Source: a virus
Lineage: Duplodnaviria; Caudoviricetes
Length of the DNA stretch: 64,000 nucleotides
Direction: 5' to 3' (one strand)
Virus record (IMG/VR): IMGVR_UViG_3300020414_000008
Location: 1-64,000 of that record
Shown here: positions 1 to 64,000 of the stretch, piece by piece
How positions within the stretch are numbered: the first letter of the stretch is position 1
Layout of the letters: each line of letters begins with the position of its first letter
Program-made: the position numbers and the translations under genes
Notes under the pieces: generated by a model
Database searches by the model: none
What the model was told of the DNA's origin: nothing
Seen by the model: the letters and a program-made list of their open reading frames with translations, nothing else

Positions 1-138
1 AAAGGTAAAGGTGGTGAAAAAACCATGAGAATCAAAAAGTCTGACCCTGCAAGAAGAAAAGCATTTAGGTCAAGACACAACTGTGATAATCCAGGCCCAA
101 GACATAAAGCAAGATATTGGGCGTGTAGAACTTGGTAA
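1..138 (+). CDS. 3' end of a conserved phage hypothetical protein (partial)
   Basis: Frame 1 is open from the window edge: KGKGGEKTMRIKKSDPARRKAFRSRHNCDNPGPRHKARYWACRTW*. The basic RHxC...YWxC tail is typical of large-phage hypotheticals. Confidence 0.7.
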   Translation, partial: KGKGGEKTMRIKKSDPARRKAFRSRHNCDNPGPRHKARYWACRTW

Positions 139-143
139 TTACA

Positions 144-170
144 TTCATTAAATTTATTTTCATATTTATA
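144..170 (+). promoter_or_regulatory. Extended late-promoter-like element TTCATTAAATTTATTTTCATATTTATA
   Basis: Exact 27-nt copy at 9012-9038 and 24/27 copy at 28631-28657; ends in the TATTTATA motif. Confidence 0.65.
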
Positions 171-187
171 TACAAAGTTAATTAGTT

Positions 188-1180
188 ATGAACATTATAC
201 AGACTTATCAGTGTAAGAAGACTGAAAAATTAGACGACCTTACACTACTAACACAATTCTTAAGTGTTATTAAATTAAAAAGATTAAATCCAAACTCTAA
301 AATAATTTTTTATACCGATACGGAAACTAAAAAGTTATATGAAGACTTTGGTATCTTAAATCTTTACGATGAGGTAAATACAGAAGTACTTGATAGTTTC
401 GATAGTAGTAAAGTAAACTATGATATGTTTTGGGCAACACCCAAATTCTGTGTTATGGAAAAACAAGAGGAACCTTTTGTAATCGTAGATACAGATATGG
501 TAGTACATCTTCCATTAGAAGTGGCGTTAAGTGATAAAAACAATGATGTTTTCTTTTTTCATACAGAAACACCAGCACAGTATCCATTTCCAACTTTAAT
601 ATCACAACCTAAAGACTTTGAATGGTCTAATGACGAGTTGATAGCATTCGCAAATTCATTACCATTTAATTGTGCTATATTAGGATTTAATAATATAAAG
701 TTTTGTCACAAGTATGTAAAACGATATTTCGAATTTGTTCTAAATAACGAAGGTAAAGTAATTGATTTACCTGAATTGGATTATCTACATGAATATGGAC
801 CACAGGTAACAGCAGAACAATGGTTATTACCTGCGATGGCATATTTAGAAAACTTCCAACCAATCATGAGTCCGATTGATAGTTACAATATAAGAACTAT
901 TTCATTATCAGATTCAATAGCGAGTCCATTTAGATTTATGCACCAAATGCATAATGAAGCACAACAAATCATACTCGAAGAAATGAATCAAAACGTTTTT
1001 CATCTTTGGGGAGCAAAAACATTCTATGAAAAAGAACGTTTTGAAGAGTGGGATAGAATCAAAAGAAGTTTGATAGAATCTGTTTCATATGAAATAGACC
1101 AACATCATCCTAAAACACATTTTGATGTATTAGAAAAGATAGAGGAATATTGTAGAGAAGTTCCAAAATCAACTAATTAA
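188..1180 (+). CDS. Putative GT-A-fold glycosyltransferase-like protein
   Basis: FYTD near the N-terminus, WATPK...EPFVIVDTD (DxD motif), EQW and late HLWG motifs typical of nucleotide-sugar transferases. Confidence 0.55.
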   Translation: MNIIQTYQCKKTEKLDDLTLLTQFLSVIKLKRLNPNSKIIFYTDTETKKLYEDFGILNLYDEVNTEVLDSFDSSKVNYDMFWATPKFCVMEKQEEPFVIVDTDMVVHLPLEVALSDKNNDVFFFHTETPAQYPFPTLISQPKDFEWSNDELIAFANSLPFNCAILGFNNIKFCHKYVKRYFEFVLNNEGKVIDLPELDYLHEYGPQVTAEQWLLPAMAYLENFQPIMSPIDSYNIRTISLSDSIASPFRFMHQMHNEAQQIILEEMNQNVFHLWGAKTFYEKERFEEWDRIKRSLIESVSYEIDQHHPKTHFDVLEKIEEYCREVPKSTN

Positions 1181-1231
1181 TTTTTTTTTCATATTTATAT
1201 TAACAACAATAATTTTTAAAATAGGTAAATT

Positions 1232-1675
1232 ATGGCATTATGGATTATTTTAGGTGTATTAGTCGCGGGAGCGGGAGTATACTTTTACTTTTACAAAACA
1301 GGTAAAATCAATGATAGGGATGGAGATTACATTCCTGATGAAGTTGAAGACGCAGTTGAAGATGTAAAAGAAACAGCAACCAAAGTTAAGTCTGAGGTTA
1401 AAAGAAGAGCCAAGAGAGTCAAAGAAGAACTTGGTGATGTTGCCGATTCAATCAAAGAAGTTGGTAAACAATCTAAAGACGTTGTTAACGCAGCGAAGGG
1501 AAACAAGAGAAAAGGTAGAAGACCATCTTCAGGTTCAGGTTCAGGAAAAGGACGTGGAAGAAAAACTTCAGGAAAAGGTACCGCTGGAAGAGCATCAGGT
1601 TCAGGTTCAGGTAGAGGTAGAGGAAGAAAATCTTCAGGTTCAGGTTCAGGTAGAGGTAGAGGTTCTAAAAAATAA
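1232..1675 (+). CDS. Membrane-anchored protein with basic Gly/Ser/Arg tail (possible lysis/membrane protein)
   Basis: N-terminal TM helix, amphipathic middle, GSGSGRGRG repeats at the C-terminus. Confidence 0.6.
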   Translation: MALWIILGVLVAGAGVYFYFYKTGKINDRDGDYIPDEVEDAVEDVKETATKVKSEVKRRAKRVKEELGDVADSIKEVGKQSKDVVNAAKGNKRKGRRPSSGSGSGKGRGRKTSGKGTAGRASGSGSGRGRGRKSSGSGSGRGRGSKK

Positions 1676-1702
1676 AACCCCTAACGGGATAGGAGAATCT
1701 GT

Positions 1703-2311
1703 ATGAAAAAGTTTGTAAGTAATATACAAACTCTTGTGATTTTTGTTCTCATCATTTTAGTTTTAATGAAAACTTGTGGTGGTCCTTCAGATGTTACTGA
1801 AGTAGAAAAAATTGTAACGAAAGTTGAAACGAGATACGATACTTTGGAAATAGAAAAGAAAGTCTATGTTCCGAAGTATCAAACTCGTATTGTAACTAAT
1901 ACAGTTACCGATACCGTTGTGTTAAAATCTAAAATAGACACTCTTGAAATCCTAAAAGATTACTACAGTAAGTATGTCTATAAAGATACTTTAAAATTAG
2001 ACTCATTAGGTTATATTACTATCATAGATACAATTACCCAAAATAAAATATTTAGTAGAAACTTTGATTCACAAGTATTGATACCAACAACCACAATTAC
2101 AAACGACATTTATTTAAACAAAGCAAAGTTTTTTGGTGGTGTTAGTATTGGGGGTAATAAATCACAAATAAACTTTTTATCAGGAGACCTTCTTTACAAA
2201 TCTAAATCAGACAATGTTTATGGTTTAGGACTTGGGGTAAACGAAAACCTTCAACCAATCATAACAGGTAGAATGTATTGGAGAATAAGATTCAAGAAGG
2301 ATAAAAAGTAG
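1703..2311 (+). CDS. Membrane protein, possible spanin-like lysis protein
   Basis: N-terminal hydrophobic segment ending in Cys, Thr/Asp-rich stalk, amphipathic beta-strand C-terminus; AGGAG SD at 1691-1695. Confidence 0.5.
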   Translation: MKKFVSNIQTLVIFVLIILVLMKTCGGPSDVTEVEKIVTKVETRYDTLEIEKKVYVPKYQTRIVTNTVTDTVVLKSKIDTLEILKDYYSKYVYKDTLKLDSLGYITIIDTITQNKIFSRNFDSQVLIPTTTITNDIYLNKAKFFGGVSIGGNKSQINFLSGDLLYKSKSDNVYGLGLGVNENLQPIITGRMYWRIRFKKDKK

Positions 2312-2315
2312 ATGT

Positions 2316-3890
2316 ATGACCAAACCTCTAAAACAAATCATAAAAGAAGAGTACATTAAATGTGCTAAAAACCCCGTATACTTTTTCAAAAAGTACTGTT
2401 ATATTCAACATCCATCTCGGGGAAAAATACTTTTCAATTTATACGACTTCCAAGAAGACTTAATGGGAGATTTTAGAGAAAACAGATTCAATGTTATTCT
2501 AAAATCAAGACAGTTAGGTATATCAACACTATCAGCAGGTTATTCACTTTGGTTGATGTTGTTTCATGAAGATAAAAACGTTCTTGTAATTGCAACAAAA
2601 CAAGAAGTAGCGAAAAACCTTGTAACAAAGGTTAGGTTCATGCACCAAAACTTACCATCATGGTTAAGAGGTGGAACGGAAGAAGATAACAAACTATCAC
2701 TAAGACTTAAAAACGGTTCTCAAATAAAAGCAACATCTGCAGCAGGTGACGCAGGTCGTTCTGAAGCATTATCACTATTGGTAATTGATGAAGCCGCGTT
2801 TATTGACAATGTAGAATCAATTTGGACATCATCTCAATCTACATTATCAACGGGTGGTGGTGCAATTGTATTGTCAACTCCAAATGGTGTTGGTAATTGG
2901 TTTCACAAAGTTTGGTTACAAGGAACAAGTGGTGACCAATGGAACCCAATAGAATTACATTGGTCAGTACACCCTGAAAGAAATGAACAATGGAGAAGTG
3001 AACAAACAAAGTTGTTAGGTGAGAAGGGTGCAGCACAAGAATGTGATTGTGACTTTATATCATCAGGTTATACAGTAGTAGAAGGTTCGACATTACAGTG
3101 GTACGAAGAAACTCATGTAAAGGACCCAATTGAAAAAAGAGGTTTTGATGGTAACTATTGGTTATGGGACTATCCAAACTACACAAAAAATTATGTAGTA
3201 GTAGCCGATGTTGCAAGAGGTGACTCTACAGATTATTCTGCGTTTCATGTTTTCGATGTTGAGAACGTAGAACAAGTAGCAGAGTATAAAGGTAAAATAG
3301 AAACCAAACAATATGGTGCATTTTTAACATCAATCGCAAGTGAATGGAATAATGCGATGTTAGTGATTGAAAACGCAAATATTGGTTGGGCAGTAATACA
3401 AGAGGTTATTGATAGAAATTATCAAAACCTATATTACTCATATAGAGAACTTGGATATATTGATGAAGATATTCATCTTAGAAAAGGTTTTGATTTAAAA
3501 AGAAAAGATGACATGGTGCCTGGATTTTCTATGACATCAAGAACAAGACCACTTGTTATATCTAAGTTAGATACATATATGAGAGAAAGAACACCAATAA
3601 TTCGTTCACAAAGGTTAATAGACGAATTATTTGTATTTATATGGAACGGTTCACGTGCAGAAGCACAAAGAGGATACAATGATGACTTGGTAATATCATT
3701 TTCAACAGGTTTATGGGTAAGAGATACCGCATTAAAACTGAGACAACAGGGAATGGATTTAACAAGAACAACATTGACTCATATTAGAAAGAACCAACCA
3801 GGCGTCTATAGTAATCGTAACCTTGGAACTGACCCGTGGAAACAGAAAGATGGACACGGAAATGACCATGATTTAACTTGGTTACTATAA
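2316..3890 (+). CDS. gp17: Terminase large subunit (T4 gp17-like)
   Basis: LKSRQLGIST Walker A, LLVIDEAAF Walker B, STPNG motif, ADVARG...DYS and NDDLV nuclease motifs. Confidence 0.95.
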   Translation: MTKPLKQIIKEEYIKCAKNPVYFFKKYCYIQHPSRGKILFNLYDFQEDLMGDFRENRFNVILKSRQLGISTLSAGYSLWLMLFHEDKNVLVIATKQEVAKNLVTKVRFMHQNLPSWLRGGTEEDNKLSLRLKNGSQIKATSAAGDAGRSEALSLLVIDEAAFIDNVESIWTSSQSTLSTGGGAIVLSTPNGVGNWFHKVWLQGTSGDQWNPIELHWSVHPERNEQWRSEQTKLLGEKGAAQECDCDFISSGYTVVEGSTLQWYEETHVKDPIEKRGFDGNYWLWDYPNYTKNYVVVADVARGDSTDYSAFHVFDVENVEQVAEYKGKIETKQYGAFLTSIASEWNNAMLVIENANIGWAVIQEVIDRNYQNLYYSYRELGYIDEDIHLRKGFDLKRKDDMVPGFSMTSRTRPLVISKLDTYMRERTPIIRSQRLIDELFVFIWNGSRAEAQRGYNDDLVISFSTGLWVRDTALKLRQQGMDLTRTTLTHIRKNQPGVYSNRNLGTDPWKQKDGHGNDHDLTWLL

Positions 3891-3891
3891 A

Positions 3892-3925
3892 TTTGGATAT
3901 AAACTATTTTTTTTGTATATTTATA
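3892..3925 (+). promoter_or_regulatory. Composite host-type promoter (TTTG-N20-TATATTTA) overlapping the TATTTATA motif
   Basis: TTTG at 3892-3895, TATATTTA at 3916-3923, TATTTATA at 3918-3925, upstream of the portal gene. Confidence 0.5.
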
Positions 3926-3963
3926 GTTTGTAGACGTATACAATATAATTAGAAAACATAATT

Positions 3964-5850
3964 ATGGCAGATAAATCATTATTTGGTAGATTAAAGAAAC
4001 TATTCAACACTCAGGTTGTAGTTCGTAGAATCGGTAAGGGTAGAACTCAAACTATTGATACTCAGAGATTACAATCTCAGGGTAACCTTAGAGGGTCCTC
4101 ATACTACGATAGATTTGGTAGGTTACATACCACAAGAAAACATTGGGAAACCTATAACAATCAATTTAACTACCATTCAAATAAATTAGAATTATATACA
4201 GATTATGAAGCGATGGATAAAGATTCAATCATCGCATCTGTATTAGATATTTACTCAGATGAATGTACCCTAAAGAATGACATGGGTGACGTTTTAAGAA
4301 TTAAGAGTAATGACGAAAATATAAAGAAGATATTACAAAACCTTTTCTATGATGTATTAAACATCGAATTTAACCTTTGGTCTTGGATTAGAGGTATGAA
4401 TAAATACGGTGATTACTTTTTACATTTAGATATAGAAGAAGGTGTTGGTATTGTAAATGCTTCACCAATGTCGGCATATGAGATTGAGAGAGAAGAAGGA
4501 TTCAATCCTGAGAATCCATATGAAGTAAGATTTAAGTTAGGTGCAGCGGGAGCCGCACATGGTGTAGCGTCAAGTAGACCTGATGACTATTTTGAATTTT
4601 ATCAAATAGCACATTTTAGACTTATGGCAGATACAAACTTCTTACCATATGGTCGTTCACTATTAGAAGGTGCAAGAAAGACTTGGAAACAATTAACTCT
4701 TATGGAAGACGCAATGATGATTCACAGAATCATGAGAGCACCTGAAAAGAGAATCTTTAAAATTGATGTAGGTAATATTCCACCAAGTGAAGTTGATAAT
4801 CACATGAGAAGTATTATCGACCAAATGAAAAAAGTTCCTTACCTTGACCAAAATACAGGTGATTACAATCTTAAGTTTAATCTTATGAATATGTTAGAAG
4901 ATTATTACTTACCTGTAAGAGGTGGTCAGAGTGGTACTGAGATTGATTCTTTACAAGGAATGGAGTTTGGTGGTATTGATGATATAGAATACCTAAGAAA
5001 CAGAATGATGGCAGCACTTAAAGTTCCAAAAGCATTTATTGGATACGAAGAAGGTGTTGAAGGTAAAGCAACATTAGCACAAGAAGATATTAGATTCGCA
5101 AGAACTGTTGAAAGATTACAGAAGATTATTCTTTCAGAATTAACTAAAATCGCAATTGTTCATTTATATTCACAAGGATATGAAAATGCAGACTTGGTTA
5201 ACTTTGAATTAGAACTTACTAACCCATCTATTATATACGAACAAGAAAAAGCAAATCTTTGGTCTGAAAAAGTATCACTTGTTAGTGACATGAAAGATTT
5301 GAAAATGGTTTCTCAAGAATGGATGTACAAAAATATATTCAATATGTCTGACGATGAGTGGAAGACTGAACAAGCTAAAGTTATTAGAGATATTAAGTTA
5401 GGATTCAGACACGAACAAATAGAATCTGAAGGTAATGACCCTGTTAAATCAGGTGAGTCATTCGGAACACCACATGACCTTGCTATGATACAACAAAATG
5501 GTGAAGGTGAAGGTGAAGGTGGATTCGGTGAAAATAAAGGTGGAGCACCTGAAGGGGGATTTGAAGGAGCAGGTAGACCAAAACATTCAGGAACATATAA
5601 AACTGATGATGACCCATTTGGTAGAGACCCACTTGGAAACAAGTCAAATAGACCGAAAGCAACGAATACATACAGTAAACACAAGATGTCGCCACTTGCG
5701 TATGAAGAACAACAAAGGATGGACGCATCTCTTTCGAAACTAAAGAGAAAAACTAAAAAAGTTATCTTAGAATCTTTGAAAGACGACACTCAAACTAATG
5801 ACGAGGGTGGTATGTTAGATGAGAAGAATTTAATAGATGACACGATTTAG
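3964..5850 (+). CDS. gp20: Portal protein (T4 gp20-like)
   Basis: LMEDAMMIHRIMRAPEKRIFKIDVGN, EDYYLPVRGG and ALKVPK motifs of the gp20 family. Confidence 0.95.
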   Translation: MADKSLFGRLKKLFNTQVVVRRIGKGRTQTIDTQRLQSQGNLRGSSYYDRFGRLHTTRKHWETYNNQFNYHSNKLELYTDYEAMDKDSIIASVLDIYSDECTLKNDMGDVLRIKSNDENIKKILQNLFYDVLNIEFNLWSWIRGMNKYGDYFLHLDIEEGVGIVNASPMSAYEIEREEGFNPENPYEVRFKLGAAGAAHGVASSRPDDYFEFYQIAHFRLMADTNFLPYGRSLLEGARKTWKQLTLMEDAMMIHRIMRAPEKRIFKIDVGNIPPSEVDNHMRSIIDQMKKVPYLDQNTGDYNLKFNLMNMLEDYYLPVRGGQSGTEIDSLQGMEFGGIDDIEYLRNRMMAALKVPKAFIGYEEGVEGKATLAQEDIRFARTVERLQKIILSELTKIAIVHLYSQGYENADLVNFELELTNPSIIYEQEKANLWSEKVSLVSDMKDLKMVSQEWMYKNIFNMSDDEWKTEQAKVIRDIKLGFRHEQIESEGNDPVKSGESFGTPHDLAMIQQNGEGEGEGGFGENKGGAPEGGFEGAGRPKHSGTYKTDDDPFGRDPLGNKSNRPKATNTYSKHKMSPLAYEEQQRMDASLSKLKRKTKKVILESLKDDTQTNDEGGMLDEKNLIDDTI

Positions 5851-5899
5851 ATTATTTTTAGATATTTATATTGTAGTTGTTAGTAATTAAGGTAGAAAA

Positions 5900-6736
5900 A
5901 TGGGAAAATTAAAACATAGTAAATTCAAGAACACAGGGATTCTGTTTGAACTATTAGTCAGACAAATCGCATCTGACACTTTGTCGGATAATACTTGCTA
6001 TGCAACCAAGATTATACAAAACCACTTTAGAAAAGGTTCTCAATTAGCAAGAGAACTTAAGTTATATCAATCACTTACAAAAGAAAACTTTGATTCTGAA
6101 TACAAAGCATCAGAATTCTTAAATATTATATTGAAAGAAAGAGCAAAGTTAAACGAAGGTGTACTTAGAAGAGAAAAGTATAACTTAATTAAGTCTATAA
6201 AAGATTCTTATATTATAGAAGACTTTTTTAAATACAGAGTTAGTAATTATCGTGAGATGGCATCAGCATACAAACTATTTGAAAATGTTGAGTCAACATC
6301 TCCAAAAGAGTATGTAGAATGTAAGAATACTATATTCGAAGCAATAACTACAGACAAGGTTGTTATCAAAGAAGAAAAAGTAAGTGAAGAATATTCTAAA
6401 CAACCAAAAGAGGTTAGATTATTAGCATATAAATTTTTAGTAGATTCATTTAATTCTAAGTATTCAGGTTTAAGTGAATCACAAAAACTTATTTTGAAAA
6501 ACTATATCAATAACATTGATAATTCAGATACATTAAGAAAGTTTGTAGTTTCAGAAGTAGCAAAACTTAGAAGAGAACTAAAGTCAATTAAAATCTCAGA
6601 TAAGGTTACTAAAATAAAACTAAATGAAACTGTAAATTTAATTAGTGAACTTACTAAACATAAAGTAATTAATGAAAATCAAATTCTTGCATTGTTAAGA
6701 TATCATCAATTACTTCAAGAGTTAAGGAGAAAATAA
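5900..6736 (+). CDS. Conserved head-cluster hypothetical protein
   Basis: 278 aa ORF with KHSKFKNTGILFELL N-terminus, between portal and protease; TATTTATA at 5863-5870. Confidence 0.75.
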   Translation: MGKLKHSKFKNTGILFELLVRQIASDTLSDNTCYATKIIQNHFRKGSQLARELKLYQSLTKENFDSEYKASEFLNIILKERAKLNEGVLRREKYNLIKSIKDSYIIEDFFKYRVSNYREMASAYKLFENVESTSPKEYVECKNTIFEAITTDKVVIKEEKVSEEYSKQPKEVRLLAYKFLVDSFNSKYSGLSESQKLILKNYINNIDNSDTLRKFVVSEVAKLRRELKSIKISDKVTKIKLNETVNLISELTKHKVINENQILALLRYHQLLQELRRK

Positions 6737-7284
6737 TGTCTAAATTTTTACTTGAACAACTCGATAAAAGATTCGAAGAATTAGAAGAAAAGAAAACTGT
6801 TCTACTTGGACAAGAAGAAGAGGAAGAAGAGACTAAGGACGAAGCAAACGTTACAGGTAATTTAGACGGTGGAGCAGGTCCACCAAAAACTCCATACGCA
6901 TTCGCAAAATCTGAAGACGATATGGACGATGAACATATTGAAGTATTAGGATATAAAAAAGCAAGTAAATCAAACAAGAACATCAGGAAGATGGAATCTG
7001 TTGAAGATAAGTTAGAAAAAAAATTAGAAAGTTTGATTGAAGCAAGTTACCGTGACTACAAGAGAGATGACTCGATGAAAGCTCATCAAAAAGTAAACAA
7101 CTCAATCAAAGAGATTAACAGATTGATGTGGGAGATTACTAAGATTGTAGGACAAAACACAAAGTTAAAAACAGAGATGGGTGTAACTAACGAAAAGTAT
7201 TGGAAATCTACACAAAAAAGATTTGGAAAGATTTCTGAAAGAATGTTAAAAGTAGCACGTCAGTTAAGAGAATTGAGTTCGTAA
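6736..7284 (+). CDS. Head-cluster hypothetical protein
   Basis: Overlapping stop/start (TAATG), AAGGAG SD, TPYAF motif, coiled-coil C-terminus. Confidence 0.75.
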   Translation: MSKFLLEQLDKRFEELEEKKTVLLGQEEEEEETKDEANVTGNLDGGAGPPKTPYAFAKSEDDMDDEHIEVLGYKKASKSNKNIRKMESVEDKLEKKLESLIEASYRDYKRDDSMKAHQKVNNSIKEINRLMWEITKIVGQNTKLKTEMGVTNEKYWKSTQKRFGKISERMLKVARQLRELSS

Positions 7285-7285
7285 T

Positions 7286-7435
7286 ATGTCTTGTGGATGT
7301 AATGAAAATAAAAAGATGACCTTGAAAGAGGAGTTGGAAGTAAATGATATCCAACAAATCAGAAAACTAATTCGACATGAATTGGCAAGAGTATTCTTTG
7401 ATTTATATCGTAAGAAAAAACAATGGGAAGGTTAA
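7286..7435 (+). CDS. Small hypothetical protein (49 aa, not in ORF track)
   Basis: MSCGCNENKKMTLKEELEVNDIQQIRKLIRHELARVFFDLYRKKKQWEG*; fills the gap exactly and abuts the protease ATG. Confidence 0.65.
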   Translation: MSCGCNENKKMTLKEELEVNDIQQIRKLIRHELARVFFDLYRKKKQWEG

Positions 7436-8068
7436 ATGAAACAACTACTAATTGATACAATGTTATTTGAAGTAACTCCTACTATGTTAAAAGAGTCTAA
7501 GGACAAGTATGGTAGATTTATGGTGAAAGGTGTTTTACAAAGAGCAAACGCTAAAAACCAAAATGGTAGAGTGTATCCAAAGGACATTCTAAAAAGAGAA
7601 GTTAACAAGTACATGGGTAGAGAAGTAAAAGAGAATAGAGCGTACGGTGAACTTGACCATCCTGAATCATCAGTTGTTGAATTAAAAAACACATCACACA
7701 TTGTAAGAGATGTTTATTGGAGAGGTGATGATGTTATGGGTACAGTTGAAATCCTTAACACTCCAGCAGGAAAAATATTACAAGAAATAATCAACGCTAA
7801 GTGTACAGTTGGTATTTCATCAAGAGGAATGGGTTCTGTAAAACAAATCAGTGAAGATGGTACAGTAGCAGTAGAACAAGACTTTGAATTGATTTGTTGG
7901 GACTTTGTATCTAATCCATCAACACATGGAGCATTTATGTCACCAAGGAATGAAAGTGTAATAAATGAAGGGATTAGTAAAAAACAAGATACTTATAGAT
8001 ATAATAAAGCACAAAACATCATGAGAGACATCATCTGTGAAGTTGGTGGGTATTGTGAGTGTTTTTAG
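7436..8068 (+). CDS. gp21: Prohead protease (T4 gp21-like)
   Basis: NQNGRVYP, GELDHP (catalytic His), GISSRGMGS (catalytic Ser), DFVSNPS. Confidence 0.95.
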   Translation: MKQLLIDTMLFEVTPTMLKESKDKYGRFMVKGVLQRANAKNQNGRVYPKDILKREVNKYMGREVKENRAYGELDHPESSVVELKNTSHIVRDVYWRGDDVMGTVEILNTPAGKILQEIINAKCTVGISSRGMGSVKQISEDGTVAVEQDFELICWDFVSNPSTHGAFMSPRNESVINEGISKKQDTYRYNKAQNIMRDIICEVGGYCECF

Positions 8069-8081
8069 ATAGGGATTAATT

Positions 8082-8660
8082 ATGAAATTAAAAGATTTAC
8101 TAAACGAACAAAATCAATCTAAATCTTACCAAAGATTAAATATCGGTGAAGAAGAAAAAGAACAAAAAATGACTTCTGAAGAAAAGAAAGCATTTCTTGA
8201 AGCAGTATCCGCATATAAAAAGTTTGGTGAAACAATTTATCGTAACGGTGACCTTATGGAAACTTACAGTGCGATAAAAGGTATTGTTGAAAACGCAAAC
8301 AAAGTAACACTTGAAGAAACAGGTGATTGGTTTGATAGAGTTACAGTTAATAGACATATGAAATCCATGAACGAATCTTTTAAAGTATTCCAAAAAACTT
8401 TAACAGAGGTTCATACACTACAACAGAGATTGGAGTCCACTTATGATGAAATCGGTGAAGTACTTTCGAAATATTATGAAATTAAAGAAGGAAATGAATT
8501 CGGTGCTGAAAGAGCTAAAGCAATCGCTAAAGGAGAAGATGAGTTCGAAGTAGACGGAAAGAAATATCCTGTAAAATCAGTTGATAAAGATGACAAAGAA
8601 AATGCAAAAGAATTTACAAATGAATCTAAGTCAATGAAACTAAAGGACCTAATAAAATGA
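8082..8660 (+). CDS. Hypothetical protein, probable internal head protein
   Basis: MKLKDLLNE N-terminus and coiled-coil body; in the head cluster. Confidence 0.7.
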   Translation: MKLKDLLNEQNQSKSYQRLNIGEEEKEQKMTSEEKKAFLEAVSAYKKFGETIYRNGDLMETYSAIKGIVENANKVTLEETGDWFDRVTVNRHMKSMNESFKVFQKTLTEVHTLQQRLESTYDEIGEVLSKYYEIKEGNEFGAERAKAIAKGEDEFEVDGKKYPVKSVDKDDKENAKEFTNESKSMKLKDLIK

Positions 8661-8848
8661 TTAAGTTAAAAAATATATTGAAAGAAAGTAAAACTCCCGT
8701 AAGAGAGGGATACTCTACTGAAGAAAAAAGAATCGTGATGATGGCAGTTAGAAAGATTGCTAAATACATGAACAGAGACCTTAAAACTGCATTAGGTTAT
8801 GTAATCGGTGCAGCAGAAGAACTTAAAAGAAGTGGTAAGGTAAAGTAA
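8657..8848 (+). CDS. Small hypothetical protein, probable internal head protein
   Basis: ATGA overlap with the upstream gene; MIKLKNILKE N-terminus. Confidence 0.65.
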   Translation: MIKLKNILKESKTPVREGYSTEEKRIVMMAVRKIAKYMNRDLKTALGYVIGAAEELKRSGKVK

Positions 8849-9006
8849 TGGACAAAGCAGAAATCTTACAGGACATATCAGTAGACCTTTCTATCATGTA
8901 TAAGAAAGCACTTAAGAACATTAACAAGTTAGACCCTAAGACAAAAAAAGAATTCGCAAAAGCATTTGTTGAGTTCAAAGAAAAAGTTGATGATTTATCA
9001 TCATAA
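8848..9006 (+). CDS. Small hypothetical protein (52 aa, not in ORF track)
   Basis: TAATG overlap; MDKAEILQDISVDLSIMYKKALKNINKLDPKTKKEFAKAFVEFKEKVDDLSS*. Confidence 0.6.
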   Translation: MDKAEILQDISVDLSIMYKKALKNINKLDPKTKKEFAKAFVEFKEKVDDLSS

Positions 9007-9078
9007 ACAATTTCATTAAATTTATTTTCATATTTATAGATACCTATCAATATTGATGGGTATTTTAATTTATATTAC

Positions 9079-9321
9079 ATGAGTAGAAAAAAAGTTAGAA
9101 GAGAGGCCATGATTGTACCAGGCCGTTTCAAAGCAGCAAAAGTAGTTAACGGAAACATCGAAGCAGCACTTAGATTTTTCAAAAGACAAGTAAAAGAATC
9201 AAACGTTCTACAAGAGGTTAGAGATAGACAAGAGTTTATCAAACCATCAGCTATAAAAAGAAGACAAAAACAACAGGCAGTCAGAAAAGAATATATTAGA
9301 CGGTTAAGAGAACAAAATTAA
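9079..9321 (+). CDS. rpsU: Phage-encoded ribosomal protein bS21
   Basis: VVNGNIEAALRFFKRQV...LQEVRDRQEFIKPSAIKRR matches the bS21 consensus (V..g.ie.ALrrFKr....E.r.R..y.KPS). Confidence 0.85.
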   Translation: MSRKKVRREAMIVPGRFKAAKVVNGNIEAALRFFKRQVKESNVLQEVRDRQEFIKPSAIKRRQKQQAVRKEYIRRLREQN

Positions 9322-9476
9322 ATGGTAAACACTTTATCGTTTTTGAAAGTTCTACCATATTTATTACCGACTTAAATAACACACCTCAATGTGTGTTCAC
9401 ACTAAATAATAGTAAAATCACTATTAAGATTCCAAATAATCTTACTATCCAAAAATTTAATTAAGGAGAAACAGTA

Positions 9477-10700
9477 ATGGCTAAATCTGATTTATTAAAA
9501 GAGGCTATCGCTGACGCAAAAGCAGTAAAAGAAACTGCATTAGCGAACGCAAAGATGGCATTAGAAGAAGCCTTCACTCCAAAACTTCAATCAATGTTAT
9601 CTCATAAGATTGCAGAAGAATTAGAAGAAGAAGAGGAAGTATCTGAAGAAGAGGAAAACTCAAATGAAACGTATGAAACGTATCATAACGAAGAGGAAGA
9701 ATCTAATGAAGATATGAAATCTGAAGAAGAAGATTCTGTATCTGAAGAAGATGAAATGAAATCTGAAGAAGATGAAATGAAGTCTGAAGAAGACGAAATG
9801 AAATCTGAAGAAGACGAAATGAAATCTGAAGAAGATGAAATGAAATCTGAAGAGGAAGAAGTAGAAGAAGAATTAGATTCAGAAGAGGAAGAAGAAGTAA
9901 AAGACATCGTAGACGATGAAATGGATTCTCACGAAGACGAAATGCATGACGAAGAAGAAAAAGAAGAAGGTCCTGCAGACGAAAACGTAGAAGAAAATGA
10001 ACTCGAAGAAGATGAACTTGACTTAGAATCTGTAATCGCTGAATTAGAAGCTTCACTTACTGAAGAAGAAGACGTTGATGAAAATGAAGTTGACGAGGAA
10101 GAAGAAGTAAAAGAAGAATTAGACTCATCTGATATTGGTGACGGCGAAAATGCTGAACCATCTGATGACGCATCCGATTCATCTGACATTGAAAACGATG
10201 ACGAGTTAAACATTGATGAAATCATTGAAACTCTAAAAGAAATGGCAGACGATAAGGTTGAAGAAGAAGAAGAAGTATCAGAAGAAGAAGAAGTATCTGA
10301 AGAAGATATGAAGGATGAAGAAATGGACCCAAGCAAGAACGAAGAAGAGTTGGAAGAAGCTTACAAGACTATCGAGTCTTTAAGAAACACTATCAACGAA
10401 GTTAACTTGTTAAACGCGAAATTACTTTATACTAATAAATTATTCAGAACTTTTGACTTGAACGAGTCACAAAAAGTTAAAGTTATCGAGAACTTTGATA
10501 GAGCAGGAAACTTAAGAGAAGTTAAACTTGTATTTGCTACATTAGGTGAAAACTTAAACGTTGCAAGAAAAAAGAAAACTGTGGTTAAAGAAGGAAGTGC
10601 TTCAAAACCAACTAAGAGTTCAGCTCCTAAGAAATCAATAATCTCAGAAGGTAACGATGTTGCTAACAGATTTAAGAAGTTAGCAGGTTTAATAAAATAA
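9477..10700 (+). CDS. Prohead core/scaffold protein (gp22-like position)
   Basis: Very acidic, between protease and MCP; conserved termini LKEAIADAKAVKETA and EVNLLNAKLLY...RFKKLAG; AAGGAG SD. Confidence 0.8.
   Translation: MAKSDLLKEAIADAKAVKETALANAKMALEEAFTPKLQSMLSHKIAEELEEEEEVSEEEENSNETYETYHNEEEESNEDMKSEEEDSVSEEDEMKSEEDEMKSEEDEMKSEEDEMKSEEDEMKSEEEEVEEELDSEEEEEVKDIVDDEMDSHEDEMHDEEEKEEGPADENVEENELEEDELDLESVIAELEASLTEEEDVDENEVDEEEEVKEELDSSDIGDGENAEPSDDASDSSDIENDDELNIDEIIETLKEMADDKVEEEEEVSEEEEVSEEDMKDEEMDPSKNEEELEEAYKTIESLRNTINEVNLLNAKLLYTNKLFRTFDLNESQKVKVIENFDRAGNLREVKLVFATLGENLNVARKKKTVVKEGSASKPTKSSAPKKSIISEGNDVANRFKKLAGLIK
9741..9854 (+). repeat. 21-bp coding tandem repeat (SEEDEMK x5 plus partial)
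   Basis: TCTGAAGAAGAYGAAATGAAR repeated five times within the scaffold gene. Confidence 0.9.
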
Positions 10701-10722
10701 TCTAAAATAGAAGGAAAATAAG

Positions 10723-12381
10723 ATGAACACACAAAGTTTACTTAATGAATCCGCTGGTTACAATAAAGTAATGTCCAAAGAGGCAAAAAACTTAGTAACA
10801 AAGTGGGAAAAGACTGGCCTTTTAGAAGGTATCGAGTCTGACTTTGAAAGAAGTTCAATCGCAACACTATTAGAAAACCAAGCAAGAGAACTTGTAAAAG
10901 AAGCATCTTCTACAGGTACATCAGCAAACTCTGAAGAGTGGGCAGGTGTAGCTCTACCATTGGTAAGAAGGATTTTCAGTGAAATCGCTGCAAAAGAATT
11001 CGTTAGTGTTCAACCAATGAACTTACCTTCAGGTCTTGTATTCTACTTGGACTTCAAGTATGGTACATCACAGCCAGGATTTGAAACTGGCGCAGGTAAA
11101 GATTCACAAACTGACTCAGTATTCGGTATCACTGAAACTGCAAGTGAGGCAAGTGAAGGTCTTTACGGTGCAGGAAGATTTGGTTACTCAATTAATGATA
11201 CAGCATCTAGCGCATTAGATATCGCTGCAGCATTATCTGACGCAACTAAATTTACTTCAGCATCAGTTAACTTAAATACAGCTGGAACTGAATATGATTA
11301 TGATTCTTCATTCTCAGCATCAATTGCAGCAGCTGGAAACGGTGACCTAATCGTTAAAGTATCTGCATTAACTTCATCAATCGCAGGATTCGATAAAGAA
11401 GGTGTAAGAGGATTTGAAGTATCAGGTTCAGGTATTGCAGAGCATTACCCAGCATTTACTAAATTATCAGGTGCAAACATTACGGCTATCGTAAGAAAAG
11501 TAGCAGCTGCAACAGCAGTAGATAAAGTAGTAATCAAGTATCACAAACAACCAACTGACATTACAAGAGGTGACTTCGAACAGTCTAACTTCGCAGCTAA
11601 TGGTGGTGTAGGTGCAGACTTAGGTATTCCTGAGTTGAATGTTGAATTAAGAAGTGTGCCGATTGTTGCTAAAACAAGAAAGTTAAAAGCACAATGGACT
11701 CCTGAATTCGCACAAGACTTAAATGCATACCACTCAGTAGACGCTGAAGCAGAATTGACTTCAATGTTATCTGAATACATTTCTCAAGAAATCGACTTAG
11801 AAATCTTAGATATGTTATTGGAAAATGCATTAACTACAGGTTATTGGTCAGCTAGAATCGGATATTCTTGGAATGGTGCAGGATTTACATCAAGTGGTCT
11901 TAACGCAGCAGTTGAGAGATATACTCAACAACAATGGTTCCAAACTTTAGGTACTCAGTTACAGAGAGTTTCTAACCAAATCCACGCGAAGACTATGAGA
12001 GGTGGAGCTAACTTTATGGTAGTTTCTCCTGATGTAGCAACTATTCTTGAATCTATCCCTGGCTTCCACGGAAATGGTACAGGTGAGCAATCGCAATTCG
12101 CATTTGGTGTAAGCCAAGTAGGTTCTTTTGCAAATAGATACCAAGTATACAAAAACCCATATATGAAAGAGAACGTAATCCTATTAGGATTCAAAGGTTC
12201 ACAATTCTTGGAAACAGGTGCTGTTTACGCTCCATACATTCCATTAATCATGACTCCTCTTGTATATGACCCAACTAACTTCACTCCAAGAAAAGGTGTA
12301 ATGACAAGATACGCTAAGCAAATGGTGAGAGGTGAGTTCTACGGTAAGGTTCTTGTACATGGACTTGAAGTAATTGGATAA
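10723..12381 (+). CDS. gp23: Major capsid protein (T4 gp23-like)
   Basis: VQPMNLPSGLVF, KTRKLKAQWTPEFAQDLNAYHSVDAEAEL, YAPYIPL and KGVMTRY motifs. Confidence 0.97.
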   Translation: MNTQSLLNESAGYNKVMSKEAKNLVTKWEKTGLLEGIESDFERSSIATLLENQARELVKEASSTGTSANSEEWAGVALPLVRRIFSEIAAKEFVSVQPMNLPSGLVFYLDFKYGTSQPGFETGAGKDSQTDSVFGITETASEASEGLYGAGRFGYSINDTASSALDIAAALSDATKFTSASVNLNTAGTEYDYDSSFSASIAAAGNGDLIVKVSALTSSIAGFDKEGVRGFEVSGSGIAEHYPAFTKLSGANITAIVRKVAAATAVDKVVIKYHKQPTDITRGDFEQSNFAANGGVGADLGIPELNVELRSVPIVAKTRKLKAQWTPEFAQDLNAYHSVDAEAELTSMLSEYISQEIDLEILDMLLENALTTGYWSARIGYSWNGAGFTSSGLNAAVERYTQQQWFQTLGTQLQRVSNQIHAKTMRGGANFMVVSPDVATILESIPGFHGNGTGEQSQFAFGVSQVGSFANRYQVYKNPYMKENVILLGFKGSQFLETGAVYAPYIPLIMTPLVYDPTNFTPRKGVMTRYAKQMVRGEFYGKVLVHGLEVIG

Positions 12382-12409
12382 TATTTAATTATTTAATTCT
12401 CATTAAATT

Positions 12410-12436
12410 AAGGGTGACTTCGGTCACCCTTTTTTT
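12410..12436 (+). terminator. Rho-independent terminator after MCP
   Basis: AAGGGTGAC-TTCG-GTCACCCTT stem with UUCG tetraloop and U-tract. Confidence 0.9.
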
Positions 12437-12497
12437 ATGCCCTATACTACTTATAGTAAAGAGTTACATAAGTTATTATTCAACAAAAGGATAGTGC

Positions 12498-13160
12498 ATG
12501 CCAGAAAATACAACTAAACGAGTACCAAAGGGTGCAGTTAAATACAACATCACTCTTTCTGAAGAACAGAAACTCGCAAAAGCAGAAATTAGAAATCATC
12601 CATTCAATTTTATATTAGGAAAAGCAGGTAGTGGTAAAACACTATTAGCAGTACAGATTGCATTGGATTGTTTTTTTAAAAGAGAAGTAAATAAAATCGT
12701 AATTACACGACCAACTATATCAAATGAAGATAACGGATTCCTTCCTGGCTCATTAGACGAAAAAATGGAACCTTGGTTAGTTCCAATTCGTTCTAACATG
12801 AGAAAAGTCTATAATAAACCTATGATTTTAGAAAAGATGGAAAAAAATGAAGATGTAGAATTAGTATCTTTATCACATTTTAGAGGGAGAACTTTTGATT
12901 CTTCAATAGTTATAGTAGATGAGTTTCAGAATTTAACTAAACAACAGTTAGCGATGGTGTTGGGTCGTTTAGGTAAAAACTCACGGATGATGTTGTGTGG
13001 CGACCCACAACAGATTGATTTAAAGTTCGCAAACGACTCAGCAGTTCATGAGGTTCATAAACTAAAAGACTCTGAGTTTGTTTATAGTGTAAATTTGAAA
13101 GATAACCACAGACACGAGTCCTTAGATGAGGTTCTTAGACTGTTATTTTCATTCGAATAA
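12498..13160 (+). CDS. phoH: PhoH-like ATPase
   Basis: GKAGSGKT, GFLPG, FRGRTF, IVDEFQN, RLG and GDPQQIDL motifs. Confidence 0.93.
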   Translation: MPENTTKRVPKGAVKYNITLSEEQKLAKAEIRNHPFNFILGKAGSGKTLLAVQIALDCFFKREVNKIVITRPTISNEDNGFLPGSLDEKMEPWLVPIRSNMRKVYNKPMILEKMEKNEDVELVSLSHFRGRTFDSSIVIVDEFQNLTKQQLAMVLGRLGKNSRMMLCGDPQQIDLKFANDSAVHEVHKLKDSEFVYSVNLKDNHRHESLDEVLRLLFSFE

Positions 13161-13219
13161 CGATTTAGAAAAATAAATCAATATTTATATAACGTAAACG
13201 TTAATTATTGGAGAAATAG

Positions 13220-16200
13220 ATGTCATTTGACTACACGGGTTCATTTAGTGGTTCGTTCACAGGTAATTTAATATCAACTAATGGAGTGATATCCTCATCG
13301 GCACAATTGCCAAGTGGGATTTTATCATCTTCTGCTCAATTACCAAGTGGAATAGTGTCCTCATCGGGACAAATCAACTATAATACTATTACAAACAAAC
13401 CAACTACAATATCTGCGTTCCAAAAAAACTCCATAACCGCAAATATTACGTTTAGACAAGAAACTTTTCCACCGATTTCTTCATCTCTTGCGACAAGAAT
13501 AACAACTGAAGAAGGAAACGTAGATAATTTACAGTCAGATGTAAGTGCTTTACAAACTGCAAGTGGTAGTTTTTCTACAAGAGTTACAAATATTGAAGGA
13601 GCGGGTTATTTAACTTCAGCAAGTGCAGCAGCCGCAGGGTTTGGAAGTGGTGGTTCAACTCCAGCAGGAACAATCAGTAGTTCACAACAAATTACAGACT
13701 TAGGTTTTTCAACAACAGATAGTACAGGTTCAGAGCAAACACTATCTTTTAATGATGGAACAAACGCATTAAGTATTTCAGGTGGAAATTCAGTAGATTT
13801 ATCGTCACTATCAGGTGGCGGTGGTGGTGGAGCCGGATTAAACATAACAGCATCAAATGAGGGAACTCCATTAAGTAAAATAGTTCGTAGTTTTGATTTT
13901 GTAGGTAACGCAGTTACAGCAACTAATGATGGTAACGCAGTTACGGTAACAGTAAACACAGGTTCACTAAAAGACGGAATCATTAGTGGTTCAGAACAGT
14001 TACCAAGTGGATTAATATCAGCATCAAACCAAATAACAATAACAGAATCACAAATTAGTGACTTAGGGTCATATTTAACGTCAGTTCCAGCAGGAACTGT
14101 TAGTGGTTCTACTCAAATTACTTTTAGTGGTATTAGTGGTACTCCAAGTGGGTTAGTATCATCTTCAAATCAGATACTACCAATCACAACTTCAAGTATT
14201 ACTGACTTCCCAACAGAAGTTTCAAAGTCAGCAGCGTCATTTGGGTTTGGAACAGGTGGTGGTGGTTCAACTGACATAACAGCATTAAATACATTTACAG
14301 GTTCTGCTAATACAAGTATTACAGCATTAAATACATTTACAGGTTCTGCGATTTCAAACAGTCAAACTTCGTCTATGACGGTAGCAACCGCATCATACGC
14401 GTTGTTTGCAATATCAGCATCACATGAGATAGTCACAGAAGTGTCTTCATCTCATGCAGTAAACGCAGATACAGCATCATTTGTGATAGGTCATGTACAA
14501 ACTTCTCAAACAAGTTCAATGTCTGTAGCAACTTCATCGTTTACAACAGGATTTTCAATTTTTGACGGGAACAGAGTAATATCTAACACAAATCTACCAG
14601 CGGGAGTTTACAATACTAACGCAGGAACAAGTGGTTCCCTAACACAATTTATAGAAAAGGTATTTTTCCCAAATACAGTACCATCAATCACAACAAATGG
14701 ATTTACAATCGGTGAATTCGTAGCAAGTGGTTCTGTAATTGGAACTGCGACAGCAACAGACGCAGAAGGACAAAGTATTACATTTAGAGAAGCAAGTTCT
14801 TACTCAGATGACTTCTTTAAGATAGCAAGTAACGGACAAATAACTCTAAATACTAAATCAACAGCATCAATGAACACTGATAATACGCCAGGTAGTGGTT
14901 CTCATCCATTCCCTATAGAAGCAGTGGATACATTCGCAGGTGTTGGTTCTAAAACATTATACATACGGGTAACTCCTAACACTCCACCTGTTTGGAGACA
15001 AACATCAGTAGGTGGTTCAATAGTGACAACGTTTACACAATCACTAAATGAAAATTCTGTAGCAGCAAATAATAAAGTTAGAGTTTATTTTACTGACGCA
15101 GAAAGTGACACTATAACAATCGGAAGTGGTTCAGCATTTGTAAGTTCAAGTTTTTCAATTACTAAAGCAAGTACATATGTTCAACTAAATCAGATAACTT
15201 CTTCATTAGATTATGAAGTTACCCCAAAATATGAATTCGTTTTAACAGCGAGTGATGAACATTATGGAAGTGGTGATGATACTGAATCAATTACTTACTT
15301 ACCATTCCAAATAGCAGTAGTTGATAACGTTGGTCCAACTGTAAATGACCAAACATTAGGAAGTATTAACGAAAATAGTGCAGATGGTGCAAGTGTAGGT
15401 TCAATAACTGCAACAGACCCAACAGGTGATACAATAACATTTAGTAACTTTACACTAAAAGAAGCAAATTTAGATGGTGGTTCAAATATTACATCATCTT
15501 TAGGTGGTAACTCATTATATGACCCACATCAAGACCCATTCCAATGTAGTTCGGCAGGTGCAGTAACAAGAAAGAATGGAGTTTATCTAAATTCTGATGT
15601 AGCGAACAGATATTTTTATCAAGTAACAGTAAAAGACGCATTTAACTCAACATCTGATACAGGTTTAATTAGAATTAATATCGCAGATGATTCAGCAACT
15701 TCAATAACTGACAATTGGGATAATTTATATATCATAGAATCCGCAACAAGTGGTAATGAAATAAAAATTAGTTCAAATGGTAGAACAGGTACAAGTGCAT
15801 TATGGTCATCAGGAGTATCTCAGAGATGGGAAGTTAAATCAACAGGTAATTTAATTGGATTATCATCTACAACAGGTTCAAGTGCAACTTTACAATTAGC
15901 AAGTAACCTAAGTGGTTCAGCATATTCAAGTGGAAGTACAATCGCAGTAGAACTAACTGCATCAGAAAATGGATTTGAAACAACTAAACAATATGTAAAT
16001 CAAAATATCGCAGTTGTTATCAATAACGCACCTGTTCCAAGTTTCAGTAACACATCTGCAAACTTAAATACAAATGGTGCAAGAAGTGGTAGTACAATTT
16101 CAACAATATCGTTTACAGATACAGAGAGTGATTCATTAAATCACGGTTCATTTACATTTACAGACCCAAGTGGTCAATTAAACGCATATAAATCTGGCGA

Positions 16201-17515
16201 TACTTACTTAGTACAACCAAAAAATAATTTAAGTGGTTCCACTTATCCAATGACCGCATCTATAAAAGATACTCATGGATTTAGAGTAGGTACTACTAAA
16301 CATAGTGTAACAATCGCATCAGCACCAAATGGTACTTTAACTACAAATGGTACATTTAGAATAATAGAGAGTGCAGAAAGTGGAGCACATATAAAAATTA
16401 ACGCTGATGGTAGAACGGGAACACAAGGTGACTTAGGAGTTACTTACTCACCTCAATATAATTCCGCAGCAGTACAAGCATTTACTTCATCTAACGCAGC
16501 CATCGCAGTAAACAGTAATGGTAAACTAACAATAGGTGTAAATATAAGTGGTTCAAGTACAGGTAGTGGTGATACAATTACATCAACTATATCATATCAA
16601 GACCAATTTAATAATATAGGTTCAGACAGTATATCAGTAAGTGTAGTTGCAAATCAGGCTCCAACAGCAACATTTAGTGAGATTGGTGCAAACATGACAG
16701 CATCGATTGCAAGTGGAACAGGTTTAGTAAGTATGTCAATATCTGATACAGAATCAGATACACCGTTCTCCGCTTCATTTAGTGGACCAAACGCAGGAAA
16801 CTTACAATTTGTACCACAAAATGCAAATTCATCGTCATACGTTATTAAAACGACAGGTACGATAAATTCAGGTGTAACATATAGTTATACAGCATCAGTA
16901 CATGATAACTTTGATAAATCAACATCATATAAAAGAACAATAACACTTCTTGACCCTGTAGCAAAAACATATGTTTATGGATGGGACGGTGGTTCTGCAG
17001 CAACAGAAGCAACAGCAATCGCATCTATGGGTGATAGTGGTGGTGATGGAGTAGGAATCGAAGCAGGTTCAGTAATCGCAAAACTACAAAGTGGTTCACT
17101 TGGTACAACATTCAGTCCAACTTATGTTGGTGGTACAATGTTACTATTTGGAAGTAGTTCAAAAACAACATTATCAGATAGTAATGCAACAGGACTATCA
17201 AGTTTTGGATATATAAACTTTAGTAGTGGTGGTTCAAAAAGATTAGTAGTAGTATTCCCATCAGCATCAAATCAGTTTGGGAAACCAGCAAGTATGTATG
17301 ATGGAGTTCCACCTGATTCAACAGGAACAGCAAAAGAATACTATGTATATGCAAAAGACGCCTCAATTCCTGGCACAATTGGAACAGGTGTATATTACTT
17401 CGACACTGAGAACGCAGTTGAAGGATATTCAAGATGGGGTATGATATTTGCAGAAGGTGAAAATACAAATAACTCAAGATATTATTTAATGCCTGACTCA
17501 GCGTCAGCACCATAG
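13220..17515 (+). CDS. Large virion fibre/decoration protein with cadherin/Ig-like repeats
   Basis: Ser/Thr/Gly-rich N-terminus with SSSAQ repeats, then repeated N..P...E....G..IG...ATD.EG..ITF cadherin-like modules (LDYE motif). Confidence 0.7.
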   Translation: MSFDYTGSFSGSFTGNLISTNGVISSSAQLPSGILSSSAQLPSGIVSSSGQINYNTITNKPTTISAFQKNSITANITFRQETFPPISSSLATRITTEEGNVDNLQSDVSALQTASGSFSTRVTNIEGAGYLTSASAAAAGFGSGGSTPAGTISSSQQITDLGFSTTDSTGSEQTLSFNDGTNALSISGGNSVDLSSLSGGGGGGAGLNITASNEGTPLSKIVRSFDFVGNAVTATNDGNAVTVTVNTGSLKDGIISGSEQLPSGLISASNQITITESQISDLGSYLTSVPAGTVSGSTQITFSGISGTPSGLVSSSNQILPITTSSITDFPTEVSKSAASFGFGTGGGGSTDITALNTFTGSANTSITALNTFTGSAISNSQTSSMTVATASYALFAISASHEIVTEVSSSHAVNADTASFVIGHVQTSQTSSMSVATSSFTTGFSIFDGNRVISNTNLPAGVYNTNAGTSGSLTQFIEKVFFPNTVPSITTNGFTIGEFVASGSVIGTATATDAEGQSITFREASSYSDDFFKIASNGQITLNTKSTASMNTDNTPGSGSHPFPIEAVDTFAGVGSKTLYIRVTPNTPPVWRQTSVGGSIVTTFTQSLNENSVAANNKVRVYFTDAESDTITIGSGSAFVSSSFSITKASTYVQLNQITSSLDYEVTPKYEFVLTASDEHYGSGDDTESITYLPFQIAVVDNVGPTVNDQTLGSINENSADGASVGSITATDPTGDTITFSNFTLKEANLDGGSNITSSLGGNSLYDPHQDPFQCSSAGAVTRKNGVYLNSDVANRYFYQVTVKDAFNSTSDTGLIRINIADDSATSITDNWDNLYIIESATSGNEIKISSNGRTGTSALWSSGVSQRWEVKSTGNLIGLSSTTGSSATLQLASNLSGSAYSSGSTIAVELTASENGFETTKQYVNQNIAVVINNAPVPSFSNTSANLNTNGARSGSTISTISFTDTESDSLNHGSFTFTDPSGQLNAYKSGDTYLVQPKNNLSGSTYPMTASIKDTHGFRVGTTKHSVTIASAPNGTLTTNGTFRIIESAESGAHIKINADGRTGTQGDLGVTYSPQYNSAAVQAFTSSNAAIAVNSNGKLTIGVNISGSSTGSGDTITSTISYQDQFNNIGSDSISVSVVANQAPTATFSEIGANMTASIASGTGLVSMSISDTESDTPFSASFSGPNAGNLQFVPQNANSSSYVIKTTGTINSGVTYSYTASVHDNFDKSTSYKRTITLLDPVAKTYVYGWDGGSAATEATAIASMGDSGGDGVGIEAGSVIAKLQSGSLGTTFSPTYVGGTMLLFGSSSKTTLSDSNATGLSSFGYINFSSGGSKRLVVVFPSASNQFGKPASMYDGVPPDSTGTAKEYYVYAKDASIPGTIGTGVYYFDTENAVEGYSRWGMIFAEGENTNNSRYYLMPDSASAP

Positions 17516-17533
17516 GAAAAGGAAAAGAAATAG

Positions 17534-18619
17534 ATGGCAACAACAGCAGGTGATATTTATGTAAGAAGTGGAGCGTCAGGTTCATTCACATCAGTACAAT
17601 ATGTACAAGGTGGTTGGATTACTGTACCGTCTGCTTCAGACATGAGTTCTATTTATCACGATAGACTTAGAGATGGACAGATTGTTTGGGTAGAACATAC
17701 TGAACAATTATATGTCACAAGAAAGTTTGTCGCATTCTCTACGCCAGGATACGGTGGTTCAGATGACTCAGCATCATTCCATACTACCAACTTAGGTATT
17801 TCAGGTGGTGGTGGTGGTGGAGCCGGTGATATTACATCGGTGACAGCAGGAACAGGTTTAAGTGGTGGTGGAGCATCAGGTGCAGTAACACTTAACTTAG
17901 ATACATCAGACGCAGCATTTATATCAGGTGTAAGTGGTCTACTGACATCATTAAATAATTTTACGGGTTCAGCAAATACAAGTATTACATCATTAAATAC
18001 TTTCACGGGTTCTGTGATTACAAACAGTATGACAAGTTCTATGAGTGTAGCAAGTTCTTCTGTATCAGATAGAGCAATGTTCGCAGCACAATGGACATTA
18101 GGTGCAGATGGTTCTAACCATTATACATTTACAGGTCACGGTTTGACGGGAGCGGAAAATGACCCAACTCTTTATTTAATGAGAGGTCAAAAATATAAAT
18201 TCATCAATAATATGGGAGCACATCCATTTAGGATTCAATCAACTCCAAATGGTTCAGCAGGTTCTGCATATAATGATGGTGTAACTAACAATGATGTTTC
18301 AAGTGGAACATTAACTTGGGACGTACAATTCGATTCACCAAGAGTTTTATATTATCAATGTACTGCTCACGCAAACATGGGTGGTGTAATTTACATACTA
18401 AACGCAGATACAGGTTCTGGCGGTGGTGGTGGAACAGGTGGTATATTTACAACTACAGGTTCTTTCAAATCAACTACGAACAATTTAGATATAACAGGTT
18501 CGGTTAGAGTCGGTGACGGTGTTTTAAGATTAAAAGAATTTACAACTACTCCAACTTATGAAGAGGGTGCAATATTTTATTCAGCATCAAACTTTTACTT
18601 TGGGTTAGGAAGTAGTTAA
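17534..18619 (+). CDS. Virion structural protein with cupredoxin-like domain
   Basis: GDITSVTAGTGLSGGG fibre motif; HPF...YYQCTAHANMGG. Confidence 0.65.
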   Translation: MATTAGDIYVRSGASGSFTSVQYVQGGWITVPSASDMSSIYHDRLRDGQIVWVEHTEQLYVTRKFVAFSTPGYGGSDDSASFHTTNLGISGGGGGGAGDITSVTAGTGLSGGGASGAVTLNLDTSDAAFISGVSGLLTSLNNFTGSANTSITSLNTFTGSVITNSMTSSMSVASSSVSDRAMFAAQWTLGADGSNHYTFTGHGLTGAENDPTLYLMRGQKYKFINNMGAHPFRIQSTPNGSAGSAYNDGVTNNDVSSGTLTWDVQFDSPRVLYYQCTAHANMGGVIYILNADTGSGGGGGTGGIFTTTGSFKSTTNNLDITGSVRVGDGVLRLKEFTTTPTYEEGAIFYSASNFYFGLGSS

Positions 18620-18722
18620 TAAAATATAATTACATATTTATATTATGTAAGAAATTGGTTTTGGACGGTACATTGTTGTGTACCATAAGTTGTTTAAAAT
18701 AATAAATTAATAGGAGAAAAAA

Positions 18723-20132
18723 ATGGCAACATGGAAAAAAGTCATTGTCTCGGGTTCAAGTGCCGACCTTCTTAATGTATCCGCATCAGCAGGGTTCAAA
18801 GGAAATTTAGTTGGTAACGTAACAGGGACGGCAACACAGGTTGGGAACAGTTTGACAGTTGATAATTCAACTATTCAGCTGGACTCAGGTACCACATATG
18901 ATGGTGCAGCAGCGAAGACCGTTAGTCTAAAAGACGGTGGTACTACGTTAGCAAAACAGGCTAATATGGCCGCAGATAGAATACAAGGTAGAGCAAATGG
19001 TGCAGGAACAGGTGTACCTCAAGCATTAACCAAAACACAAGTTTTAACAATTCTTAACGTTGAAGACGGAGCAGATGTAACTGACGCAGCGGGAATCGCA
19101 GCATTAGGTGCAGGAATTGTATCGTCATCAGCACAGGTATCAGGTTTAGCTGGTGTTAATGATTCAACAATCACAATAACCGCAGGTGATGGTTTAAAAA
19201 CGGGTGGTACATTTACATTGAATGATTCAAGTGACAGAGAAATAACACTTGATATTGATGTTGATGTTATGGCAGGTGCAGGTTTAGTTGCAGATAACAC
19301 AAATGAAGAATTAGATGTAAACGTAGATGACTCAACTATTGAAATCAGTTCAGACGCACTAAGAGTTAAAGATAGTGGTATTACATTAGCAAAAATAGCA
19401 AATATTGCAGACGATACAATTTTAGGTAATGTGTCAGGTGGTGCAGCAGCACCAAGTGCATTAAGTAAAGCAAATGTATTAACATTACTTAATGTTGAAG
19501 ATGGTGCAGATGTAACTGACGCAGCAGGAATTAGAGCATTAGGTGCAGGAATTATATCTTCTTCAGCACAAGTTGATATCTCAAGTAAAACTGTAGCAGC
19601 ATCACAAGTAACTGAAATCAGTAACTTAACTGCAGCAGAAGGTGCACAATTAGAGAACATCGGTACAACAACAATCTCAGCAGCTCAATGGGGTTACTTA
19701 GGTGGAATGGACCAAAATGTAAAAACAAACTCTAATGTTAACTTTAACAACTTGGTTGTAGCAGGTGATTTAACTGTTGAAGGTTCAAGAACTGAATTAC
19801 AAGTAGCTAACTTAAATGTAGAAGACCAATATATCTTATTAAACTCAGGTTCAACATCAGGAGACTCAGGTATTATATTTGGTGGTTCTAACACAACCGC
19901 TAACTCAGGTCACGCACTTATTTTAGATAATTCTTACAATTCTAACGATGGTCGTTTAGCAGTACAGGTAACTGATAAAGCAGCGTCTAACTCAGATGAC
20001 TTCGCAGCAGGTACAACAGGTTATTATTTAGCTGGTGTATATGAAGGAACTGAAGCTAACGCAGCAACAGCATTAGCAGACCATCCTGGCAATATAAGAA
20101 TAGAATCAAATGAGATTTATATCTATGTGTAA
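18723..20132 (+). CDS. Tail/head fibre-like structural protein
   Basis: MATWKKVIVSGS N-terminus; internal duplication LNVEDGADVTDAAGI.ALGAGI.SSSAQV; GDLTVEG...LNVED..ILLN fibre motif; AGGAG SD. Confidence 0.7.
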   Translation: MATWKKVIVSGSSADLLNVSASAGFKGNLVGNVTGTATQVGNSLTVDNSTIQLDSGTTYDGAAAKTVSLKDGGTTLAKQANMAADRIQGRANGAGTGVPQALTKTQVLTILNVEDGADVTDAAGIAALGAGIVSSSAQVSGLAGVNDSTITITAGDGLKTGGTFTLNDSSDREITLDIDVDVMAGAGLVADNTNEELDVNVDDSTIEISSDALRVKDSGITLAKIANIADDTILGNVSGGAAAPSALSKANVLTLLNVEDGADVTDAAGIRALGAGIISSSAQVDISSKTVAASQVTEISNLTAAEGAQLENIGTTTISAAQWGYLGGMDQNVKTNSNVNFNNLVVAGDLTVEGSRTELQVANLNVEDQYILLNSGSTSGDSGIIFGGSNTTANSGHALILDNSYNSNDGRLAVQVTDKAASNSDDFAAGTTGYYLAGVYEGTEANAATALADHPGNIRIESNEIYIYV

Positions 20133-20151
20133 ATAAATTAAAAAATTAGTT

Positions 20152-20340
20152 ATGTCAAATCACAAACAACTGAAAAAAAGTATACAACAAACCCAACAAG
20201 AGACAAACCTCAAGCTCACTAAACAAGAGCTTGAGGTTCTCTTATTTTTAATATCAAATGGAACCTTTAAGGGTACAGATATTGAAAGAATCTATAAATT
20301 AGCAGTAAAAATTCAAGTAGAACACGATAAATTAAAATAG
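20152..20340 (+). CDS. Small hypothetical protein (possible fibre chaperone)
   Basis: 62 aa; L+.+EL..L...+...+.G pattern shared with the next ORF. Confidence 0.6.
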   Translation: MSNHKQLKKSIQQTQQETNLKLTKQELEVLLFLISNGTFKGTDIERIYKLAVKIQVEHDKLK

Positions 20341-20342
20341 TT

Positions 20343-20534
20343 ATGGAACAATACAAAGGTTTAGAAGAAAACGATTTAAAAGTTATACAAATCGCATTAA
20401 ATAAACTACCAATAACAGGTGCAGAAGCACAGATGATGGTAGGAATCCAACAAAAAATCCAAATGGAGTTAGACTTCTTAAAAACTCCAAAAAGAGGTAG
20501 ACCAAAAAAAGGTAATACAATAATTAAAGGATAA
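20343..20534 (+). CDS. Small hypothetical protein (possible fibre chaperone, paralog-like of previous)
   Basis: 63 aa; LEENDLKVIQIALNKLPITGAEA...KIQ resembles the upstream ORF. Confidence 0.6.
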   Translation: MEQYKGLEENDLKVIQIALNKLPITGAEAQMMVGIQQKIQMELDFLKTPKRGRPKKGNTIIKG

Positions 20535-20590
20535 TTTTACTTTCTTTTATTTTTTCAATACTTATATAAAAGAAATTAAGTTAAATCTTG

Positions 20591-20636
20591 GTTGTTGGCC
20601 CTTATGGGAAGTGGGCACGAATGTGTTACCAACCGC
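20591..20636 (+). ncRNA. Putative structured 5'-UTR RNA (three-way junction)
   Basis: GTTGG/CCAAC closing stem, CCC-TTAT-GGG hairpin, AAGT linker, GGCAC-GAAT-GTGTT hairpin; GC-rich patch in an AT-rich intergenic region. Confidence 0.4.
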
Positions 20637-20652
20637 AAATTAGGATTAGAAT

Positions 20653-21462
20653 ATGCCAAATTGGAAAAAAGTAGTAACTTCAGGCAGTAATGCCGTATTT
20701 AATGAAATAACCGCGTCAGGTGAAGTTCGTTTCGATGGAACGGGTTCATTTAATTCAGGAATACATCTTCCTGACTCTAAAGAAATATCGCTAGGTGATG
20801 GCGGAAATCTAAAAATATATCATAACGGTGCAAATTCTTACATTCACGAAGGTAAGGGTGACGCAGACGGAGCATTATACATTATTGGTTCTTGGTTGTT
20901 GATGGAATCAACGGAAGGAAACCCATTAATCTATGCAAAACACGGTGACAACACAGGAGAGGTTCAATTATATCACGGTGGTAATCAAAAATTTAGAACA
21001 CAAGCAACAGGGTCCCATGTAACAGGTCACTTATCATTATCAGGTGGTATAACTAAAGCACCTATGATGATTTCAACAAATGGTGAAGTTCCACTTGAAG
21101 GTATAACTAATGCATTTGTTCCATTCTCAAGTATAAACACAATGGACCAACATACAGTAAACGGTTACTATCAATTCGCAGCACCGTATGATGGAACTGT
21201 ACAAAAAATTATGGTTCATCCACATACAAACGCAACAGCAGGTACTTGTACAATACAACTATTAAAAAACGGAAGTAATTTAGGAAGTTCTGTACAGGCA
21301 TCAATTTCAGCAACAAGAGGTACTATTAGAGAATTTAGTTTCGGAGATACTTACAGTTTTGATAAAGGTGATAGACTAAATCTAAAATTTGACAGAGAAG
21401 AAGCAGAACGAGCAACAGGTTTTGGGTTCACAATAGTATTTGAAATGAACACAACAACATAA
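20653..21462 (+). CDS. Fibre-associated structural protein
   Basis: [13 protein letters not shown]-terminus shared with 18723; [17 protein letters not shown] fibre repeat; beta-rich C-terminal domain. Confidence 0.65.
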
Positions 21463-21472
21463 GGGGTATAAT

Positions 21473-24400
21473 ATGAGTTTGATACACGGATTACATAAAG
21501 ATACCTTACTTGAAATCAACGGTAAACTTACTTCAATAAGTAATATATTAGTTGGTGATAAAGTCCAAGGTTACGATACACAGAATGGTGTCTACAGAGA
21601 CAATAAAGTTGTTAGAGTTGTAACACAAGAAATAGATTCTCATTTAAAATTAAAACTTTCAGACGGAACTGAGTTAAAAACTTCCGTTGATATAAAAATA
21701 TATAAAGATGGTGAATGGGTTTCACCAATCGGTAATACGTCATGCGCATCTGATGATTGTAAATGTTCTCATAAATCATTTTTCAATGACATAAAAGTTA
21801 TTTCCGTAGAATTAGTAGAAAAACCTATAGTAATTAGAAGTATAGAGGTAGAACCTGACCATAATTACTTTGTAGGTAATCTATTAGTACACAACACGGG
21901 TCCACAAGGTCCTAAAGGTCAAAAAGGACAAAAAGGTGCCTTAGGTCCAGCAGCATCGCCAGGTCCTCAAGGAGCACAGGGTGCTAAAGGTAGTACAGGT
22001 GGACAAGGTGGTACAGGTTCAACAGGTCCAAAAGGTCCAAAAGGTTCTACAGGTCCACAGGGAGCACAAGGTCCACAAGGTGCAACAGGACCAAAAGGTC
22101 CACAAGGTGCAACAGGACCACAAGGTGCAACAGGACCACAGGGAGCAACAGGAGCAAAAGGTCCTAAAGGTTCCACAGGTGGGGCGGGTCCAAAAGGTCC
22201 AAAAGGTCCCACAGGTGCAAAAGGTCCAAAAGGTAGTTTAGGTCCACAAGGTGCAAAAGGTCCAAAAGGTTCTACAGGTCCACAAGGTCCACAAGGTGAT
22301 ACAGGTCCTACAGGTGCATCGTTAACAGGTCCACAAGGTGGAAAAGGTCAAAAAGGTGCAACAGGAGCATCACCAACAGGTCCACAAGGTCAAAAAGGTC
22401 AAAAAGGTGCAACAGGTCCTCAAGGTTCAAGTCCTCAGGGTTCTAAAGGTCAAAAAGGTCAAAAAGGTGTAACAGGTCCTCAAGGTTCAAGTCCACAAGG
22501 TGCAACAGGTCCTCAAGGTGGAAAGGGTCAAAAAGGTGAAGTAGGAGCATCACCTCAGGGTGCAACAGGTGCACAAGGTGCAAAAGGTCCACAGGGTCCT
22601 CAAGGTCAAAAGGGTGCACAAGGTTCATCACCACAAGGTGCACAAGGTCCTACAGGAGCAACAGGTGCACAAGGTGCATCACCTCAGGGTGCTAAAGGTC
22701 AAAAAGGTCAAAAAGGTGCAACAGGTCCACAAGGTGCACAAGGTTCAAGTCCACAAGGTTCTAAAGGACAAAAAGGTGCAACAGGTCCACAAGGTGCACA
22801 GGGTGCAAGTCCTCAGGGAGCAAAAGGTAATACAGGTCCAGCAGGAGCAGTAGGTGCACAAGGTCCACAAGGTGCAAGTCCAAAAGGTCAAAAGGGTGCA
22901 CAGGGTAGTACAGGAGCACAAGGTCCTCAAGGTGCACAAGGTTCAAGTCCTCAGGGAGCAAAAGGTCCTAAGGGTCAAAAAGGTGCAGTAGGTCCTCAAG
23001 GTGCACAGGGTGCAAGTCCAACAGGTCCTAAAGGTCCACAGGGAGCGACAGGACCACAAGGAGCACAAGGTGCAAGTCCTAAAGGTCAAAAAGGTGAAGT
23101 AGGTCCTCAAGGTCCTCAAGGAGCACAGGGTTCATCACCACAAGGTGCAAAAGGTCCTCAAGGTTCTAAAGGACAAAAGGGTGAAGTAGGAGCATCACCA
23201 ACAGGTCCACAGGGTGCACAAGGTGCAAAAGGTCCACAGGGTCCTGAAGGTCAAAAAGGTTCACAAGGTGCAAGTCCAAAAGGTTCTCAAGGTCCTACAG
23301 GAGCAACAGGAGCACAAGGTGCAAGTCCTCAAGGTGCAAAAGGTCCTAAAGGTCCACAAGGAGCACAAGGTCCACAAGGTGCACAAGGTGCAAGTCCTCA
23401 AGGTTCTAAAGGTCAAAAAGGTGCAACAGGTCCTCAGGGTGCACAGGGAGCATCACCTCAAGGAGCACAGGGTGCAAAAGGTGCACAAGGTCCTCAGGGT
23501 GAACAAGGTGCACAAGGTGCAAGTCCTAAAGGTCAAAAAGGTCAAAAAGGTGAAGTAGGAGCACAAGGTCCACAAGGAGCACAAGGTTCAAGTCCTCAAG
23601 GTTCTAAAGGACAAAAAGGTCAAAAAGGAGCAGTAGGTCCTCAAGGTGCACAAGGAGCATCTCCTCAGGGAGCACAAGGTCCTCAAGGTTCTAAAGGTCA
23701 AAAAGGTGAAATAGGAGCACAGGGTGCGAGTCCAAAAGGTCAAAAAGGTGCACAAGGTGGTCAAGGGGCAACAGGAGCACAGGGTTCATCACCACAAGGT
23801 GCTAAAGGTCCACAGGGGTCTAAAGGTCAAAAAGGTGAAATAGGAGCACAAGGTGCAAGTCCTAAAGGTCAAAAAGGTGAAGTAGGAGCACAAGGTCCTC
23901 AAGGTGCACAGGGTTCAAGTCCTAAAGGACAAAAAGGTGAAGTAGGAGCACAAGGTCCTCAAGGTGCACAGGGTTCAAGTCCTCAAGGTGACCGAGGTGC
24001 ACAAGGAGCAACAGGAGCACAAGGTCCTCAAGGTGCACAAGGTGCAAGTCCTCAAGGTGCAAAAGGTCCTAAGGGTCAAAAAGGTGAAATAGGAGCACAG
24101 GGTGCAAGTCCACAAGGAGCACAAGGTCCTAAAGGTCCTCAGGGTGACCAAGGTGCACAAGGTAGTTCACCTCAAGGTTCAAAAGGTGAAAAAGGACAAA
24201 AAGGAGCACAAGGTCCAACAGGTGCACAGGGTGCAAGTCCACAAGGTGCAAAAGGTCAGAAAGGACAAAAAGGTGCATTAGGTGACCAAGGTGCACAGGG
24301 TGCAAGTCCAAAAGGTCAAAAAGGTGAATTAGGTCCTAAAGGTCAAAAAGGTGAAATAGGAGCACAAGGTGCAAGTCCTAAAGGTCAAAAAGGTGAAATA

Positions 24401-24901
24401 GGAGCACAGGGTCCTCAGGGTGACCAAGGTGCACAAGGAGCAGCACCTCAAGGTTCTAAAGGTCAAAAGGGTGAAGTAGGAGCACAAGGTCCTCAAGGTG
24501 CACAAGGTGCAAGTCCTAAAGGTCAAAAAGGTGAAATAGGAGCACAGGGTCCTCAAGGTGCACAAGGTTCATCACCTCAAGGAGCACAAGGTCCTAAAGG
24601 TGAAAAAGGTCAAAAAGGTGAAAAGGGTGCAACAGGAGCACAAGGTGCAAGTCCTAAAGGTGAAAAAGGTCAAAAGGGTGCACAAGGAGCAACAGGAGCA
24701 CAAGGAGCGAGTCCTCAAGGAGATAAAGGTCAAAAAGGTGTAACAGGAGCAAAAGGTGAACCAGCATTAGGAACGGTAATTAATCAACTAACTGCGCCTG
24801 GTGATGGATTTAGTTTTTCTTTAAATGATGGATTATTAACATTTAAGAGTGGAAGTTTCACAGGTATCGTTTTGATGTATACAAGTGGAAGTGTCTCTTA
24901 A
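21473..24901 (+). CDS. Collagen-like protein 1 with N-terminal Hint domain
   Basis: Residues 1-141 are Hint-like, ending [18 protein letters not shown]|T; ~950 aa of Gly-X-Y with periodic G(A/S)SP(Q/K/T)G breaks; short C-terminal domain. Confidence 0.88.
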
Positions 24902-24917
24902 TATAAAAAGGTAACAG

Positions 24918-28628
<3,711 letters not shown>

Positions 28629-28679
28629 TATTTATTAAAATAATTTTCATATTTATATAAAAGATTAAAACAATTAGTT

Positions 28680-29282
28680 ATGAATGGTAATTTCTCGTTT
28701 GATAGAAACACATACAGACAAGACGTAAACTTTACTGATTATTATTGGTTCAAGAACGCATTTTCCCCACAAGAGTTAGTTAATATAGAACAAATGACAA
28801 ACGCGATTGAATTCGAAGACGCGGTAACAGGTGAGGGTGATAATTCAAAAGTATCTGATTACAGAAAGTCAAGAATAAAATGGTGTCCACAAAATCTTGA
28901 GTGGGCGTGGGTATATAATAAACTTCACGATTATATAAAAGAAGCAAATGACATAATGTGGAAGTTTGATTTATCTACTATGAATGAATCAATCCAATAT
29001 ACAGAATATTATGGAACACAAGAAGGTGGATATGAATGGCACATGGATTGTGGTGAACAAATTCAAAACCAAAGAAAAGTATCAGTAACAGTACAACTTT
29101 CAGATTCACATGAGTATGAAGGTGGTGATTTGGAATTTAATATTGGTCAACATAAGGTAGCACCAAGGTCTCAAGGAGCAGCAGTTATATTTCCATCATT
29201 TTATTTACATAGAGTAACTCCTGTAACAAAGGGTGTAAGAAAGTCTTTCGTTCTTTGGGTAGGTGGAGAACCATATAGGTAA
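28680..29282 (+). CDS. 2OG-Fe(II) oxygenase (prolyl-4-hydroxylase/PKHD-like)
   Basis: WHMD (HxD), YEGGDLEF, FPSFYLHRVTPVTKGVRKS (distal His, 2OG-binding Arg). Confidence 0.9.
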   Translation: MNGNFSFDRNTYRQDVNFTDYYWFKNAFSPQELVNIEQMTNAIEFEDAVTGEGDNSKVSDYRKSRIKWCPQNLEWAWVYNKLHDYIKEANDIMWKFDLSTMNESIQYTEYYGTQEGGYEWHMDCGEQIQNQRKVSVTVQLSDSHEYEGGDLEFNIGQHKVAPRSQGAAVIFPSFYLHRVTPVTKGVRKSFVLWVGGEPYR

Positions 29283-29288
29283 TTTACT

Positions 29289-30578
29289 ATGAAAACAAGT
29301 TTACCCACAGCATTAATATATGGTTGGGATAGGTTTGGTGAAATAAAATTAAAATCAGATGTATATCACCAAGAAGATTTGTATGAAGATGTTATTTTAT
29401 ATTCATATGAATCGAGTATAGATTTTAAAAAAGATTTCGCAAAACATAGACCCGATATTATTATTGTAATTGGTGAAGTTGGAAATAATATTTTACAAAT
29501 GGGACATCATACGATGGTATCAAGTAAGATAGTATCATATGATTCTATTCCATCTGATAATATTTTGGCTAATGATGTAGTTTGTCAATCAACATTTTGG
29601 GCATGTAAATCACAAAAAGAAGTATATGGTGATAAAGATAAACCAATACTATCTATATTTACTCCAACTTATATAACAAACGAAAGAATATTTAGAACGT
29701 ATGAAAGTTTGGTAAATCAAACTTACGAAAATTGGGAGTGGGTTGTCGTAGATGATTCACCATCTGATGAAAACAAAACTTGGGAATATCTTGAAGATAT
29801 CGCAAGTCAAGATTATAGAGTTCACATACATAAAATGACACCAACCTCAGGTGGTAACGTTGGTGAAGTAAAACATAGAGCAGCTATGTTATGTAATGGT
29901 GAATGGTTATTTGAATTAGACCATGATGATTGGTTAATTTCAACTTGTTTGGAAGATGTATTTAAAGCAAGTAAGAAACATCCTGATTCAGGATTTATAT
30001 ATACAGACGTAACTGAAATTAACAAAGATAATTCACCAAGAGATTATGGTCGTATAGGAGATGATTGGTATGGACATCCTGATAATAACTTTGCATGGGG
30101 ATATGCAGGACATACTTGGGAAACAAGAGACGGTGAGAAATGGTTAGTACATCACTATCCTGATATTAACCCTAAAACAATTAGATTTAATATTGGTATG
30201 CCAAATCATTGTAGAGTTTGGAATAGAGATACTTATCATAAGATAAGAGGACATAGTAGACATATATCAGTCGCAGATGATTATGAATTGATTGTAAAAA
30301 CATTTTTAGAAACTAAATTTATACATCTTAAAAAAATGTTGTATGTACAATATAATAATGGTGATTCTACAGTTGATAATAATGTAATTGATATTAATCG
30401 TAGAGCAAGATTGATTAGAGATTATTATGACCCAATGATTCACAAAAGAATAAAAGAATTGGGTGGTTTTGATTGGAGTTGGAATGAAGATGATAATAGA
30501 TGTTATCAATTACAACGTTGGATGGATTGGACCCGATTTTATGACAAAGAAGAAGTTTTAAATTATATAGTAGAGTAA
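29289..30578 (+). CDS. Family 2 glycosyltransferase with extra N-terminal domain
   Basis: SIFTPTY, WEWVVVDDS, GEWLFELDHDD, ADDYEL motifs. Confidence 0.9.
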   Translation: MKTSLPTALIYGWDRFGEIKLKSDVYHQEDLYEDVILYSYESSIDFKKDFAKHRPDIIIVIGEVGNNILQMGHHTMVSSKIVSYDSIPSDNILANDVVCQSTFWACKSQKEVYGDKDKPILSIFTPTYITNERIFRTYESLVNQTYENWEWVVVDDSPSDENKTWEYLEDIASQDYRVHIHKMTPTSGGNVGEVKHRAAMLCNGEWLFELDHDDWLISTCLEDVFKASKKHPDSGFIYTDVTEINKDNSPRDYGRIGDDWYGHPDNNFAWGYAGHTWETRDGEKWLVHHYPDINPKTIRFNIGMPNHCRVWNRDTYHKIRGHSRHISVADDYELIVKTFLETKFIHLKKMLYVQYNNGDSTVDNNVIDINRRARLIRDYYDPMIHKRIKELGGFDWSWNEDDNRCYQLQRWMDWTRFYDKEEVLNYIVE

Positions 30579-30581
30579 GAT

Positions 30582-32279
30582 ATGAAAATATTAATTTATG
30601 TAGGTTATCAAAAAGAATCAGTTAACAAAGATTATTGGTTAAGTAAAGGAATGGGTGGTTCTGAATATTGTGTTATGAAACTTTCAGAACAATTCGCACA
30701 AAATGGACACGATGTAACAATTACAGGTGGTATTACCGACCAAGATGTTGATGGTGTCAAGTATAGAAGTATAGAAAGTTTTATTAATAGTGGTGAAAAC
30801 TATTTTGATATTGTAATATCTACAAATTATATACATTATATTCAAATGTTAGAGGATTTTGGAATAAATTATGAAAAATCTTATTTTTGGATTCATAATG
30901 AAGAATTTTATACTTGGTACAATGGTGTAGAATTACCAAATGAAGGATTGGATTATCTAAATCACGACAAGTTAGATAAGATAATAGCAGTATCAGAATG
31001 GCAAAAAAATGTATTAGTTGAAAAATATAGTTTGGAACCATCTAAAGTAAGTGTAATAGGAAACGCGATAACTCCAAGTGATTTTGATAGTATTGAACAA
31101 GAAAAATATAACAATAAAATAATCTATACATCATCACCTGATAGAGGGTTAGTTGATTTACTTGATATATGGCCAAAACTTAAAAAAATAAATCCTGAAT
31201 TAACTTTATGGATTGCATCACCACCATATACAAAAGATTGGGACCTTTCTGTATTAGAATCGTTACCAAATGATGTTAGATGGTTAGGTCATTTACCACC
31301 AAGTGAACTATACAAACAAATTAAATCATCTGAGTATTGGATTTACCCATCCACATACGATGAGACATATTGTATAACAGCATTAGAGATGATGATGGGT
31401 AGAGTTAAATTGATATCTACTGATACAGCAAATCTCAAAACTTTATTAGATGGTAAATGTAGTTTAATCAGGTCAGATTTATCTAACTCATTAATGAAAG
31501 AAACAATAATTTCTTCATATGTATTTTTAAGAGAAAATGAAGAAGTAGCACAAAAATATTTAAACGTAGGTGAACAATTTGCAAGAGAACAGACTTGGGA
31601 AGTCAGATATAAAGAGTGGATGGATGTAATGGAAGGTTATTCAGAAGAAACAGAAAGATTACATCCCGAACTTTACGATTATTGGAACAACAAAGAGGAA
31701 TGGGTAAATAAATTTATCACATATTCAGCAAGAACAAAAGAATGGGACTTGATAGTAGATGAACCATTTGATAATTGTTTTTCATTTCCATTATTTACTC
31801 CTGAGTTTTGTAAAATGATTCGTGAAGAAGCAGAACATTCTGATTCTTGGACAGTAGACAGACACGAAAACTATCCTACAACAGATATGGTCTTACAGAC
31901 GATAGGAATGCATGACATTTATATGGAAGTATTAAAAGAATATGTTATGCCATTATCAATCTATATGTGGGCATTGGAAGGTAAAGGTTGGGATTCTATG
32001 AAAGCTGAAAACTTTTTAGCAAAATATATACCAACAGCACAAGGACATCTTTCTATACATCATGATAGAGCAGATATTACTTGTTTGATACAATTATCGG
32101 ACTTAAATGAGTATGAAGGTGGTGGTACTTGGTTCAGACGACAAAAGAAATTAATTAAGAATGATATCGGTTATGCAACCCTACATCCTGGCAACATAAC
32201 TCACAAGCATGGGGCAAGAGCAGTGACAAAAGGGACACGTTATATAATAGTTTCGTTTATGGAAAATGGGGAAAGGTAA
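30582..32279 (+). CDS. GT-B (GT4-like) glycosyltransferase fused to a PLOD-like lysyl hydroxylase domain
   Basis: N-terminal GGSE...YTSSPDRGL...YPSTYDETYCITALE; C-terminal LHPELY..W, FPLFTPEFC, ENYPTTD, HHD, YEGGGTWF, LHPGNITHKH, GTRYIIVSF as in LH/PLOD catalytic domains. Confidence 0.85.
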   Translation: MKILIYVGYQKESVNKDYWLSKGMGGSEYCVMKLSEQFAQNGHDVTITGGITDQDVDGVKYRSIESFINSGENYFDIVISTNYIHYIQMLEDFGINYEKSYFWIHNEEFYTWYNGVELPNEGLDYLNHDKLDKIIAVSEWQKNVLVEKYSLEPSKVSVIGNAITPSDFDSIEQEKYNNKIIYTSSPDRGLVDLLDIWPKLKKINPELTLWIASPPYTKDWDLSVLESLPNDVRWLGHLPPSELYKQIKSSEYWIYPSTYDETYCITALEMMMGRVKLISTDTANLKTLLDGKCSLIRSDLSNSLMKETIISSYVFLRENEEVAQKYLNVGEQFAREQTWEVRYKEWMDVMEGYSEETERLHPELYDYWNNKEEWVNKFITYSARTKEWDLIVDEPFDNCFSFPLFTPEFCKMIREEAEHSDSWTVDRHENYPTTDMVLQTIGMHDIYMEVLKEYVMPLSIYMWALEGKGWDSMKAENFLAKYIPTAQGHLSIHHDRADITCLIQLSDLNEYEGGGTWFRRQKKLIKNDIGYATLHPGNITHKHGARAVTKGTRYIIVSFMENGER

Positions 32280-32315
32280 GTTTGTCCATATTTATATACA
32301 TAAAGGGGATTTAAA

Positions 32316-33479
32316 ATGGCAGTAAATATACCAATATGGCCTGGTTCAGGTTCGTTTTCAAGTGGTTCTTCTACTCCTTTCGGATACTTTGATGGTGATA
32401 CAACATTTCAAAGTGACGCACCGAAAGTAGCAGAATGGTGTGCTAAAAGATTAGGATATCCAATCGTAGATGTCGAATTACAAGATATAAACTTTTTCGC
32501 GTGTTTAGAAGAAGCAGCAAATGAATATTCTTCACAAGTAAATCAATATAGAGCTAAAGAAAACTTACTATCTTTAAAAGGTAATTCATTAGATTTAGAT
32601 TTAAAAGATACTGAAATCGCTACTAACTTAGGTGGAGTAGTAAATATTGCAAAAGATTATGGTACTGAAGCGGGAAGTGGTGGTAGAGTAACTGTATATA
32701 CAGGTTCCTTTGAAATGGTTGGTGGTCAACAAATATATGACTTAGGTGATGATAATGTTGTTAACTTAGAAAGTGGTTCAGTATCAAACGGGATTACACT
32801 AAGAAAAGTATTCCATACACAACCACCAGCAATAATAAGATATTTTGACCCGTTTGTAGGAACAGGTCTTGGTTCTCAACAAATGTTAAATACATTTGGA
32901 TGGGGAGCGTATTCGCCAGGTGTATCGTTTATGATGCAACCGATGTTCGATGACTTGTTAAGATTACAGGCGATTGAATTTAATGATTACATAAGAAAAT
33001 CATCATTTGGATTTCATGTAGATGGACAAAGAGTAAAATTATTCCCTGTTCCTGCAACAGGTGACGCAGGTGCAAAAGTATATTTTAATTATACATTAGA
33101 AAGTGAAACAAAATCACCGATTGCAAATTCAAATGTTGTAAGTGATTTATCAAACGCACCATTTGGAAGATTAACATATACAAATATTAATAGTGCGGGT
33201 AAACAGTGGATTGCAAGATATTCATTAGCATTAGCAAAAGAAATGTTAGGAGCAATCAGGTCTAAGTTCAGTAACATTCCAATTCCTGGCTCTGAAATAA
33301 CACTTGACGGTGGTGATTTACGAAGTGAAGCAGCAGCGGAAAGAGAAACACTAATCACTGAATTAAAAGAAATGTTAGAAGCAACTTCACGAAGAGCATT
33401 AATGGAAGCGAAAAAAGAAGAATCTGAATTCTTAGAGGAAACTTTAAACAGAGTTCCAAGACCAATTTTTATAGGATAA
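32316..33479 (+). CDS. Neck/head-completion protein (gp13-like)
   Basis: KRLGYPIVDVEL and ALAKEMLGAIRSKF..IP.PG..ITLDG motifs; position upstream of the tail genes. Confidence 0.75.
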   Translation: MAVNIPIWPGSGSFSSGSSTPFGYFDGDTTFQSDAPKVAEWCAKRLGYPIVDVELQDINFFACLEEAANEYSSQVNQYRAKENLLSLKGNSLDLDLKDTEIATNLGGVVNIAKDYGTEAGSGGRVTVYTGSFEMVGGQQIYDLGDDNVVNLESGSVSNGITLRKVFHTQPPAIIRYFDPFVGTGLGSQQMLNTFGWGAYSPGVSFMMQPMFDDLLRLQAIEFNDYIRKSSFGFHVDGQRVKLFPVPATGDAGAKVYFNYTLESETKSPIANSNVVSDLSNAPFGRLTYTNINSAGKQWIARYSLALAKEMLGAIRSKFSNIPIPGSEITLDGGDLRSEAAAERETLITELKEMLEATSRRALMEAKKEESEFLEETLNRVPRPIFIG

Positions 33480-33482
33480 CAA

Positions 33483-34010
33483 ATGGCATTGTTTGGTGGA
33501 CAAAGAGATATGGACTTGTTCAATAAGGTGAACAAGGAACTTATTACCGATATCGTAGATACGGAAGTGTACTATTATATGTTAGTAGTAACTGATACAA
33601 AAGCGAACTTATACGGTGAAGGGAAAAATAAAGTATTTCACAATCCAATAAAAGTACCCGCGTTAGTAGAAAGAAATCAAGCATCACAAATATCTGATGA
33701 CTTTGGTCAATCATATAGTCGTGAGGTTCAATTTAGATTTCTAAGACAGCAGTTAGTTGATAGAGAGTTGGTACCCGAAGTTGGTGATATTATACAATGG
33801 AATAATGAATATCATTTAATAGACGCAGCATATTCATATCAGTATTTTGCAGGAAAGAATCCTAAATATTGGGATGGTGGTGATACTCAAGGTTTAAATG
33901 TATCTATTATATGTGATACTCACGTTTCAAGACAAACAAGTATTAAATTAGCAGAAACAAGATTTGGTAATTCAAATCAAAATGATAACGAAGTACCAAT
34001 AGGACTATAA
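33483..34010 (+). CDS. Neck protein (gp14-like)
   Basis: NLYGE and PEVGDII motifs; synteny. Confidence 0.6.
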   Translation: MALFGGQRDMDLFNKVNKELITDIVDTEVYYYMLVVTDTKANLYGEGKNKVFHNPIKVPALVERNQASQISDDFGQSYSREVQFRFLRQQLVDRELVPEVGDIIQWNNEYHLIDAAYSYQYFAGKNPKYWDGGDTQGLNVSIICDTHVSRQTSIKLAETRFGNSNQNDNEVPIGL

Positions 34011-34011
34011 G

Positions 34012-34854
34012 ATGGCAACAAAATATAGAAACGAAGACAAATCGAAACCGAATATAATTCAGACTCAATCGTCTACGTCACTTGATAAAAAGTTAAATAA
34101 AGCAAAACAAGTTCGTAGAGATAAAGATAAGATGAAGAATTTTTCTGTCGGTATTTACGACATTGATTCTGCATTTAAAAACTTTTTAGAGAAAGATGTA
34201 AAACCAACGGTTGAAGACGATGGAAGATTTTACCCCGTACCTGTAATGTACGCTTCACCTGAGAAATGGTCAAGTGCACAACGAGATGGTTTTATGAAAG
34301 ATGAAAACGGGATGATGTTAACACCCGTTATTGTATTTAAAAGAAATAGTCTTTCTATAAACACTGATATGATGAAGTTAAAAGTAGCAGAAGGTGGTGA
34401 AGACGCATATCAAGTTTTTGAAAGAAAATATACAAACGTAAACAAATACGACCAATTCTCAGTTTTAACAGGTGAAAATCCTAAAAAAGAATTTATGTCT
34501 GTTGAAAGACCCGACTATGTAAACTTAGAGTATGAAGTGATAGTTTGGTGTGATTATATGGAACAGGTCAACAAAGTGGTAGAACAAATTGTATTCTTCC
34601 AAGGTCGTTCTTTTGGTGATAGGTATAAGTTTGTAATAAAAGGTGATTCTTACTCATTCGAAACAATGTCAGAAATGGGTCAAGATAGAATTACTAAAGC
34701 AAATATTACACTACAAACAAAAGCATATATTGTACCCGAATATGTGGGTAATAAAAACAATACAACAAGACGAATTTCAGTTGGAAAAGTGTCTTGGGGT
34801 GAAGATAGTTCATTATCTGGCACTAATTCTATCAAAATTGGTGGTAATGAATAA
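34012..34854 (+). CDS. Tail terminator/sheath stabilizer (gp15-like)
   Basis: VPVMYASPEKW, P.YV.LEYE...W..YMEQ.N.VVEQI motifs; synteny. Confidence 0.6.
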   Translation: MATKYRNEDKSKPNIIQTQSSTSLDKKLNKAKQVRRDKDKMKNFSVGIYDIDSAFKNFLEKDVKPTVEDDGRFYPVPVMYASPEKWSSAQRDGFMKDENGMMLTPVIVFKRNSLSINTDMMKLKVAEGGEDAYQVFERKYTNVNKYDQFSVLTGENPKKEFMSVERPDYVNLEYEVIVWCDYMEQVNKVVEQIVFFQGRSFGDRYKFVIKGDSYSFETMSEMGQDRITKANITLQTKAYIVPEYVGNKNNTTRRISVGKVSWGEDSSLSGTNSIKIGGNE

Positions 34855-34900
34855 TTTTTACATATTTATATAATGTAAGTTAAAATTAAAGTAAATTGTT

Positions 34901-35182
34901 ATGGCAGAAAAAGTTGTTAAAGAATTCTCTCAAGAAGAGAAAAATAAAATTGAAAATATTCAGACTAAGGTTTTACAAATAACTGCAAGATTGGGTGAGA
35001 TAGAAATTGACGTTAATACCCTCGAAACGCAGTTCTCAAATTTAAAAGATGAGAAGATAAATCTTATGAAATCTTATTCTGAATTAAGGGTAGAAGAACA
35101 AACGTTAGCAGGTGAACTAAGAGAAAAATATGGTGAGGGGACTTACGATATTACAACAAATCAGTTCACACCTAACAAATAA
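34901..35182 (+). CDS. Coiled-coil hypothetical protein
   Basis: 93 aa heptad-rich ORF ending KYGEG.YDI; TATTTATA at 34863-34870. Confidence 0.7.
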   Translation: MAEKVVKEFSQEEKNKIENIQTKVLQITARLGEIEIDVNTLETQFSNLKDEKINLMKSYSELRVEEQTLAGELREKYGEGTYDITTNQFTPNK

Positions 35183-35252
35183 GTATTCGTTTTGGAAATT
35201 TTTGGGGTATTTATATAAAGGTAAACCAAAGATTTTAATTTAGGAGAAAATA

Positions 35253-37667
35253 ATGGCAGAAAGAATTGTTAGTCCAGGCGTATTCACAAGAGAGAAAGAC
35301 CTCTCGTTTTTACCTCAAGGTATAGGTGAAATAGGTGCAGCGTTAGTAGGACAAAGTATTAAAGGTCCTGCATTCGTACCAACGAAGGTGGAATCATTTC
35401 AAGAATTTCAACAAGTATTTGGTGGTTTAACTGAAGAATCATACTTACCATATACAGCACAATCTTATTTAGAAGAGGCAGGAACTGCAACAATCGTAAG
35501 AGTTTTAGGTTCAAGTGGATATACAGTAGAAACACTAAACTTAATTGTATCATCTTCAGCAGGTCAAAAAGTAGCAGCGGTATTACACCCAACTACTAAA
35601 GTACTACACGCAGATAATGCAAACTCAATTAACTCACTCGACAACTCAGTAGTAGTTAATCTTAACGAGTCAGCAGCAGCAGGTGGAACAGCAGCATCAG
35701 CATCTATCTTCGCACTACATTTAAGTGCAAGTGGGGCAATACCTGTGTTATCAGCATCAGCACAGTTAGCAGTACCAACAGGTTCGATGAATCCAACAGC
35801 TAACAATTATATAGTAAATACCTTCGGTTACTCTCCTAAAAACGATGGTCAATACGCATACGTCTACCAAGAATTTAGTACATTCGCATCACAATCATTC
35901 GCAACGGGTGAAACTGTGACTGTATCAGTAAATACTTCAAGTGTAGATTATACAAAAGCATATTCTCACGCAACAACACCTTATATTATATCACAAGATG
36001 TATCAGGTGTTACTAAAAACCTATTTAGATTCCATACGTTATCACACGGTAACCCAACAAACTATGAATTTAAAATAGGTATTAGAGATATCAAACCAGC
36101 ATCAGAGGTGCCTGGTTCTGAATACGGTACTTTTACGGTATTAGTAAGAAGAGTAGATACTTCTAAGATTCCTAACTCTGTATTTGGTCAAACTGTACAA
36201 GACAGTGATACAAGACCAAGTATCATAGAAGAGTTCTCAGGTGTAAACTTAGACCCTAACTCACCAAACTATATCAAGAGAGTTATCGGTGATAAAGATA
36301 TTCAAATAGACGCAAATGGAAAAGTAATCTTAAACGGTGACTATCCAAACGCATCTAAACATATTAGAGTAGAGGTTGACAGTGATGTAGATTCAGGTGC
36401 AAACAATTCAACTCTTGTACCATTTGGATTTGCAAAACTAACATCACCACTACCAAGTGGAGTAACTCTACCAGCACCATCATATAATGTATCACAATCG
36501 ATAAGTAATGAATACAATAAGAGAGCATTCTTAGGATATTCATATGACTTCTCAACTACAGATAACTTAAACTACTTAAGTCCAACTCCTGACTCAGTCA
36601 CGACTACAGTTGGTGATAAGTTCTTATTGAGTAACTGTGAATCAAATGGTGCAGCAATCGCATTAAATGATGGATTGATAGATAACAAAAAATTCTTAGT
36701 ACCATTCCAAGGTGGATTTGACGGATTCCAACCAAACAGAAAAGTATTTGTTGGTTCTTCAATTGTAGCAGGAAACTCTCAGGGACTTGATATGTCAAGT
36801 GCAACTGCAGGTGGAACTGTAGCATATAGAAAAGCAATAAACGCTTTATCAAATCCTGATGAGTATGATATGAATATGTTAGTGTTGCCAGGTGTTATCA
36901 ACAGATTACACTCTTCAGTAACTACATTCGCAAAGGATATGGTAGAAGATAGACAAGACGCATTCTATTTAATGGACGCGGGAGCATATCAAGATTCAAT
37001 CGCAACAGTAGTTAACTCACTAACTTCATTTGACTCAAACTACGTTGGTACTTATCACCCATGGGTTAAAATCCTTGACACTGATAAGAACAAACCAATT
37101 TGGGTACCACCAAGTGTTGTTATCCCTGGCGTTATAGCATTTAATGACGCAGTTGCAGAACCATGGTTCGCACCAGCAGGTCTTAACAGAGGTGGATTAC
37201 CAAATGTAATCGAAGTTAAAACAAGATTAACTCACACTGAAAGAGATACGTTATACGAAAATAGAATTAACCCAATCGCAACATTTCCTGGCCAAGGAGC
37301 AACGGTATTTGGACAAAAAACACTCCAAGCAAAACCAAGTGCACTTGACAGAATCAATGTAAGAAGATTGTTAATAGCATTGAAGAAGTTCATCGCATCA
37401 TCTTCAAGATATCTAATTTTCGAAAACAATACGGCAGCGACAAGAAACAGATTCTTAAGTATCGTTAACCCATACTTAGAATCAGTACAACAAAGACAAG
37501 GTCTTTTCGCATTCCGTGTAATTATGGATGAATCAAACAATACACCTGACGTGATTGATAGAAACATCTTAAAAGGAGAGATTTTTATACAACCAGCGAA
37601 AACTGCAGAGTTCATAGTACTTGATTTCAATGTACTACCAACAGGTGCAGCGTTCCCTGAAGGATAA
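35253..37667 (+). CDS. gp18: Tail sheath protein (gp18-like)
   Basis: SPGVFTREKD N-terminus; WFAPAGLNRG, INPIATFPGQG, GQKTLQ, LDRINVRRLL, IQPAKTAEFI. Confidence 0.95.
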   Translation: MAERIVSPGVFTREKDLSFLPQGIGEIGAALVGQSIKGPAFVPTKVESFQEFQQVFGGLTEESYLPYTAQSYLEEAGTATIVRVLGSSGYTVETLNLIVSSSAGQKVAAVLHPTTKVLHADNANSINSLDNSVVVNLNESAAAGGTAASASIFALHLSASGAIPVLSASAQLAVPTGSMNPTANNYIVNTFGYSPKNDGQYAYVYQEFSTFASQSFATGETVTVSVNTSSVDYTKAYSHATTPYIISQDVSGVTKNLFRFHTLSHGNPTNYEFKIGIRDIKPASEVPGSEYGTFTVLVRRVDTSKIPNSVFGQTVQDSDTRPSIIEEFSGVNLDPNSPNYIKRVIGDKDIQIDANGKVILNGDYPNASKHIRVEVDSDVDSGANNSTLVPFGFAKLTSPLPSGVTLPAPSYNVSQSISNEYNKRAFLGYSYDFSTTDNLNYLSPTPDSVTTTVGDKFLLSNCESNGAAIALNDGLIDNKKFLVPFQGGFDGFQPNRKVFVGSSIVAGNSQGLDMSSATAGGTVAYRKAINALSNPDEYDMNMLVLPGVINRLHSSVTTFAKDMVEDRQDAFYLMDAGAYQDSIATVVNSLTSFDSNYVGTYHPWVKILDTDKNKPIWVPPSVVIPGVIAFNDAVAEPWFAPAGLNRGGLPNVIEVKTRLTHTERDTLYENRINPIATFPGQGATVFGQKTLQAKPSALDRINVRRLLIALKKFIASSSRYLIFENNTAATRNRFLSIVNPYLESVQQRQGLFAFRVIMDESNNTPDVIDRNILKGEIFIQPAKTAEFIVLDFNVLPTGAAFPEG

Positions 37668-37715
37668 AAAATAAAAAAAAGACTATTTATTAGAAAGAGA
37701 TAATAGGAGACATAA

Positions 37716-38204
37716 ATGGCACAATTATTAGACCCAACAGAAATTATGTTCACGAACTTTGAACCTAAAATGTCAAATAGGTTCATCATGTACATCGAAG
37801 GAATACCTGCGTACTTAATCAAAACGTCAGCAAGACCTGAGATTCAGAACGGTAAAGTGACAATCGACCACATTAACGTAAGAAGATATGTTAAAGGTCG
37901 TTCAGAATGGCAAGACTTAGCAATCACTCTATATGACCCTGTAGTACCATCAGCGGCACAAGCAGTAATGGAGTGGGTAAGACTACATCATGAATCAGTA
38001 ACAGGTAGAGATGGATACTCTGACTTCTACAAAAAAGACATCACATTTAACAGTTTGGGTCCTGTTGGTGATAAAGTAGAAGAGTGGACATTAAAAGGTG
38101 CCTACATTCAATCAGCAAACTTCTCAGATATGGACTATACAGGAGAAGACTTAGCGACAGTAGAAATGACACTTACATACGATTACGCAATTTTACAATA
38201 CTAA
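37716..38204 (+). CDS. gp19: Tail tube protein (gp19-like)
   Basis: Follows the sheath; W..LAITLYDP, EEWTLKGAY, LTYDYA motifs. Confidence 0.85.
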   Translation: MAQLLDPTEIMFTNFEPKMSNRFIMYIEGIPAYLIKTSARPEIQNGKVTIDHINVRRYVKGRSEWQDLAITLYDPVVPSAAQAVMEWVRLHHESVTGRDGYSDFYKKDITFNSLGPVGDKVEEWTLKGAYIQSANFSDMDYTGEDLATVEMTLTYDYAILQY

Positions 38205-38233
38205 TCATAATGTTACTTTAATATTAAAAATTG

Positions 38234-38259
38234 AAACCCACCAACTCGGTGGGTTTTTT
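38234..38259 (+). terminator. Rho-independent terminator after tail tube
   Basis: AAACCCACC-AACTC-GGTGGGTTT followed by a T-run. Confidence 0.85.
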
Positions 38260-38321
38260 ACTTTTAGTTATATACTTATTAGTGTATACAAAGTAATGGT
38301 TAACCAATATAGGAGTTTAAA

Positions 38322-38585
38322 ATGGCATACAATTTAGTAAGACGTAAAGAAGATAACGTTGTAGAATGGTTCGGTCACGGTTATACTTGGGTAGACAAAG
38401 ATAACGGTGGTGAAGCAGCAACTCACTTTACTATTTCGGAAGAAACTGAAGAGATGAACTTACCAACTGACGGATGGGATTATATCGGAAGAGATAAAAT
38501 CACTATGGATGACGCAGATGTACCTGAAGATAAAGAAGCAGGAGCAATCTTAAACGGTTCAGACGGAAATTATACTTGGGCATAA
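38322..38585 (+). CDS. Small acidic hypothetical protein in its own transcription unit
   Basis: TACTTATT motif at 38273-38280, AGGAG SD, flanked by terminators. Confidence 0.7.
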   Translation: MAYNLVRRKEDNVVEWFGHGYTWVDKDNGGEAATHFTISEETEEMNLPTDGWDYIGRDKITMDDADVPEDKEAGAILNGSDGNYTWA

Positions 38586-38608
38586 GTTCAAAATCTTCAA
38601 AAAACACT

Positions 38609-38634
38609 AACCCCCATCTTTTTGGGGGTTTTTT
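38609..38634 (+). terminator. Rho-independent terminator
   Basis: AACCCCCA-TCTTTT-TGGGGGTT followed by TTTT. Confidence 0.8.
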
Positions 38635-38706
38635 GTATTAATTAATCTGCTGTTTCATATATATTATAGTACAGTACATTAAAAAAGATATAAAACGAGT
38701 TTTATT

Positions 38707-39585
38707 ATGGCAAATCAAAAATTAACTGACGACTACCCTCTTTCTAACGAAGAGTTGGTAGAAAAAGTCAAAAAGGACCATGAATCACAACAAGTTCGTG
38801 ATTACAAGTTCCCCACAGAGATTATAGATTTACCTTCCAATGGTTTAATCTATCCAAAAGATAATCCTCTCTCAACAGGTAAAGTAGAAATGAAATACAT
38901 GACCGCAAAAGAGGAAGATATCTTAACTACCCAATCATATATCAAAGACGGAACGGTTTTAGACAGATTGTTTAAATCGTTAATCGTAGGTAATGATAAG
39001 GGTCAATCAATCAATTATACAGATTTAGTAACAGGTGACAAGAACGCGATTATGATTGCAGCAAGAGTTCTTGGGTATGGAAAAGACTACAAAGTAGAAG
39101 TAGAAGACCCAACATCGCCAGGAACTAAACAAAAAGAAACTATTGATTTAACACAGTTTGAAAACAAACCATATGACGGGTCTAATCAATTAGAACCAAA
39201 TAAAAATGAGTTTGAGTTCACTTTACCACAATCAAAGAGAAAAATTACTTTTATGGCTATGACTGAGTCAAAAGAAAGAAAAGTAAAACATCAAGTAGAT
39301 GGTATTAAGAAGGCAAATCGTAAGATTAAAGATATGACTTCAAGAGAACTGACTACAAGATTAAAAAATACAATTTTATCAATAGATGGTTCTGATGAAC
39401 AAAAAGACATCAACCATTTTGTGGACAACGAGTTATTTGCAGTAGATTCAAGAGCACTCAGAGCGCATATAGCAAAAGTTATTCCCGATATTGATTTAAC
39501 ATATGAGTTTATTTCTGAGGAGAGCGGGGAAGGGAGTGAAATGCAACTGCCTATGGATGTTGGGTTTTTTTGGCCTAACGATTAA
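38707..39585 (+). CDS. Baseplate hub assembly/tail assembly chaperone (gp26-like)
   Basis: LPS.G..YP, MTAKEEDIL, GDKNAIMIAAR..GYG, FFWP C-terminus. Confidence 0.75.
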   Translation: MANQKLTDDYPLSNEELVEKVKKDHESQQVRDYKFPTEIIDLPSNGLIYPKDNPLSTGKVEMKYMTAKEEDILTTQSYIKDGTVLDRLFKSLIVGNDKGQSINYTDLVTGDKNAIMIAARVLGYGKDYKVEVEDPTSPGTKQKETIDLTQFENKPYDGSNQLEPNKNEFEFTLPQSKRKITFMAMTESKERKVKHQVDGIKKANRKIKDMTSRELTTRLKNTILSIDGSDEQKDINHFVDNELFAVDSRALRAHIAKVIPDIDLTYEFISEESGEGSEMQLPMDVGFFWPND

Positions 39586-39784
39586 CTATAGACAACAGTT
39601 ACATTCTCAAATCTTCGACCTTATATATCATGGAAATGGTGGGTTCAATTTTACCGATGTGTATAATTTTCCTATTTGGGTACGAGAGTTTTATATACAG
39701 AAAATAATCGACTTCAAACAAGAAGAAAAGAAACATCATGATAAAGAAATGAGGAAAGCAAAAGCAAGAACTCCAAGAAGATAG
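39563..39784 (+). CDS. Probable frameshift extension of the chaperone (GT-like; gp51-like sequence)
   Basis: Overlapping +1 frame that is protein-like only from the T7 run at 39565-39571 (FFGLTINYRQQLHSQIFDLIYHG...VYNFPIWVREFYI). Confidence 0.55.
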   Translation, partial: GFFGLTINYRQQLHSQIFDLIYHGNGGFNFTDVYNFPIWVREFYIQKIIDFKQEEKKHHDKEMRKAKARTPRR

Positions 39785-39789
39785 TAGAG

Positions 39790-39813
39790 ACCCAACGTAA
39801 ATGTTGGGTTTTT
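39790..39813 (+). terminator. Rho-independent terminator
   Basis: ACCCAACG-TAAA-TGTTGGGT followed by TTTT. Confidence 0.75.
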
Positions 39814-39846
39814 ACATATTTATACTATATGAACAGAGGAATTCCT

Positions 39847-40071
39847 ATGAAAACTATTAAAGAATCAGATTTAAAAAAAATATTTGACGCGTATGGTTTA
39901 GATGAAGGTATCTTTGATATCTTTACAAAAATGAGACTAAAAAAGAATATCAAAGCAATTGATAATGAAATAGACTCAAAAATAGAAAAAGTAAAAAACC
40001 CTAAACAACGAGACGCAATACGACAACTACAAAAAGCTCTTAGAAAAGCACATTCATTGGATGCTATATAA
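39847..40071 (+). CDS. Small hypothetical protein
   Basis: ATG 39847 has GAGGA 6 nt upstream, preferred over the track start at 39829; TATTTATA at 39817-39824. Confidence 0.6.
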   Translation: MKTIKESDLKKIFDAYGLDEGIFDIFTKMRLKKNIKAIDNEIDSKIEKVKNPKQRDAIRQLQKALRKAHSLDAI

Positions 40072-40084
40072 TTAGAGGAGTACA

Positions 40085-42421
40085 ATGGCAGAGTCTAACG
40101 AACAAAAAAAACAGGCGTATATTGAACAAATAAACCTTGCTGAAAGGTTAAAAGGTATTGTTCAAGAAACGAATATTGAAAGCGACAATGCTTTGAATAT
40201 CGCCGTTGATTTGGAAGAAAAACTGAAAGACCGAATCAAATCTGCAGAAGGTGTTAAAGCGTTAGACGAAGCAATCAGTGAATTATTACTTGAACAGGCA
40301 AGAACTAAGTCTGATATAAATCAAGAAATGATTGATGAACTTACAACTACAAGAGACATTTTAAAACTTGAAGAAGAACGAAAAGACTTAATGGATGGTC
40401 TCAACGACAAATTAAAAGACGCCGCAGGACTAAATAATGACTTTGTTAAAGGATTTATGCAAGGTGGTGGTATTGGAGTTGGTATTGTCGTAGCAACAAA
40501 AGCATTAGAACAATTCCAAAAACTAATGGATAGTACAGTAGGTCTTGCTAAAGACTTATATATTGAAACAGGTGCATCTGCAGCAGAATCAGGAAGAATG
40601 GCAGGTGAAGTATTTAAAGCAGGATTTAGTATAGAAGGTCTGTTATACGGATTTGATGGACTTGCCTCAGCAGCAAAAGAATCATCTGAGTATTTTGGAA
40701 CAACTCGTGGAATCACATCCGAAATGAATAAAAATGTTGCAGAATTAACAGCACTAACAGGTGACGCAGCATCTTCAGTAAAATTAAACGCAATATTCAA
40801 TGAAGCATCAGGTTCAGCAGCAGACATGACTGATGAAATAAGAGCGATAGCAACAAAAGAAGGTGTTAACGCTAATGCCTTATTTAAACAAATGGCAGGT
40901 TCGGCAGGAATATTAGTTGGAGCATCAGCAGAACAACTAAAGAATCTTGCGAAAGCAACTGCGGAATTACAAAAACAAGGTGTTTCAATGCAAATGATGG
41001 AAGAGATTTCAGGAAACGTATTAAACATAGAAAGTTCTTTACAAGCAGAAATGAAAGCAAGAGCATTGGGTCTTGATGATATGGCAGGTTCTGCAAATGA
41101 ATTAAGAGCAGCAGCAATGGAGTTCCAATTCGGAGATGAAGCAACAGGTATGCAAATGATGGGAGACGCACTCGCATCAGCAAATCTTAATATGGAATCG
41201 TTTGGTGAGATGACTCGAGCAGAAAAAGAAGCATCCGCAGCATTGATGGGTACCACGGTTGATGGTTTATCTGATATGATAATAAAACAGGACCAATTCC
41301 AAAAATTAAGAGAAAAGAATCCTGATTTAAGTATGGAAGAACTAAAAGCCATACAAGAACAACAAGAGGAGATGGAAGCATTTAAACAAAGTGGTATAAG
41401 TGCAATGAGTTCCATCGGAGCAGCGATTGGACCACTTATTGGTCAATTTTTGGTAATGAAAAAGGTTCAGACAGGAAGTATGTTTGGTGGTGGAAAAGGT
41501 CCTAATGTAGGTAAAATGGAAGCACCTGAAACACCTAAAAATATGGACGCTAAAAAATCAAAAGGTATTAAGGGATTCTTAAAAGGACTCAGAGATGGAT
41601 TACAGTCATTTGCAAAAGGTGCAGGTAAAACACTATTAGGTGCCGCCGTTTTAGCAGGGGTTGTAGCAATATTAGGTGTTGGATTTAAAGTAGCGATGGA
41701 AATATTGGGTGATGTTGACCCTGTGGGAATGTTAGCATTTTCAGTATCAATAGGGATATTAGGAGCAGCACTCGCTCTGATGGGAGCAATAGGTGGAAAC
41801 GTAATTATGGGTGCAGCAGCACTTGCGATTGTAGCAGTCGCGTTGATACCAGCAGCATTCGCATTTAGTTTATTAGAAAATGTAGACATAGGTAAAATGA
41901 TTGCCTTCTCTATAATGTTACCTCTACTTGCATTAGCAGCAGCCGGACTTGGATTTATTGCTCCATTTGTCATGGCAGGGGCAGCAGCATTAATGGTATT
42001 AGGATTAGCAATAATACCAGCAGCAATAGCGTTTGGGATGTTAAGTGACTCAAACATGGAAGGTATAGTTGATAAACTTGCGACATTAGGTCAAGTAGCA
42101 GGTCCATTACTAATGGTTGGTGCAGGATTAGTTTCAATCGCAGCAGGATTGGCATTGATGGGATATATGGGAATGGGAGCATTACCTATATTAGGAATGA
42201 TGTTAGCATTGTCGGCAGCAGCACCCGCTCTACTCGCGATGGGGTCAATGTTTGGACTCGGTGGTGGTGGAGATGATAGTGGTGCAGAAGAAAGTGACCC
42301 AATCAACTACGATAAATTGGCAACAGCATTAGCAAGTCAACCAATGCAAATAGTTATTGATGGTAAGGTTGTTAGTGAATTTTCAAGAATTCAAAACGTA
42401 AGACAAAGTAAAAAATATTAA
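40085..42421 (+). CDS. Tape measure protein
   Basis: Long Ala/Gly/Met-rich helical protein with hydrophobic C-terminal repeats and IVIDGK end; downstream of tube and chaperone. Confidence 0.8.
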   Translation: MAESNEQKKQAYIEQINLAERLKGIVQETNIESDNALNIAVDLEEKLKDRIKSAEGVKALDEAISELLLEQARTKSDINQEMIDELTTTRDILKLEEERKDLMDGLNDKLKDAAGLNNDFVKGFMQGGGIGVGIVVATKALEQFQKLMDSTVGLAKDLYIETGASAAESGRMAGEVFKAGFSIEGLLYGFDGLASAAKESSEYFGTTRGITSEMNKNVAELTALTGDAASSVKLNAIFNEASGSAADMTDEIRAIATKEGVNANALFKQMAGSAGILVGASAEQLKNLAKATAELQKQGVSMQMMEEISGNVLNIESSLQAEMKARALGLDDMAGSANELRAAAMEFQFGDEATGMQMMGDALASANLNMESFGEMTRAEKEASAALMGTTVDGLSDMIIKQDQFQKLREKNPDLSMEELKAIQEQQEEMEAFKQSGISAMSSIGAAIGPLIGQFLVMKKVQTGSMFGGGKGPNVGKMEAPETPKNMDAKKSKGIKGFLKGLRDGLQSFAKGAGKTLLGAAVLAGVVAILGVGFKVAMEILGDVDPVGMLAFSVSIGILGAALALMGAIGGNVIMGAAALAIVAVALIPAAFAFSLLENVDIGKMIAFSIMLPLLALAAAGLGFIAPFVMAGAAALMVLGLAIIPAAIAFGMLSDSNMEGIVDKLATLGQVAGPLLMVGAGLVSIAAGLALMGYMGMGALPILGMMLALSAAAPALLAMGSMFGLGGGGDDSGAEESDPINYDKLATALASQPMQIVIDGKVVSEFSRIQNVRQSKKY

Positions 42422-42431
42422 GGGATAGAGA

Positions 42432-45104
42432 ATGGCACTAAAAGATTTAAAATCTAATTTATCTGACTTTAGAAAACCTAAATCAGAACCATTGACTAAA
42501 AAGGAAAGACCAAAACCAACGTCTTTCAGTACTACCCCTTTGTCTGATAAGATACAAGATAAAAAAGTACAATCACCAAAACAAACTCCTGAAAAAGTTG
42601 GTACAACACCATCAGAAGTAAAACAAGGTGATAAATTCAAAGGTGAAACTTCACCAACAGTAGTAAACCAAACTGAAAAGTTTAAAGGTGAGACAGATAC
42701 TAAACCGATGAGTTTAGAAGAAAGATTCTTAGGTCAAACAGACCCAACATTAGTAAACCAAACTGAAAAGTTCAAAGGTGAAACTACACCTACTGAAGCA
42801 AACCAAACTGAAAAGTTCAAAGGTGAAACAACTCCTACTGAAGCAAATCAGTCTGAGAAATTTAAAGGTGAAACAACTCCTACTGAAGTAAATCAGTCTG
42901 AAAAGTTTAAAGGTGAAACAACACCATCAGATTTTAAATTTACACAACAGTTCTTAGGTGAAACAACACCGTCTGATTTTAAATTCGTACAACAGTTCTT
43001 AGGTGAAACAACTCCTAATCTATCGGACAGGTCTTCTAAGTTCTTAGGTGAGACTGAACCTGTAGAATCAGACAGGTCTTCTAAGTTCTTAGGTGAGACA
43101 ACACCAAATCCATCAGATAGGTCTTCTAAGTTCTTAGGTGAAACAACTCCTGTAGAATCAGATAGGTCTTCTAAGTTCTTAGGTGAAACAACACCAAAAA
43201 ACTTTACATTTAGTGGACAGTTAGAAAATCAAGGACTTGAAGTAGGTCAAAAAGTCAATTTCTTTACAGATGATAAAGCACTTGGATTCTCACCATTTAT
43301 GACAGGTGTTGATGATACTAAGTTTGTTGGTATTGACCCACAAAATACTAAATTTGATGGTGCAAGTTCTTTGATTGGTAATATCAATGATACACAATAT
43401 CCTGTAAGGTTAGACAACGACTCAGGATTGGGTAAATTCTATACAGATAAAATATTAAAAGAAACATACAATAAATTTAATCTTAAAGAAGACGCATTTA
43501 ATAGGTCAACAATCAAACAACCATTTGATTTAAGAGGTATTCAACGTAAAAAAGGTGAACCTCAAGTAAGTGGTATAGGTTCTACATCTCTTATTAGAGG
43601 TGGTGCAGAAACATCAGTAGAAAGAGGGTTAACTGACGCAGCCAGATTGAGTCAATTTTTATTAACACCTCGTGGTATCATTTGGGCAGTAAAACAAGTC
43701 GGATTACAGAAGAGTCAAAAATTTGCGACTGAGTGGAAACCTGATAATCTATTAGCAACAGTAGCGGGTTCAGGGACGGGATTACATCCTGAACGAGGTG
43801 GTAATTCACTTATTAATAAACTCTCACATTATGTAACAACAGGTGAAGAACTTACAGATAGTAAATTCGTTAGTTTCAAAGACAAAGATGGATTAAGAGC
43901 ACTATACGACACGGTAGAAAAAAAATGGGATGGTGCAAATCCTGAACTAAAATTACAGGAATATAATGGTGGATTTGGTTCAGTATATGGTCTTGGATTA
44001 ACTTCTATTACTCGAGTGATGAATACTCGTGTAAAAGGAACAGTTTGGGGAGAGTTTACACAAAAAGGAACTACAAAAACATATACACTTCAAAAGTTTA
44101 ATCCATTTAAGAACAAAAATAGTGATATAGCGTTTGAAGAAACATATGGTAAGTCAGTTCCACCAGCAAAATCAACAGATGAAAGAAATAAATTTGGGTT
44201 AGCACCTCAAGCTCTTAAAGAAGAAAATACAAAAAAATTAGATGAAAATCTAACACTTAGCTCTGAAGGGTTCAAAACAGGAACTCAACCTGATATAGCA
44301 GACTATTCAAGAATATCGATGGGAATAATGTCGAAGATATCTAAAGATAGACATAAGAGTCCAACTAAACTAACAGACTTTAGACAAGAACAAGATGTTA
44401 AACCTGACAAAACATGGGGTGATAACAATGATGAGAAGATAGAAACTAAATTTGGATTCCCTGATTCAGGTCAACTAAGACAAAAAGATAATAAAACTCG
44501 TTCTCAAAAAAATCAGTGGGGTGATGGTGTAGAAGCATGGCAGGCAGCGGACCCAATACAAAGTTTAGATATTGGTAGTGTTGATACTGATTTAGTAAAT
44601 ATGATATTCCAACAAGGAACAGAGGGTAGTAGAATACAATTTAGAGGAACAATATCAGGTTTAGCAGAAAACTTCTCACCAACTTATACTGAAATAAAAT
44701 ATAGTGGTAGAGCAGAACCTGTATATGTTTATGATACATTTAAAAGAGATATCAGTTTTAACTTTAAAGTTTACCCAACTTCAAGAGCGGAAATGAAACC
44801 GATTTGGAAAAAATTAGAAAGACTATCTACTTATACAATGCCTGATTATCTTGATAATGGTTACACTGCGCCGGGTGAAGATGGTAATAGGGAGTTATTA
44901 CTAACAATTGGTTACTTGTATCAACAAACACCAATGATATTAACTGCATTATCTTACACATACTCCGATGACACTCCTTGGGATATAGATTATGGATTAC
45001 CTATGGGAATCGATATTCAGGTTAGTTGTACAATCCTTGGAAACGAATTACACAAATACGATAGTGAAAAAGTATTTTCATTTAGTACAGATATTAGAAG
45101 TTAA
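42432..45104 (+). CDS. Baseplate/tube-initiator protein with N-terminal repeat region
   Basis: C-terminal FRG.ISG..E.FSP.Y....Y.GRAEPVYVY....RDISFNFKV tube-initiator-like domain; 13 x 15-aa repeats. Confidence 0.65.
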   Translation: MALKDLKSNLSDFRKPKSEPLTKKERPKPTSFSTTPLSDKIQDKKVQSPKQTPEKVGTTPSEVKQGDKFKGETSPTVVNQTEKFKGETDTKPMSLEERFLGQTDPTLVNQTEKFKGETTPTEANQTEKFKGETTPTEANQSEKFKGETTPTEVNQSEKFKGETTPSDFKFTQQFLGETTPSDFKFVQQFLGETTPNLSDRSSKFLGETEPVESDRSSKFLGETTPNPSDRSSKFLGETTPVESDRSSKFLGETTPKNFTFSGQLENQGLEVGQKVNFFTDDKALGFSPFMTGVDDTKFVGIDPQNTKFDGASSLIGNINDTQYPVRLDNDSGLGKFYTDKILKETYNKFNLKEDAFNRSTIKQPFDLRGIQRKKGEPQVSGIGSTSLIRGGAETSVERGLTDAARLSQFLLTPRGIIWAVKQVGLQKSQKFATEWKPDNLLATVAGSGTGLHPERGGNSLINKLSHYVTTGEELTDSKFVSFKDKDGLRALYDTVEKKWDGANPELKLQEYNGGFGSVYGLGLTSITRVMNTRVKGTVWGEFTQKGTTKTYTLQKFNPFKNKNSDIAFEETYGKSVPPAKSTDERNKFGLAPQALKEENTKKLDENLTLSSEGFKTGTQPDIADYSRISMGIMSKISKDRHKSPTKLTDFRQEQDVKPDKTWGDNNDEKIETKFGFPDSGQLRQKDNKTRSQKNQWGDGVEAWQAADPIQSLDIGSVDTDLVNMIFQQGTEGSRIQFRGTISGLAENFSPTYTEIKYSGRAEPVYVYDTFKRDISFNFKVYPTSRAEMKPIWKKLERLSTYTMPDYLDNGYTAPGEDGNRELLLTIGYLYQQTPMILTALSYTYSDDTPWDIDYGLPMGIDIQVSCTILGNELHKYDSEKVFSFSTDIRS
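42633..43196 (+). repeat. 45-bp coding tandem repeat, 13 units (xF[K/L]G[E/Q]TxP + 7 variable aa)
   Basis: Core AARTTYWWAGGTGARAC recurs every 45 nt, in frame. Confidence 0.9.
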
Positions 45105-45106
45105 CT

Positions 45107-45412
45107 ATGAAAAGATATAGTAAAATAGATATTATTAAAAAAGAAGGTCAAAGACGTTTTACTGAAACGGTAAGATACCCATTAATACCACCAAGTATTG
45201 GTGATACATATATTGTTGCTATGCAAGGTGATAGACTTGACAACCTTGCGTATGAATATTACAAAGACCCATCACTTTGGTGGATACTTGCAAGGGCTAA
45301 CAAAATTGGTTTAGGAACTTTAAATATAGAATCAGGAAAACAAATCAGAATTCCTGAAAATCCACAAACAATCATAGATGAATACAATCGTATAAATAAA
45401 AAACAGGAGTAA
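45107..45412 (+). CDS. LysM-type baseplate wedge protein (gp53/tail X-like)
   Basis: QGDRLDNLAYEYYKDPSLWWILARAN...G.QIRIP. Confidence 0.8.
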   Translation: MKRYSKIDIIKKEGQRRFTETVRYPLIPPSIGDTYIVAMQGDRLDNLAYEYYKDPSLWWILARANKIGLGTLNIESGKQIRIPENPQTIIDEYNRINKKQE

Positions 45413-45415
45413 GTT

Positions 45416-47218
45416 ATGGGATTAACGCTAGGAAACAGAGCACTACCATTACCTTCTGATTTTATGGAAACCCCTACCTCAAGAATAGGTAAAGGTGTTG
45501 GAGTTCACAAAAGAGCATACGCAAAACTAAGATATATTGGTCGAAGTAATAAAGAAGGATATGTTATAGGATGTCCAAATGACGCGGTAAAAACCATTGA
45601 AAGTAATGTTCAACAAACTCATTCTAATTTATTAAGTTCAGAAGGTGGTAGATTAACACCAAGACCTGTTTTAGAATCTGTATCTATGGCAAACGATGGT
45701 GGACAAGACCTTTCAGACGCAATGTTATTTGAACTAAGTGTAAGTTGTAAAGTATATAATAAAAATGATTTTGACGCGATAGACCAAACTTTCTTTACGC
45801 CAGGACATAGATGTGCAGTTGATATAGGATGGGTCGGTGGTGAAGCAGTTACTGTTAAAGGCGATATTTGTGGTTTTGACTTTTCAATCAATCAAGATTT
45901 ATCTTATGACGTTACCATAAAAATAGGTGGTATGACAGATGGTGTTAAAGGAGCAGACTTGATTTTTGGTAAAGGTATTTCTTTTGGTAGTCTTACCTAC
46001 ACAGACCCCGAAGATGATTCAAAAGAAATTACTCCAACAGATATAATAAGTGCATTAACAGCAGCATCTACTTTAAATAAGTCTCAAGCATTAGCAGGTA
46101 CAGCAAGACAGTATAAAAACAATATATTAAATTCTCAATTTGTTACAGTAAAACATATACAAGATGAAGGTGGTTGGTCAAACTTTTGGGGAACCAACAG
46201 AGAATCTATGGATTATATAAATCTTAAAAGTTTAGTTTCACTAATAAATAGAAATGTAAAAGACGGTAAAGTTTTTGGTGATAATCCATTTGAGTTCGAC
46301 ATACAATACGGTAAGAATAATAAAATGGACAAAAATATATTTTCGGCAGACCCGTATACGATGTTACTATCTCATAGTACAAGTGCACTTGAATATGGTC
46401 CAAAAGCAAAGTTAACAGGTGCACCACAGGGGTCAACACCTGAAAGTAACATATATTTGTCAATAGCGTATTTACAAACTCAATACGACCAACTGAAAAA
46501 CCCACCAACAATGGGTGAAGACGGTGGAGAAAATAAAGAAAAAGCAGTATCTACTGTGAAATACTTACAAACTATATTTAATAAAATAAAAGATTGTTCG
46601 GGTGGTTACATTCGTTTGTATTTTTATTCAGACCCCGACCAAGAGGGACAGTTAATTATTTGTAATAGAGGAAATAATGTAAGTAATAACTTCACTAAAA
46701 TATCTATGACGAATGGATTTGAAAAGGGTATTAGAGATGTTAACTTAACGTCTAATTTAGATTCAGATATGATTGGACTTGCTACCAACGCAGCAATGTC
46801 AGGAAAATATAGTAGTCAATTAGGAAAACTATATCCCGACTGTTACAGAAAACCCGATGATAGTCAAAAAAACGATACAGGTCCCTCTGCAGAGGAAAGA
46901 TTAGACGAAGCAAAAACGGGTCTTGGTGATAGAATTAGTGAAGACGATGTTACAACAGCAAAATCTGCATTAAAAACATATGTCATGGGATTAAATGAAA
47001 TTCCAACTTTAACATACAGTTTAGAAGCAACTGTAAAATTTGACGGATATGCAAGTCCTGATGGTGGTCCTAAGTATGGTGACGCATTTCAAATAGATAG
47101 ATTACCCGCAAGAATGAATACTTCTAATATATTCTTCGTAGTAACAAAGATAGCAAACGATTACAGTGCAGGTGATTGGACAACAACTGTAACAGGTTTA
47201 ATGATGGTAGGTAAATAA
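45416..47218 (+). CDS. Putative baseplate hub protein
   Basis: Synteny after the LysM gene; PG....DIGW, FDFSIN.D.SYDVT and F.VTKI......GDWTTTVTG motifs. Confidence 0.55.
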   Translation: MGLTLGNRALPLPSDFMETPTSRIGKGVGVHKRAYAKLRYIGRSNKEGYVIGCPNDAVKTIESNVQQTHSNLLSSEGGRLTPRPVLESVSMANDGGQDLSDAMLFELSVSCKVYNKNDFDAIDQTFFTPGHRCAVDIGWVGGEAVTVKGDICGFDFSINQDLSYDVTIKIGGMTDGVKGADLIFGKGISFGSLTYTDPEDDSKEITPTDIISALTAASTLNKSQALAGTARQYKNNILNSQFVTVKHIQDEGGWSNFWGTNRESMDYINLKSLVSLINRNVKDGKVFGDNPFEFDIQYGKNNKMDKNIFSADPYTMLLSHSTSALEYGPKAKLTGAPQGSTPESNIYLSIAYLQTQYDQLKNPPTMGEDGGENKEKAVSTVKYLQTIFNKIKDCSGGYIRLYFYSDPDQEGQLIICNRGNNVSNNFTKISMTNGFEKGIRDVNLTSNLDSDMIGLATNAAMSGKYSSQLGKLYPDCYRKPDDSQKNDTGPSAEERLDEAKTGLGDRISEDDVTTAKSALKTYVMGLNEIPTLTYSLEATVKFDGYASPDGGPKYGDAFQIDRLPARMNTSNIFFVVTKIANDYSAGDWTTTVTGLMMVGK

Positions 47219-47790
47219 TGGGAAGACAACGAATATATTATCCAAGAGGAGCACAGAGACAAGGTCTTTACACATCAGGTGGACAGTGGATGTCTGAAGA
47301 TGGTGCAGAGTGGGTTGGTCAATATCATATTTACACGAACACAGGTGAAGTATTCACAGAACCCGAATATGTAAAAGGTAAATCTGTAAAATTAATACCT
47401 TACGCAAATTTGGGTGAAGAAAATCAAAGAAGAACTTTTCAATATAACAAAATCAAAAAAATAGATGATTACGAACCTACTGTAACACTACCTGACCCAT
47501 ACTTTCCACAACCAACGGGGGAAGATTACGATACGGGATACGTTGTTAGATACTTTCTTCAAAAAAAGGGAAGTAGAGTTATATTCGAGGTTAGTAAAGA
47601 TGGATTTAGTTTTGAAGACCCTAATTACCATAAATGTGAATTAAAGTGGAAGATATCAGGTCCACTAAACGACTTAAACGGTATAAGTGGTATCATAGAC
47701 ACAAATCAGAGAACTGTACTCTTAAAAAGAAAAGAAATGCCTTTCATAGATTCTTATTTAACCGACCTTACTCAGTTGGCAAAAAATTAA
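47218..47790 (+). CDS. Hypothetical protein (baseplate region)
   Basis: LYTSGGQW, YFPQPT..DY..GYVVRYF, LKWKISG motifs; TAATG coupling. Confidence 0.65.
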   Translation: MGRQRIYYPRGAQRQGLYTSGGQWMSEDGAEWVGQYHIYTNTGEVFTEPEYVKGKSVKLIPYANLGEENQRRTFQYNKIKKIDDYEPTVTLPDPYFPQPTGEDYDTGYVVRYFLQKKGSRVIFEVSKDGFSFEDPNYHKCELKWKISGPLNDLNGISGIIDTNQRTVLLKRKEMPFIDSYLTDLTQLAKN

Positions 47791-47820
47791 CAAAATTTAA
47801 CATAAATTTAACATTAGAAA

Positions 47821-47852
47821 TTTGGATATCTCGGCAAATTGTCGTACTTTAG
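47821..47852 (+). promoter_or_regulatory. Bacteroidota-type housekeeping promoter
   Basis: TTTG (47821-47824), N20, TACTTTAG (47845-47852); preceded by three TTAACA direct repeats. Confidence 0.65.
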
Positions 47853-47871
47853 TAGTGTAAGATTAAGAGAT

Positions 47872-48090
47872 ATGATAAAATCAAAAGAAAACAAAAAAGT
47901 AGGAATCGAAATCGATTTAACAGGACCCGATGGTAATGCTTATGCAATCTTAGGTTTAGCTAAAAGATTATGTAGAGAATTTGATATTCCATTCAACCCA
48001 CTAATGAAAAAAATGACAAGTGGTGATTATGAGAATCTAATCAAAGTATTCGATGATAAGTTCGGTTCTTTTGTAACAATGTACAGATAA
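47872..48090 (+). CDS. Small early-type hypothetical protein
   Basis: IDLTGPDGNAYAILG...MTSGDYENLI. ATG 47872 preferred because the track start (47839) lies inside the promoter. Confidence 0.7.
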   Translation: MIKSKENKKVGIEIDLTGPDGNAYAILGLAKRLCREFDIPFNPLMKKMTSGDYENLIKVFDDKFGSFVTMYR

Positions 48091-48100
48091 AATAAAAATT

Positions 48101-48421
48101 ATGATTAAATACGGAATAAAAATTACAAAACCTTGGTCAAAAGAAATGTATGACCATAATGACTTAGTTTCAGATACGATGAAACATAACATTGTTGAGT
48201 CAATTGTTAAATACCAAAACGATTTTGATAAACTTAATGACCTGATGGTTCTTTGTGGTGGTATCAAGTACGGTGATGGTTATAGTATCGATGAACTTTA
48301 CGCAGATGTTCACGATGAAGTTTACAATGTTCAAAACTATTGGTTACATCAAGAGTATCCTTACTATGTTGAAAAAGGGTTAGTTGAAAAAGTTGATTTA
48401 GAATTTATAGGATATGAATAA
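48101..48421 (+). CDS. Hypothetical protein
   Basis: 106 aa ORF in the early cassette, A-rich SD-less start. Confidence 0.65.
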   Translation: MIKYGIKITKPWSKEMYDHNDLVSDTMKHNIVESIVKYQNDFDKLNDLMVLCGGIKYGDGYSIDELYADVHDEVYNVQNYWLHQEYPYYVEKGLVEKVDLEFIGYE

Positions 48422-48641
48422 AATAGGATTTGAAAAATTAGAAAAAATTAAAGACGAACTCGGAGATTTTGAAATCGGACAAGTGTGGGGTGGTGGAAAT
48501 CCACTCTACTTACGATTTGGATATTGGTTTCAAAAAGACGTGAATAAAATCCAAGAAATTATAGGTAATAGTGCAAAAGTGATTGAGAGTGAAATCTACG
48601 ATGATGATTGTGGATGGAAGTACTCTTATCATTTAACATAA
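48414..48641 (+). CDS. Hypothetical protein
   Basis: 75 aa ORF overlapping the previous stop. Confidence 0.6.
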   Translation: MNKIGFEKLEKIKDELGDFEIGQVWGGGNPLYLRFGYWFQKDVNKIQEIIGNSAKVIESEIYDDDCGWKYSYHLT

Positions 48642-48645
48642 TAAA

Positions 48646-48677
48646 TTTGGATAATTCATAAAAGTTTCGTATATTAG
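48646..48677 (+). promoter_or_regulatory. Bacteroidota-type housekeeping promoter
   Basis: TTTG-N20-TATATTAG just before the mini PolA gene. Confidence 0.65.
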
Positions 48678-48683
48678 TTACGC

Positions 48684-49907
48684 ATGAAGATTGTAGATAG
48701 TCCAAAACAGTTAAGGAAACATATATCCCAACTTAACAGGGAGAAAATACTCGTATACCCTATTTTAACGAGTTTAGAGAAACATTCTACCCTGTCAAGG
48801 ATATCTTCTATCATTTTATCAGATGGTGTCTTAGACCTCTTCATAAACTACAATAATATAGACTCAGACAATGTAAAGGAAAAAGTTGATTTTAGTCAAT
48901 TTAAAGAAGTATGGGTTGTTGGTCTAAAAGAATTCTTATATCATTATGATTTTTTACCAAATATGTACGATGTTGAAATGTCACTGTTTTGGCAAGACAA
49001 AGATTTCGAAGTAGAAGAGAAACGTATATATACTGTATTCAGACGAAGGAACGCACCGAGAGCAAATGACTTGATTCCTATATGGAAACATTATGAACAG
49101 TTCAAAGAGTGGAAGAAATTTTACGGTGATGTAAAAATTTCTAAATTCTCACAACTTTATCCAAAAGGATTACAATGGATAGAAAAGAATGGATTGTCAA
49201 CTGAATCAGGTTTAGAATATACTCAATACAATTCACTTACAACAACATCAAGACCTTCAAATACATTTGGTGGGATTAATTACGCAGCGTTGAAAAAAGA
49301 TGGTGGAGTAAGAGACCGATTTGTATCACGATTTGATGGGGGTAAACTATACCAACTTGACTTTGATGGATATCATATTAGGTTGATTGGAAAATTGATT
49401 GGAGTTGACATACCATTAGATGTGAAAGCACACAAATGGTTAGCAGACCAATATGGGGCAGATATCAAAGACGCAAAAGCAATCACATTTAGACAGTTGT
49501 ATGGTGGGGTTGAAGATGAGTATTATCATATTCCGTTCTTTCAAAAGACATCTGAGTATATAAACTCACTATGGATGGACTTTTTAAGGAATCGACTCAC
49601 AAATACACCAATTATGAGTCGATTAATTAAAATAAACGACTCACTAAATAAAAATAAACTATTTAATTATATCCTACAGTCGGTTGAGACAGAAAGAAAC
49701 ATACTTATATTAGATAAACTGAGTAGACTTGATATGGGTCAAAAAACAATACCTATATTATACACATACGATTCTATTCTATTCGATGGTCATGAGGATG
49801 ATATTGAATATATCAAAGAAGTTAAACGAATAATGGAGAAAGACGGGTTTCCAACTGAGGTTGAATCAGGAAATAATTACGGAAACATGGTTACTACAAA
49901 TATTTAG
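48684..49907 (+). CDS. Minimal family A DNA polymerase-like protein
   Basis: TTTSRPSN, motif A QLDFDGYHIRL, motif B KAITFRQLYG, NYILQS, motif C YTYDSILFD; only 407 aa. Confidence 0.8.
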   Translation: MKIVDSPKQLRKHISQLNREKILVYPILTSLEKHSTLSRISSIILSDGVLDLFINYNNIDSDNVKEKVDFSQFKEVWVVGLKEFLYHYDFLPNMYDVEMSLFWQDKDFEVEEKRIYTVFRRRNAPRANDLIPIWKHYEQFKEWKKFYGDVKISKFSQLYPKGLQWIEKNGLSTESGLEYTQYNSLTTTSRPSNTFGGINYAALKKDGGVRDRFVSRFDGGKLYQLDFDGYHIRLIGKLIGVDIPLDVKAHKWLADQYGADIKDAKAITFRQLYGGVEDEYYHIPFFQKTSEYINSLWMDFLRNRLTNTPIMSRLIKINDSLNKNKLFNYILQSVETERNILILDKLSRLDMGQKTIPILYTYDSILFDGHEDDIEYIKEVKRIMEKDGFPTEVESGNNYGNMVTTNI

Positions 49908-49919
49908 ATATTTATTGTT

Positions 49920-51947
49920 ATGAGAAACACCCATTCTAAATTCATAGATAAAATATTAAAAGAAATTTGGTCAGATATAGATACAAAAATGAACGATGGT
50001 ATCTATACCGAAGAGTTTCTTACGTCATTATACAACAAACTATCAGAATATGTTGATGAAGAATTTGCGAGAGAGTTCTTACGAGAGATTGAAACTACAT
50101 CAGGTGAAGAAAAACCTGAAACAGGTGATGAGAAAGAACTTGATAGTGACGAAAAGTATGATATGATGACTCAAGCAGAGAGAGATAAACTTAAACAATC
50201 AAAAGAAACAGATGATGAATTAGCCAAATCAACAAACGAAGGGTTTATCAATGAAGCAGGGTTTACATACACTGAACTAACAAAATCAGGTGGTAAATAT
50301 CAACCACCATTTTTAGCACATATACAGAATGGAAAAGAATTTGATTTAGATGGTGACTATGAAGGTGAAAAAGATGTCTTAGTAAAAAACAATTTAGATT
50401 TAACAGGATTTGGTGATAAATCGTTATTACAAATACTAAGTGGTGGGACTAAAGAAGAGGCGAAAGAATTTTTCAAATCAAACTCAGAACCGATACTTGT
50501 TGGTAAAAGTGGTAGAAAGTATTCTTTAAATCAGATATCAAAATCTACATTTACAGGTCAAGGTGGTGGAACTAAACCAACTGACGCCGCATATTATGAA
50601 ATGGGTATTTCGGTAGAGTACAATAAACTAAAAGGAATGAACACAAAAACTGCAAAAGAAAAAGCAGAAGTTGATTTCAAAAAATATAGTAAATACGAAA
50701 GTTATTTAACAGAAGTTTGTGGTAAAGTTGCAAAAAACTTACCTGATGTTGGACCATATCTAAGACAAACAGGTGGTGATAGATTTTCTCCATCTAAAGA
50801 ATGGCCTTCATCTGATGGAACTCCAAAAACAGATATATTTGGTGGGTCAAACAACAGAATCAGTGTAAAGAAAGTTGGTGGTTCACAATTAGTAAGTGGT
50901 AAAGGTGGTGACGCCAAAGGTGTATTTAAAGGTGGTTTGTCTTTCTATGACAAATATGATTCAAAAGATGGTCAGTCACATATAAAGTATGTAATTGATA
51001 ATATAGAAAAAGATTTTAAAACATACAACTCAGATAATCAAGTTGGTGATATCAGAAAACAAGCAGGTGAGGCATTTGTAAAGTGGAGAGTTTCACAAAT
51101 AAAATCAAAAGCAAAACCATCTGATATAGAAAAACACGCAAAAGCAGAAGCGATTGGTGCAGGTATTATTGGAGCAAGAGGTAAATGGAATACATGGTTC
51201 GTTGATGATGTAAAACCATTGGATGACAAAGCAGTACTAAAATGGTTTAGTGGATATTGGAAATCATTGGGTAATGAAGTATTACAAGGTGAGATGAAGA
51301 ATGTAATCGAGATGGCAATTGACCATAAAAGAATTGACGCAAACTTCAAACAAGCATTCCAAAATGATAGTTTCAAAAAATGGTGTGTATATGAAGCATC
51401 TGCAGGAACATATAAATTTACAGGTGTCGCGGATACAGCAGCATCAAATGACGCAGTCGCAAATAAAATATTAGTATTCGGTGAGGATGGTAAAGTAAAA
51501 GTCAAAGAAATAACACCATCATGGGCGAGCGGGTACGCATCAAATGTTACTCCTATCGTAGCATTCAAATCTTCAGGTCGTTCTAAATTTACGGCGTTTA
51601 GATTAATGCAAGAAGGATATAATCCTTACAAATCAGGATTTGAAAATGATTTGAATACAATCATAAAAGAAGAAACAGGTAAAATAGACACCTTAATAAC
51701 TGAATCAGTAGAACAAATGGATTTACTCCTAAATGAAATCAGTGTAAAGGGTATTTTAAAAAGTATTGGTAGAATAGCAAAAAAATTATTGAAAAAGATA
51801 ACAGACTCTATCAAAAACTTTTATGAAAGAGTTATTAAGAAAGTTTTAAAGAAGTTGAGAGAGTTTGCAAAATCAGGTATCGAAAAATTCTGTGATTATT
51901 TAGGAATAGAGATTAACGGGTCAGCAAATGTAGTAATCAACTTTTAA
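49920..51947 (+). CDS. Large hypothetical protein, possible PD-(D/E)XK-like nuclease domain
   Basis: YYEMGI...PKTDI...RISVKK pattern; acidic N-terminus and amphipathic C-terminal helix. Confidence 0.5.
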   Translation: MRNTHSKFIDKILKEIWSDIDTKMNDGIYTEEFLTSLYNKLSEYVDEEFAREFLREIETTSGEEKPETGDEKELDSDEKYDMMTQAERDKLKQSKETDDELAKSTNEGFINEAGFTYTELTKSGGKYQPPFLAHIQNGKEFDLDGDYEGEKDVLVKNNLDLTGFGDKSLLQILSGGTKEEAKEFFKSNSEPILVGKSGRKYSLNQISKSTFTGQGGGTKPTDAAYYEMGISVEYNKLKGMNTKTAKEKAEVDFKKYSKYESYLTEVCGKVAKNLPDVGPYLRQTGGDRFSPSKEWPSSDGTPKTDIFGGSNNRISVKKVGGSQLVSGKGGDAKGVFKGGLSFYDKYDSKDGQSHIKYVIDNIEKDFKTYNSDNQVGDIRKQAGEAFVKWRVSQIKSKAKPSDIEKHAKAEAIGAGIIGARGKWNTWFVDDVKPLDDKAVLKWFSGYWKSLGNEVLQGEMKNVIEMAIDHKRIDANFKQAFQNDSFKKWCVYEASAGTYKFTGVADTAASNDAVANKILVFGEDGKVKVKEITPSWASGYASNVTPIVAFKSSGRSKFTAFRLMQEGYNPYKSGFENDLNTIIKEETGKIDTLITESVEQMDLLLNEISVKGILKSIGRIAKKLLKKITDSIKNFYERVIKKVLKKLREFAKSGIEKFCDYLGIEINGSANVVINF

Positions 51948-51960
51948 TTGGAGAGAATGA

Positions 51961-52350
51961 GTGAGAACGCAATTATTATGTACATTTACTAATGAATTTG
52001 AGTTTGAGAACATTCTTGAATCAGTTAATAATTCATTTGAACTATACAGTAGAAAAATATTTATATTAAAATTAAGTCCATCAAAAGAATTAGTTGTGAG
52101 TTACAATATTATACCAAATCCAAACAACAAGTTTTTACCTAATACGATATTAACCCATCGTAAAAAGGAATCAAACACGTTGTACACGATAAACGCACTA
52201 AACAGGTTGATTGCAGACTTGAACGGTGGTGTTGTCGATAAAAGTTATATGGTAAATTGGGAAGATTATAGAAACTCTATGATTTTAACAGACGCAGATG
52301 GATATAAAATATTAAAGACAAGTTTATTTAGAATAGTTAACGTAAACTAA
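51961..52350 (+). CDS. Conserved phage hypothetical protein
   Basis: GTG start with GGAG upstream; LLCTF, HRKKESNTLYTINALN motifs. Confidence 0.7.
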   Translation: MRTQLLCTFTNEFEFENILESVNNSFELYSRKIFILKLSPSKELVVSYNIIPNPNNKFLPNTILTHRKKESNTLYTINALNRLIADLNGGVVDKSYMVNWEDYRNSMILTDADGYKILKTSLFRIVNVN

Positions 52351-52356
52351 CAAGTT

Positions 52357-53178
52357 ATGAATGAAAATTCTGAGAATGTAGAGTGGAAACACGTCTACAC
52401 TATTAAGGAAATGACCCCTATTCAGGGATTAGAAAAAGGTCTAACTAACTTCACACCAAGACCCGTTGGTGGAAGAGGTAGTGATTTCAACGACCCAAAA
52501 TTAGTAAATCCAAAAAAATATAGTTTAAGATACAACCCACCAAAAGATTGGCAGGGTATTAAGTACAACAATCATTGGTTTGGTTTAGTTCACTTATTAG
52601 AACAAACCCATCATCATTTCAATATACAAGATTTTTTCCAAAAAGGAGCAGGTCCATATGAATACCAACGGAAATTACCAAGACGTAGAAGAGCATTAGA
52701 AATAGGTTCATATATGGGTGAATCAGCAAGAATGATGATGGCATCGGGTATATTTGATGAATTACATATTATTGACCCATGGATTGGTGATGAAGAAGCA
52801 AATACGGCGTTTGATGAAACTTGGGATAGTGTAAAACACAAGTGTAAACAGAACATCTCACAATTCGGTGATAAAATTTTTATATACGAAGGATTTAGTC
52901 ATGAGGTATATGGTCAATTTATCGATAACAGTTTTGATTTTGTTTACATAGACGCAGCACATGATTATGAATCTGTTAAAAAAGATATAATACTATATAA
53001 TCGTAAATTAAAACACGGTGGAATTATGGCAGGTAACGATTACTACAACACTTCAGGTCATCACAAAGGAGTTGGTAAGGCAGTAGATGAGATGTGGGGT
53101 AAAAAAAATGTAGAGAGGTTCATAGACAGTAGTTGGTGGACTGTAAAACCAAGACTAAAACACACCACTCCAAAATAG
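52357..53178 (+). CDS. Class I SAM-dependent methyltransferase (Methyltransf_24-like)
   Basis: LEIGSYMGES, IDPW, DFVYIDAAHDYESV..DI, GGIMAGNDY. Confidence 0.85.
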   Translation: MNENSENVEWKHVYTIKEMTPIQGLEKGLTNFTPRPVGGRGSDFNDPKLVNPKKYSLRYNPPKDWQGIKYNNHWFGLVHLLEQTHHHFNIQDFFQKGAGPYEYQRKLPRRRRALEIGSYMGESARMMMASGIFDELHIIDPWIGDEEANTAFDETWDSVKHKCKQNISQFGDKIFIYEGFSHEVYGQFIDNSFDFVYIDAAHDYESVKKDIILYNRKLKHGGIMAGNDYYNTSGHHKGVGKAVDEMWGKKNVERFIDSSWWTVKPRLKHTTPK

Positions 53179-53245
53179 GTTTTTTAATTATATTTTGCTA
53201 TTTATATAAGTAGAATTGAAAGATTTAAAAAAAAATGAAAAAACA

Positions 53246-53277
53246 TTTGGAATTGTCAACCAAATGTTGTATATTAG
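53246..53277 (+). promoter_or_regulatory. Bacteroidota-type housekeeping promoter
   Basis: TTTG-N20-TATATTAG upstream of the SSB/replication operon. Confidence 0.65.
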
Positions 53278-53316
53278 TGACAGTTTAACAATTAATAATA
53301 AATAAAAAGGTAAATT

Positions 53317-54078
53317 ATGGCAATTGATTTAGATGCAATTAGAAACCGTTTGAACTCGCTTCAAACAAAAGTTACAAAAACCGATAATCTGTGGAAACCA
53401 CAGCCAGGTAAACAACAAGTAAGGATTCTCCCTTACGTTCACAATCCCTCTAACCCGTTCATTGAACTTTATTTCCATTTTGGATTTGGTGGTAAGAACA
53501 TTATCTCTCCAAGTTCACATGGTGAAGCAGACCCTCTATTAGAGTTTGCAGAAAAACTAAGGTCAACAGGGAACAGAGACGACTATCAACTTTCAAGAAA
53601 ACTTACTCCAAAGATGAGAACTTACGTTCCTGTCTTAGTAAGAGGTGAGGAATCAGAAGGTGTTAAGTTTTGGGGATTCGGTAAGAATGTATACCAAGAA
53701 CTTCTTGGATTCTTCGCTGACCCTGATTATGGTGATTTAACTGACCCTGTAAATGGTAGAGATATCACTGTTGAATTCAAAACAGCAGCAGAGTTAGGAA
53801 AAACTTATCCTGAAACTTACATCAGAGTAAAACCTAATACAACTCCTATCTCAGAAGATAAGAATGTATTAGAAACTGCTAAAGACCAAATTGAACTTCC
53901 TTCATTATTCAAAAAAGTTTCTTATGAGGAAATGGAAGGAATGTTGAAAGAATGGTTAGATACAGGTGAAGTTACTGATAAGAAACAAGAACCTAAAGTA
54001 GAAGTTACTGAGAAAACTGAAGCAACCTCTCCTGCGAGTAATGTAAAAGAGGCATTTGACGACTTATTTAACGACTAA
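53317..54078 (+). CDS. Single-stranded DNA-binding protein (gp32-like)
   Basis: WKPQPG...VRILP, YFH, FWGFGK, DLTDPVNGRD, acidic FDDLFND tail. Confidence 0.8.
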   Translation: MAIDLDAIRNRLNSLQTKVTKTDNLWKPQPGKQQVRILPYVHNPSNPFIELYFHFGFGGKNIISPSSHGEADPLLEFAEKLRSTGNRDDYQLSRKLTPKMRTYVPVLVRGEESEGVKFWGFGKNVYQELLGFFADPDYGDLTDPVNGRDITVEFKTAAELGKTYPETYIRVKPNTTPISEDKNVLETAKDQIELPSLFKKVSYEEMEGMLKEWLDTGEVTDKKQEPKVEVTEKTEATSPASNVKEAFDDLFND

Positions 54079-54080
54079 AT

Positions 54081-55208
54081 ATGGCAAAGAAAAAGAATGT
54101 TCGTGATGAACTATCTTCAATCTTGGCTGACAACCTGAACAAAAAGTTTAAATCCAACCACAAAGTTGCATACTTTTTAGATGGGGATGAACAGACACCC
54201 ACCGACCTTGACGGGTGGGTGTCCTCAGGTTCTCCGATGTTAGACCTTGCGATTTCAAACAGACCAAATGGTGGATTACCTGTTGGTAGAATTACTGAAA
54301 TTACAGGATTAGAAGGAAGTGGTAAATCTTTATTAGCAGCACATGCAATAGCAGACACTCAAAAACAAGGTGGTCTTGGTGTTTACATAGATACTGAGAA
54401 CGCATGTAATATGGAGTTTTTAGAAGCGATTGGTGTTGATATTAAAACGATGTTATACGTCCCTCTTGAAACAGTTGAAGATATTTTCGAAGCCATTGAT
54501 TCTATTATAGAGTCGGTGAGGTCTTCAGACAAAAAGAAATTAGTTACGATAGTTGTAGATTCAGTCGCAGGGGCGTCAACTAAAGTAGAAATCTCAGCAG
54601 ACTATGACCAAGCAGGTTACGCAACTCAAAAAGCAATCATTATATCGAAAGCAATGAGGAAGGTAACTAACTTGATTGGTAGAGAGAGAATTTCTTTAAT
54701 TTTTACAAACCAACTAAGAACAAGATTAGGTGTTTCATTCGGTGACCCTTGGACTACAAGTGGTGGTAAAGCAATCGCATTCCACTCGTCTTGTAGAATT
54801 AGGTTAAAATCAATGGGACAACTTAAATCTAAAATAGGTGGAGTAGACCAAGTAGTTGGTATCAAAACAAGAGCACAAGTGATAAAGAACAGAATGGGTC
54901 CACCATTACGTTCAGTTGATTTTGATATCTACTTTGATAGTGGTATCGACAATTATGGTTCATGGTTACAAATGATGAAAACATATAAGTTGGTAACTCA
55001 AAGTGGTGCGTGGTATACCTATGTAGATAAAGAAACAGGTGAGGAACTAAAGTTCCAAGCAAAAACTTGGGATGACTTATTAGATAGTAGACCTGAGTTG
55101 AAAGATAGTATCTACAATGAAATTTGTAATTCATATATTATGGCTTACAAAGAATCGAGTGCAGAAGCAAATATTGATAACGTTGAAGTAACAAGTTTTG
55201 ATGAATAA
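54081..55208 (+). CDS. recA: RecA/UvsX recombinase
   Basis: GRITEITGLEGSGKS, YIDTE, IVVDSVA, FTNQLR, TSGGKAI.F. Confidence 0.93.
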   Translation: MAKKKNVRDELSSILADNLNKKFKSNHKVAYFLDGDEQTPTDLDGWVSSGSPMLDLAISNRPNGGLPVGRITEITGLEGSGKSLLAAHAIADTQKQGGLGVYIDTENACNMEFLEAIGVDIKTMLYVPLETVEDIFEAIDSIIESVRSSDKKKLVTIVVDSVAGASTKVEISADYDQAGYATQKAIIISKAMRKVTNLIGRERISLIFTNQLRTRLGVSFGDPWTTSGGKAIAFHSSCRIRLKSMGQLKSKIGGVDQVVGIKTRAQVIKNRMGPPLRSVDFDIYFDSGIDNYGSWLQMMKTYKLVTQSGAWYTYVDKETGEELKFQAKTWDDLLDSRPELKDSIYNEICNSYIMAYKESSAEANIDNVEVTSFDE

Positions 55209-56253
55209 CAGATATAAGGAACTCCTTAAACAAGTAAGTATAGAACATAACGAAGTAAAAGATGAATCTTTAAACGACAGAGTTTTGATACTCGATGGAC
55301 TCAATCAGTTCATTAGATGTTTTGGAGCAGTTCCTGCACTCAATGATGACGGTGAACATTGTGGTGGTGTGACAGGTTTTCTCCTGTCCACTGCCTCAAT
55401 AATCCGTACATTAAAACCCACTCGTGTTGTCGTGGTATTTGACGGTAAGGGTGGTTCAAATAGAAGAAAACAATTACACAAGGGATATAAAGAAGGTAGA
55501 AAGGGTTTAACCAAACTAAATAGATTAGCAGGATACGAAGACTTAGAAGACCAAGAAGTGTCGATGAGAAAACAATTTAGTAGACTGATTGAATATTTAC
55601 AAATCCTACCTTTATCACTAACATATATAGATTATGTTGAAGCAGACGATATAATCGCATATCTTTCTAATCATTATTTCAAGAATGAAGTTACAATCTG
55701 TTCGTCAGATAAGGATTTCTTACAATTAGTAAATGATAGAGTTTCTGTCTACGCACTTACTAAGAAAAAACTATATACTCCTGAAATGGTGAAAGAAGAA
55801 TATGGAGTCACTCCTCAAAATCTAATATTTTACAGATGTTTGATGGGTGATAAATCAGATAATATAGGTGGTGTAAATGGTGTTGGACTAAAAACTATTC
55901 AGAATAAAATGACCTTTTTAGGTAAAAATGAACTTTCTTTAGACACATTCATTGAGAAATGTTCTTCAGAGTGTGATGATAAGTTGTCACAAAAACTTAT
56001 TGAAAATGTTGATACTATAAAACTAAATCATAAGTTAATGCAACTACATGACCCTGAAATATCTTCTTCTATAAAATCAAACGTAAGAGAAATCATGGAT
56101 TCCGAAGGAAATAGATTGGATATGATAGAGTTTAAAAAAATGTTTATGTATGATAAGTTATATACAGCATTTGCAAATGTCGACTCTTGGTTACGAAACT
56201 CTTTTACTTCTTTGGAAACAAATCTAAAAAATAATTTTGATATTAAGAAATAA
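55201..56253 (+). CDS. 5'-3' exonuclease/RNase H (T4 Rnh, Pol I 5'-nuclease family)
   Basis: ILDGLN, VFDG, YKEGR, EADDII, SSDKDFLQL, GDKSDNIGGV.GVG.KT. ATG 55201 chosen over the track start at 55198. Confidence 0.92.
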   Translation: MNNRYKELLKQVSIEHNEVKDESLNDRVLILDGLNQFIRCFGAVPALNDDGEHCGGVTGFLLSTASIIRTLKPTRVVVVFDGKGGSNRRKQLHKGYKEGRKGLTKLNRLAGYEDLEDQEVSMRKQFSRLIEYLQILPLSLTYIDYVEADDIIAYLSNHYFKNEVTICSSDKDFLQLVNDRVSVYALTKKKLYTPEMVKEEYGVTPQNLIFYRCLMGDKSDNIGGVNGVGLKTIQNKMTFLGKNELSLDTFIEKCSSECDDKLSQKLIENVDTIKLNHKLMQLHDPEISSSIKSNVREIMDSEGNRLDMIEFKKMFMYDKLYTAFANVDSWLRNSFTSLETNLKNNFDIKK

Positions 56254-56271
56254 TTTCGTATATTATAGTCT

Positions 56272-57630
56272 ATGGAAAAATTAGGGTCAAGGTTTAGTAC
56301 ATCATTTCAGAATAAAGTAATATCGGCAATATTATCAGACAGGTCTTTCACAAGACAAATATATGATATTATCAAACCCGAGTATTTTGATTCTGAAGCA
56401 GCAGAGTGGTTAGTTAGAACCATTCTAAATTATATGAATGAGTTTGAGAAAATGCCTACTTTGGATGTTCTCAAGGTCAAAATCAATTCTATTGAAAGAG
56501 ATGTATTACAAACTTCAGTAATTGATACCCTAAAGTTCGCATGGAACCACTTAGAGAGTGAAGATTTAGAATTCGTAAAAGAACAAGTTCTTGACTTTTG
56601 TAAAAATCAATCTATCAAGAACGCAATCTTAGATTCAGTACCTTTATTAGAAAGTGGTAAGTATGACATGATAAAAAAGAACATTGATACTGCAATGAAA
56701 GCAGGTCAAGATTCTGACATTGGTCATGAATACAAATCCATGATAACTGAAAGATACGAAGATACTGTTAGAAACGTTGTTTCAACAGGATGGCAAGTTA
56801 TTGATGAGATTACACAAGGTGGTTTTGGGAAGGGTGAATTAATTTTATTCGCAGCACCGCCAGGTATTGGTAAATCGTGGTCGTTAGTAAACATTGGAGT
56901 AAATGCAATGAAAAAGGGTAAAACTGTCGCACATTATACCCTTGAATTAAACGAAGGTTATGTTGGTCAGAGATATGATGCTGTATTAAGTGGAGTTGCA
57001 GTTGCAAATCTAAAATACAATATGGAAGACGTGACCAAAGCAGTTAAATCTGTATCAGGTGATTTAGTTGTAAAACACTATCCAACCAAAACCGCCAGTG
57101 TAACTTCTCTAAAAGCACATATGGACAAAATGATACTACAGAATAAAAAACCTGATGTAGTAATAGTTGACTATGCAGATTTGTTGAGAGGTCCTAACAA
57201 AGAAAAAAGACACGAAGAGTTAGAAGAAATTATCGAAGACCTTCGTGGTATGGCAGGTGAGTATGAAGTCCCTGTTTATACAGCATCACAAATTAATAGA
57301 AGTGGTGCAGAAGATGACATAATTACAGGTACTAAGATTGCAGGTTCATTTTCAAAGATGATGACAGCAGACTTTGTTGTATCACTTTCTCGTAAAATAG
57401 AAGATAAACTCGCAGGTACAGGTAGGTGGCATGTTATCAAAAACAGATTTGGTCCCGATGGTATGACATTTCCATCGAAAGCTAATTTTTCCACGGGACA
57501 GATTCACATTTACAACGATGATTCCATTGATGGTAGAAAGACTACAAGTCAGATGAAACAGGGGGAGAGTTTAGTAAGAAAAGAATTAGCGCAAAAATAT
57601 AAGGAAATGTCGGGTGATATTGATTTTTAA
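56272..57630 (+). CDS. Replicative helicase (DnaB/gp41-like)
   Basis: APPGIGKS, YTLEL, IVDYAD, TASQINR, KNRFG; promoter-like TTTG-N19-TATATTAT at 56236-56266. Confidence 0.9.
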   Translation: MEKLGSRFSTSFQNKVISAILSDRSFTRQIYDIIKPEYFDSEAAEWLVRTILNYMNEFEKMPTLDVLKVKINSIERDVLQTSVIDTLKFAWNHLESEDLEFVKEQVLDFCKNQSIKNAILDSVPLLESGKYDMIKKNIDTAMKAGQDSDIGHEYKSMITERYEDTVRNVVSTGWQVIDEITQGGFGKGELILFAAPPGIGKSWSLVNIGVNAMKKGKTVAHYTLELNEGYVGQRYDAVLSGVAVANLKYNMEDVTKAVKSVSGDLVVKHYPTKTASVTSLKAHMDKMILQNKKPDVVIVDYADLLRGPNKEKRHEELEEIIEDLRGMAGEYEVPVYTASQINRSGAEDDIITGTKIAGSFSKMMTADFVVSLSRKIEDKLAGTGRWHVIKNRFGPDGMTFPSKANFSTGQIHIYNDDSIDGRKTTSQMKQGESLVRKELAQKYKEMSGDIDF

Positions 57631-57690
57631 TCATATATATTATCACCGACTAAAACATTTGTATAACTAAAAAATTAAGTTTTAATAATT

Positions 57691-58686
57691 ATGGGATTAT
57701 TTGACAATCGTATACCGTTCAAACCATTTGAATATCCCGAATACTATACAGAAGGTTGGTTAAAACAAGCACAAGCATTTTGGTTACATACTGAAATCCC
57801 AATGCAAGGTGACATCAAAGATTGGAATGAAAATTTGTCAGTCGAAGAGAAACACTTAGTTGGTAATATTCTGCTTGGATTTGCTCAAACTGAATGTGCA
57901 GTATCGGATTATTGGACAACCATGGTAACAAATTGGTTTCCAAAACATGAGATAAAACAAATGGCAATGATGTTTGGTTCACAAGAGACCATTCACGCAA
58001 CTGCATATTCATATCTTAACGAATCATTAGGTTTAGAAGATTTTGAAGCATTTTTACATGAACCTGCAACTGCCGATAGATTTGAAGCATTAGCAGAAGT
58101 ATCATCAAATTATACATACGAAGACTTAAAGAATAATCCTAAAGCAAGACAAGAAGTAGCAAGGTCACTCGCTATCTTTAGTGCATTCGCAGAAGGAGTG
58201 GCACTTTATTCTTCTTTCGCAGTACTTTATTCATTCCAAATGAGGAATAGACTTAAAGGTATTGGACAACAAATGAAATGGAGTGTAAGAGACGAATCTT
58301 TACATTCTAAAATGGGTATCCAACTATTCAGACATATGTGTCAGGAATATCCTGAACTAATAGAAGACGCAAAACCTGTAATTAGAGAGGCAGCGGAAAC
58401 CATGTTAGAGTTGGAACTAAAATTTATTGATAAAATGTTTGAAAAAGGTGATTTAGAAAATCTGAAAAAAGAAGACCTAAAAAACTTTATCAAAAGAAGA
58501 ATCAATGAAAAATACAAAGAGTTAGGTTATTCAGAATCTATAACTTCCTATGATGAAGAATCAGCATCGGAATTAGATTGGTTCTACCACTTAACAGGTG
58601 GACAAACACATACGGACTTCTTCGCTATCAGACCTACTGACTACAGTAAAGCAAATGAGGGTGAAGATTGGGACGACATATTTTAA
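57691..58686 (+). CDS. nrdB: Class I ribonucleotide reductase beta subunit
   Basis: ETIHATAY, EGVALYSSF, RDESLH metal/tyrosyl motifs; HTDFF tail. Confidence 0.93.
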   Translation: MGLFDNRIPFKPFEYPEYYTEGWLKQAQAFWLHTEIPMQGDIKDWNENLSVEEKHLVGNILLGFAQTECAVSDYWTTMVTNWFPKHEIKQMAMMFGSQETIHATAYSYLNESLGLEDFEAFLHEPATADRFEALAEVSSNYTYEDLKNNPKARQEVARSLAIFSAFAEGVALYSSFAVLYSFQMRNRLKGIGQQMKWSVRDESLHSKMGIQLFRHMCQEYPELIEDAKPVIREAAETMLELELKFIDKMFEKGDLENLKKEDLKNFIKRRINEKYKELGYSESITSYDEESASELDWFYHLTGGQTHTDFFAIRPTDYSKANEGEDWDDIF

Positions 58687-58698
58687 GAAAAATCAGTT

Positions 58699-60483
58699 AT
58701 GAAAAATCACGCAGAAAATTTAGGTTGGGAAGTTGGTGTTGATTTTCCTGTTTGGGCAAACACGGAAATCTATGTAAAGACGATATCAAAAGGTTACTTA
58801 CTTCCTGACGAAAAACCAAAAGACGCATATTGGAGAGTATCTACAGCAGTCGCAAGAAGACTGAACAAACCACAACTTGCTTCAAAGTTTTTTGATTATA
58901 TATGGAAAGGTTGGTTAAATCTCGCGTCACCTGTATTATCCAATACGGGAACGGACAGAGGTCTACCAATCAGTTGTTTTGGTATCGATGTAGGAGATTC
59001 AATCCAAGAAATCGGTCACAAAAACTTAGAGATGATGTTACTTGCTAAACACGGTGGTGGAGTAGGTATCGGAGTAAATATGATTAGACCAGCAGGTTCT
59101 AATATTACACAAAACGGAACATCAGATGGTGTTGTACCATTTTGTAAAATTTATGATTCTACAATCCTTGCTACAAACCAAGGTGCAGTTAGAAGAGGAG
59201 CAGCATCTGTAAACTTAAACATCGAACACGATGATTTTGATGAGTGGATTGAAATCAGAGAACCAAAAGGTGATGTAAACAGACAATGTATGAACTTACA
59301 TCAATGTGTTGTTGTTGGTAATAAGTTTATGAGAAAATTAGAAGATGGTGAATCTGAAGCAAGAAGAAGATGGGGTAAGTTACTTCAGAAGAGAAAAGCA
59401 ACAGGTGAACCGTATATCATGTTTAAAGGTAACGTAAACAACGCAAACCCACCAATGTATAAAGATAATGGATTGAAAGTTTTTATGACTAATATCTGTT
59501 CTGAAATCGTATTACATACAGACGAAAATCACTCATTTGTTTGTTGTCTGTCTTCACTTAACTTAGCAAAGTATGATGAGTGGAAAGATACTGATTTAAT
59601 TTATACAGCAACTTGGTTCTTGGATGGAGTTCTTTCAGAGTTCATTCAAAAAGCAAAGAACATGAGAGGATTTGAGAATTCAGTTCGTTCAGCAGAAAAA
59701 GGTAGAGCATTAGGATTAGGTGTTCTTGGATGGCATACTTACTTACAAAGAAAAGGTATTTCGTTTGAAGGACTACCTTCTCAATTTGAAACTCGTAAAA
59801 TCTTTTCTCAAATCAAGATTGAATCAGAAAGAGCAAGTAGAGATATGGCAACTGAGTTAGGTGAACCGTTGTGGTGTAAAGATAGTGGGTTTAGAAATAC
59901 TCACTTAAGAGCAATCGCACCAACTGTTTCTAATTCTAAGTTAAGTGGTAATGTGTCAGCAGGTATTGAACCATGGCCATCAAATGTATTTACGGAACAA
60001 ACTGCAAAAGGTACGTTTATCCGTAAGAATCTTGAATTAGAAAAAGTTCTTAGAAAAGTTGGTATCAACAAAAAATCAACTTGGGACAAAATCTTAGAAG
60101 ATGGTGGTTCAGTTCAAGACATAAAAGAATTAGATGATTGGGGATATGTAGATGGAAAACTCCTAAAAAGAGAAGACATTCCTCAAGAGGCATTTGATAA
60201 AGAACAAGTTTTTTGGGTAAAAGACGTATTTAAGACCTTCAAAGAAATTAATCAGTTAGAATTAATCAGACAAGCAGGTGTTAGACAACAATATATTGAC
60301 CAATCAGTTTCGTTGAATCTGGCGTTCCCATCTGAAGCAACTCCTAAATGGATTAATCAAGTTACTTTAGAAGCGTGGAAACAAGGAATTAAAACTTTAT
60401 ATTATATGAGAACAGAGTCCGTCCTTCGTGGTGATATCGCAGCACGAGCATTGGACCCTGATTGTGTATCCTGTGATGGTTAA
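58699..60483 (+). CDS. nrdA: Class I ribonucleotide reductase alpha subunit (compact, no ATP cone)
   Basis: PISCF, GGGVG, TNICSEI, CCLSS, AIAPT, DQSVS.N, KTLYY, C-terminal CxxC. Confidence 0.95.
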   Translation: MKNHAENLGWEVGVDFPVWANTEIYVKTISKGYLLPDEKPKDAYWRVSTAVARRLNKPQLASKFFDYIWKGWLNLASPVLSNTGTDRGLPISCFGIDVGDSIQEIGHKNLEMMLLAKHGGGVGIGVNMIRPAGSNITQNGTSDGVVPFCKIYDSTILATNQGAVRRGAASVNLNIEHDDFDEWIEIREPKGDVNRQCMNLHQCVVVGNKFMRKLEDGESEARRRWGKLLQKRKATGEPYIMFKGNVNNANPPMYKDNGLKVFMTNICSEIVLHTDENHSFVCCLSSLNLAKYDEWKDTDLIYTATWFLDGVLSEFIQKAKNMRGFENSVRSAEKGRALGLGVLGWHTYLQRKGISFEGLPSQFETRKIFSQIKIESERASRDMATELGEPLWCKDSGFRNTHLRAIAPTVSNSKLSGNVSAGIEPWPSNVFTEQTAKGTFIRKNLELEKVLRKVGINKKSTWDKILEDGGSVQDIKELDDWGYVDGKLLKREDIPQEAFDKEQVFWVKDVFKTFKEINQLELIRQAGVRQQYIDQSVSLNLAFPSEATPKWINQVTLEAWKQGIKTLYYMRTESVLRGDIAARALDPDCVSCDG

Positions 60484-60497
60484 ATGAAGGTAAGAAA

Positions 60498-60734
60498 ATG
60501 AAAGAATATTTGTATTTTTCAGCAGCGTGGTGTCAACCATGTAAAACGTTGAGTCCTGTAATGGAACAAGTCGGTAATACGATTCCCGTAAAAAAAATAA
60601 ATGTGGATGAACAATCCGACTTAGCACAGAGATACGGTATAAGGAGTGTTCCAACTGTAGTTTTGTTAGAGAATCAAATCGAAGTAAAAAGAATTATCGG
60701 TGTAAAACCAATGAACGAGTACTTATCGATATAA
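60498..60734 (+). CDS. trxA: Thioredoxin
   Basis: FSAAWCQPCK, INVDE, IRSVPT. Confidence 0.9.
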   Translation: MKEYLYFSAAWCQPCKTLSPVMEQVGNTIPVKKINVDEQSDLAQRYGIRSVPTVVLLENQIEVKRIIGVKPMNEYLSI

Positions 60735-60747
60735 AATTAAAAAAGTT

Positions 60748-61836
60748 ATGAAACAAACAAAGATTTGTTTGAATGCTATGGTAGCAAACGAATCTAACAC
60801 TATTCTTAGAATGTTAGAGTCGTGTTATCAGTACATTGACTATTGGGTGATTCAAGATAATGGGTCAACTGATGGAACTCAACAAATAATTCGTGATTTT
60901 TTTGAAGAAAAGGGAATTGACGGATTTCTTTATGAAACAGAATGGAAGTTTCCTGGCTACAATAGAGACCATACTTTACAAAAGTGTCTAAGTTCTAATC
61001 ATGGATGTGATTGGATTCTTAGAATGGACGCGGATGAACAATTAAAAGTAGATGATAATTTTGATTGGTCGGTATTCAACGACACTTCTATCGATTCTTT
61101 TAATATCCCCGTAGAAACAACTGATAGTTACTATTATAGAACTTGGTTATGGAACGCAAACAGACCGTGGTATTTCAAACACTCAAAAAGACACGAAACA
61201 ATACATTTACCTGATGTGGATGAAGACTTTGTTAGATTTGATTTAGATAAATCATTTAGACACATCGTAACAAATGACGGACAAACTTGGACTGTAGACA
61301 ATAAGTTTATTACAGACGCACTAACACTTGAGTTAGAAAATGTACCAACTAAAAAAGTATTAGAAGATGACTATCATTTATGGTATATTGGAAAATCATA
61401 TTACGATGGTTATTGGAAAACAGAAGAGTTACCATTTGGTGAACTACATTCATATGAATACGCAAGAAGAGCAATATTTTATTTTGAAATGTATCTAAAA
61501 AACGTTCACGGTGAAAATCCTCATTGGGATGAAATGGGATATTACGCATGTTTATTGTTAGGTAGATTGTATGCATTTTTAGGTGAACCATATGATGGAT
61601 TACAAAAGTGGGAAGAGGCGGAAAAATACTGTCAAGGAAGAAATGAACATTTGATTGATTTAGCATACTATTATAGAGACAATGGATTTTGGGAACAGAT
61701 GTTAGAAGTTTGTACTAAAATTATGAAAAACAAGAATCCGTTTCCTAATTCTACGTTTTTTATAGATAATCAATCATACCCTGATACAGGAACAAGGTGT
61801 AAAGAATTATTAGAAGTTGCAAAAAGAAATGTATAA
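60748..61836 (+). CDS. GT2-like glycosyltransferase with TPR-like C-terminus
   Basis: ICLNAMVANES, DNGSTDGT, RMDADE, HE motif; helical YYACLLLG repeats. Confidence 0.8.
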   Translation: MKQTKICLNAMVANESNTILRMLESCYQYIDYWVIQDNGSTDGTQQIIRDFFEEKGIDGFLYETEWKFPGYNRDHTLQKCLSSNHGCDWILRMDADEQLKVDDNFDWSVFNDTSIDSFNIPVETTDSYYYRTWLWNANRPWYFKHSKRHETIHLPDVDEDFVRFDLDKSFRHIVTNDGQTWTVDNKFITDALTLELENVPTKKVLEDDYHLWYIGKSYYDGYWKTEELPFGELHSYEYARRAIFYFEMYLKNVHGENPHWDEMGYYACLLLGRLYAFLGEPYDGLQKWEEAEKYCQGRNEHLIDLAYYYRDNGFWEQMLEVCTKIMKNKNPFPNSTFFIDNQSYPDTGTRCKELLEVAKRNV

Positions 61837-62926
61837 ATACGATTATTTAATTGTCGGTTCAGGGTTTTATGGAGCAGTTTGTGCATATGAACTGAAAGAA
61901 GCAGGTAAAAAAGTTTGTGTTATTGAAAAAAGAGACCACATTGGTGGTAACTGTTATACGGAAGAGGTAGATAAAATTCATGTACACAAATATGGACCTC
62001 ATATATTTCATACAAACAGTGAGAAGGTGTGGCATTGGATAAATCAGTTTGTAGACTTTAATCAGTTTCAACTAAATCCAATAGCAAACTATAAAGGTGA
62101 GATATACCCACTACCTTTCAATATGTATACATTTAACAAAATGTGGGGTGTTAGAACACCTGAGGGTGCAAAAGAAAAGATTGAATCACAGAGGTTTAAA
62201 GGTAATCCTACTAACTTAGAAGAACAAGCACAAGCTCTTGTTGGTAAAGATATTTATCAAAAATTAATAAAAGGTTACACTGAAAAACAGTGGATGAAAC
62301 CTTGTATGTTGTTACCAAAATCAATCATCAAAAGATTACCTGTTAGATTCACTTACAATAACAACTATTTTAATGACAAATATCAAGGAATACCAATCGG
62401 TGGATACACTCAGATATTTGAAACGTTGTTAGAAGACATTGAAGTATTTACAGAAACAGATTATTTTGACAAAAAGGACTTTTGGGATGGTTTAGGTGAG
62501 ACAGTAATATACACAGGACCAATTGATAAATACTACGATTACAAATATGGTGATTTGGAATACAAATCTGTACATTGGATGAATAAGATGTATAAATCAA
62601 AGGATAACTATCAAGGATGTGCAGTTATGAACTACACTGATTCAGAAACACCATATACACGAATCATTGAACATAAACACTTTGATAATCAAAATCAAGA
62701 AGGAACTTATGTTAGTTGGGAATACCCACAACCATATGAACGGGGAGTTGAACCATTTTATCCTGTAAATGATAAAGTAAACAACGAAAAGTATAACAAG
62801 TATAAAAAATTGTCACAACAACAAGACAAGGTGATATTTGGTGGTAGATTAGCAGAATATAAGTATTACGATATGCACCAAGTAATCGCAGCAGCATTAA
62901 AGAAAGTAGAAACATTACTATGGTAG
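61829..62926 (+). CDS. glf: UDP-galactopyranose mutase
   Basis: IVGSGFYG, HIGGNCY, HKYGPHIFHT, YTEKQW, YQGIP, TRIIEHKHF, GRLAEYKYYDMHQ. ATG 61829 chosen. Confidence 0.95.
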   Translation: MYKYDYLIVGSGFYGAVCAYELKEAGKKVCVIEKRDHIGGNCYTEEVDKIHVHKYGPHIFHTNSEKVWHWINQFVDFNQFQLNPIANYKGEIYPLPFNMYTFNKMWGVRTPEGAKEKIESQRFKGNPTNLEEQAQALVGKDIYQKLIKGYTEKQWMKPCMLLPKSIIKRLPVRFTYNNNYFNDKYQGIPIGGYTQIFETLLEDIEVFTETDYFDKKDFWDGLGETVIYTGPIDKYYDYKYGDLEYKSVHWMNKMYKSKDNYQGCAVMNYTDSETPYTRIIEHKHFDNQNQEGTYVSWEYPQPYERGVEPFYPVNDKVNNEKYNKYKKLSQQQDKVIFGGRLAEYKYYDMHQVIAAALKKVETLLW

Positions 62927-63477
62927 TAATTGATGATTTTATTAAAGACGAAGACCTTTTAAATCGACTCAAAGAGGATAATACTTTTTGGGATGATAAG
63001 GGTTACTATTGGTGGAACGGGTGGTGGAATACACCAACCAACACACTTAAGAAAGAGTTAATACAGTATATTTGGGGTGAAAACTCCCCATACCCATCTG
63101 TAAACGTTTCAGGGTTTGAATATTGGACAGGTGTTTATTCTCAAGACGAGGAACGAGATGAACTACCATTTCATTTTGATAAAGATGAATATATATGGGA
63201 TACTGAAAAAAGAATAGTTAGACCCGTAATAGGAACAGTTTTCTATCCGTGGGAAAACGATATCGATGGTGGATATCTTGAAATATATCCTGACGGAATG
63301 GAAGGTGAACCTGAAAGATTAGAACCCAAATACAATAGATTAGTTATCTTTCCTGCAGGTCACCATCCACATAGAGTTACTAAAGTTACTCGTGGGACAC
63401 GAAGAGCCATCGCAATAAACCTATGGGACGTAGAACCATCAGGTGTAAAAAATGGTGAAATGTATTTGGAAAATTAA
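62920..63477 (+). CDS. 2OG-Fe(II) oxygenase
   Basis: HFD (HxD), GGYLEI, PKYNRLVIF, HRVTKVTRGTR. Confidence 0.85.
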   Translation: MVVIDDFIKDEDLLNRLKEDNTFWDDKGYYWWNGWWNTPTNTLKKELIQYIWGENSPYPSVNVSGFEYWTGVYSQDEERDELPFHFDKDEYIWDTEKRIVRPVIGTVFYPWENDIDGGYLEIYPDGMEGEPERLEPKYNRLVIFPAGHHPHRVTKVTRGTRRAIAINLWDVEPSGVKNGEMYLEN

Positions 63478-63496
63478 TAAAAATTTTGTATATTAG
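63465..63496 (+). promoter_or_regulatory. Bacteroidota-type housekeeping promoter
   Basis: TTTG-N20-TATATTAG. Confidence 0.55.
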
Positions 63497-63714
63497 TGAA
63501 AAGATTTAAAATGAGGTTACGAGGTGAATCACATCCACAACATAAATTAACAGAAGGACAAGTGAAGTCTATCAGAAAATTATGGTCTGTGGGTCATCGT
63601 AATATAAGAGTATTAGCAAGAAATAACGGAGTATCTCCTGCGAATATTAGAAAAATAGTAAAAGGGGAAACTTGGACTCACCTACTTTTTGGTGAATTTA
63701 ACGATTATCAATAA
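63496..63714 (+). CDS. Small HTH DNA-binding protein (HNH-endonuclease C-terminal-type domain, no nuclease)
   Basis: RGESHPQHKLTEGQVKSIR...LARNNGVS..NIRKIVKGETW; true start may be the internal ATG at 63511. Confidence 0.65.
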   Translation: MKRFKMRLRGESHPQHKLTEGQVKSIRKLWSVGHRNIRVLARNNGVSPANIRKIVKGETWTHLLFGEFNDYQ

Positions 63715-63717
63715 TAT

Positions 63718-64000
63718 ATGTATCAAAACGTATACTACGAAAAAGAAAAGAATATCATACACTGTTGGGATGATGAAAAAGGTTACTATACATCAAAGTA
63801 TCGTAGATACGCATATGTAAGAGACGGTAATGGAGCACATCAATCAATTCACGGTGAACGTTTAAAGAAACTTACTTGGTGGAAAGCAGAAGATGATTTA
63901 CAATTATATGAATCAGATGTAAACGAAGTTACAAGATTCTTAATTGACAACTATGGTGACTCAGATGAATCATCAGTTGGACATACAGTTCTTACTTTTG
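63718..64000 (+). CDS. Probable family B DNA polymerase, N-terminus (partial)
   Basis: MYQNVYYEKEKNIIHCWDDEKG...YAY...SIHGE...LYESDV...RFLID.Y...HTVLTF(D); truncated where the ExoI DIE motif is expected. Confidence 0.65.
   Translation, partial: MYQNVYYEKEKNIIHCWDDEKGYYTSKYRRYAYVRDGNGAHQSIHGERLKKLTWWKAEDDLQLYESDVNEVTRFLIDNYGDSDESSVGHTVLTF

Follow-up and report, generated by a model that had tools for sequence, protein, structure and literature searches.

Late gene region of the phage

The 64-kb window (the whole stretch of DNA analyzed here) corresponds to the late, virion half of the 181-kb genome of a T4-like myophage. A gp23-type capsid protein, a gp20-type portal, a gp21-type prohead protease, a tail sheath, a tail tube and UvsX place it with the Straboviridae/Kyanoviridae-like phages; the protease was recognized as a PF03420 match and the portal, sheath, tube and UvsX as PHROG matches. 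The genes for terminase (2316), portal (3964), protease (7436), the ribosomal protein bS21 (9079) and the capsid protein (10723) follow one another in this order. Gene identities were confirmed for bS21, terminase, portal, sheath, tube, and baseplate hub and wedge, as well as for ssb, UvsX, DnaB, RNR, the prohead protease and PhoH. No family match was found for the "scaffold" (9477) and "tape measure" (40085) genes, and these labels therefore reflect position only. The capsid protein matched 2580 phage records, mostly from phages of enterobacterial and cyanobacterial hosts, its nearest relatives being those of Mel-JY01 (57%) and immuto (54%).

The phage bS21 gene and its product

The rpsU gene (9079–9321, plus strand) encodes a bS21 protein of 80 aa (Pfam PF01165, E 9.8e-15; TIGR00030, E 1.2e-13), with profile scores above the curated cut-offs (54.5 vs. 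27 bits and 50.6 vs. 28.95 bits, respectively). It lies among the terminase, portal, prohead protease and capsid genes, on the same strand as all of its neighbors; in relatives for which the distance is listed, bS21 is located 1.1–1.8 kb upstream of the capsid gene, and in the first 50 bS21-positive loci this distance is about 1.1–1.5 kb. A search of the phage for other ribosomal proteins (bS18, bS6 and S1) found none, so that bS21 is the sole one identified.

A late-type promoter box, TATTTATA, is located at 9031–9038 (plus strand), 41 nt before the bS21 start. It also precedes bS21 in five relatives (L009, L011, L016, L022 and L024), and 27 of its 31 copies in the genome lie 13–118 nt upstream of a start. 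Between the box and the start, at 9040–9072 on the same strand, RNA folding revealed a 10-bp hairpin (9040–9063) followed by a T-rich run (-14.3 kcal/mol, z -4.26). The stem ACACCTATC...GATAGGTGT and the T-run are kept in five relatives; this terminator-like element may be a terminator or a 5' stem. Inspection of the sequence upstream of 9079 revealed no Shine-Dalgarno (SD) site. Thus, the description of this gene in the earlier note as a phage bS21 gene of the late cluster with an SD-less start is borne out.

The protein contains the conserved bS21 core, including AALRFFKRQ in the N-terminal helix, KPS at residues 55–57 and a basic C-terminal helix; its N-terminal extension of about 15 residues is basic, as is its C-terminal tail. 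In alignments with PDB chains this core is gap-free against bS21 of S. aureus, Bacteroidota and the E. coli type. Tyr54 of Bacteroidia-type bS21 stacks on A1534. In the same alignments the phage protein has Arg69-Lys70 at the position of the Bacteroidia anti-SD contact residues Tyr54-Ile55 (KPS+12/+13). The KPS+12 residue is Tyr in 25 of 26 sampled Bacteroidia and Arg in 29 of 30 sampled Alphaproteobacteria. The net charge after KPS is +7 in the phage protein, compared with medians of +3 in Bacteroidia (range -1 to 7) and +7 in Alphaproteobacteria. The phage bS21 lacks both Bacteroidia-type occluding features, Tyr54-Ile55 and a weakly basic C-terminal domain. It should be mentioned that a Tyr72-Ile73 pair is present three residues beyond Arg69-Lys70.

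SD sites before late genes

All strong SD sites that the earlier note had listed in the window were found, with spacers of 4–8 nt; their positions are on the plus strand. Inspection of upstream sequences revealed AGGAG at 1691–1695 (spacer 7; gene 1703–2311) and AAGGAG at 6724–6729 (spacer 6; gene 6736–7284). The scaffold-position gene 9477–10700, which adjoins the capsid gene on its 5' side, is preceded by AAGGAG at 9463–9468 (spacer 8), and the major capsid gene itself (10723–12381) by a weaker site, AAGGA, at 10711–10715 (spacer 7). Further sites are GGAG at 13210–13213 (spacer 6), in front of the gene for a 1431-aa protein (13220–17515), and AGGAG at 18712–18716 (spacer 6; gene 18723–20132). 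AGGAG with a spacer of 6 nt also precedes the tail sheath gene (35242–35246; gene 35253–37667; PHROG 23, E 4e-74), the tail tube gene (37705–37709; gene 37716–38204; PHROG 4542, E 3e-24), gene 38322–38585 (38311–38315) and gene 45416–47218 (45405–45409). The 778-aa gene 40085–42421 has AGGAG, as part of GAGGAG, at 40076–40080 with a spacer of 4 nt.

Start 39847 is preceded by GAGG, within AGAGGA, at 39836–39839 (spacer 7). A terminator hairpin (39790–39812) and a late promoter box (39817–39824) lie close by; given the position of this box, 39847 is a better start than the upstream ATG at 39829 chosen by the ORF caller, which we disfavored.

The remaining starts were also as previously described. 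Weaker AGGA/AGGG sites were seen before 20653, 21473, 32316, 33483, 34012 and 42432, while the starts at 188, 9079, 28680, 29289, 38707 and from 48101 to 63718 are SD-less, as are, by way of exception, those of the portal (3964) and terminase (2316) genes. The SD-less class is exemplified by start 48684: the region 48645–48683 (plus strand) carries a two-box promoter, ATTTGGA-N18-GTATATT, which ends 8 nt before the ATG and is predicted to yield an mRNA with no leader or almost none. The DnaB gene (56272) has such a promoter in front of it as well, arranged in the same way.

For statistics, we counted GGAG or GAGG at a spacer of 4–10 nt before a start. In the 181-kb genome such sites were found before 32 of 230 starts (13.9%), compared with background rates of 2.3% at internal ATGs and 3.2% at random positions. 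This corresponds to a roughly 5-fold enrichment of the core motifs, whose spacers cluster sharply around 6 nt. Complementary to the CCUCC core, placed at a fixed short distance and more frequent than expected by chance, these motifs have the properties of SD sites and probably act as such. As the earlier note had proposed, they are concentrated on virion genes: 18 of 66 starts in virion blocks carry them vs. 14 of 164 elsewhere (Fisher p=5e-4), an enrichment that persists when starts are stratified by intergenic gap (permutation p=3e-4). Genes that follow late TATTTATA promoters are also enriched in these sites (24 of 122 vs. 7 of 98 starts, p=0.01). In the 64-kb window alone, the corresponding numbers are 10/40 and 1/19 (p=0.085), so that significance requires the whole genome. 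In total, about 20% of late genes have an SD site, the portal and terminase genes having none. No SD was found before the genes for the abundant non-late proteins ssb, RNR, UvsX and DnaB; unlike those of immuto, however, the early genes of the 181-kb phage are not SD-depleted.

Distribution of bS21 and SD sites among relatives

We surveyed 117 relatives with distinct capsid genes, comprising 62 loci with bS21 and 55 without it. SD sites were present on at least 12% of starts in 53 of the 62 bS21-positive loci vs. 4 of the 55 bS21-negative ones, and in the pooled data on 295 of 1040 (28%) vs. 36 of 895 (4%) starts. A strict SD precedes the gene that adjoins the capsid gene on its 5' side in 45 of 53 loci with bS21 and in 7 of 57 loci without it. 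In the complete bS21-less genomes of the Flavobacterium phage immuto and of G138, SD sites are depleted (1.3–1.6% vs. a background of 6–7%). The bS21 gene itself is SD-less in all 47 loci of the three main clades (A–C). Thus, the same bias in relatives lacking bS21, which the earlier note had named as a result that would speak against its proposal, is mostly missing, an outcome that favors the proposal. The co-occurrence of bS21 with SD-bearing late genes is a new link.

At the same time, the bS21 state changes only four times on the capsid-gene tree, each change defining a clade; a sign test therefore cannot reach significance, and the association may be a clade or host effect.

The survey also bears on the mode of action suggested in the earlier note, where phage bS21 was thought to free the anti-SD and its contact residues were to be compared with those of Flavobacterium bS21. 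The replacement of Tyr54-Ile55 by Arg69-Lys70 in the 181-kb phage agrees with this idea, but relatives that keep Tyr54 use SD equally: the SD frequency is 27% in phages with Arg-type bS21 and 23–30% in those with the Tyr/Phe type. In clades A and B, which have the Tyr/Phe signature, 15–30% of structural genes carry an SD, and so does the scaffold-position gene in almost every locus. Hence loss of Tyr54 is not the general enabler of SD use, and release of the anti-SD through contact-residue loss cannot be the general mechanism.

Host of the phage

Several features lean toward a host from Bacteroidia. The SD-less starts of the 181-kb phage are depleted in G (0.68x the strand G content), and T occupies position -1 in 60% of them; in composition they resemble those of the Flavobacterium phages and of phages with Tyr-type bS21, and not those of Mosig and Mel-JY01. 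The two-box promoter is common to this phage and the immuto clade. Among MAG contigs that bear the capsid gene, Bacteroidota (Flavobacteriales and relatives) is the most frequent label, MAG bin labels being unreliable. Neither the strict Bacteroidia promoter consensus nor a T9SS domain, both of which we looked for in the phage, was found. As to clades A and B, they probably infect Bacteroidia since their bS21 carries the Bacteroidia-specific Tyr/Phe signature.

Comparison with known systems

In Flavobacterium johnsoniae, the anti-SD is sequestered in a bS21-dependent manner and rpsU is autoregulated (Jha 2021, PMC7797042; McNutt 2023, PMC9976891; Arpin 2026, PMC13000457). According to the same studies, ribosomes of this species respond to SD only when they are without bS21 or have a mutated pocket, and replete ribosomes do not read short or weakened SDs. 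The likeness to the phage case is that pairing of the ribosome with SD depends on a single small protein, ribosomes with no bS21 or a weak pocket reading SD-bearing mRNA. However, the cellular circuit involves a single gene (rpsU) with a 13-bp SD and acts through the absence of bS21, whereas the phage system would cover dozens of late genes with SDs of 4–6 nt and act through substitution by a variant bS21.

Chen et al. (2022, ISME Commun, PMC9723584) described bS21 in the structural cluster of freshwater myophages predicted to infect Bacteroidetes. The 181-kb phage resembles them in the location of bS21 among terminase, portal, prohead protease and capsid genes, in late expression signals and in the N-terminal extension, and the role proposed there, favored translation of late structural mRNAs, is similar too. 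The differences are that (i) their bS21 genes are on the strand opposite to their neighbors, while ours is co-directional, and (ii) position 54 is aromatic (Tyr or another such residue) in all 61 of their proteins but Arg in the 181-kb phage. Those authors consider that phage bS21 still blocks the anti-SD; their text contains no ribosome-binding-site analysis (0 matches for "RBS" and "ribosome binding").

The bS21 of the Pelagibacter phage HTVC008M reportedly enters E. coli ribosomes (Mizuno et al. 2019). HTVC008M and Mosig (MT647606) are, like our phage, T4-like marine myophages with bS21. In Mosig, however, bS21 lies outside the protease–capsid position, and the genes annotated around it encode an AAA-family protein, a peptidase and hypothetical proteins. 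About 30% of all Mosig genes carry an SD site, with no restriction to a late subset, and concealment of the anti-SD is not known for the ribosome of its host. In Francisella, a swap of bS21 paralogs re-weights translation of specific mRNAs (PMC9578407); these are cellular paralogs of a gammaproteobacterium, and neither a phage nor anti-SD occlusion figures there.

A possible ribosome switch

The bS21 gene, the SD motifs, their bias toward late genes and their family-wide co-occurrence with bS21 are the observations from which a model can be built. The host ribosome would read SD poorly and would probably be of the Bacteroidia type, with the anti-SD tail held in the bS21/bS18/bS6 pocket. Early and middle genes have A/T-rich starts, which are often near-leaderless. 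Phage bS21, transcribed from the late promoter of the phage and translated without an SD, would occupy the bS21 site of host 30S subunits late in infection. With no pocket residues Tyr54-Ile55 and with a basic tail typical of an SD-using group (Alphaproteobacteria, as sampled), it would make the anti-SD available. Late mRNAs bearing a short SD (AGGAG about 6 nt before the ATG) would then gain a translational advantage; these appear to be the most heavily used ones, namely those of the scaffold-position gene, sheath, tube and a number of large virion proteins, together with capsid, whose site is weaker. The identity of the host, the replacement of its bS21 and the release of the anti-SD are the steps that we infer. 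Such re-tuning of the ribosome toward SD-bearing late mRNAs is the likeliest of the readings considered here; it is plausible but unproven, and we consider it somewhat more apt to be wrong than right. Counting against it are the equal SD use of phages with Tyr-type bS21, the bS21-positive loci that are nearly SD-free and the SD pattern of Mel-JY01, both described below, and the fact that most late genes of the 181-kb phage have no SD.

A broader version, to be taken as tentative and rather doubtful, is that phage bS21 serves as a ribosome-specificity switch wherever hosts hide or under-use their anti-SD, above all in Bacteroidia. It would unlock SD reading late in infection, so that late mRNAs with private SDs outcompete host and early phage messages; late SDs would be kept only while bS21 is kept and would decay after its loss.

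The most serious competitor, which we regard as a real possibility though not a probable one, is a confounding effect of host range. Clades with bS21, including this phage, would infect hosts that already read SD weakly (cyanobacteria, SAR11 and others), the SD marking top-expressed late genes; clades without bS21 would have moved onto Flavobacteriia, where SD is of no use and decays, and bS21 would have a general takeover or maintenance role that has nothing to do with SD. This agrees with the few, clade-defining changes of bS21 state and with the cultured relative Mel-JY01, isolated on the cyanobacterium Microcystis, which has a Lys-type bS21 and a likewise late-biased SD pattern. The bS21-carrying Mosig, with its SD use throughout the genome, and the bS21-less relatives of higher GC (L051, L108 and L115), which do carry SD, also fit, and bS21 of the general bacterial Arg type would be expected in the 181-kb phage if it mimics a non-Bacteroidia host. 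However, clades A and B, probable parasites of Bacteroidia, still carry SD; the SD-less starts of the 181-kb phage link it to the Flavobacterium and Tyr-type phages, and its promoter type to the immuto clade; and its early genes, including the abundant ssb and RNR, have no SD.

It is less likely that SD sites function with no help from the phage protein. Host bS21 could become limiting late in infection (through rpsU shut-off, degradation or new 30S assembly) and the resulting bS21-free ribosomes would read SD, as those of F. johnsoniae do (PMC9976891, PMC13000457). Phage bS21 would have another role, such as ribosome upkeep, the countering of a translation-stalling defense or a role as a packaged protein, and its co-occurrence with SD would be inherited and not causal; defense-related or packaged roles were indeed proposed by Chen et al. 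(PMC9723584). In favor of this, phages with Tyr-type bS21 use SD although their protein would be expected to keep the anti-SD occluded, and nine bS21-positive loci (L028, L059, L187, L200 and others) are almost SD-free. But it does not account for the lack of SD on the orthologous genes in each of the low-GC lineages without bS21, nor for the constant SD-less state of the bS21 gene within an SD-rich cluster. Finally, the motifs, mostly (T/A)AGGAGA and seldom full GGAGG, and tied to late genes, might be RNA-processing sites (like the GGAG target of T4 RegB) or sites for a transcription or packaging factor, but this is very improbable given their tight distance of 4–10 nt to the start codon with near absence farther upstream, their occurrence both with and without an adjacent promoter, and their complementarity to the universal CCUCC anti-SD core.

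Among ribosomal proteins, bS21 is the one that phages encode most often, and what it does for them has been an open question since 2019. To our knowledge, published proposals state that phage bS21 "favors phage mRNAs" without naming the mRNA feature recognized. The short SD sites of late genes, found almost only in bS21-carrying members of the family and missing from the bS21 gene itself, are a candidate for this feature, and one that connects with the cellular mechanism worked out by biochemistry in F. johnsoniae. If true, the switch would clearly exemplify a virus that re-programs the selection of start sites through the swap of one ribosomal protein. It would also explain SD-like sites in phages whose hosts make no use of SD, and would bear on gene calling and host prediction in metagenomes.

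A T4-like phage with a bS21 gene

The window covers the first third of one virus record of 180,769 bp (34.6% GC; 94% complete according to CheckV), in which nearly all genes lie on the + strand. The phage is a T4-like myophage. Its capsid protein (10723–12381) matches 2580 phage records, most of them from phages that infect enterobacteria or cyanobacteria, and is closest to the proteins of Microcystis phage Mel-JY01 (57% identity), of Flavobacterium phage immuto (54%) and of an uncultured phage of 484 kb. Family searches recognised the terminase (2316), portal (3964), prohead protease (7436), PhoH (12498), head-tail adaptor (32316), tail sheath (35253), tail tube (37716), baseplate hub (38707) and baseplate wedge (45107), and replication genes (ssb, UvsX, exonuclease, DnaB and two RNR subunits) are found from ~48 kb on. 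It should be mentioned that PHROGs and Pfam left most genes bearing a Shine-Dalgarno (SD) site without a name, inside and outside the window, so the label "virion gene" is based on named anchors, position and late promoters. The region 20000–28000 has a GC content of 42–47% against a background of 33–35%, across the very long ORFs 21473–24901 and 24918–28628.

The ORF at 9079–9321 encodes an 80-residue protein that scores above the curated thresholds of both Pfam Ribosomal_S21 (E 9.8e-15) and TIGR00030 (E 1.2e-13) and aligns without gaps to solved bS21 chains. No genes for bS18, bS6 or S1-domain proteins were found in this phage. The bS21 gene is located between the prohead protease and capsid genes, as it is in Mel-JY01 and in 59 of the first 80 IMG/VR relatives. 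In agreement with the earlier note, it lacks an SD: none is present in the 20 nt before its ATG. An alternative start at Met11 (9109) was rejected because relatives also preserve the N-terminal extension at the protein level; in addition, the GAGG at that start is separated from the ATG by only 2 nt.

Upstream of bS21, a late-type box TATTTATA (9031–9038) directly precedes a 10-bp hairpin (ACACCTATC...GATAGGTGT) with a T-run behind it (9031–9072 overall), and the same layout precedes bS21 in five relatives (L009, L011, L016, L022, L024). Since transcripts begun at this box would miss part of the 5' arm of the hairpin, the latter may terminate read-through from upstream while the bS21-scaffold-capsid unit starts afresh; it may also serve as an attenuator or a 5' stabiliser.

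SD sites are concentrated on virion genes and follow late promoters

Genes were called without regard to SD, as the longest non-overlapping ORFs starting at the first ATG past the end of the previous gene, and a strict SD was defined as GGAG or GAGG ending 4–10 nt before the start. Scoring of duplex energy against CACCUCCUUU was abandoned as noisy, since the purine-rich coding strands gave "hits" at 9% of random positions. In the whole genome, a strict SD precedes 32 of 230 starts (13.9%), compared with 2.3% of internal ATGs and 3.2% of random positions. The spacers are mostly 5–8 nt long, 6 nt being the commonest, and farther upstream the motif is almost missing.

All strong SD sites listed in the earlier note were present, and their proposed concentration on virion genes holds for the whole genome: 18 of 66 genes in the virion blocks (1–47.8 kb and 141.6–180.7 kb) have an SD versus 14 of 164 elsewhere (Fisher p=5e-4), while for the window alone the numbers are 10/40 and 1/19 (p=0.085). 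The enrichment persists in every group when genes are divided by intergenic distance (23 vs 6%, 29 vs 19% and 33 vs 6%; stratified permutation p=3e-4). No SD was found before the abundant non-late genes ssb, RNR, UvsX and DnaB, nor, within the virion block, before the oxygenase and glycosyltransferase genes or before portal and terminase, the two exceptions already named among the virion genes.

Promoters served as independent labels of timing. The TATTTATA box is similar to the late box of T4, and 27 of its 31 copies lie 13–118 nt upstream of a start. SD was present in 24 of 122 genes having a late box as the nearest upstream promoter versus 7 of 98 for other classes (p=0.01). Late boxes also precede most of the SD-bearing genes located mid-genome. 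The region 39790–39847 contains a terminator hairpin (ACCCAAC...GTTGGGTTTTT), a late box (39817–39824) and then two in-frame ATGs, 39829 and 39847, of which only the second has an SD. Given the late promoter at this position, 39847 is the more plausible start, and the longest reading of the ORF probably includes 6 codons too many.

Replication and middle genes are preceded by a two-box element, ATTTGGA-N18-(ttt)GTATATT(agt), found in the window at 48645–48683, 53245–53275, 56211–56264 and 63464–63494, among others. It ends ~8 nt before the ATG at 48684, 56272 (DnaB) and 132647, implying that these mRNAs are predicted to be leaderless or nearly so. A third promoter class comprises tandem ATTTAACA-N3-ATTTAACATTAgAA repeats directly 5' of the ATTTGGA box at at least 7 sites (47790–47830 in the window; 101080–101120, 101920–101955, 105120–105160, 115880–115915, 128590–128630 and 130790–130830 in the genome). 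The repeats may mark an early promoter class or a regulator-binding site.

SD use in relatives with and without bS21

IMG/VR contains more than 600 capsid-gene relatives, of which 160 were read; the identical pipeline was run on 203 loci. A locus was considered bS21-less if 3.5 kb or more of visible sequence preceded the capsid gene and gave no six-frame match, and loci centred on the capsid gene with at least 8 genes were pooled. The comparison, set in advance, did not reveal the same SD bias in relatives lacking bS21: SD was found on 36 of 928 starts (3.9%, equal to background) in 57 bS21-less loci versus 331 of 1166 (28.4%) in 68 loci with bS21. When only distinct capsid genes were counted, SD occurred on more than 12% of starts in 53/62 loci with bS21 and in 4/55 without it.

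Whole genomes bore out this pattern, with the following frequencies of strict SD (background in parentheses): this phage, 13.2% (3.1%), and its close relative G137, 9.4% (2.7%), both with Arg-type bS21 (named after the residue at the Tyr54 position of the F. johnsoniae protein); G136, 11.1% (2.4%), and G134, 4.9% (2.8%), both with the Tyr type; Mel-JY01 with the Lys type, 10.1% (1.6%); and Pelagibacter phage Mosig, which has bS21, 29.6% (1.1%). The complete genomes of immuto (host Flavobacterium) and G138 have no bS21 anywhere and show 1.3% (5.8%) and 1.6% (6.9%), respectively. In these two (loci L002, L003, L342–L344 and L319–L327) SD-like words are ~4-fold rarer before starts than at random positions and G content at -14 to -5 falls to ~9%, which amounts to active avoidance of SD-like sequence before starts.

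The gene in the scaffold position (9477–10700 in this phage), which immediately precedes the capsid gene, has a strict SD in 45 of 53 distinct loci with bS21 and in 7 of 57 without it, and a degenerate AGGA is kept there in many bS21-less loci. Full AAGGAG persists in L168, L170, L173, L182 and L183 and AGGA in L102, L175, L176, L178, L179, L189–L192 and L201, while in the immuto subclade no SD is left. It seems that one conserved SD has decayed step by step in the bS21-less clade.

The bS21 gene itself is SD-less in all 47 loci of the three main clades. It has an SD in just 6 of 53 loci, all from a basal lineage or the outgroup, in which about half of the genes have SD. The basal loci (L061, L088, L093, L107, L113) encode Leu at the Tyr54 position and the outgroup locus L116 encodes Phe; SD is found on 44–60% of their genes, bS21 included. 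This lineage probably has a host that uses SD, and it may reflect the ancestral condition of the phage family.

The C-terminus of bS21 and its N-terminal extension

In F. johnsoniae, the 16S tail is directed into the bS18/bS6 pocket by Ile55 of bS21 and by Tyr54, which stacks on A1534; Bacteroidetes bS21 has an unusually non-basic tail (PMC7797042). We set the Tyr54 position at 12 residues past the Ser of KPS by alignment to chain 7jil_z. Bacteroidota were sampled by class, as sampling at the phylum level had given only sequences unlike those of Bacteroidia; in the alphaproteobacterial sample, genome G105 contributed no locus. The position is occupied by Tyr in 25/26 Bacteroidia, by Arg in 29/30 Alphaproteobacteria and by Arg or Lys in 29/30 sequences from other Bacteroidota classes.

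The bS21 of this phage has Arg69-Lys70 at the Tyr54-Ile55 position and a tail charge of +7, so that its C-terminus is of the general, SD-compatible type; a Tyr72-Ile73 pair occurs three residues downstream. Among the phages, this clade and that of Mel-JY01 have Arg or Lys, and two other clades have Tyr or Phe. One Tyr-type protein, that of locus L062, matches solely the two Bacteroidota ribosome structures in PDB. Since bS21 of the Tyr-type clades has a signature specific to Bacteroidia, these clades very probably infect Bacteroidia. As a predictor of SD use the residue was ruled out, the frequencies being 27% for Arg, 23% for Tyr and 30% for Phe; the rationale that loss of Tyr54 frees the anti-SD does not hold across the family. 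All phage bS21 proteins share a basic N-terminal extension (~15–25 residues) absent from cellular bS21, which offers another candidate for the active feature.

Host of the phage

We consider a Bacteroidia host probable rather than certain. At SD-less starts of this phage, G is 0.68x strand G and T occupies -1 in 60%. In this respect it groups with immuto, G138 and Tyr-type phages (0.44–0.56x; 42–59%), away from Mosig and Mel-JY01 (1.05–1.15x; 33–36%). The two-box promoter was also counted in favour of Bacteroidia: it recurs in G137 (10 copies), in an immuto-clade genome (3) and in a Tyr-type relative (3), each time restricted to the forward strand. Capsid-gene contigs in GTDB genomes all come from MAG bins with mixed labels; the largest group, Flavobacteriales/Bacteroidota, again favours Bacteroidia, and Pelagibacter, Rhodobacterales, Omnitrophota and an archaeon occur among the other labels. 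The Arg-type bS21 and early genes less depleted in SD than those of immuto are against a Bacteroidia host or neutral. The same applies to two negative results for this phage: the strict Bacteroidia promoter TTTG-N17-21-TAnnTTTG shows no enrichment, with 2 copies as in shuffles, and no T9SS sorting domain was found. A search for literature on Mel-JY01 returned no paper. The MAG G005 of an uncultured Flavobacterium species (GTDB) contains at least three small phage contigs, C196, C197 and C207 (L205, L211, L212, L118, L119), that carry phage bS21 of the Arg type or pieces of capsid genes from this family, and its own rpsU on contig C79 is of the Tyr type. These contigs may be a binning artefact or a hint of the host.

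Possible role of phage bS21

Ribosomes of F. johnsoniae are blind to SD, and those lacking bS21 or mutated in the bS6/bS18/bS21 pocket have a freed 3' tail and initiate on SD mRNAs; replete ribosomes require a 13-bp SD, which single mismatches defeat (PMC9976891, PMC13000457). A short AGGAG should therefore be useless on the replete Bacteroidia ribosome, and its conservation at fixed spacing in phages that probably infect Bacteroidia implies the need for a factor freeing the anti-SD. The obvious candidate is the variant bS21, made from an SD-less, late-promoter-driven gene beside the most SD-dependent genes. Exchange of bS21 during infection was speculated on by McNutt et al. (PMC9976891), while Chen et al. 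concluded that phage bS21 still blocks the anti-SD, ribosome-binding sites not being examined there (PMC9723584). Our literature search found no paper linking phage bS21 to SD-bearing late genes, and the association appears to be new.

The association is strong in raw numbers, agrees in direction with the prediction at all informative contrasts among the low-GC clades and is consistent with known ribosome biochemistry, and it rests on few evolutionary events. On a FastTree phylogeny of 117 distinct capsid proteins, bS21 changed state only four times (the immuto clade, L077, a clade with 39–53% GC, and L108 in the outgroup). SD moved the same way in 2–3 of the four independent pairs and the opposite way in none, and with four pairs a sign test cannot reach significance. 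These few changes leave room for the explanation that clade or host, not bS21, determines the distribution of SD, which we regard as only somewhat less likely than a switch of ribosome specificity by phage bS21. The Tyr-type clades keep late-gene SD, while such sites are missing from their bS21-less sister clade, to which a proven Flavobacterium phage belongs. This speaks against an effect of host alone and also against the missing Tyr54 as a universal mechanism. Since nine loci with bS21 have almost no SD, bS21 appears to be a necessary but not a sufficient condition for SD use in low-GC members. That the SD sites function independently of the phage protein seems unlikely, and a role of the GGAG motif other than as SD is very improbable.

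Thus, the SD pattern noticed in one phage proved correct and extends to a family of phages. The ribosome switch proposed with it is partly supported: it agrees with the co-occurrence of bS21 and SD and is made plausible by the published F. johnsoniae biochemistry, while its residue-level part did not stand across the family. We tentatively suggest that phage bS21 may act as a specificity switch that would unlock SD reading and thereby favour the SD-bearing late mRNAs.

Follow-up and report, generated by a model that had tools for sequence, protein, structure and literature searches.

Collagen lysyl hydroxylases (LH) act on lysine at the Y position of Gly-X-Y triplets, and the known collagen role of glycosyltransferase family GT25 is galactosylation of hydroxylysine (Hyl). 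Among viruses, Acanthamoeba polyphaga mimivirus encodes L230 (a lysyl hydroxylase and hydroxylysine glucosyltransferase), R699 (a Gal-Hyl glucosyltransferase), R655, and collagens such as L71 (PMC9546862, PMC12279948). In bacteria, 2OG dioxygenases encoded beside collagen-like or tail-collar proteins are predicted to hydroxylate them, according to Iyer et al. 2010 (PMC2938197; 12 of 15 matched passages).

Here we analyzed a window of 64,000 nt from an uncultured marine T4-like phage, in which five plus-strand ORFs fill positions 21473-32279 and encode, in this order, collagen 1, collagen 2, a 2OG-Fe(II) oxygenase, a GT2 glycosyltransferase and a fusion of a GT4 with an LH domain (GT4::LH). As in mimivirus, the virus encodes collagen-like proteins together with a predicted bifunctional glycosyltransferase/LH enzyme, whose residues 355-561 match the solved L230 LH domain with E 1e-22. 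Unlike mimivirus, the carrier is a tailed bacteriophage rather than a giant virus of eukaryotes; the enzyme genes directly adjoin those of the putative substrates within a single late structural module, the collagens bear N-terminal Hint or Hint-like domains, and LH is joined to a GT4 of GT-B type, in contrast to the GT-A domain of L230 and LH3. The same phage residues match human LH3 with E 1e-30, indicating homology to the animal enzymes LH1-3 (PLOD1-3) with aligned catalytic residues, but without an LH3-type GT-A or accessory domain. As in animal procollagen, lysine occupies Y of Gly-X-Y, the chains match fibrillar collagen in length (~1000 residues), and a GT25 homologous to COLGALT1/GLT25D1 is present in the genome and fused in sister phages. 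The proposed phage process differs from the animal pathway in being cytoplasmic and bacterial, with a Hint domain in place of C-/N-propeptides and separate propeptidases. It shares with the operons in the matched passages of Iyer et al. (PMC2938197) the 2OG dioxygenases encoded beside collagen-like proteins; an LH-type enzyme, a GT fusion and a Hint-capped phage collagen were not found in those passages. Consistent with the original prediction, our literature search turned up no description of a system of this kind for tailed phages.

The locus and its collagen-like proteins

The collagen and enzyme genes sit within a block of ~19 kb bounded by PhoH and the gp13 neck gene; this block is missing at the matching position in Microcystis phage Mel-JY01, the nearest isolate. 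The module belongs to uncultured marine T4-like myophages that form one clade. The genes on the 5' side resemble fibre and baseplate genes (phrog_677, tail-fibre PHROGs), and a homologue of the fibre-like protein that heads the unit is found 5' of collagen 1 in two relatives (L035, L044). On the 3' side follow gp13-, gp14- and gp15-like neck genes and then the tail sheath; the gp13 homologue of a related locus (L059) bears PF26809 Phage_T4_gp13. ORFs and domain searches agree with what had been read from the letters, namely two adjacent Gly-X-Y genes of ~1.1-1.2 kaa followed by a hydroxylase, a GT2 and a GT-B::PLOD-like unit, all placed between fibre and neck genes. The promoter-like motif TATTTATA occurs 18 times in the window, where 7.2 occurrences would be expected, and nine copies traced to start codons lie 25-46 nt upstream, preceding the genes that start at 188, 1232, 3964, 5900, 13220, 28680, 32316, 34901 and 35253. 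The enzyme trio has this upstream motif in common with neck, sheath and other structural genes.

Table 1. Features of the collagen module and its borders, in positions of the window
Feature	Position	Strand	Description
Fibre-like protein, first gene of the unit running into the collagens	20653..21462	+	269 aa; tail-fibre/virion-protein PHROGs, E 1e-9
Collagen 1	21473-24901	+	1142 aa
Collagen 1 Hint domain	21473..21895	+	aa 1-141; ends His140-Asn141, Thr142 next; predicted cleavage N141/T142
Collagen 1 triple-helix region	21899..24763	+	aa 143-1097; 292 Gly-X-Y triplets
Collagen 1 C-terminal non-collagen tail	24764..24901	+	~45 aa; L-T-F ... S-G-S motif
Collagen 2	24918-28628	+	1236 aa
Collagen 2 N-terminal domain, Hint-like	24918..25454	+	aa 1-179; ends Val-His-Asn179
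Collagen 2 triple-helix region	25521..28505	+	aa 202-1196; 326 triplets
Collagen 2 C-terminal tail	28506..28628	+	~40 aa; G-Y-F ... L-T-F-K ... S-G-S
TATTTATA motif, promoter-like	28650..28657	+	30 nt upstream of oxygenase gene
2OG-Fe(II) oxygenase	28680-29282	+	200 aa; PF13640
GT2 glycosyltransferase	29289-30578	+	429 aa; PF00535
GT4::LH fusion	30582-32279	+	565 aa; GT4/GT1 families and OGFOD2-like family
GT4 (GT-B) domain of fusion	30582..31631	+	aa 1 to ~350; PF13439, PF13692, PF00534, phrog_2170
PLOD/LH-type collagen lysyl-hydroxylase domain of fusion	31644..32279	+	aa 355-565; human LH3 / mimivirus L230 matches
TATTTATA motif	32289..32296	+	27 nt upstream of gp13
gp13-like neck protein, downstream border of module	32316..33479	+	phrog_211, E 1e-13

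Both collagens consist almost entirely of Gly-X-Y, and matches to PF01391 above the cut-off tile both ORFs. Taking the rise of the collagen triple helix, 0.286 nm per residue, the helices of collagens 1 and 2 would be ~270 and ~285 nm long, respectively, if helical throughout. The triplets of collagen 1 are interrupted ~40 times by G-x-S-P-[Q/K/T]-G, and L035, L044 and L045 have orthologues that keep these breaks (36-48 each). Both chains end in related tails, for which a Pfam search matched no family, with L-T-F ... S-G-S common to the two; the collagen 1 tail is kept in orthologues, and in the collagen 2 tail G, Y, F and S-G-S are invariant in an alignment of 11 homologues; the collagen 2 tail is also retained in cassettes free of LH. 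In a three-copy model of collagen 2 the last Gly-X-Y triplets lie in a three-chain interface with a score of 0.43 (best control 0.01), a pass that may stem from likeness because collagen peptides are solved structures.

Among the 618 triplets, lysine stands at Y 158 times (87 in collagen 1, 71 in collagen 2) but at X only once (0 + 1), a bias that recurs in the collagens of relatives, e.g. 115 at Y versus 3 at X. Threonine at Y is also frequent (34 in collagen 1, 103 in collagen 2), so that both X-Lys-Gly and X-Thr-Gly are as plentiful as first proposed. Proline at Y, in contrast to animal collagen, is nearly absent (1 + 2), which leaves 3 canonical X-Pro-Gly sites for a collagen prolyl 4-hydroxylase among the 618 triplets; animal-type 4-hydroxyproline chemistry is therefore not expected in the phage collagens.

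N-terminal Hint and Hint-like domains

PT-HINT and BIL domains cleave rather than splice, cutting at the Hint C-terminus to free the downstream part, and inteins with a mutated Cys1 still cut at their C-terminus by Asn cyclisation. Sequence and model comparisons identify the N-terminus of collagen 1 as a genuine Hint fold. Pfam alone gave a weak match (PT-HINT E 1e-4, under the cut-off); phmmer against 1.8 billion representatives returned 292 hits, and 10 of 10 distant hits checked were PT-HINT or intein proteins. The AF2 model (pLDDT 85) is matched by BIL2 and mini-inteins at TM 0.7-0.8, with BIL2 6y75 at E 1e-10 and TM 0.75. The domain has the fold of BIL/pretoxin-HINT, clear sequence homology to it and its C-terminal His-Asn, and splicing is not expected. 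It differs in lying at the extreme N-terminus without an N-extein, only 8 codons being open upstream of the ATG, in the loss of Cys1 and of the block-B His (TxxH replaced by T-S-V-D), and in that the part predicted to be released is a collagen fibre, not a toxin. Block F is kept as D-H-N-Y-F, and the terminal H-N is invariant.

For collagen 2 the assignment is weaker. Its N-terminal domain has no Pfam match, hhalign places only the last 25 residues on a Hint profile (blocks F and G, probability 10%), and AF2 gives a low-confidence model (pLDDT 45), although nearly every one of its best PDB matches is an intein or a Hedgehog Hint domain. The block-F His is absent, and Phe, Asp or Pro follows the Asn in place of a nucleophile. 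V-H-N is invariant across 8 homologues at 26-39% identity and accounts for 3 of the 25 invariant columns. The Hint-like N-termini originally proposed for both collagens are thus well founded in the first and tentative in the second.

Removal of the propeptides by autoproteolysis, another element of that proposal, is plausible: His-Asn and, in collagen 1, block F are retained, while Cys1 and the block-B His are lost. Given these losses, and the alignment of collagen 2 over blocks F/G only with its altered catalytic residues, the domains could instead be catalytically dead and purely structural, for example in virion attachment or folding, and be retained on the mature fibres without self-cleavage; an N-terminal anchor domain beside neck genes would make sense because T4 fibritin is anchored through its N-terminal part. 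We regard this as possible though doubtful, considering that both collagen families share an unvarying His-Asn, in homologues down to 26% identity where most other columns vary, that collagen 1 retains the block F Asp-His, and that Cys1-mutant inteins and PT-HINT/BIL domains are known to cut without splicing. A self-removing Hint domain would resemble the chaperone domains of tailspikes and fibres (endosialidase-type, Peptidase S74), where a terminal domain aids assembly and then removes itself; unlike those, it would use Asn cyclisation rather than a Ser-Lys dyad, has an unrelated fold and is N-terminal instead of C-terminal.

The lysyl hydroxylase fusion, its partners and their probable substrate

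The H-H-D, T-H-x-H and G-T-R-Y-I of the LH domain align with motifs of LH3, leaving the HxD...H...R set of iron and 2-oxoglutarate residues intact. In the GT4 domain, PF13439, PF13692 and PF00534 score above cut-offs, phrog_2170 matches with E 6e-21, and the translation holds an E-x7-E motif. GT4 is physically joined to LH in 258 homologues, in many of which a COLGALT1-like GT25 separates the two. The sister-phage version of this gene reads GT4::GT25::LH, its GT25 part matching human procollagen galactosyltransferase 1 with E 5e-13. The present genome carries a tandem-GT25 gene ~90 kb from the collagen module (G000:122058-123533; COLGALT1 match E 8e-18), each of whose two domains shares 33% identity with the fused GT25 domain.

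As anticipated, the enzymes co-occur with collagens in relatives. A survey that took in every one of the 42 loci identified through the fusion, plus others identified through gp13, showed the gene order kept in ~95 related contigs, where collagen(s), oxygenase, (GT2), (GT4::LH) and gp13 follow one another wherever the contig reaches that far. Comparing the equivalent C-terminal part of the orthologous collagen, lysine at Y amounts to 550/1936 in 24 distinct LH-bearing cassettes (median 30%; three of them with just 11-17%) versus 5/376 in six LH-free cassettes, whose LH could lie elsewhere in the genome because their contigs are short. As few as one or two evolutionary events may underlie this association: loss or gain of LH needs 5 changes on the gp13 tree, at least 2 of them forced by well-supported branches, but only 2 on the oxygenase tree, where even a single change may suffice.

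The 200-aa oxygenase is a P4H/PKHD-type 2OG-Fe(II) enzyme (PF13640 E 1e-14; phrog_61 E 7e-36) with the PKHD-type hydroxylase PiuC as best PDB match (E 1e-6) and 28% identity to the LH domain of the fusion. It occurs in every cassette seen whole, LH-free ones included. GT2 (PF00535 E 1e-16; best PDB match chondroitin synthase K4CP, E 1e-11) is present in LH-free cassettes but missing from some that bear LH; it is absent from the cassettes of L080, L103, L104 and L107-L112. Because both persist where lysine is gone, the oxygenase and GT2 probably make a second, lysine-independent modification; the single animal-like pathway first envisaged for the three enzymes is not supported by this distribution, nor by the near absence of X-Pro-Gly sites.

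The three enzymes might instead modify another target, such as host envelope glycans/LPS, another virion protein or a small molecule, and stand beside the collagens through block inheritance. Close homologues of the fusion (~63-68% identity in the LH part) stand singly on chromosomes of gammaproteobacteria and on other phage-like contigs, where the 10 kb around them hold no collagen. The one bacterial genome searched does have collagen-like ORFs elsewhere, a weak counterpoint since PF01391 also matches 4 of 14 control genomes. The triple fusions of L057, L065 and L066 do not adjoin collagens either. The conserved order could be plain descent because the related loci all fall in a single clade of fairly close kin (gp13 78-99% identical), and glycosyltransferases of the marine myophage fibre region have been interpreted as host O-antigen modifiers (PMC7029224). 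We nevertheless consider such a target improbable: the LH domain is specifically akin to collagen lysyl hydroxylases rather than a generic oxygenase, the lysines are restricted to the position such enzymes use and nearly vanish without LH, the GT25 joined to LH in sister phages resembles collagen galactosyltransferases, and the enzymes have their upstream TATTTATA in common with structural genes. Least probable is that LH hydroxylates the collagen lysines for helix stability or cross-linking while the glycosyltransferases act on Thr/Ser or other targets, a reading that the abundant threonine at Y, the retention of GT2 in lysine-free cassettes and the lack of a PDB match of GT2 and GT4 to the known Gal-Hyl glucosyltransferases (LH3 GT domain, mimivirus R699) would favor, but that fits poorly with the GT4::LH fusion in so many homologues, the GT25 often set between its parts, and a five-gene block whose enzymes are an oxygenase and two glycosyltransferases, with no lysyl oxidase.

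Proposed maturation of the phage fibres

We estimate a probability of roughly 60% that the locus is a late-expressed fibre module that makes two very long collagen-like proteins and modifies them after translation. The LH domain would turn the X-Lys-Gly lysines of still-unfolded chains into hydroxylysine; a GT25 galactosyltransferase-like enzyme, encoded separately here, would attach the first sugar, and the fused GT4 would add or extend the glycan. The Hint domain would release itself by Asn cyclisation (N141/T142 in collagen 1, N179/F180 in collagen 2), like a self-removing propeptide, and the conserved ~40-residue C-terminal tails would probably nucleate or anchor trimers. Homology to LH3 and L230, the 158 X-Lys-Gly sites, synteny, the near absence of lysine where LH is missing and the GT25 fusion jointly favor, at the level of sequence, the original prediction that the phage encodes a module to hydroxylate and glycosylate lysines of the adjacent collagens. 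Because a relative of LH fused to a sugar transferase adjoins collagen-like fibre genes, the phage probably adds hydroxyl groups and sugars to its own fibres, by a chemistry for which we found published accounts in animals and giant viruses only.

Collagens and their genomic setting

The source record of the window, an IMG/VR virus of 180,769 bp with an estimated completeness of 94%, is a T4-like myovirus in which the gp23 capsid gene is followed by PhoH, a fibre block of ~19 kb, gp13-, gp14- and gp15-like neck genes, the tail sheath and the tail tube. In the nearest isolate, Microcystis phage Mel-JY01 (sheath 54% identical), the neck genes come directly after PhoH, so that positions 13220-32279 are extra relative to that phage; its genome yielded neither a homologue of the GT4::LH fusion (LH, lysyl-hydroxylase domain) nor a comparable block between PhoH and gp13. 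One collagen ORF lies at the start of the Mel-JY01 genome, a 1016-codon open frame with collagen repeats over the Pfam cut-off, which overlaps two minus-strand CDS annotated as hypothetical proteins; the deposited annotation at this place is probably on the wrong strand. Downstream of it follow a 1226-aa 'FkbM methyltransferase' and then a cytidylyltransferase-like gene.

Positions of the features discussed (G000, whole source record; L-numbers, loci on this and other contigs; other positions are those of the window)
Feature	Position	Strand	Properties
Cadherin-like protein	13220-17515		1431 aa; PF00028 match, E 1e-7
Collagen 1	21473-24901	+	1142 aa; 292 Gly-X-Y triplets; ~40 breaks of the form G-x-S-P-[Q/K/T]-G; Lys at Y 87, at X 0; Pro at Y 1; Thr at Y 34
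Collagen 2	24918-28628	+	1236 aa; 326 Gly-X-Y triplets; 5 breaks; Lys at Y 71, at X 1; Pro at Y 2; Thr at Y 103
Small oxygenase	28680-29282	+	200 aa
GT2	29289-30578	+	429 aa
GT4::LH fusion	30582-32279	+	565 aa
gp13	32316-33479		
TATTTATA sites	163-35215 (range), e.g. 28650-28657, 32289-32296, 35208-35215	+	
Tandem-GT25 gene	G000:122058-123533		outside the window; 491 aa
Possible glycan-related region (L062)	G000:C1:119800-126500		
Minor collagen stretch	G000:C1:166212-168089		outside the window; 11 triplets inside a 2722-codon open frame
Mel-JY01 collagen (L055)	PP395634.1:1-3052	+	1016 codons
GT4::GT25::LH near Peptidase_M9	L057:10001-16154; L065:10001-15570		
Two LH-bearing genes	L066:3432-7883		

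The original prediction had claimed five genes in 21473-32279, and all of them are real ORFs on the plus strand. The G+C content is 44-51% across the collagens against 30-37% in the surroundings, as expected from the codons for Gly, Ala and Pro. Both collagen ORFs are tiled by dozens of PF01391 matches over the cut-off, which assigns them to this family, and the richness in X-Lys-Gly ascribed to them was borne out by counting, with Lys occupying position Y 158 times in the 618 triplets of the two proteins and position X once. Given the helix rise of 0.286 nm per residue established for collagen, the helical parts would measure ~270 nm in collagen 1 and ~285 nm in collagen 2, the size of animal fibrillar collagens. 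The first gene of the block after PhoH encodes a protein with cadherin-like repeats, probably another surface or fibre protein, and the 2722-codon frame is a third, minor collagen-bearing protein of the genome.

The two collagens end in related non-collagen tails of ~40 residues, sharing L-T-F and a terminal S-G-S, and this tail is kept in all relatives; an atlas search with the collagen 2 tail returned only sub-threshold clusters of viral collagens and tail fibres, with scores of 0.84 or less. Modelled in three copies, the C-terminus of collagen 2 scored 0.43 against 0.01 for the best control, passing a mark that is reached by 20 of 30 solved one-chain pairs and by 1 of 23 single chains; the runs agreed in at least 72% of contacts, with pLDDT of at least 56. 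The confident interface spans residues 1-30, the Gly-X-Y part only, and resembles solved collagen peptides; the predicted assembly bears on that part and says nothing of trimerisation through the globular tail. A likeness between collagen 2 of the relatives and a 361-aa gp10-like protein, from a first BLAST pass, was discarded as low-complexity noise.

N-terminal domains and enzymes of the module

A Hint-like domain had been proposed at the N-terminus of each collagen. For collagen 1 the proposal holds by both fold and homology: the Pfam match to PT-HINT (E 1e-4) is below the cut-off, and a phmmer search against 1.8 billion representatives gave 292 hits, reaching E 5e-21 to proteins with PT-HINT over the cut-off; in 10 of 10 distant hits checked, a PT-HINT or intein domain scores well above the cut-off where the match lies. 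The AF2 model (pLDDT 85) matches BIL2 (E 1e-10, TM 0.75) and mini-inteins (TM 0.7-0.8). The case for collagen 2 is thinner, as its N-terminus has no Pfam match and hhalign aligns only its last 25 residues to the Hint profile, at 10% probability. Its AF2 model is poor (pLDDT 45), yet inteins or Hedgehog Hint domains account for ~40, nearly all, of the best PDB matches (target TM up to 0.54); comparing the profiles of the two N-terminal domains gave a weak match (probability 49% over 45 columns).

In the alignment of collagen 1, Gly replaces Cys1, only 5 residues precede the domain, and block B reads T-S-V-D instead of TxxH, so that the Cys/Ser nucleophile and block-B TxxH of splicing inteins are both missing. 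Blocks F (E-P-D-H-N-Y-F) and G (V-H-N) are retained, His-Asn is invariant with Thr next, and the residues for C-terminal cleavage, H140-N141 and D129-H130, are present. In collagen 2, V-H-N and Asp168 are invariant in 8 homologues (26-39% identity), and the block-F His is absent. Judged by these residues, the N-terminal domains are not inteins in the splicing sense; by established intein chemistry, both would be Hint domains that retain only one half-reaction, C-terminal cleavage by Asn cyclisation. The predicted autoproteolytic removal of a propeptide has the invariant C-terminal His-Asn speaking for it and the loss of Cys1 and TxxH in collagen 1 against it, and self-removal of the Hint domains from the collagens appears moderately supported.

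The fusion consists of a GT4 (GT-B) part followed by an LH domain. Over residues 355-561 this domain is matched to human LH3 with E 1e-30, and its match to the solved LH domain of the mimivirus enzyme L230 has E 1e-22; its H-H-D, T-H-x-H and G-T-R-Y-I line up with the LH3 motifs for the Fe(II) ligands (HxD...H) and the 2OG-binding Arg, establishing the homology and confirming the PLOD-like part that had been predicted. No stretch of the fusion matches the N-terminal domains of LH3, whose layout is GT-A, accessory and LH. The GT4 part scores 36, 31.6 and 30.3 bits with PF13439, PF13692 and PF00534, respectively, all over the curated cut-offs. A large protein collection holds 258 homologues of the fusion, mostly marine and of two forms, GT4::LH (~558 aa) and GT4::GT25::LH (~790 aa). 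One triple fusion comes from a phage with this gene arrangement, and the match of its GT25 part to human procollagen galactosyltransferase 1 has E 5e-13. Within the module (21473-32279) no GT25 was found; elsewhere in the record, a tandem-GT25 gene matches COLGALT1 at 8e-18 through its second domain, and each of its two domains is 33% identical to the fused GT25 of the triple fusion. Near this gene lie a cytidylyltransferase-like gene, an FkbM-type methyltransferase, two DUF2589 genes and another methyltransferase, and the region may be a second glycan-related gene cluster. On a further phage-like contig (L066), two LH-bearing genes lie close together, encoding an 826-aa GT::LH and a 448-aa GT25::LH protein.

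The identities given earlier to the hydroxylase and GT2 genes were upheld. The small oxygenase is a 2OG oxygenase of P4H/PKHD type (PF13640, 1e-14) with H-x-D and the distal His visible, its best solved relatives are of PKHD/PiuC type and not collagen P4H, and it shares 28% identity with the LH domain. Collagen prolyl 4-hydroxylation does not suit it, Pro being found at Y in 3 of 618 triplets. The GT2 protein matches PF00535 with 61 bits (cut-off 23.3).

The motif TATTTATA, often contained in caTATTTATAta, occurs 18 times on the plus strand of the window against 7.2 expected, and stands 25-46 nt upstream of nine genes, namely the oxygenase, gp13, the sheath and six others in the head, fibre, neck and sheath part. 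This common upstream motif suggests that the enzyme trio would be co-regulated with virion genes. Oddly for a coding-strand element, the reverse complement of TATTTATA is the core of the T4 late promoter, TATAAATA.

Cassette distribution and covariation of LH with collagen lysine

The survey of relatives covered 42 IMG/VR loci retrieved through the fusion and further loci retrieved through gp13, and the order collagen(s), oxygenase, GT2, GT4::LH, gp13 is kept. Most loci carry the full cassette, GT2 is missing from L080, L103, L104 and L107-L112, and GT4::LH is missing from L091, L092, L096, L098, L106 and L113. When at most the last 100 triplets of the orthologous collagen directly upstream of the oxygenase were compared, Lys occupied Y in 5 of 376 triplets in the six LH-free cassettes and in 550 of 1936 (median 30%) in 24 distinct LH-bearing ones, three of which are low, at 11-17%. 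An apparent exception with LH and zero Lys, L120, was set aside, as the end of its collagen ORF, at the contig end, reads like frame-shifted Gly-X-Y. The lysine-free collagens of L091, L098, L106 and L113 are instead rich in His at X (4-15 per fragment) and in Gln and Thr at Y.

To account for the absence of LH, the gp13 tree requires 5 changes, of which well-supported branches force at least 2; on the oxygenase tree, where the LH-free cassettes come close to forming a single cluster, the number is 2 (1 would also be possible). From these trees, the pattern may stem from one or two events, combined with the module having been exchanged among phage backbones. When LH loss was tested against lysine loss by independent pairs, well-supported branches yielded 2 pairs and the best tree 5, all running in the same direction and too few for significance. 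Since the LH-free contigs are short, LH could also lie elsewhere in their genomes.

The oxygenase is universal among the cassette variants, whereas GT2 is retained where the collagen lacks lysine and can be missing where LH is present. From this distribution, neither enzyme is probably part of the lysine pathway, and the role in it that had been assigned to both gives way to their persistence in lysine-free cassettes.

Close homologues of the fusion also occur as single genes in gammaproteobacterial chromosomes and on other phage-like contigs, with no collagen found within 10 kb of them. One such bacterial genome has collagen-like ORFs on other contigs, which is weak support because PF01391 also matches in 4 of 14 control genomes. 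At L057 and L065 (a phage-like or MAG contig under the name Neptunomonas phycophila; no collagen gene within 10 kb), GT4::GT25::LH lies ~750 bp upstream of a 953-aa Peptidase_M9, a bacterial collagenase family. In the phage collection, a nucleotide search with the enzyme block found nothing and a protein search with the fusion gave only partial distant matches at <30% identity. Module DNA occurs in marine metagenomes from several studies, and four metatranscriptome libraries hold short, near-identical contig pieces of collagen 1, collagen 2, the oxygenase, GT2, the LH end and gp13; these pieces are not taken as expression, because RNA libraries may contain DNA and contigs cannot show transcription, and parts without cover carry no meaning.

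Proposed maturation and its meaning

Gene content, homologies, residue conservation, lysine placement, synteny and LH-lysine covariation, all of them directly observed, lend strong support to a predicted activity in which the phage glycosylates its own collagens and hydroxylates their lysines. The Y-biased Lys and the lysine-free collagens of LH-free cassettes lead us to infer that LH would act on X-Lys-Gly. The compact procollagen-like maturation originally predicted is retained for lysine hydroxylation and glycosylation, through LH homology and covariation, and is unsupported for the oxygenase and GT2 in the lysine pathway. LH would hydroxylate Y-position Lys while the chains are unfolded, GT25 would add the first sugar, and the fused GT4 would add or extend the glycan, GT25 being, in CAZy, an inverting and GT4 a retaining family. 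The Hint domains would cut themselves off at N141|T142 and N179|F180, and the C-terminal tails would nucleate or anchor trimers. The fibres may sit near the neck, as suggested by T4 gene order, in which the fibritin gene precedes gp13.

To a complete, self-contained phage 'procollagen' pathway in the bacterial cytoplasm, acting on chains of animal-collagen length, we assign a probability of about one in four, for the whole taken jointly. A self-removing Hint 'leader' would hold the chains back and mark them for modification, Y-position Lys would be hydroxylated and then receive Gal and hexose from GT25 and GT4, and the small oxygenase and GT2 would perform a second hydroxylation and glycosylation. 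The virion neck would in the end carry glycosylated fibres roughly 0.3 micrometre long. In that case LH/GT25 chemistry, regarded as typical of animals and giant viruses, would be widespread among marine phages and bacteria and may have originated there.

To our knowledge, hydroxylysine-linked collagen glycosylation has been published for animals and mimivirus only. A search of full-text literature, with most subscription journals outside its coverage, returned no LH-type enzyme, hydroxylysine or Hint-capped collagen in bacteriophage. The closest known systems are mimivirus L230, R699 and the viral collagens (PMC9546862, PMC12279948), followed by the animal LH and COLGALT pathway. Unlike these, the phage system belongs to a tailed phage, has a GT4::LH architecture, places the enzymes next to their presumed substrates within a structural module, and has Hint-capped collagens with almost no Pro at Y. 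The proposed sugar steps parallel the animal Glc-alpha-1,2-Gal-beta-Hyl glycan, although the second phage enzyme is non-homologous. For other dioxygenase families, Iyer et al. 2010 (PMC2938197) predicted a modification of bacterial collagen-like proteins.

A Hint domain at the extreme N-terminus of a fibre, made for C-terminal cleavage only, would put intein chemistry to a new natural use, as a propeptide. The small enzyme set, compatible with the bacterial cytoplasm and presumably directed at defined Gly-X-Lys sites, is attractive for modified recombinant collagen. Tying LH and GT25 to giant collagens of abundant marine phages would bring this chemistry into the bacterial and phage world, and the phage enzymes also bear on the origin of the animal ones. 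For the phages themselves, very long fibres with a coat of sugars are predicted beside the neck; they could play a part in host finding, in sinking or aggregation, or in shielding the particle.

Follow-up and report, generated by a model that had tools for sequence, protein, structure and literature searches.

A GT4 glycosyltransferase fused to a collagen lysyl hydroxylase-like domain beside collagen-like fibre genes of a marine T4-like phage

A large uncultured marine T4-like phage encodes a 565 aa protein in which a bacterial-type sugar transferase is joined to a true relative of the collagen lysine hydroxylase of animals and giant viruses. The gene (30582-32279, + strand) is a single open frame in the window, by which we mean the whole 64,000 nt stretch that was analysed (positions 1 to 64,000 of IMG/VR record IMGVR_UViG_3300020414_000008). 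Gene context is the strongest evidence for its role and, taken together with the sequence features described below, points to a phage that probably hydroxylates and glycosylates its own collagen-like fibres.

The fusion protein and its two domains

The start ATG of the fusion lies 3 nt past the stop codon of the preceding glycosyltransferase gene, and the N-terminus opens straight into a GT-B fold (MKILIYVGY...). Residues 1–350 (30582..31631, + strand) form a GT4-like GT-B glycosyltransferase domain and residues 351–565 (31632..32279, + strand) a PLOD/L230-like lysyl hydroxylase (LH) domain with a short gating loop. The fusion is no assembly artefact, since an undivided ORF of this kind turns up in more than 90 protein clusters and, at 51–98% identity, in IMG/VR loci.

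The N-terminal half scores above the Pfam cut-offs for Glyco_transf_4 (36.0 bits, cut-off 28.5), Glycos_transf_1 (30.3 bits, cut-off 26.4) and Glyco_trans_1_4 (31.6 bits, cut-off 27), and the GT4 domain also matches phrog_2170. With Foldseek, its model matched the retaining GT-B enzymes PimA, MshA, BshA, GlgM and tll1591 (TM 0.67–0.71). PimA, MshA, BshA and GlgM share with it the two-Rossmann GT-B fold, the EX7E motif (E261...E269) and an N-terminal Gly-rich loop, but they act on lipids, small molecules and glucans, have no oxygenase fused to them and are 14–17% identical. No match to PF25342 (PLOD GT) or PF01755 was found in the fusion with Pfam. Both Pfam and Foldseek thus bear out the original prediction of a GT-B (GT4-like) partner, and it was also right that LH3 and L230 carry GT-A domains instead (PLOD-GT, GT25). 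In 42 family members (26–91% identity to the fusion) E269 never varies and the conservation of E261 is at least 90%, and the domain is predicted to act as a glycosyltransferase.

The C-terminal domain had been singled out for a series of LH motifs, all of which are present in the order claimed from aa 358 (nt 31653): LHPELYDYW, EPFDNCFSFPLFTPEFC, ENYPTTD and LKEYVMP in the first half, and FLAKYIPTAQGHLSIHHD, YEGGGTWF, LHPGNITHKH and GTRYIIVSF in the second. Judged from sequence, such an ordered set far exceeds chance. Using phmmer against the PDB, residues 355–561 matched human LH3 (chain residues 498–714, E 1.2e-30), and a match to the LH domain of mimivirus L230 was also obtained (E 1e-22). 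Lingula PLOD1 aligned with the domain at 109 bits over 216 aa, and the neighbouring generic 2OG oxygenase at 36 bits over a 115-aa core only. PF25238, the N-terminal helical subdomain of LH, is present as well (40.5 bits, cut-off 31), and the homology spans the whole ~210-aa LH domain and not the DSBH core alone. The AlphaFold2 model of the fusion has a pLDDT of 90.9, and its LH part superimposes on the crystal structure of the L230 LH domain (6ax6_B) with a TM of 0.88 and an rmsd of 1.8 A over 208 columns at 31% identity. The PDB matches, PF25238 and the fold all agree with the earlier view that the domain goes beyond a generic 2OG signature and is a specific homolog of the PLOD/L230 LH domains.

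The Fe triad is made up of H493 (nt 32058), D495 (32064) and H543 (32208), and the 2OG ligands are Y482 (nt 32025) and R553 (32238). Y482, H493, D495, H543 and R553 align with Y656, H667, D669, H719 and R729 of LH3 and do not vary in any of the 131 LH domains aligned. All mappable substrate-pocket and cofactor residues common to LH3 and L230 are kept, and we infer that the domain has lysyl hydroxylase activity. Some other positions have changed. The fusion has Thr at the position of LH3 Cys691, and LH domains form a tail-to-tail homodimer in which a conserved Leu (L230 L873 / LH3 L715) sits in an aromatic pocket; this dimer-contact residue is Ile539 in the fusion, and the aromatic-pocket position F673/Y831 is Ile499.

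We give hardly any credence to the possibility that the fusion as a whole, or either domain, has no catalytic activity and instead assists the fibres as a collagen-binding chaperone or assembly factor. Fibre genes often have chaperone genes after them, but in the 42 relatives every Fe/2OG ligand and EX7E glutamate is either invariant or conserved, which is the pattern expected of active enzymes.

Collagen-like proteins and the surrounding cassette

The gene order is two collagen-like genes, a 2OG oxygenase, a GT2 glycosyltransferase, the fusion and the neck gene gp13. Collagen-like fibre protein A (21473..24901, + strand, 1142 aa), a presumed substrate, has a non-collagen region (aa 1–142), then ~955 aa of Gly-X-Y that G-x-S-P-x-G breaks interrupt at regular intervals, and finally a short knob at the C-terminus. 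Its N-terminal domain is weakly Hint-like, with a PT-HINT match (E 1e-4) below the cut-off, and the GC content of the gene is 0.50 versus a background of 0.33. Collagen-like fibre protein B (24918..28628, + strand, 1236 aa), likewise a presumed substrate, has up to 183 triplets in an unbroken run, Thr and Lys as Y residues, and a knob at the C-terminus that is related to the knob of protein A. Homologs of the N and C termini of protein A are found upstream of the fusion in related loci, and protein B has a counterpart wherever a related locus extends far enough upstream.

Most Lys residues of both proteins lie in G-X-K-G (87 of 98 in protein A and 71 of 73 in protein B). Protein A contains 67 G-P-X-G and no G-X-P-G, protein B contains two G-X-P-G, and the two proteins together thus present 158 G-X-K-G sites with almost no Y-position Pro. 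X-Lys-Gly is the type of site used by LHs, and the collagens of mimivirus share the pattern of Pro in X and Lys in Y (PMC9614988). Across 37 LH loci the median fraction of Y-position Lys is 0.18 and no locus is at zero, versus a median of 0.004 in 77 other viral collagen loci, 38 of which are at zero (Mann-Whitney p 6e-11; as the loci are related, the p value is indicative only). The most Lys-rich control contig carries an LH gene further along (E 1e-78). Among the searchable control contigs, which are few and mostly fragments, an LH was found on one of seven Lys-rich and none of eight Lys-poor ones. Several viral collagens with 18–28% Y-position Lys are found on contigs with no detectable LH, so Lys in this position does not by itself require an LH.

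The cassette might also modify the collagens by a different chemistry, with the LH-like domain hydroxylating a different residue or position and the GT4 domain O-glycosylating Y-position Thr as in BclA. Protein B (P0003) has 103 Thr versus 71 Lys in the Y position, Thr being an alternative site of O-glycosylation, and the short-loop clade to which the fusion belongs departs from characterised LHs around the active-site lid. Further, the second oxygenase is always present, as would suit two distinct hydroxylations, and the GT4 domain, the only constant transferase, is unrelated to known hydroxylysine (Hyl) transferases. We nevertheless find this chemistry unlikely, given the near-exclusive placement of Lys in Y, the retained pocket and cofactor residues, the relatives in which the same LH is fused to COLGALT1-like or PLOD-GT domains that act on Hyl or Gal-Hyl, and the precedent of LH3 and L230, where the fused transferase acts on the product of the hydroxylase (PMC6082870, PMC9614988). 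Under this chemistry the fusion would serve to bring two separate activities to one substrate, and the two would not be successive steps, which is equally unlikely. Hydroxylation of the Y-position Lys is the reading that we prefer.

The first gene after protein B encodes a small 2OG-Fe(II) oxygenase (28680..29282, + strand, 200 aa) that is PKHD/prolyl-hydroxylase-like (Pfam 2OG-FeII_Oxy_3, E 1e-14; phrog_61, E 7.5e-36; PKHD-type hydroxylases in the PDB, 1e-6). It is a constant companion: every cassette variant for which upstream DNA is available has it beside the LH gene. It is followed by a putative accessory GT2 glycosyltransferase (29289..30578, + strand, 429 aa; GT-A, inverting-type) with matches to Pfam Glycos_transf_2 (E 1.4e-16) and, in the PDB, to chondroitin synthase and TarP-like GT2s. 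GT2 is present in most related loci and missing from some (L184, L186-L189, L192). The idea that GT2 and the GT25 domain inserted in some relatives are mutual replacements was rejected, since some loci have both and some have neither. As GT2 and GT25 come and go among the relatives, any of the transferases may act first.

A late-promoter-like motif, CATATTTATATA (28648..28659, + strand), is found 21 nt ahead of the start codon of the three-gene unit formed by the oxygenase, GT2 and the fusion, and a second copy (32287..32298, + strand) before gp13 closes the unit. The motif has nine matches in the window (1.06 expected), eight of them on the + strand, and each copy that was compared with the ORF list immediately precedes a structural gene. 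Scans for sigma-70 promoters and terminators gave chance level only. The gp13-like neck (head-completion) protein (32316..33479, + strand; phrog_211) is the downstream anchor of the cassette. It is 69–99% identical in related loci, and its homolog in locus L001 matches PF26809 (Phage_T4_gp13).

Within the phage group of the fusion, the synteny consists of one or more collagen genes, the 2OG oxygenase, an optional GT2 and GT4(-GT25)-LH ahead of gp13; a more distant phage group has the same block with no gp13 detected. All related IMG/VR loci whose upstream DNA is long enough keep this synteny, even where the fusion is only 51% identical, and about 80 IMG/VR phage loci have this arrangement, variations included.

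The fusion might instead act on a target other than collagen, for instance LPS, glycans of the host envelope or further proteins of host or phage; its place among the fibre genes would then mirror the 'host recognition cluster', where glycosyltransferases of marine myophages accumulate. Glycosyltransferases of the hypervariable fibre region were taken as host O-chain modifiers in a pelagimyophage study (PMC7029224), and the bacterial homologs of the fusion do not adjoin collagen genes. Such a target seems decidedly improbable, however, as it leaves unexplained the fusion to an LH-type protein hydroxylase, the invariable adjacency to collagen across divergent phage lineages, the enrichment of Y-position Lys and the siting between late-promoter-like motifs among virion genes. 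The direct opening of the N-terminus with the GT-B fold also speaks against it.

Proposed fibre modification and known systems

We consider it likely that Y-position Lys residues of the phage collagen fibres undergo late hydroxylation and then O-glycosylation by the bifunctional fusion. Homology, fold, the retained catalytic residues, the conserved gene order and the placement of the lysines are observed here; the substrate, the order of steps, the sugar and its linkage are inferred. The fusion would be a cytoplasmic, late-expressed enzyme with the phage's own collagen-like fibre proteins as targets. Its C-terminal Fe(II)/2-oxoglutarate domain would hydroxylate Y-position Lys in Gly-X-Lys-Gly of proteins A and B before these fold into triple helices, and the fused retaining-type GT4 would then move a sugar from a nucleotide sugar onto the new hydroxyl. 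A role in adding or lengthening sugars is probable for the adjacent GT2, and the small 2OG oxygenase may carry out a second hydroxylation distinct from the LH step. The product would be fibres with glycosylated hydroxylysine, which could be neck whiskers or tail fibres. Since mimivirus L230 shows activity when produced in E. coli, a bacterial cytoplasm can support this chemistry.

L230 is a bifunctional collagen lysyl hydroxylase and hydroxylysine glucosyltransferase whose LH domain has been solved (PDB 6ax6). It resembles the phage protein in being a viral single polypeptide with a glycosyltransferase and a C-terminal LH, in its nearly identical LH fold and matching ligands for Fe and 2OG, and in having its own virus's collagen-like proteins, with Pro in X and Lys in Y, as the target, which for the phage is a prediction. 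It differs in its length (895 aa), its GT25 (GLT25D1-like, GT-A) and PLOD-type middle domains and its place in the long-loop PLOD clade (PMC9614988), whereas the 565 aa phage fusion has a GT-B/GT4 partner, a short loop and a bacterial host and sits in a five-gene cassette with its putative substrates. Human LH3/PLOD3 and COLGALT1 (PDB 6fxk, 8zgc) first hydroxylate Y-position Lys and then glycosylate it, as is predicted for the phage, and the LH domains are homologous over their full length. Unlike the fusion, LH3 acts in the ER lumen and carries an accessory domain as well as a GT-A glucosyltransferase at its N-terminus.

Bacillus anthracis BclA is a collagen-like triple-helix exosporium glycoprotein with O-glycans, and in mycobacteriophages transferases decorate virion proteins. 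Both systems put the sugars directly on Thr or Ser, and neither is known to make its attachment site with a lysyl hydroxylase. In the open-access literature that we searched, no description of a phage or prokaryotic lysyl hydroxylase or hydroxylysine system was found, and hydroxylysine-linked collagen glycosylation was reported only for animals and, since 2011, mimivirus. Reviews describe prokaryotic collagens as generally without hydroxylation and glycosylation, and phage collagens as tiny (PMC8968730). Against this picture, the bacteriophage studied here has kilo-residue collagens and a putative dedicated modification cassette. If confirmed, the 'host recognition' glycosyltransferases of marine myophages could be reread as modifiers of virion fibres, and compact enzymes compatible with the bacterial cytoplasm would be at hand for hydroxylated or glycosylated recombinant collagen. 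Confirmation would also provide a natural 'gating-loop-less' LH for mechanistic work and the microbial sequence diversity for rooting the history of PLOD and COLGALT.

Gating loop, clade placement and relatives

The gating (capping) loop of LH3 (590-610) is metal-dependent and includes Arg599, and His595, Asp597, Asp611 and His613 make up a second Fe site (PMC6082870); here the fusion differs from LH3. Nine residues of the loop are missing, and the W423-P432 spacing is 8 residues versus 15–24 in all 38 PLOD-clade rows. There is no equivalent of Arg599 or Asp597 and His613 is replaced by V437; His595 and Asp611 are retained as H428 and D435. Arg599 and the second metal site mark every sampled animal, protist and giant-virus row of the PLOD clade, while the short-loop phage and bacterial clade is without them. 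Owing to the changes in the loop, Arg599, His613, Cys691 and the dimer contact, the regulation, oligomeric state and perhaps specificity of the phage enzyme may differ.

In an unrooted tree of 131 LH domains ('quick' search), the PLOD clade (animal, protist and L230-like; 38 rows; SH-aLRT 98) leaves the fusion outside, and its LH nests in a large marine GT4/GT25 phage-bacterial clade. The 'animal-type' label of the original prediction is imprecise: the domain is a specific homolog of PLOD/L230, but it lies outside their clade, with a short loop and no Arg599 or His613. GT4 partners are confined to rows outside the PLOD clade, which fits the suggested independent assembly of a hydroxylase-plus-transferase enzyme. 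As the tree is unrooted, it makes no statement yet on the origin of PLOD; generic 2OG oxygenases were not used as a root because only about 115 core residues align.

The LH domain is found in interchanging architectures, namely GT4-LH, GT4-GT25-LH, GT25-LH, GT25-PLOD_GT-LH and stand-alone. Close relatives (LH 77% identical) have a GT25 inserted between GT4 and LH whose sole PDB match is the human procollagen galactosyltransferase COLGALT1 (E 1e-13), and other relatives carry the PLOD GT domain. It is doubtful, in our view, that a modular collagen-lysine toolkit exists in phages and some bacteria of marine origin that is older than PLOD and COLGALT and their source, with a novel linkage in this phage. 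Just as tentative are its details, in which a short-loop LH would be freely combined with GT4, COLGALT-like GT25 and PLOD-GT, always with a second oxygenase alongside. The linkage under this reading, again rather doubtful, would begin with a first sugar added by a retaining GT-B, perhaps extended with galactofuranose, unlike in animals, and would decorate neck or tail fibres with which the phage recognises its host.

When compared with 50,697 phage records, the fusion gene had no match at the DNA level and the protein gave weak partial matches only (at most 28% identity). No cultured phage among these records, a set from which close relatives of the window may be missing, carries the fusion. 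The LH domain family is found in at least 481 IMG/VR stretches. The fusion as a whole has 573 protein matches at E <= 1e-3, and its LH domain matches 2270 cluster representatives. The bacterial GT4-LH homologs (42–46% identity) have no collagen gene within 10 kb, and one of their genomes encodes, elsewhere, a collagen ORF with 64 G-X-K-G sites.

A lysyl hydroxylase domain joined to a GT-B glycosyltransferase

The fusion is encoded in a single frame on the + strand (30582–32279, 565 aa). All PLOD motifs listed in the original prediction were found in the stated order, starting at aa 358 (nt 31653). Pfam identifies GT4/GT1 glycosyltransferase domains at aa ~60–300, every one above its curated cut-off, and an "OGFOD2-like" domain at aa 358–463, which is the N-terminal subdomain of PLOD lysyl hydroxylase (LH) domains. 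A phmmer search of all PDB chains matched the query to human LH3 (E 1.2e-30, aa 355–561 against LH3 chain residues 498–714) and to the LH domain of mimivirus L230 (E 1e-22), with no oxygenases of any other type among the matches. Two genes upstream lies a generic phage 2OG oxygenase, whose alignment with the LH domain is confined to 115 core residues (36 bits); that of Lingula PLOD1 covers the full 216 residues (109 bits). The domain therefore does not cluster with generic phage 2OG oxygenases, the outcome that would have spoken against the prediction.

An AlphaFold2 model built from 42 family members had a mean pLDDT of 90.9. According to Foldseek, its C-terminal domain matches the L230 LH crystal structure 6ax6_B (TM 0.88, rmsd 1.8 Å, 31% identity), while the N-terminal domain resembles the retaining GT4 GT-B enzymes PimA, MshA, BshA and GlgM (TM 0.67–0.71). 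Together with the Pfam domains, this bears out the predicted GT-B (GT4-like) partner.

Catalytic residues were mapped from the structure papers on LH3 (PMC6082870) and L230 (PMC5802723) onto an alignment of phage, bacterial, L230-like, choanoflagellate and animal LH domains. The Fe triad H493/D495/H543 corresponds to LH3 H667/D669/H719 and the 2OG ligands Y482/R553 to Y656/R729; all five positions are invariant (131/131 domains). The GT4 half retains the EX7E motif (E261...E269), with E269 invariant in the 42 family members. With both active sites intact, a non-catalytic role is very hard to credit.

Active-site region and relatives of the LH domain

The gating loop of LH3 (residues 590–610) contains Arg599, which acts as a substrate mimic, and the second Fe site (H595, D597, D611, H613) has been described as a prerogative of LH enzymes (PMC6082870). 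Relative to LH3, nine residues are missing from the phage domain at precisely this loop; the domain also lacks equivalents of Arg599 and Asp597 and has Val437 at the His613 position. As further differences from PLODs, Cys691 is replaced by Thr516, the dimer-contact Leu by Ile539 and one aromatic pocket residue by Ile499. Loop length and His613 split the PLOD clade cleanly from the other rows of the 131-domain set. The invariant Trp and Pro are 15–24 residues apart in 38/38 PLOD-clade rows, 36 of which have His613, whereas among the 93 other rows the spacing is 8 residues in 86 and none has His613.

Scanned in full with the LH domain, 1.84 billion cluster representatives yielded 2270 relatives at E ≤ 1e-3, including 85 at E ≤ 1e-30. 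Based on domain mapping and Pfam, the same LH type occurs with GT4 as in the query (558–600 aa), in GT4-GT25 proteins (~790–850 aa), with GT25 as only partner (~450 aa), with GT25 and PLOD-GT (P0142), with a C39 peptidase domain (metagenomic P0157), or alone. In metagenomic P0136 this LH type is joined to DUF6445. The C39 and DUF6445 fusions hint at uses beyond glycosylation.

In an unrooted tree of the 131 domains (IQ-TREE "quick" search), which therefore names neither donor nor recipient, the query sits in a group of GT4-LH proteins, which in turn falls within a clade of fusions carrying GT4-GT25 or GT25. A distinct clade (SH-aLRT 98) contains the animal PLODs, a choanoflagellate protein and the L230-like proteins of ~900 aa. 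The predicted animal-type PLOD domain thus holds as regards homology to LH3, but the query falls outside the animal/L230-like clade and has the short loop. P0248, an L230-like example, matches 6ax6 with its LH domain (2e-66), mimivirus R699 with its middle domain (2e-65) and COLGALT1 with its N-terminus (1e-40). In P0082, whose LH domain is 77% identical to that of the query, the GT25 insert matches human COLGALT1 alone in the PDB (E 1e-13), which ties the query's phage clade to hydroxylysine glycosylation.

In the open-access literature searched, neither a lysyl hydroxylase nor glycosylated hydroxylysine was described for any phage or bacterium. L230 has been presented as the first enzyme of this kind outside animals (PMC9614988), and the collagens of prokaryotes and phages are said to be unmodified in general (PMC8968730). 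The fusion is new as an LH-family enzyme with a new partner, in a new host type (bacteriophage) and with a distinct lid-less active-site region.

Collagen genes, insertion site and a putative expression unit

The phage is a T4-like myophage whose genome forms a single contig of 180,769 bp (GC 0.346), and the window encodes terminase, portal, protease, major capsid, PhoH, sheath, UvsX, helicase and RNR. Compared by the neck gene gp13 (32316–33479), it comes closest, among cultured phages, to Microcystis phage Mel-JY01 (50%) and Flavobacterium phage immuto (38%). In Mel-JY01 gp13 directly follows PhoH, whereas here (12498–32316) the gap is filled by ~19 kb of fibre genes, encoding a 1431-aa cadherin-like protein, a baseplate-wedge connector-like protein, the collagens and the modification cassette. 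Since PhoH and gp13 are adjacent in Mel-JY01, the 19-kb fibre/collagen/modification block (13220–32279) is a lineage-specific insertion; the junction is a hypervariable insertion point.

Two collagen-like ORFs directly precede the fusion, A (21473–24901, 1142 aa) and B (24918–28628, 1236 aa). They account for a GC jump to 0.50 and are followed by a 200-aa PKHD-like 2OG oxygenase (28680–29282), a GT2 (29289–30578), the fusion and gp13. In the T4 map, wac (fibritin) precedes gp13; going by gene position only, the collagens may be neck whiskers. Related IMG/VR loci were collected by whole protein (59–98% identity) and by LH-domain profile. Wherever the upstream DNA extends far enough, each of these loci contains one or two collagen-like ORFs, with the small oxygenase and then the LH fusion after them. 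The small oxygenase is constant, GT2 is present or absent, the GT25 insert is optional, and GT4 is the sole constant transferase.

The motif CATATTTATATA (≤1 mismatch) has nine copies in the window against 1.06 expected, eight of them on the + strand. Copies lie at 161–172, 1190–1201, 9029–9040, 13180–13191, 18633–18644, 28648–28659, 32287–32298 and 34861–34872; most, including those compared with the ORF list, are just 5' of structural genes. It is probably the late promoter of this phage group; the T4 sequence for comparison is TATAAATA. One copy (28648) precedes the small oxygenase and another (32287) gp13, and the fusion ATG is 3 nt past the GT2 stop. From this pattern the three enzymes look like one late transcription unit.

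Lysine placement and proposed collagen modification

In collagens A and B, 87/98 and 71/73 Lys residues, respectively, are in G-X-K-G. Pro is placed in the X position and hardly ever in Y (0 and 2), and the same pattern has been reported for mimivirus collagens (PMC9614988). As a control, 80 viral loci were retrieved with a degenerate 15-triplet Gly-X-Y DNA pattern. Their median Y-position Lys fraction was 0.004 (zero in 38/77) compared with 0.18 for LH loci (zero in 0/37; Mann-Whitney p 6e-11, indicative only because lineages are non-independent). The control richest in Lys (0.56) has an LH gene further along the same contig (E 1e-78); no LH was found on the nearly complete contigs of some moderately Lys-rich control collagens.

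We consider it likely that the fusion hydroxylates and glycosylates the phage's own collagens. Late in infection, the LH domain would use Fe(II), 2OG and O2 to hydroxylate Y-position lysines of unfolded chains, and the GT4 domain would glycosylate the new hydroxyl. GT2 and the small oxygenase would add further modifications before the chains trimerise into fibres. Homology, the intact active sites, the fold, gene order and lysine placement are direct observations, from which the substrate, the product, the sugar and the sequence of steps are inferred. Another chemistry on the same collagens, e.g., Thr glycosylation, is unlikely given the lysine placement. For pelagimyophage transferases a host-envelope target has been assumed (PMC7029224); such a non-collagen target is still less probable here, where collagen genes accompany the fusion.

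GT4-LH homologs with 42–46% identity occur in Granulosicoccaceae, a Bugula-associated Chromatiales bacterium, Aliishimia and other Rhodobacteraceae. These fusions are isolated genes in marine Gammaproteobacteria and Rhodobacteraceae (L003/L050, L005/L053, L049), and no collagen gene was found within 10 kb of them. The Aliishimia chromosome has a collagen ORF (L056) ~1.3 Mb from GT4-LH, with 64/67 Lys in G-X-K-G.

Collagen A (22300–24760) has a G-(A/S)-S-P-x-G interruption every 4–7 triplets, giving 39 triplet runs, and collagen B has one run of 183 uninterrupted triplets. Each has an N-terminal non-collagen domain whose last residues are ...VHN (21473–21900 and 24918–25460). In A this domain has sub-threshold Pfam matches to PT-HINT (E 1e-4; 23 bits, cut-off 27.7) and Intein_splicing (E 1.5e-3), with no Hint-type match in B; self-cleavage is conceivable. 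A second sugar/oxygenase cluster (60748–63477) comprises a GT2 (60748–61836), the UDP-galactopyranose mutase Glf (61817–62926, Pfam GLF E 7e-74) and a small 2OG-Fe(II) oxygenase (62920–63477). The phage is probably able to make UDP-galactofuranose, which might serve as a donor for fibre glycans.
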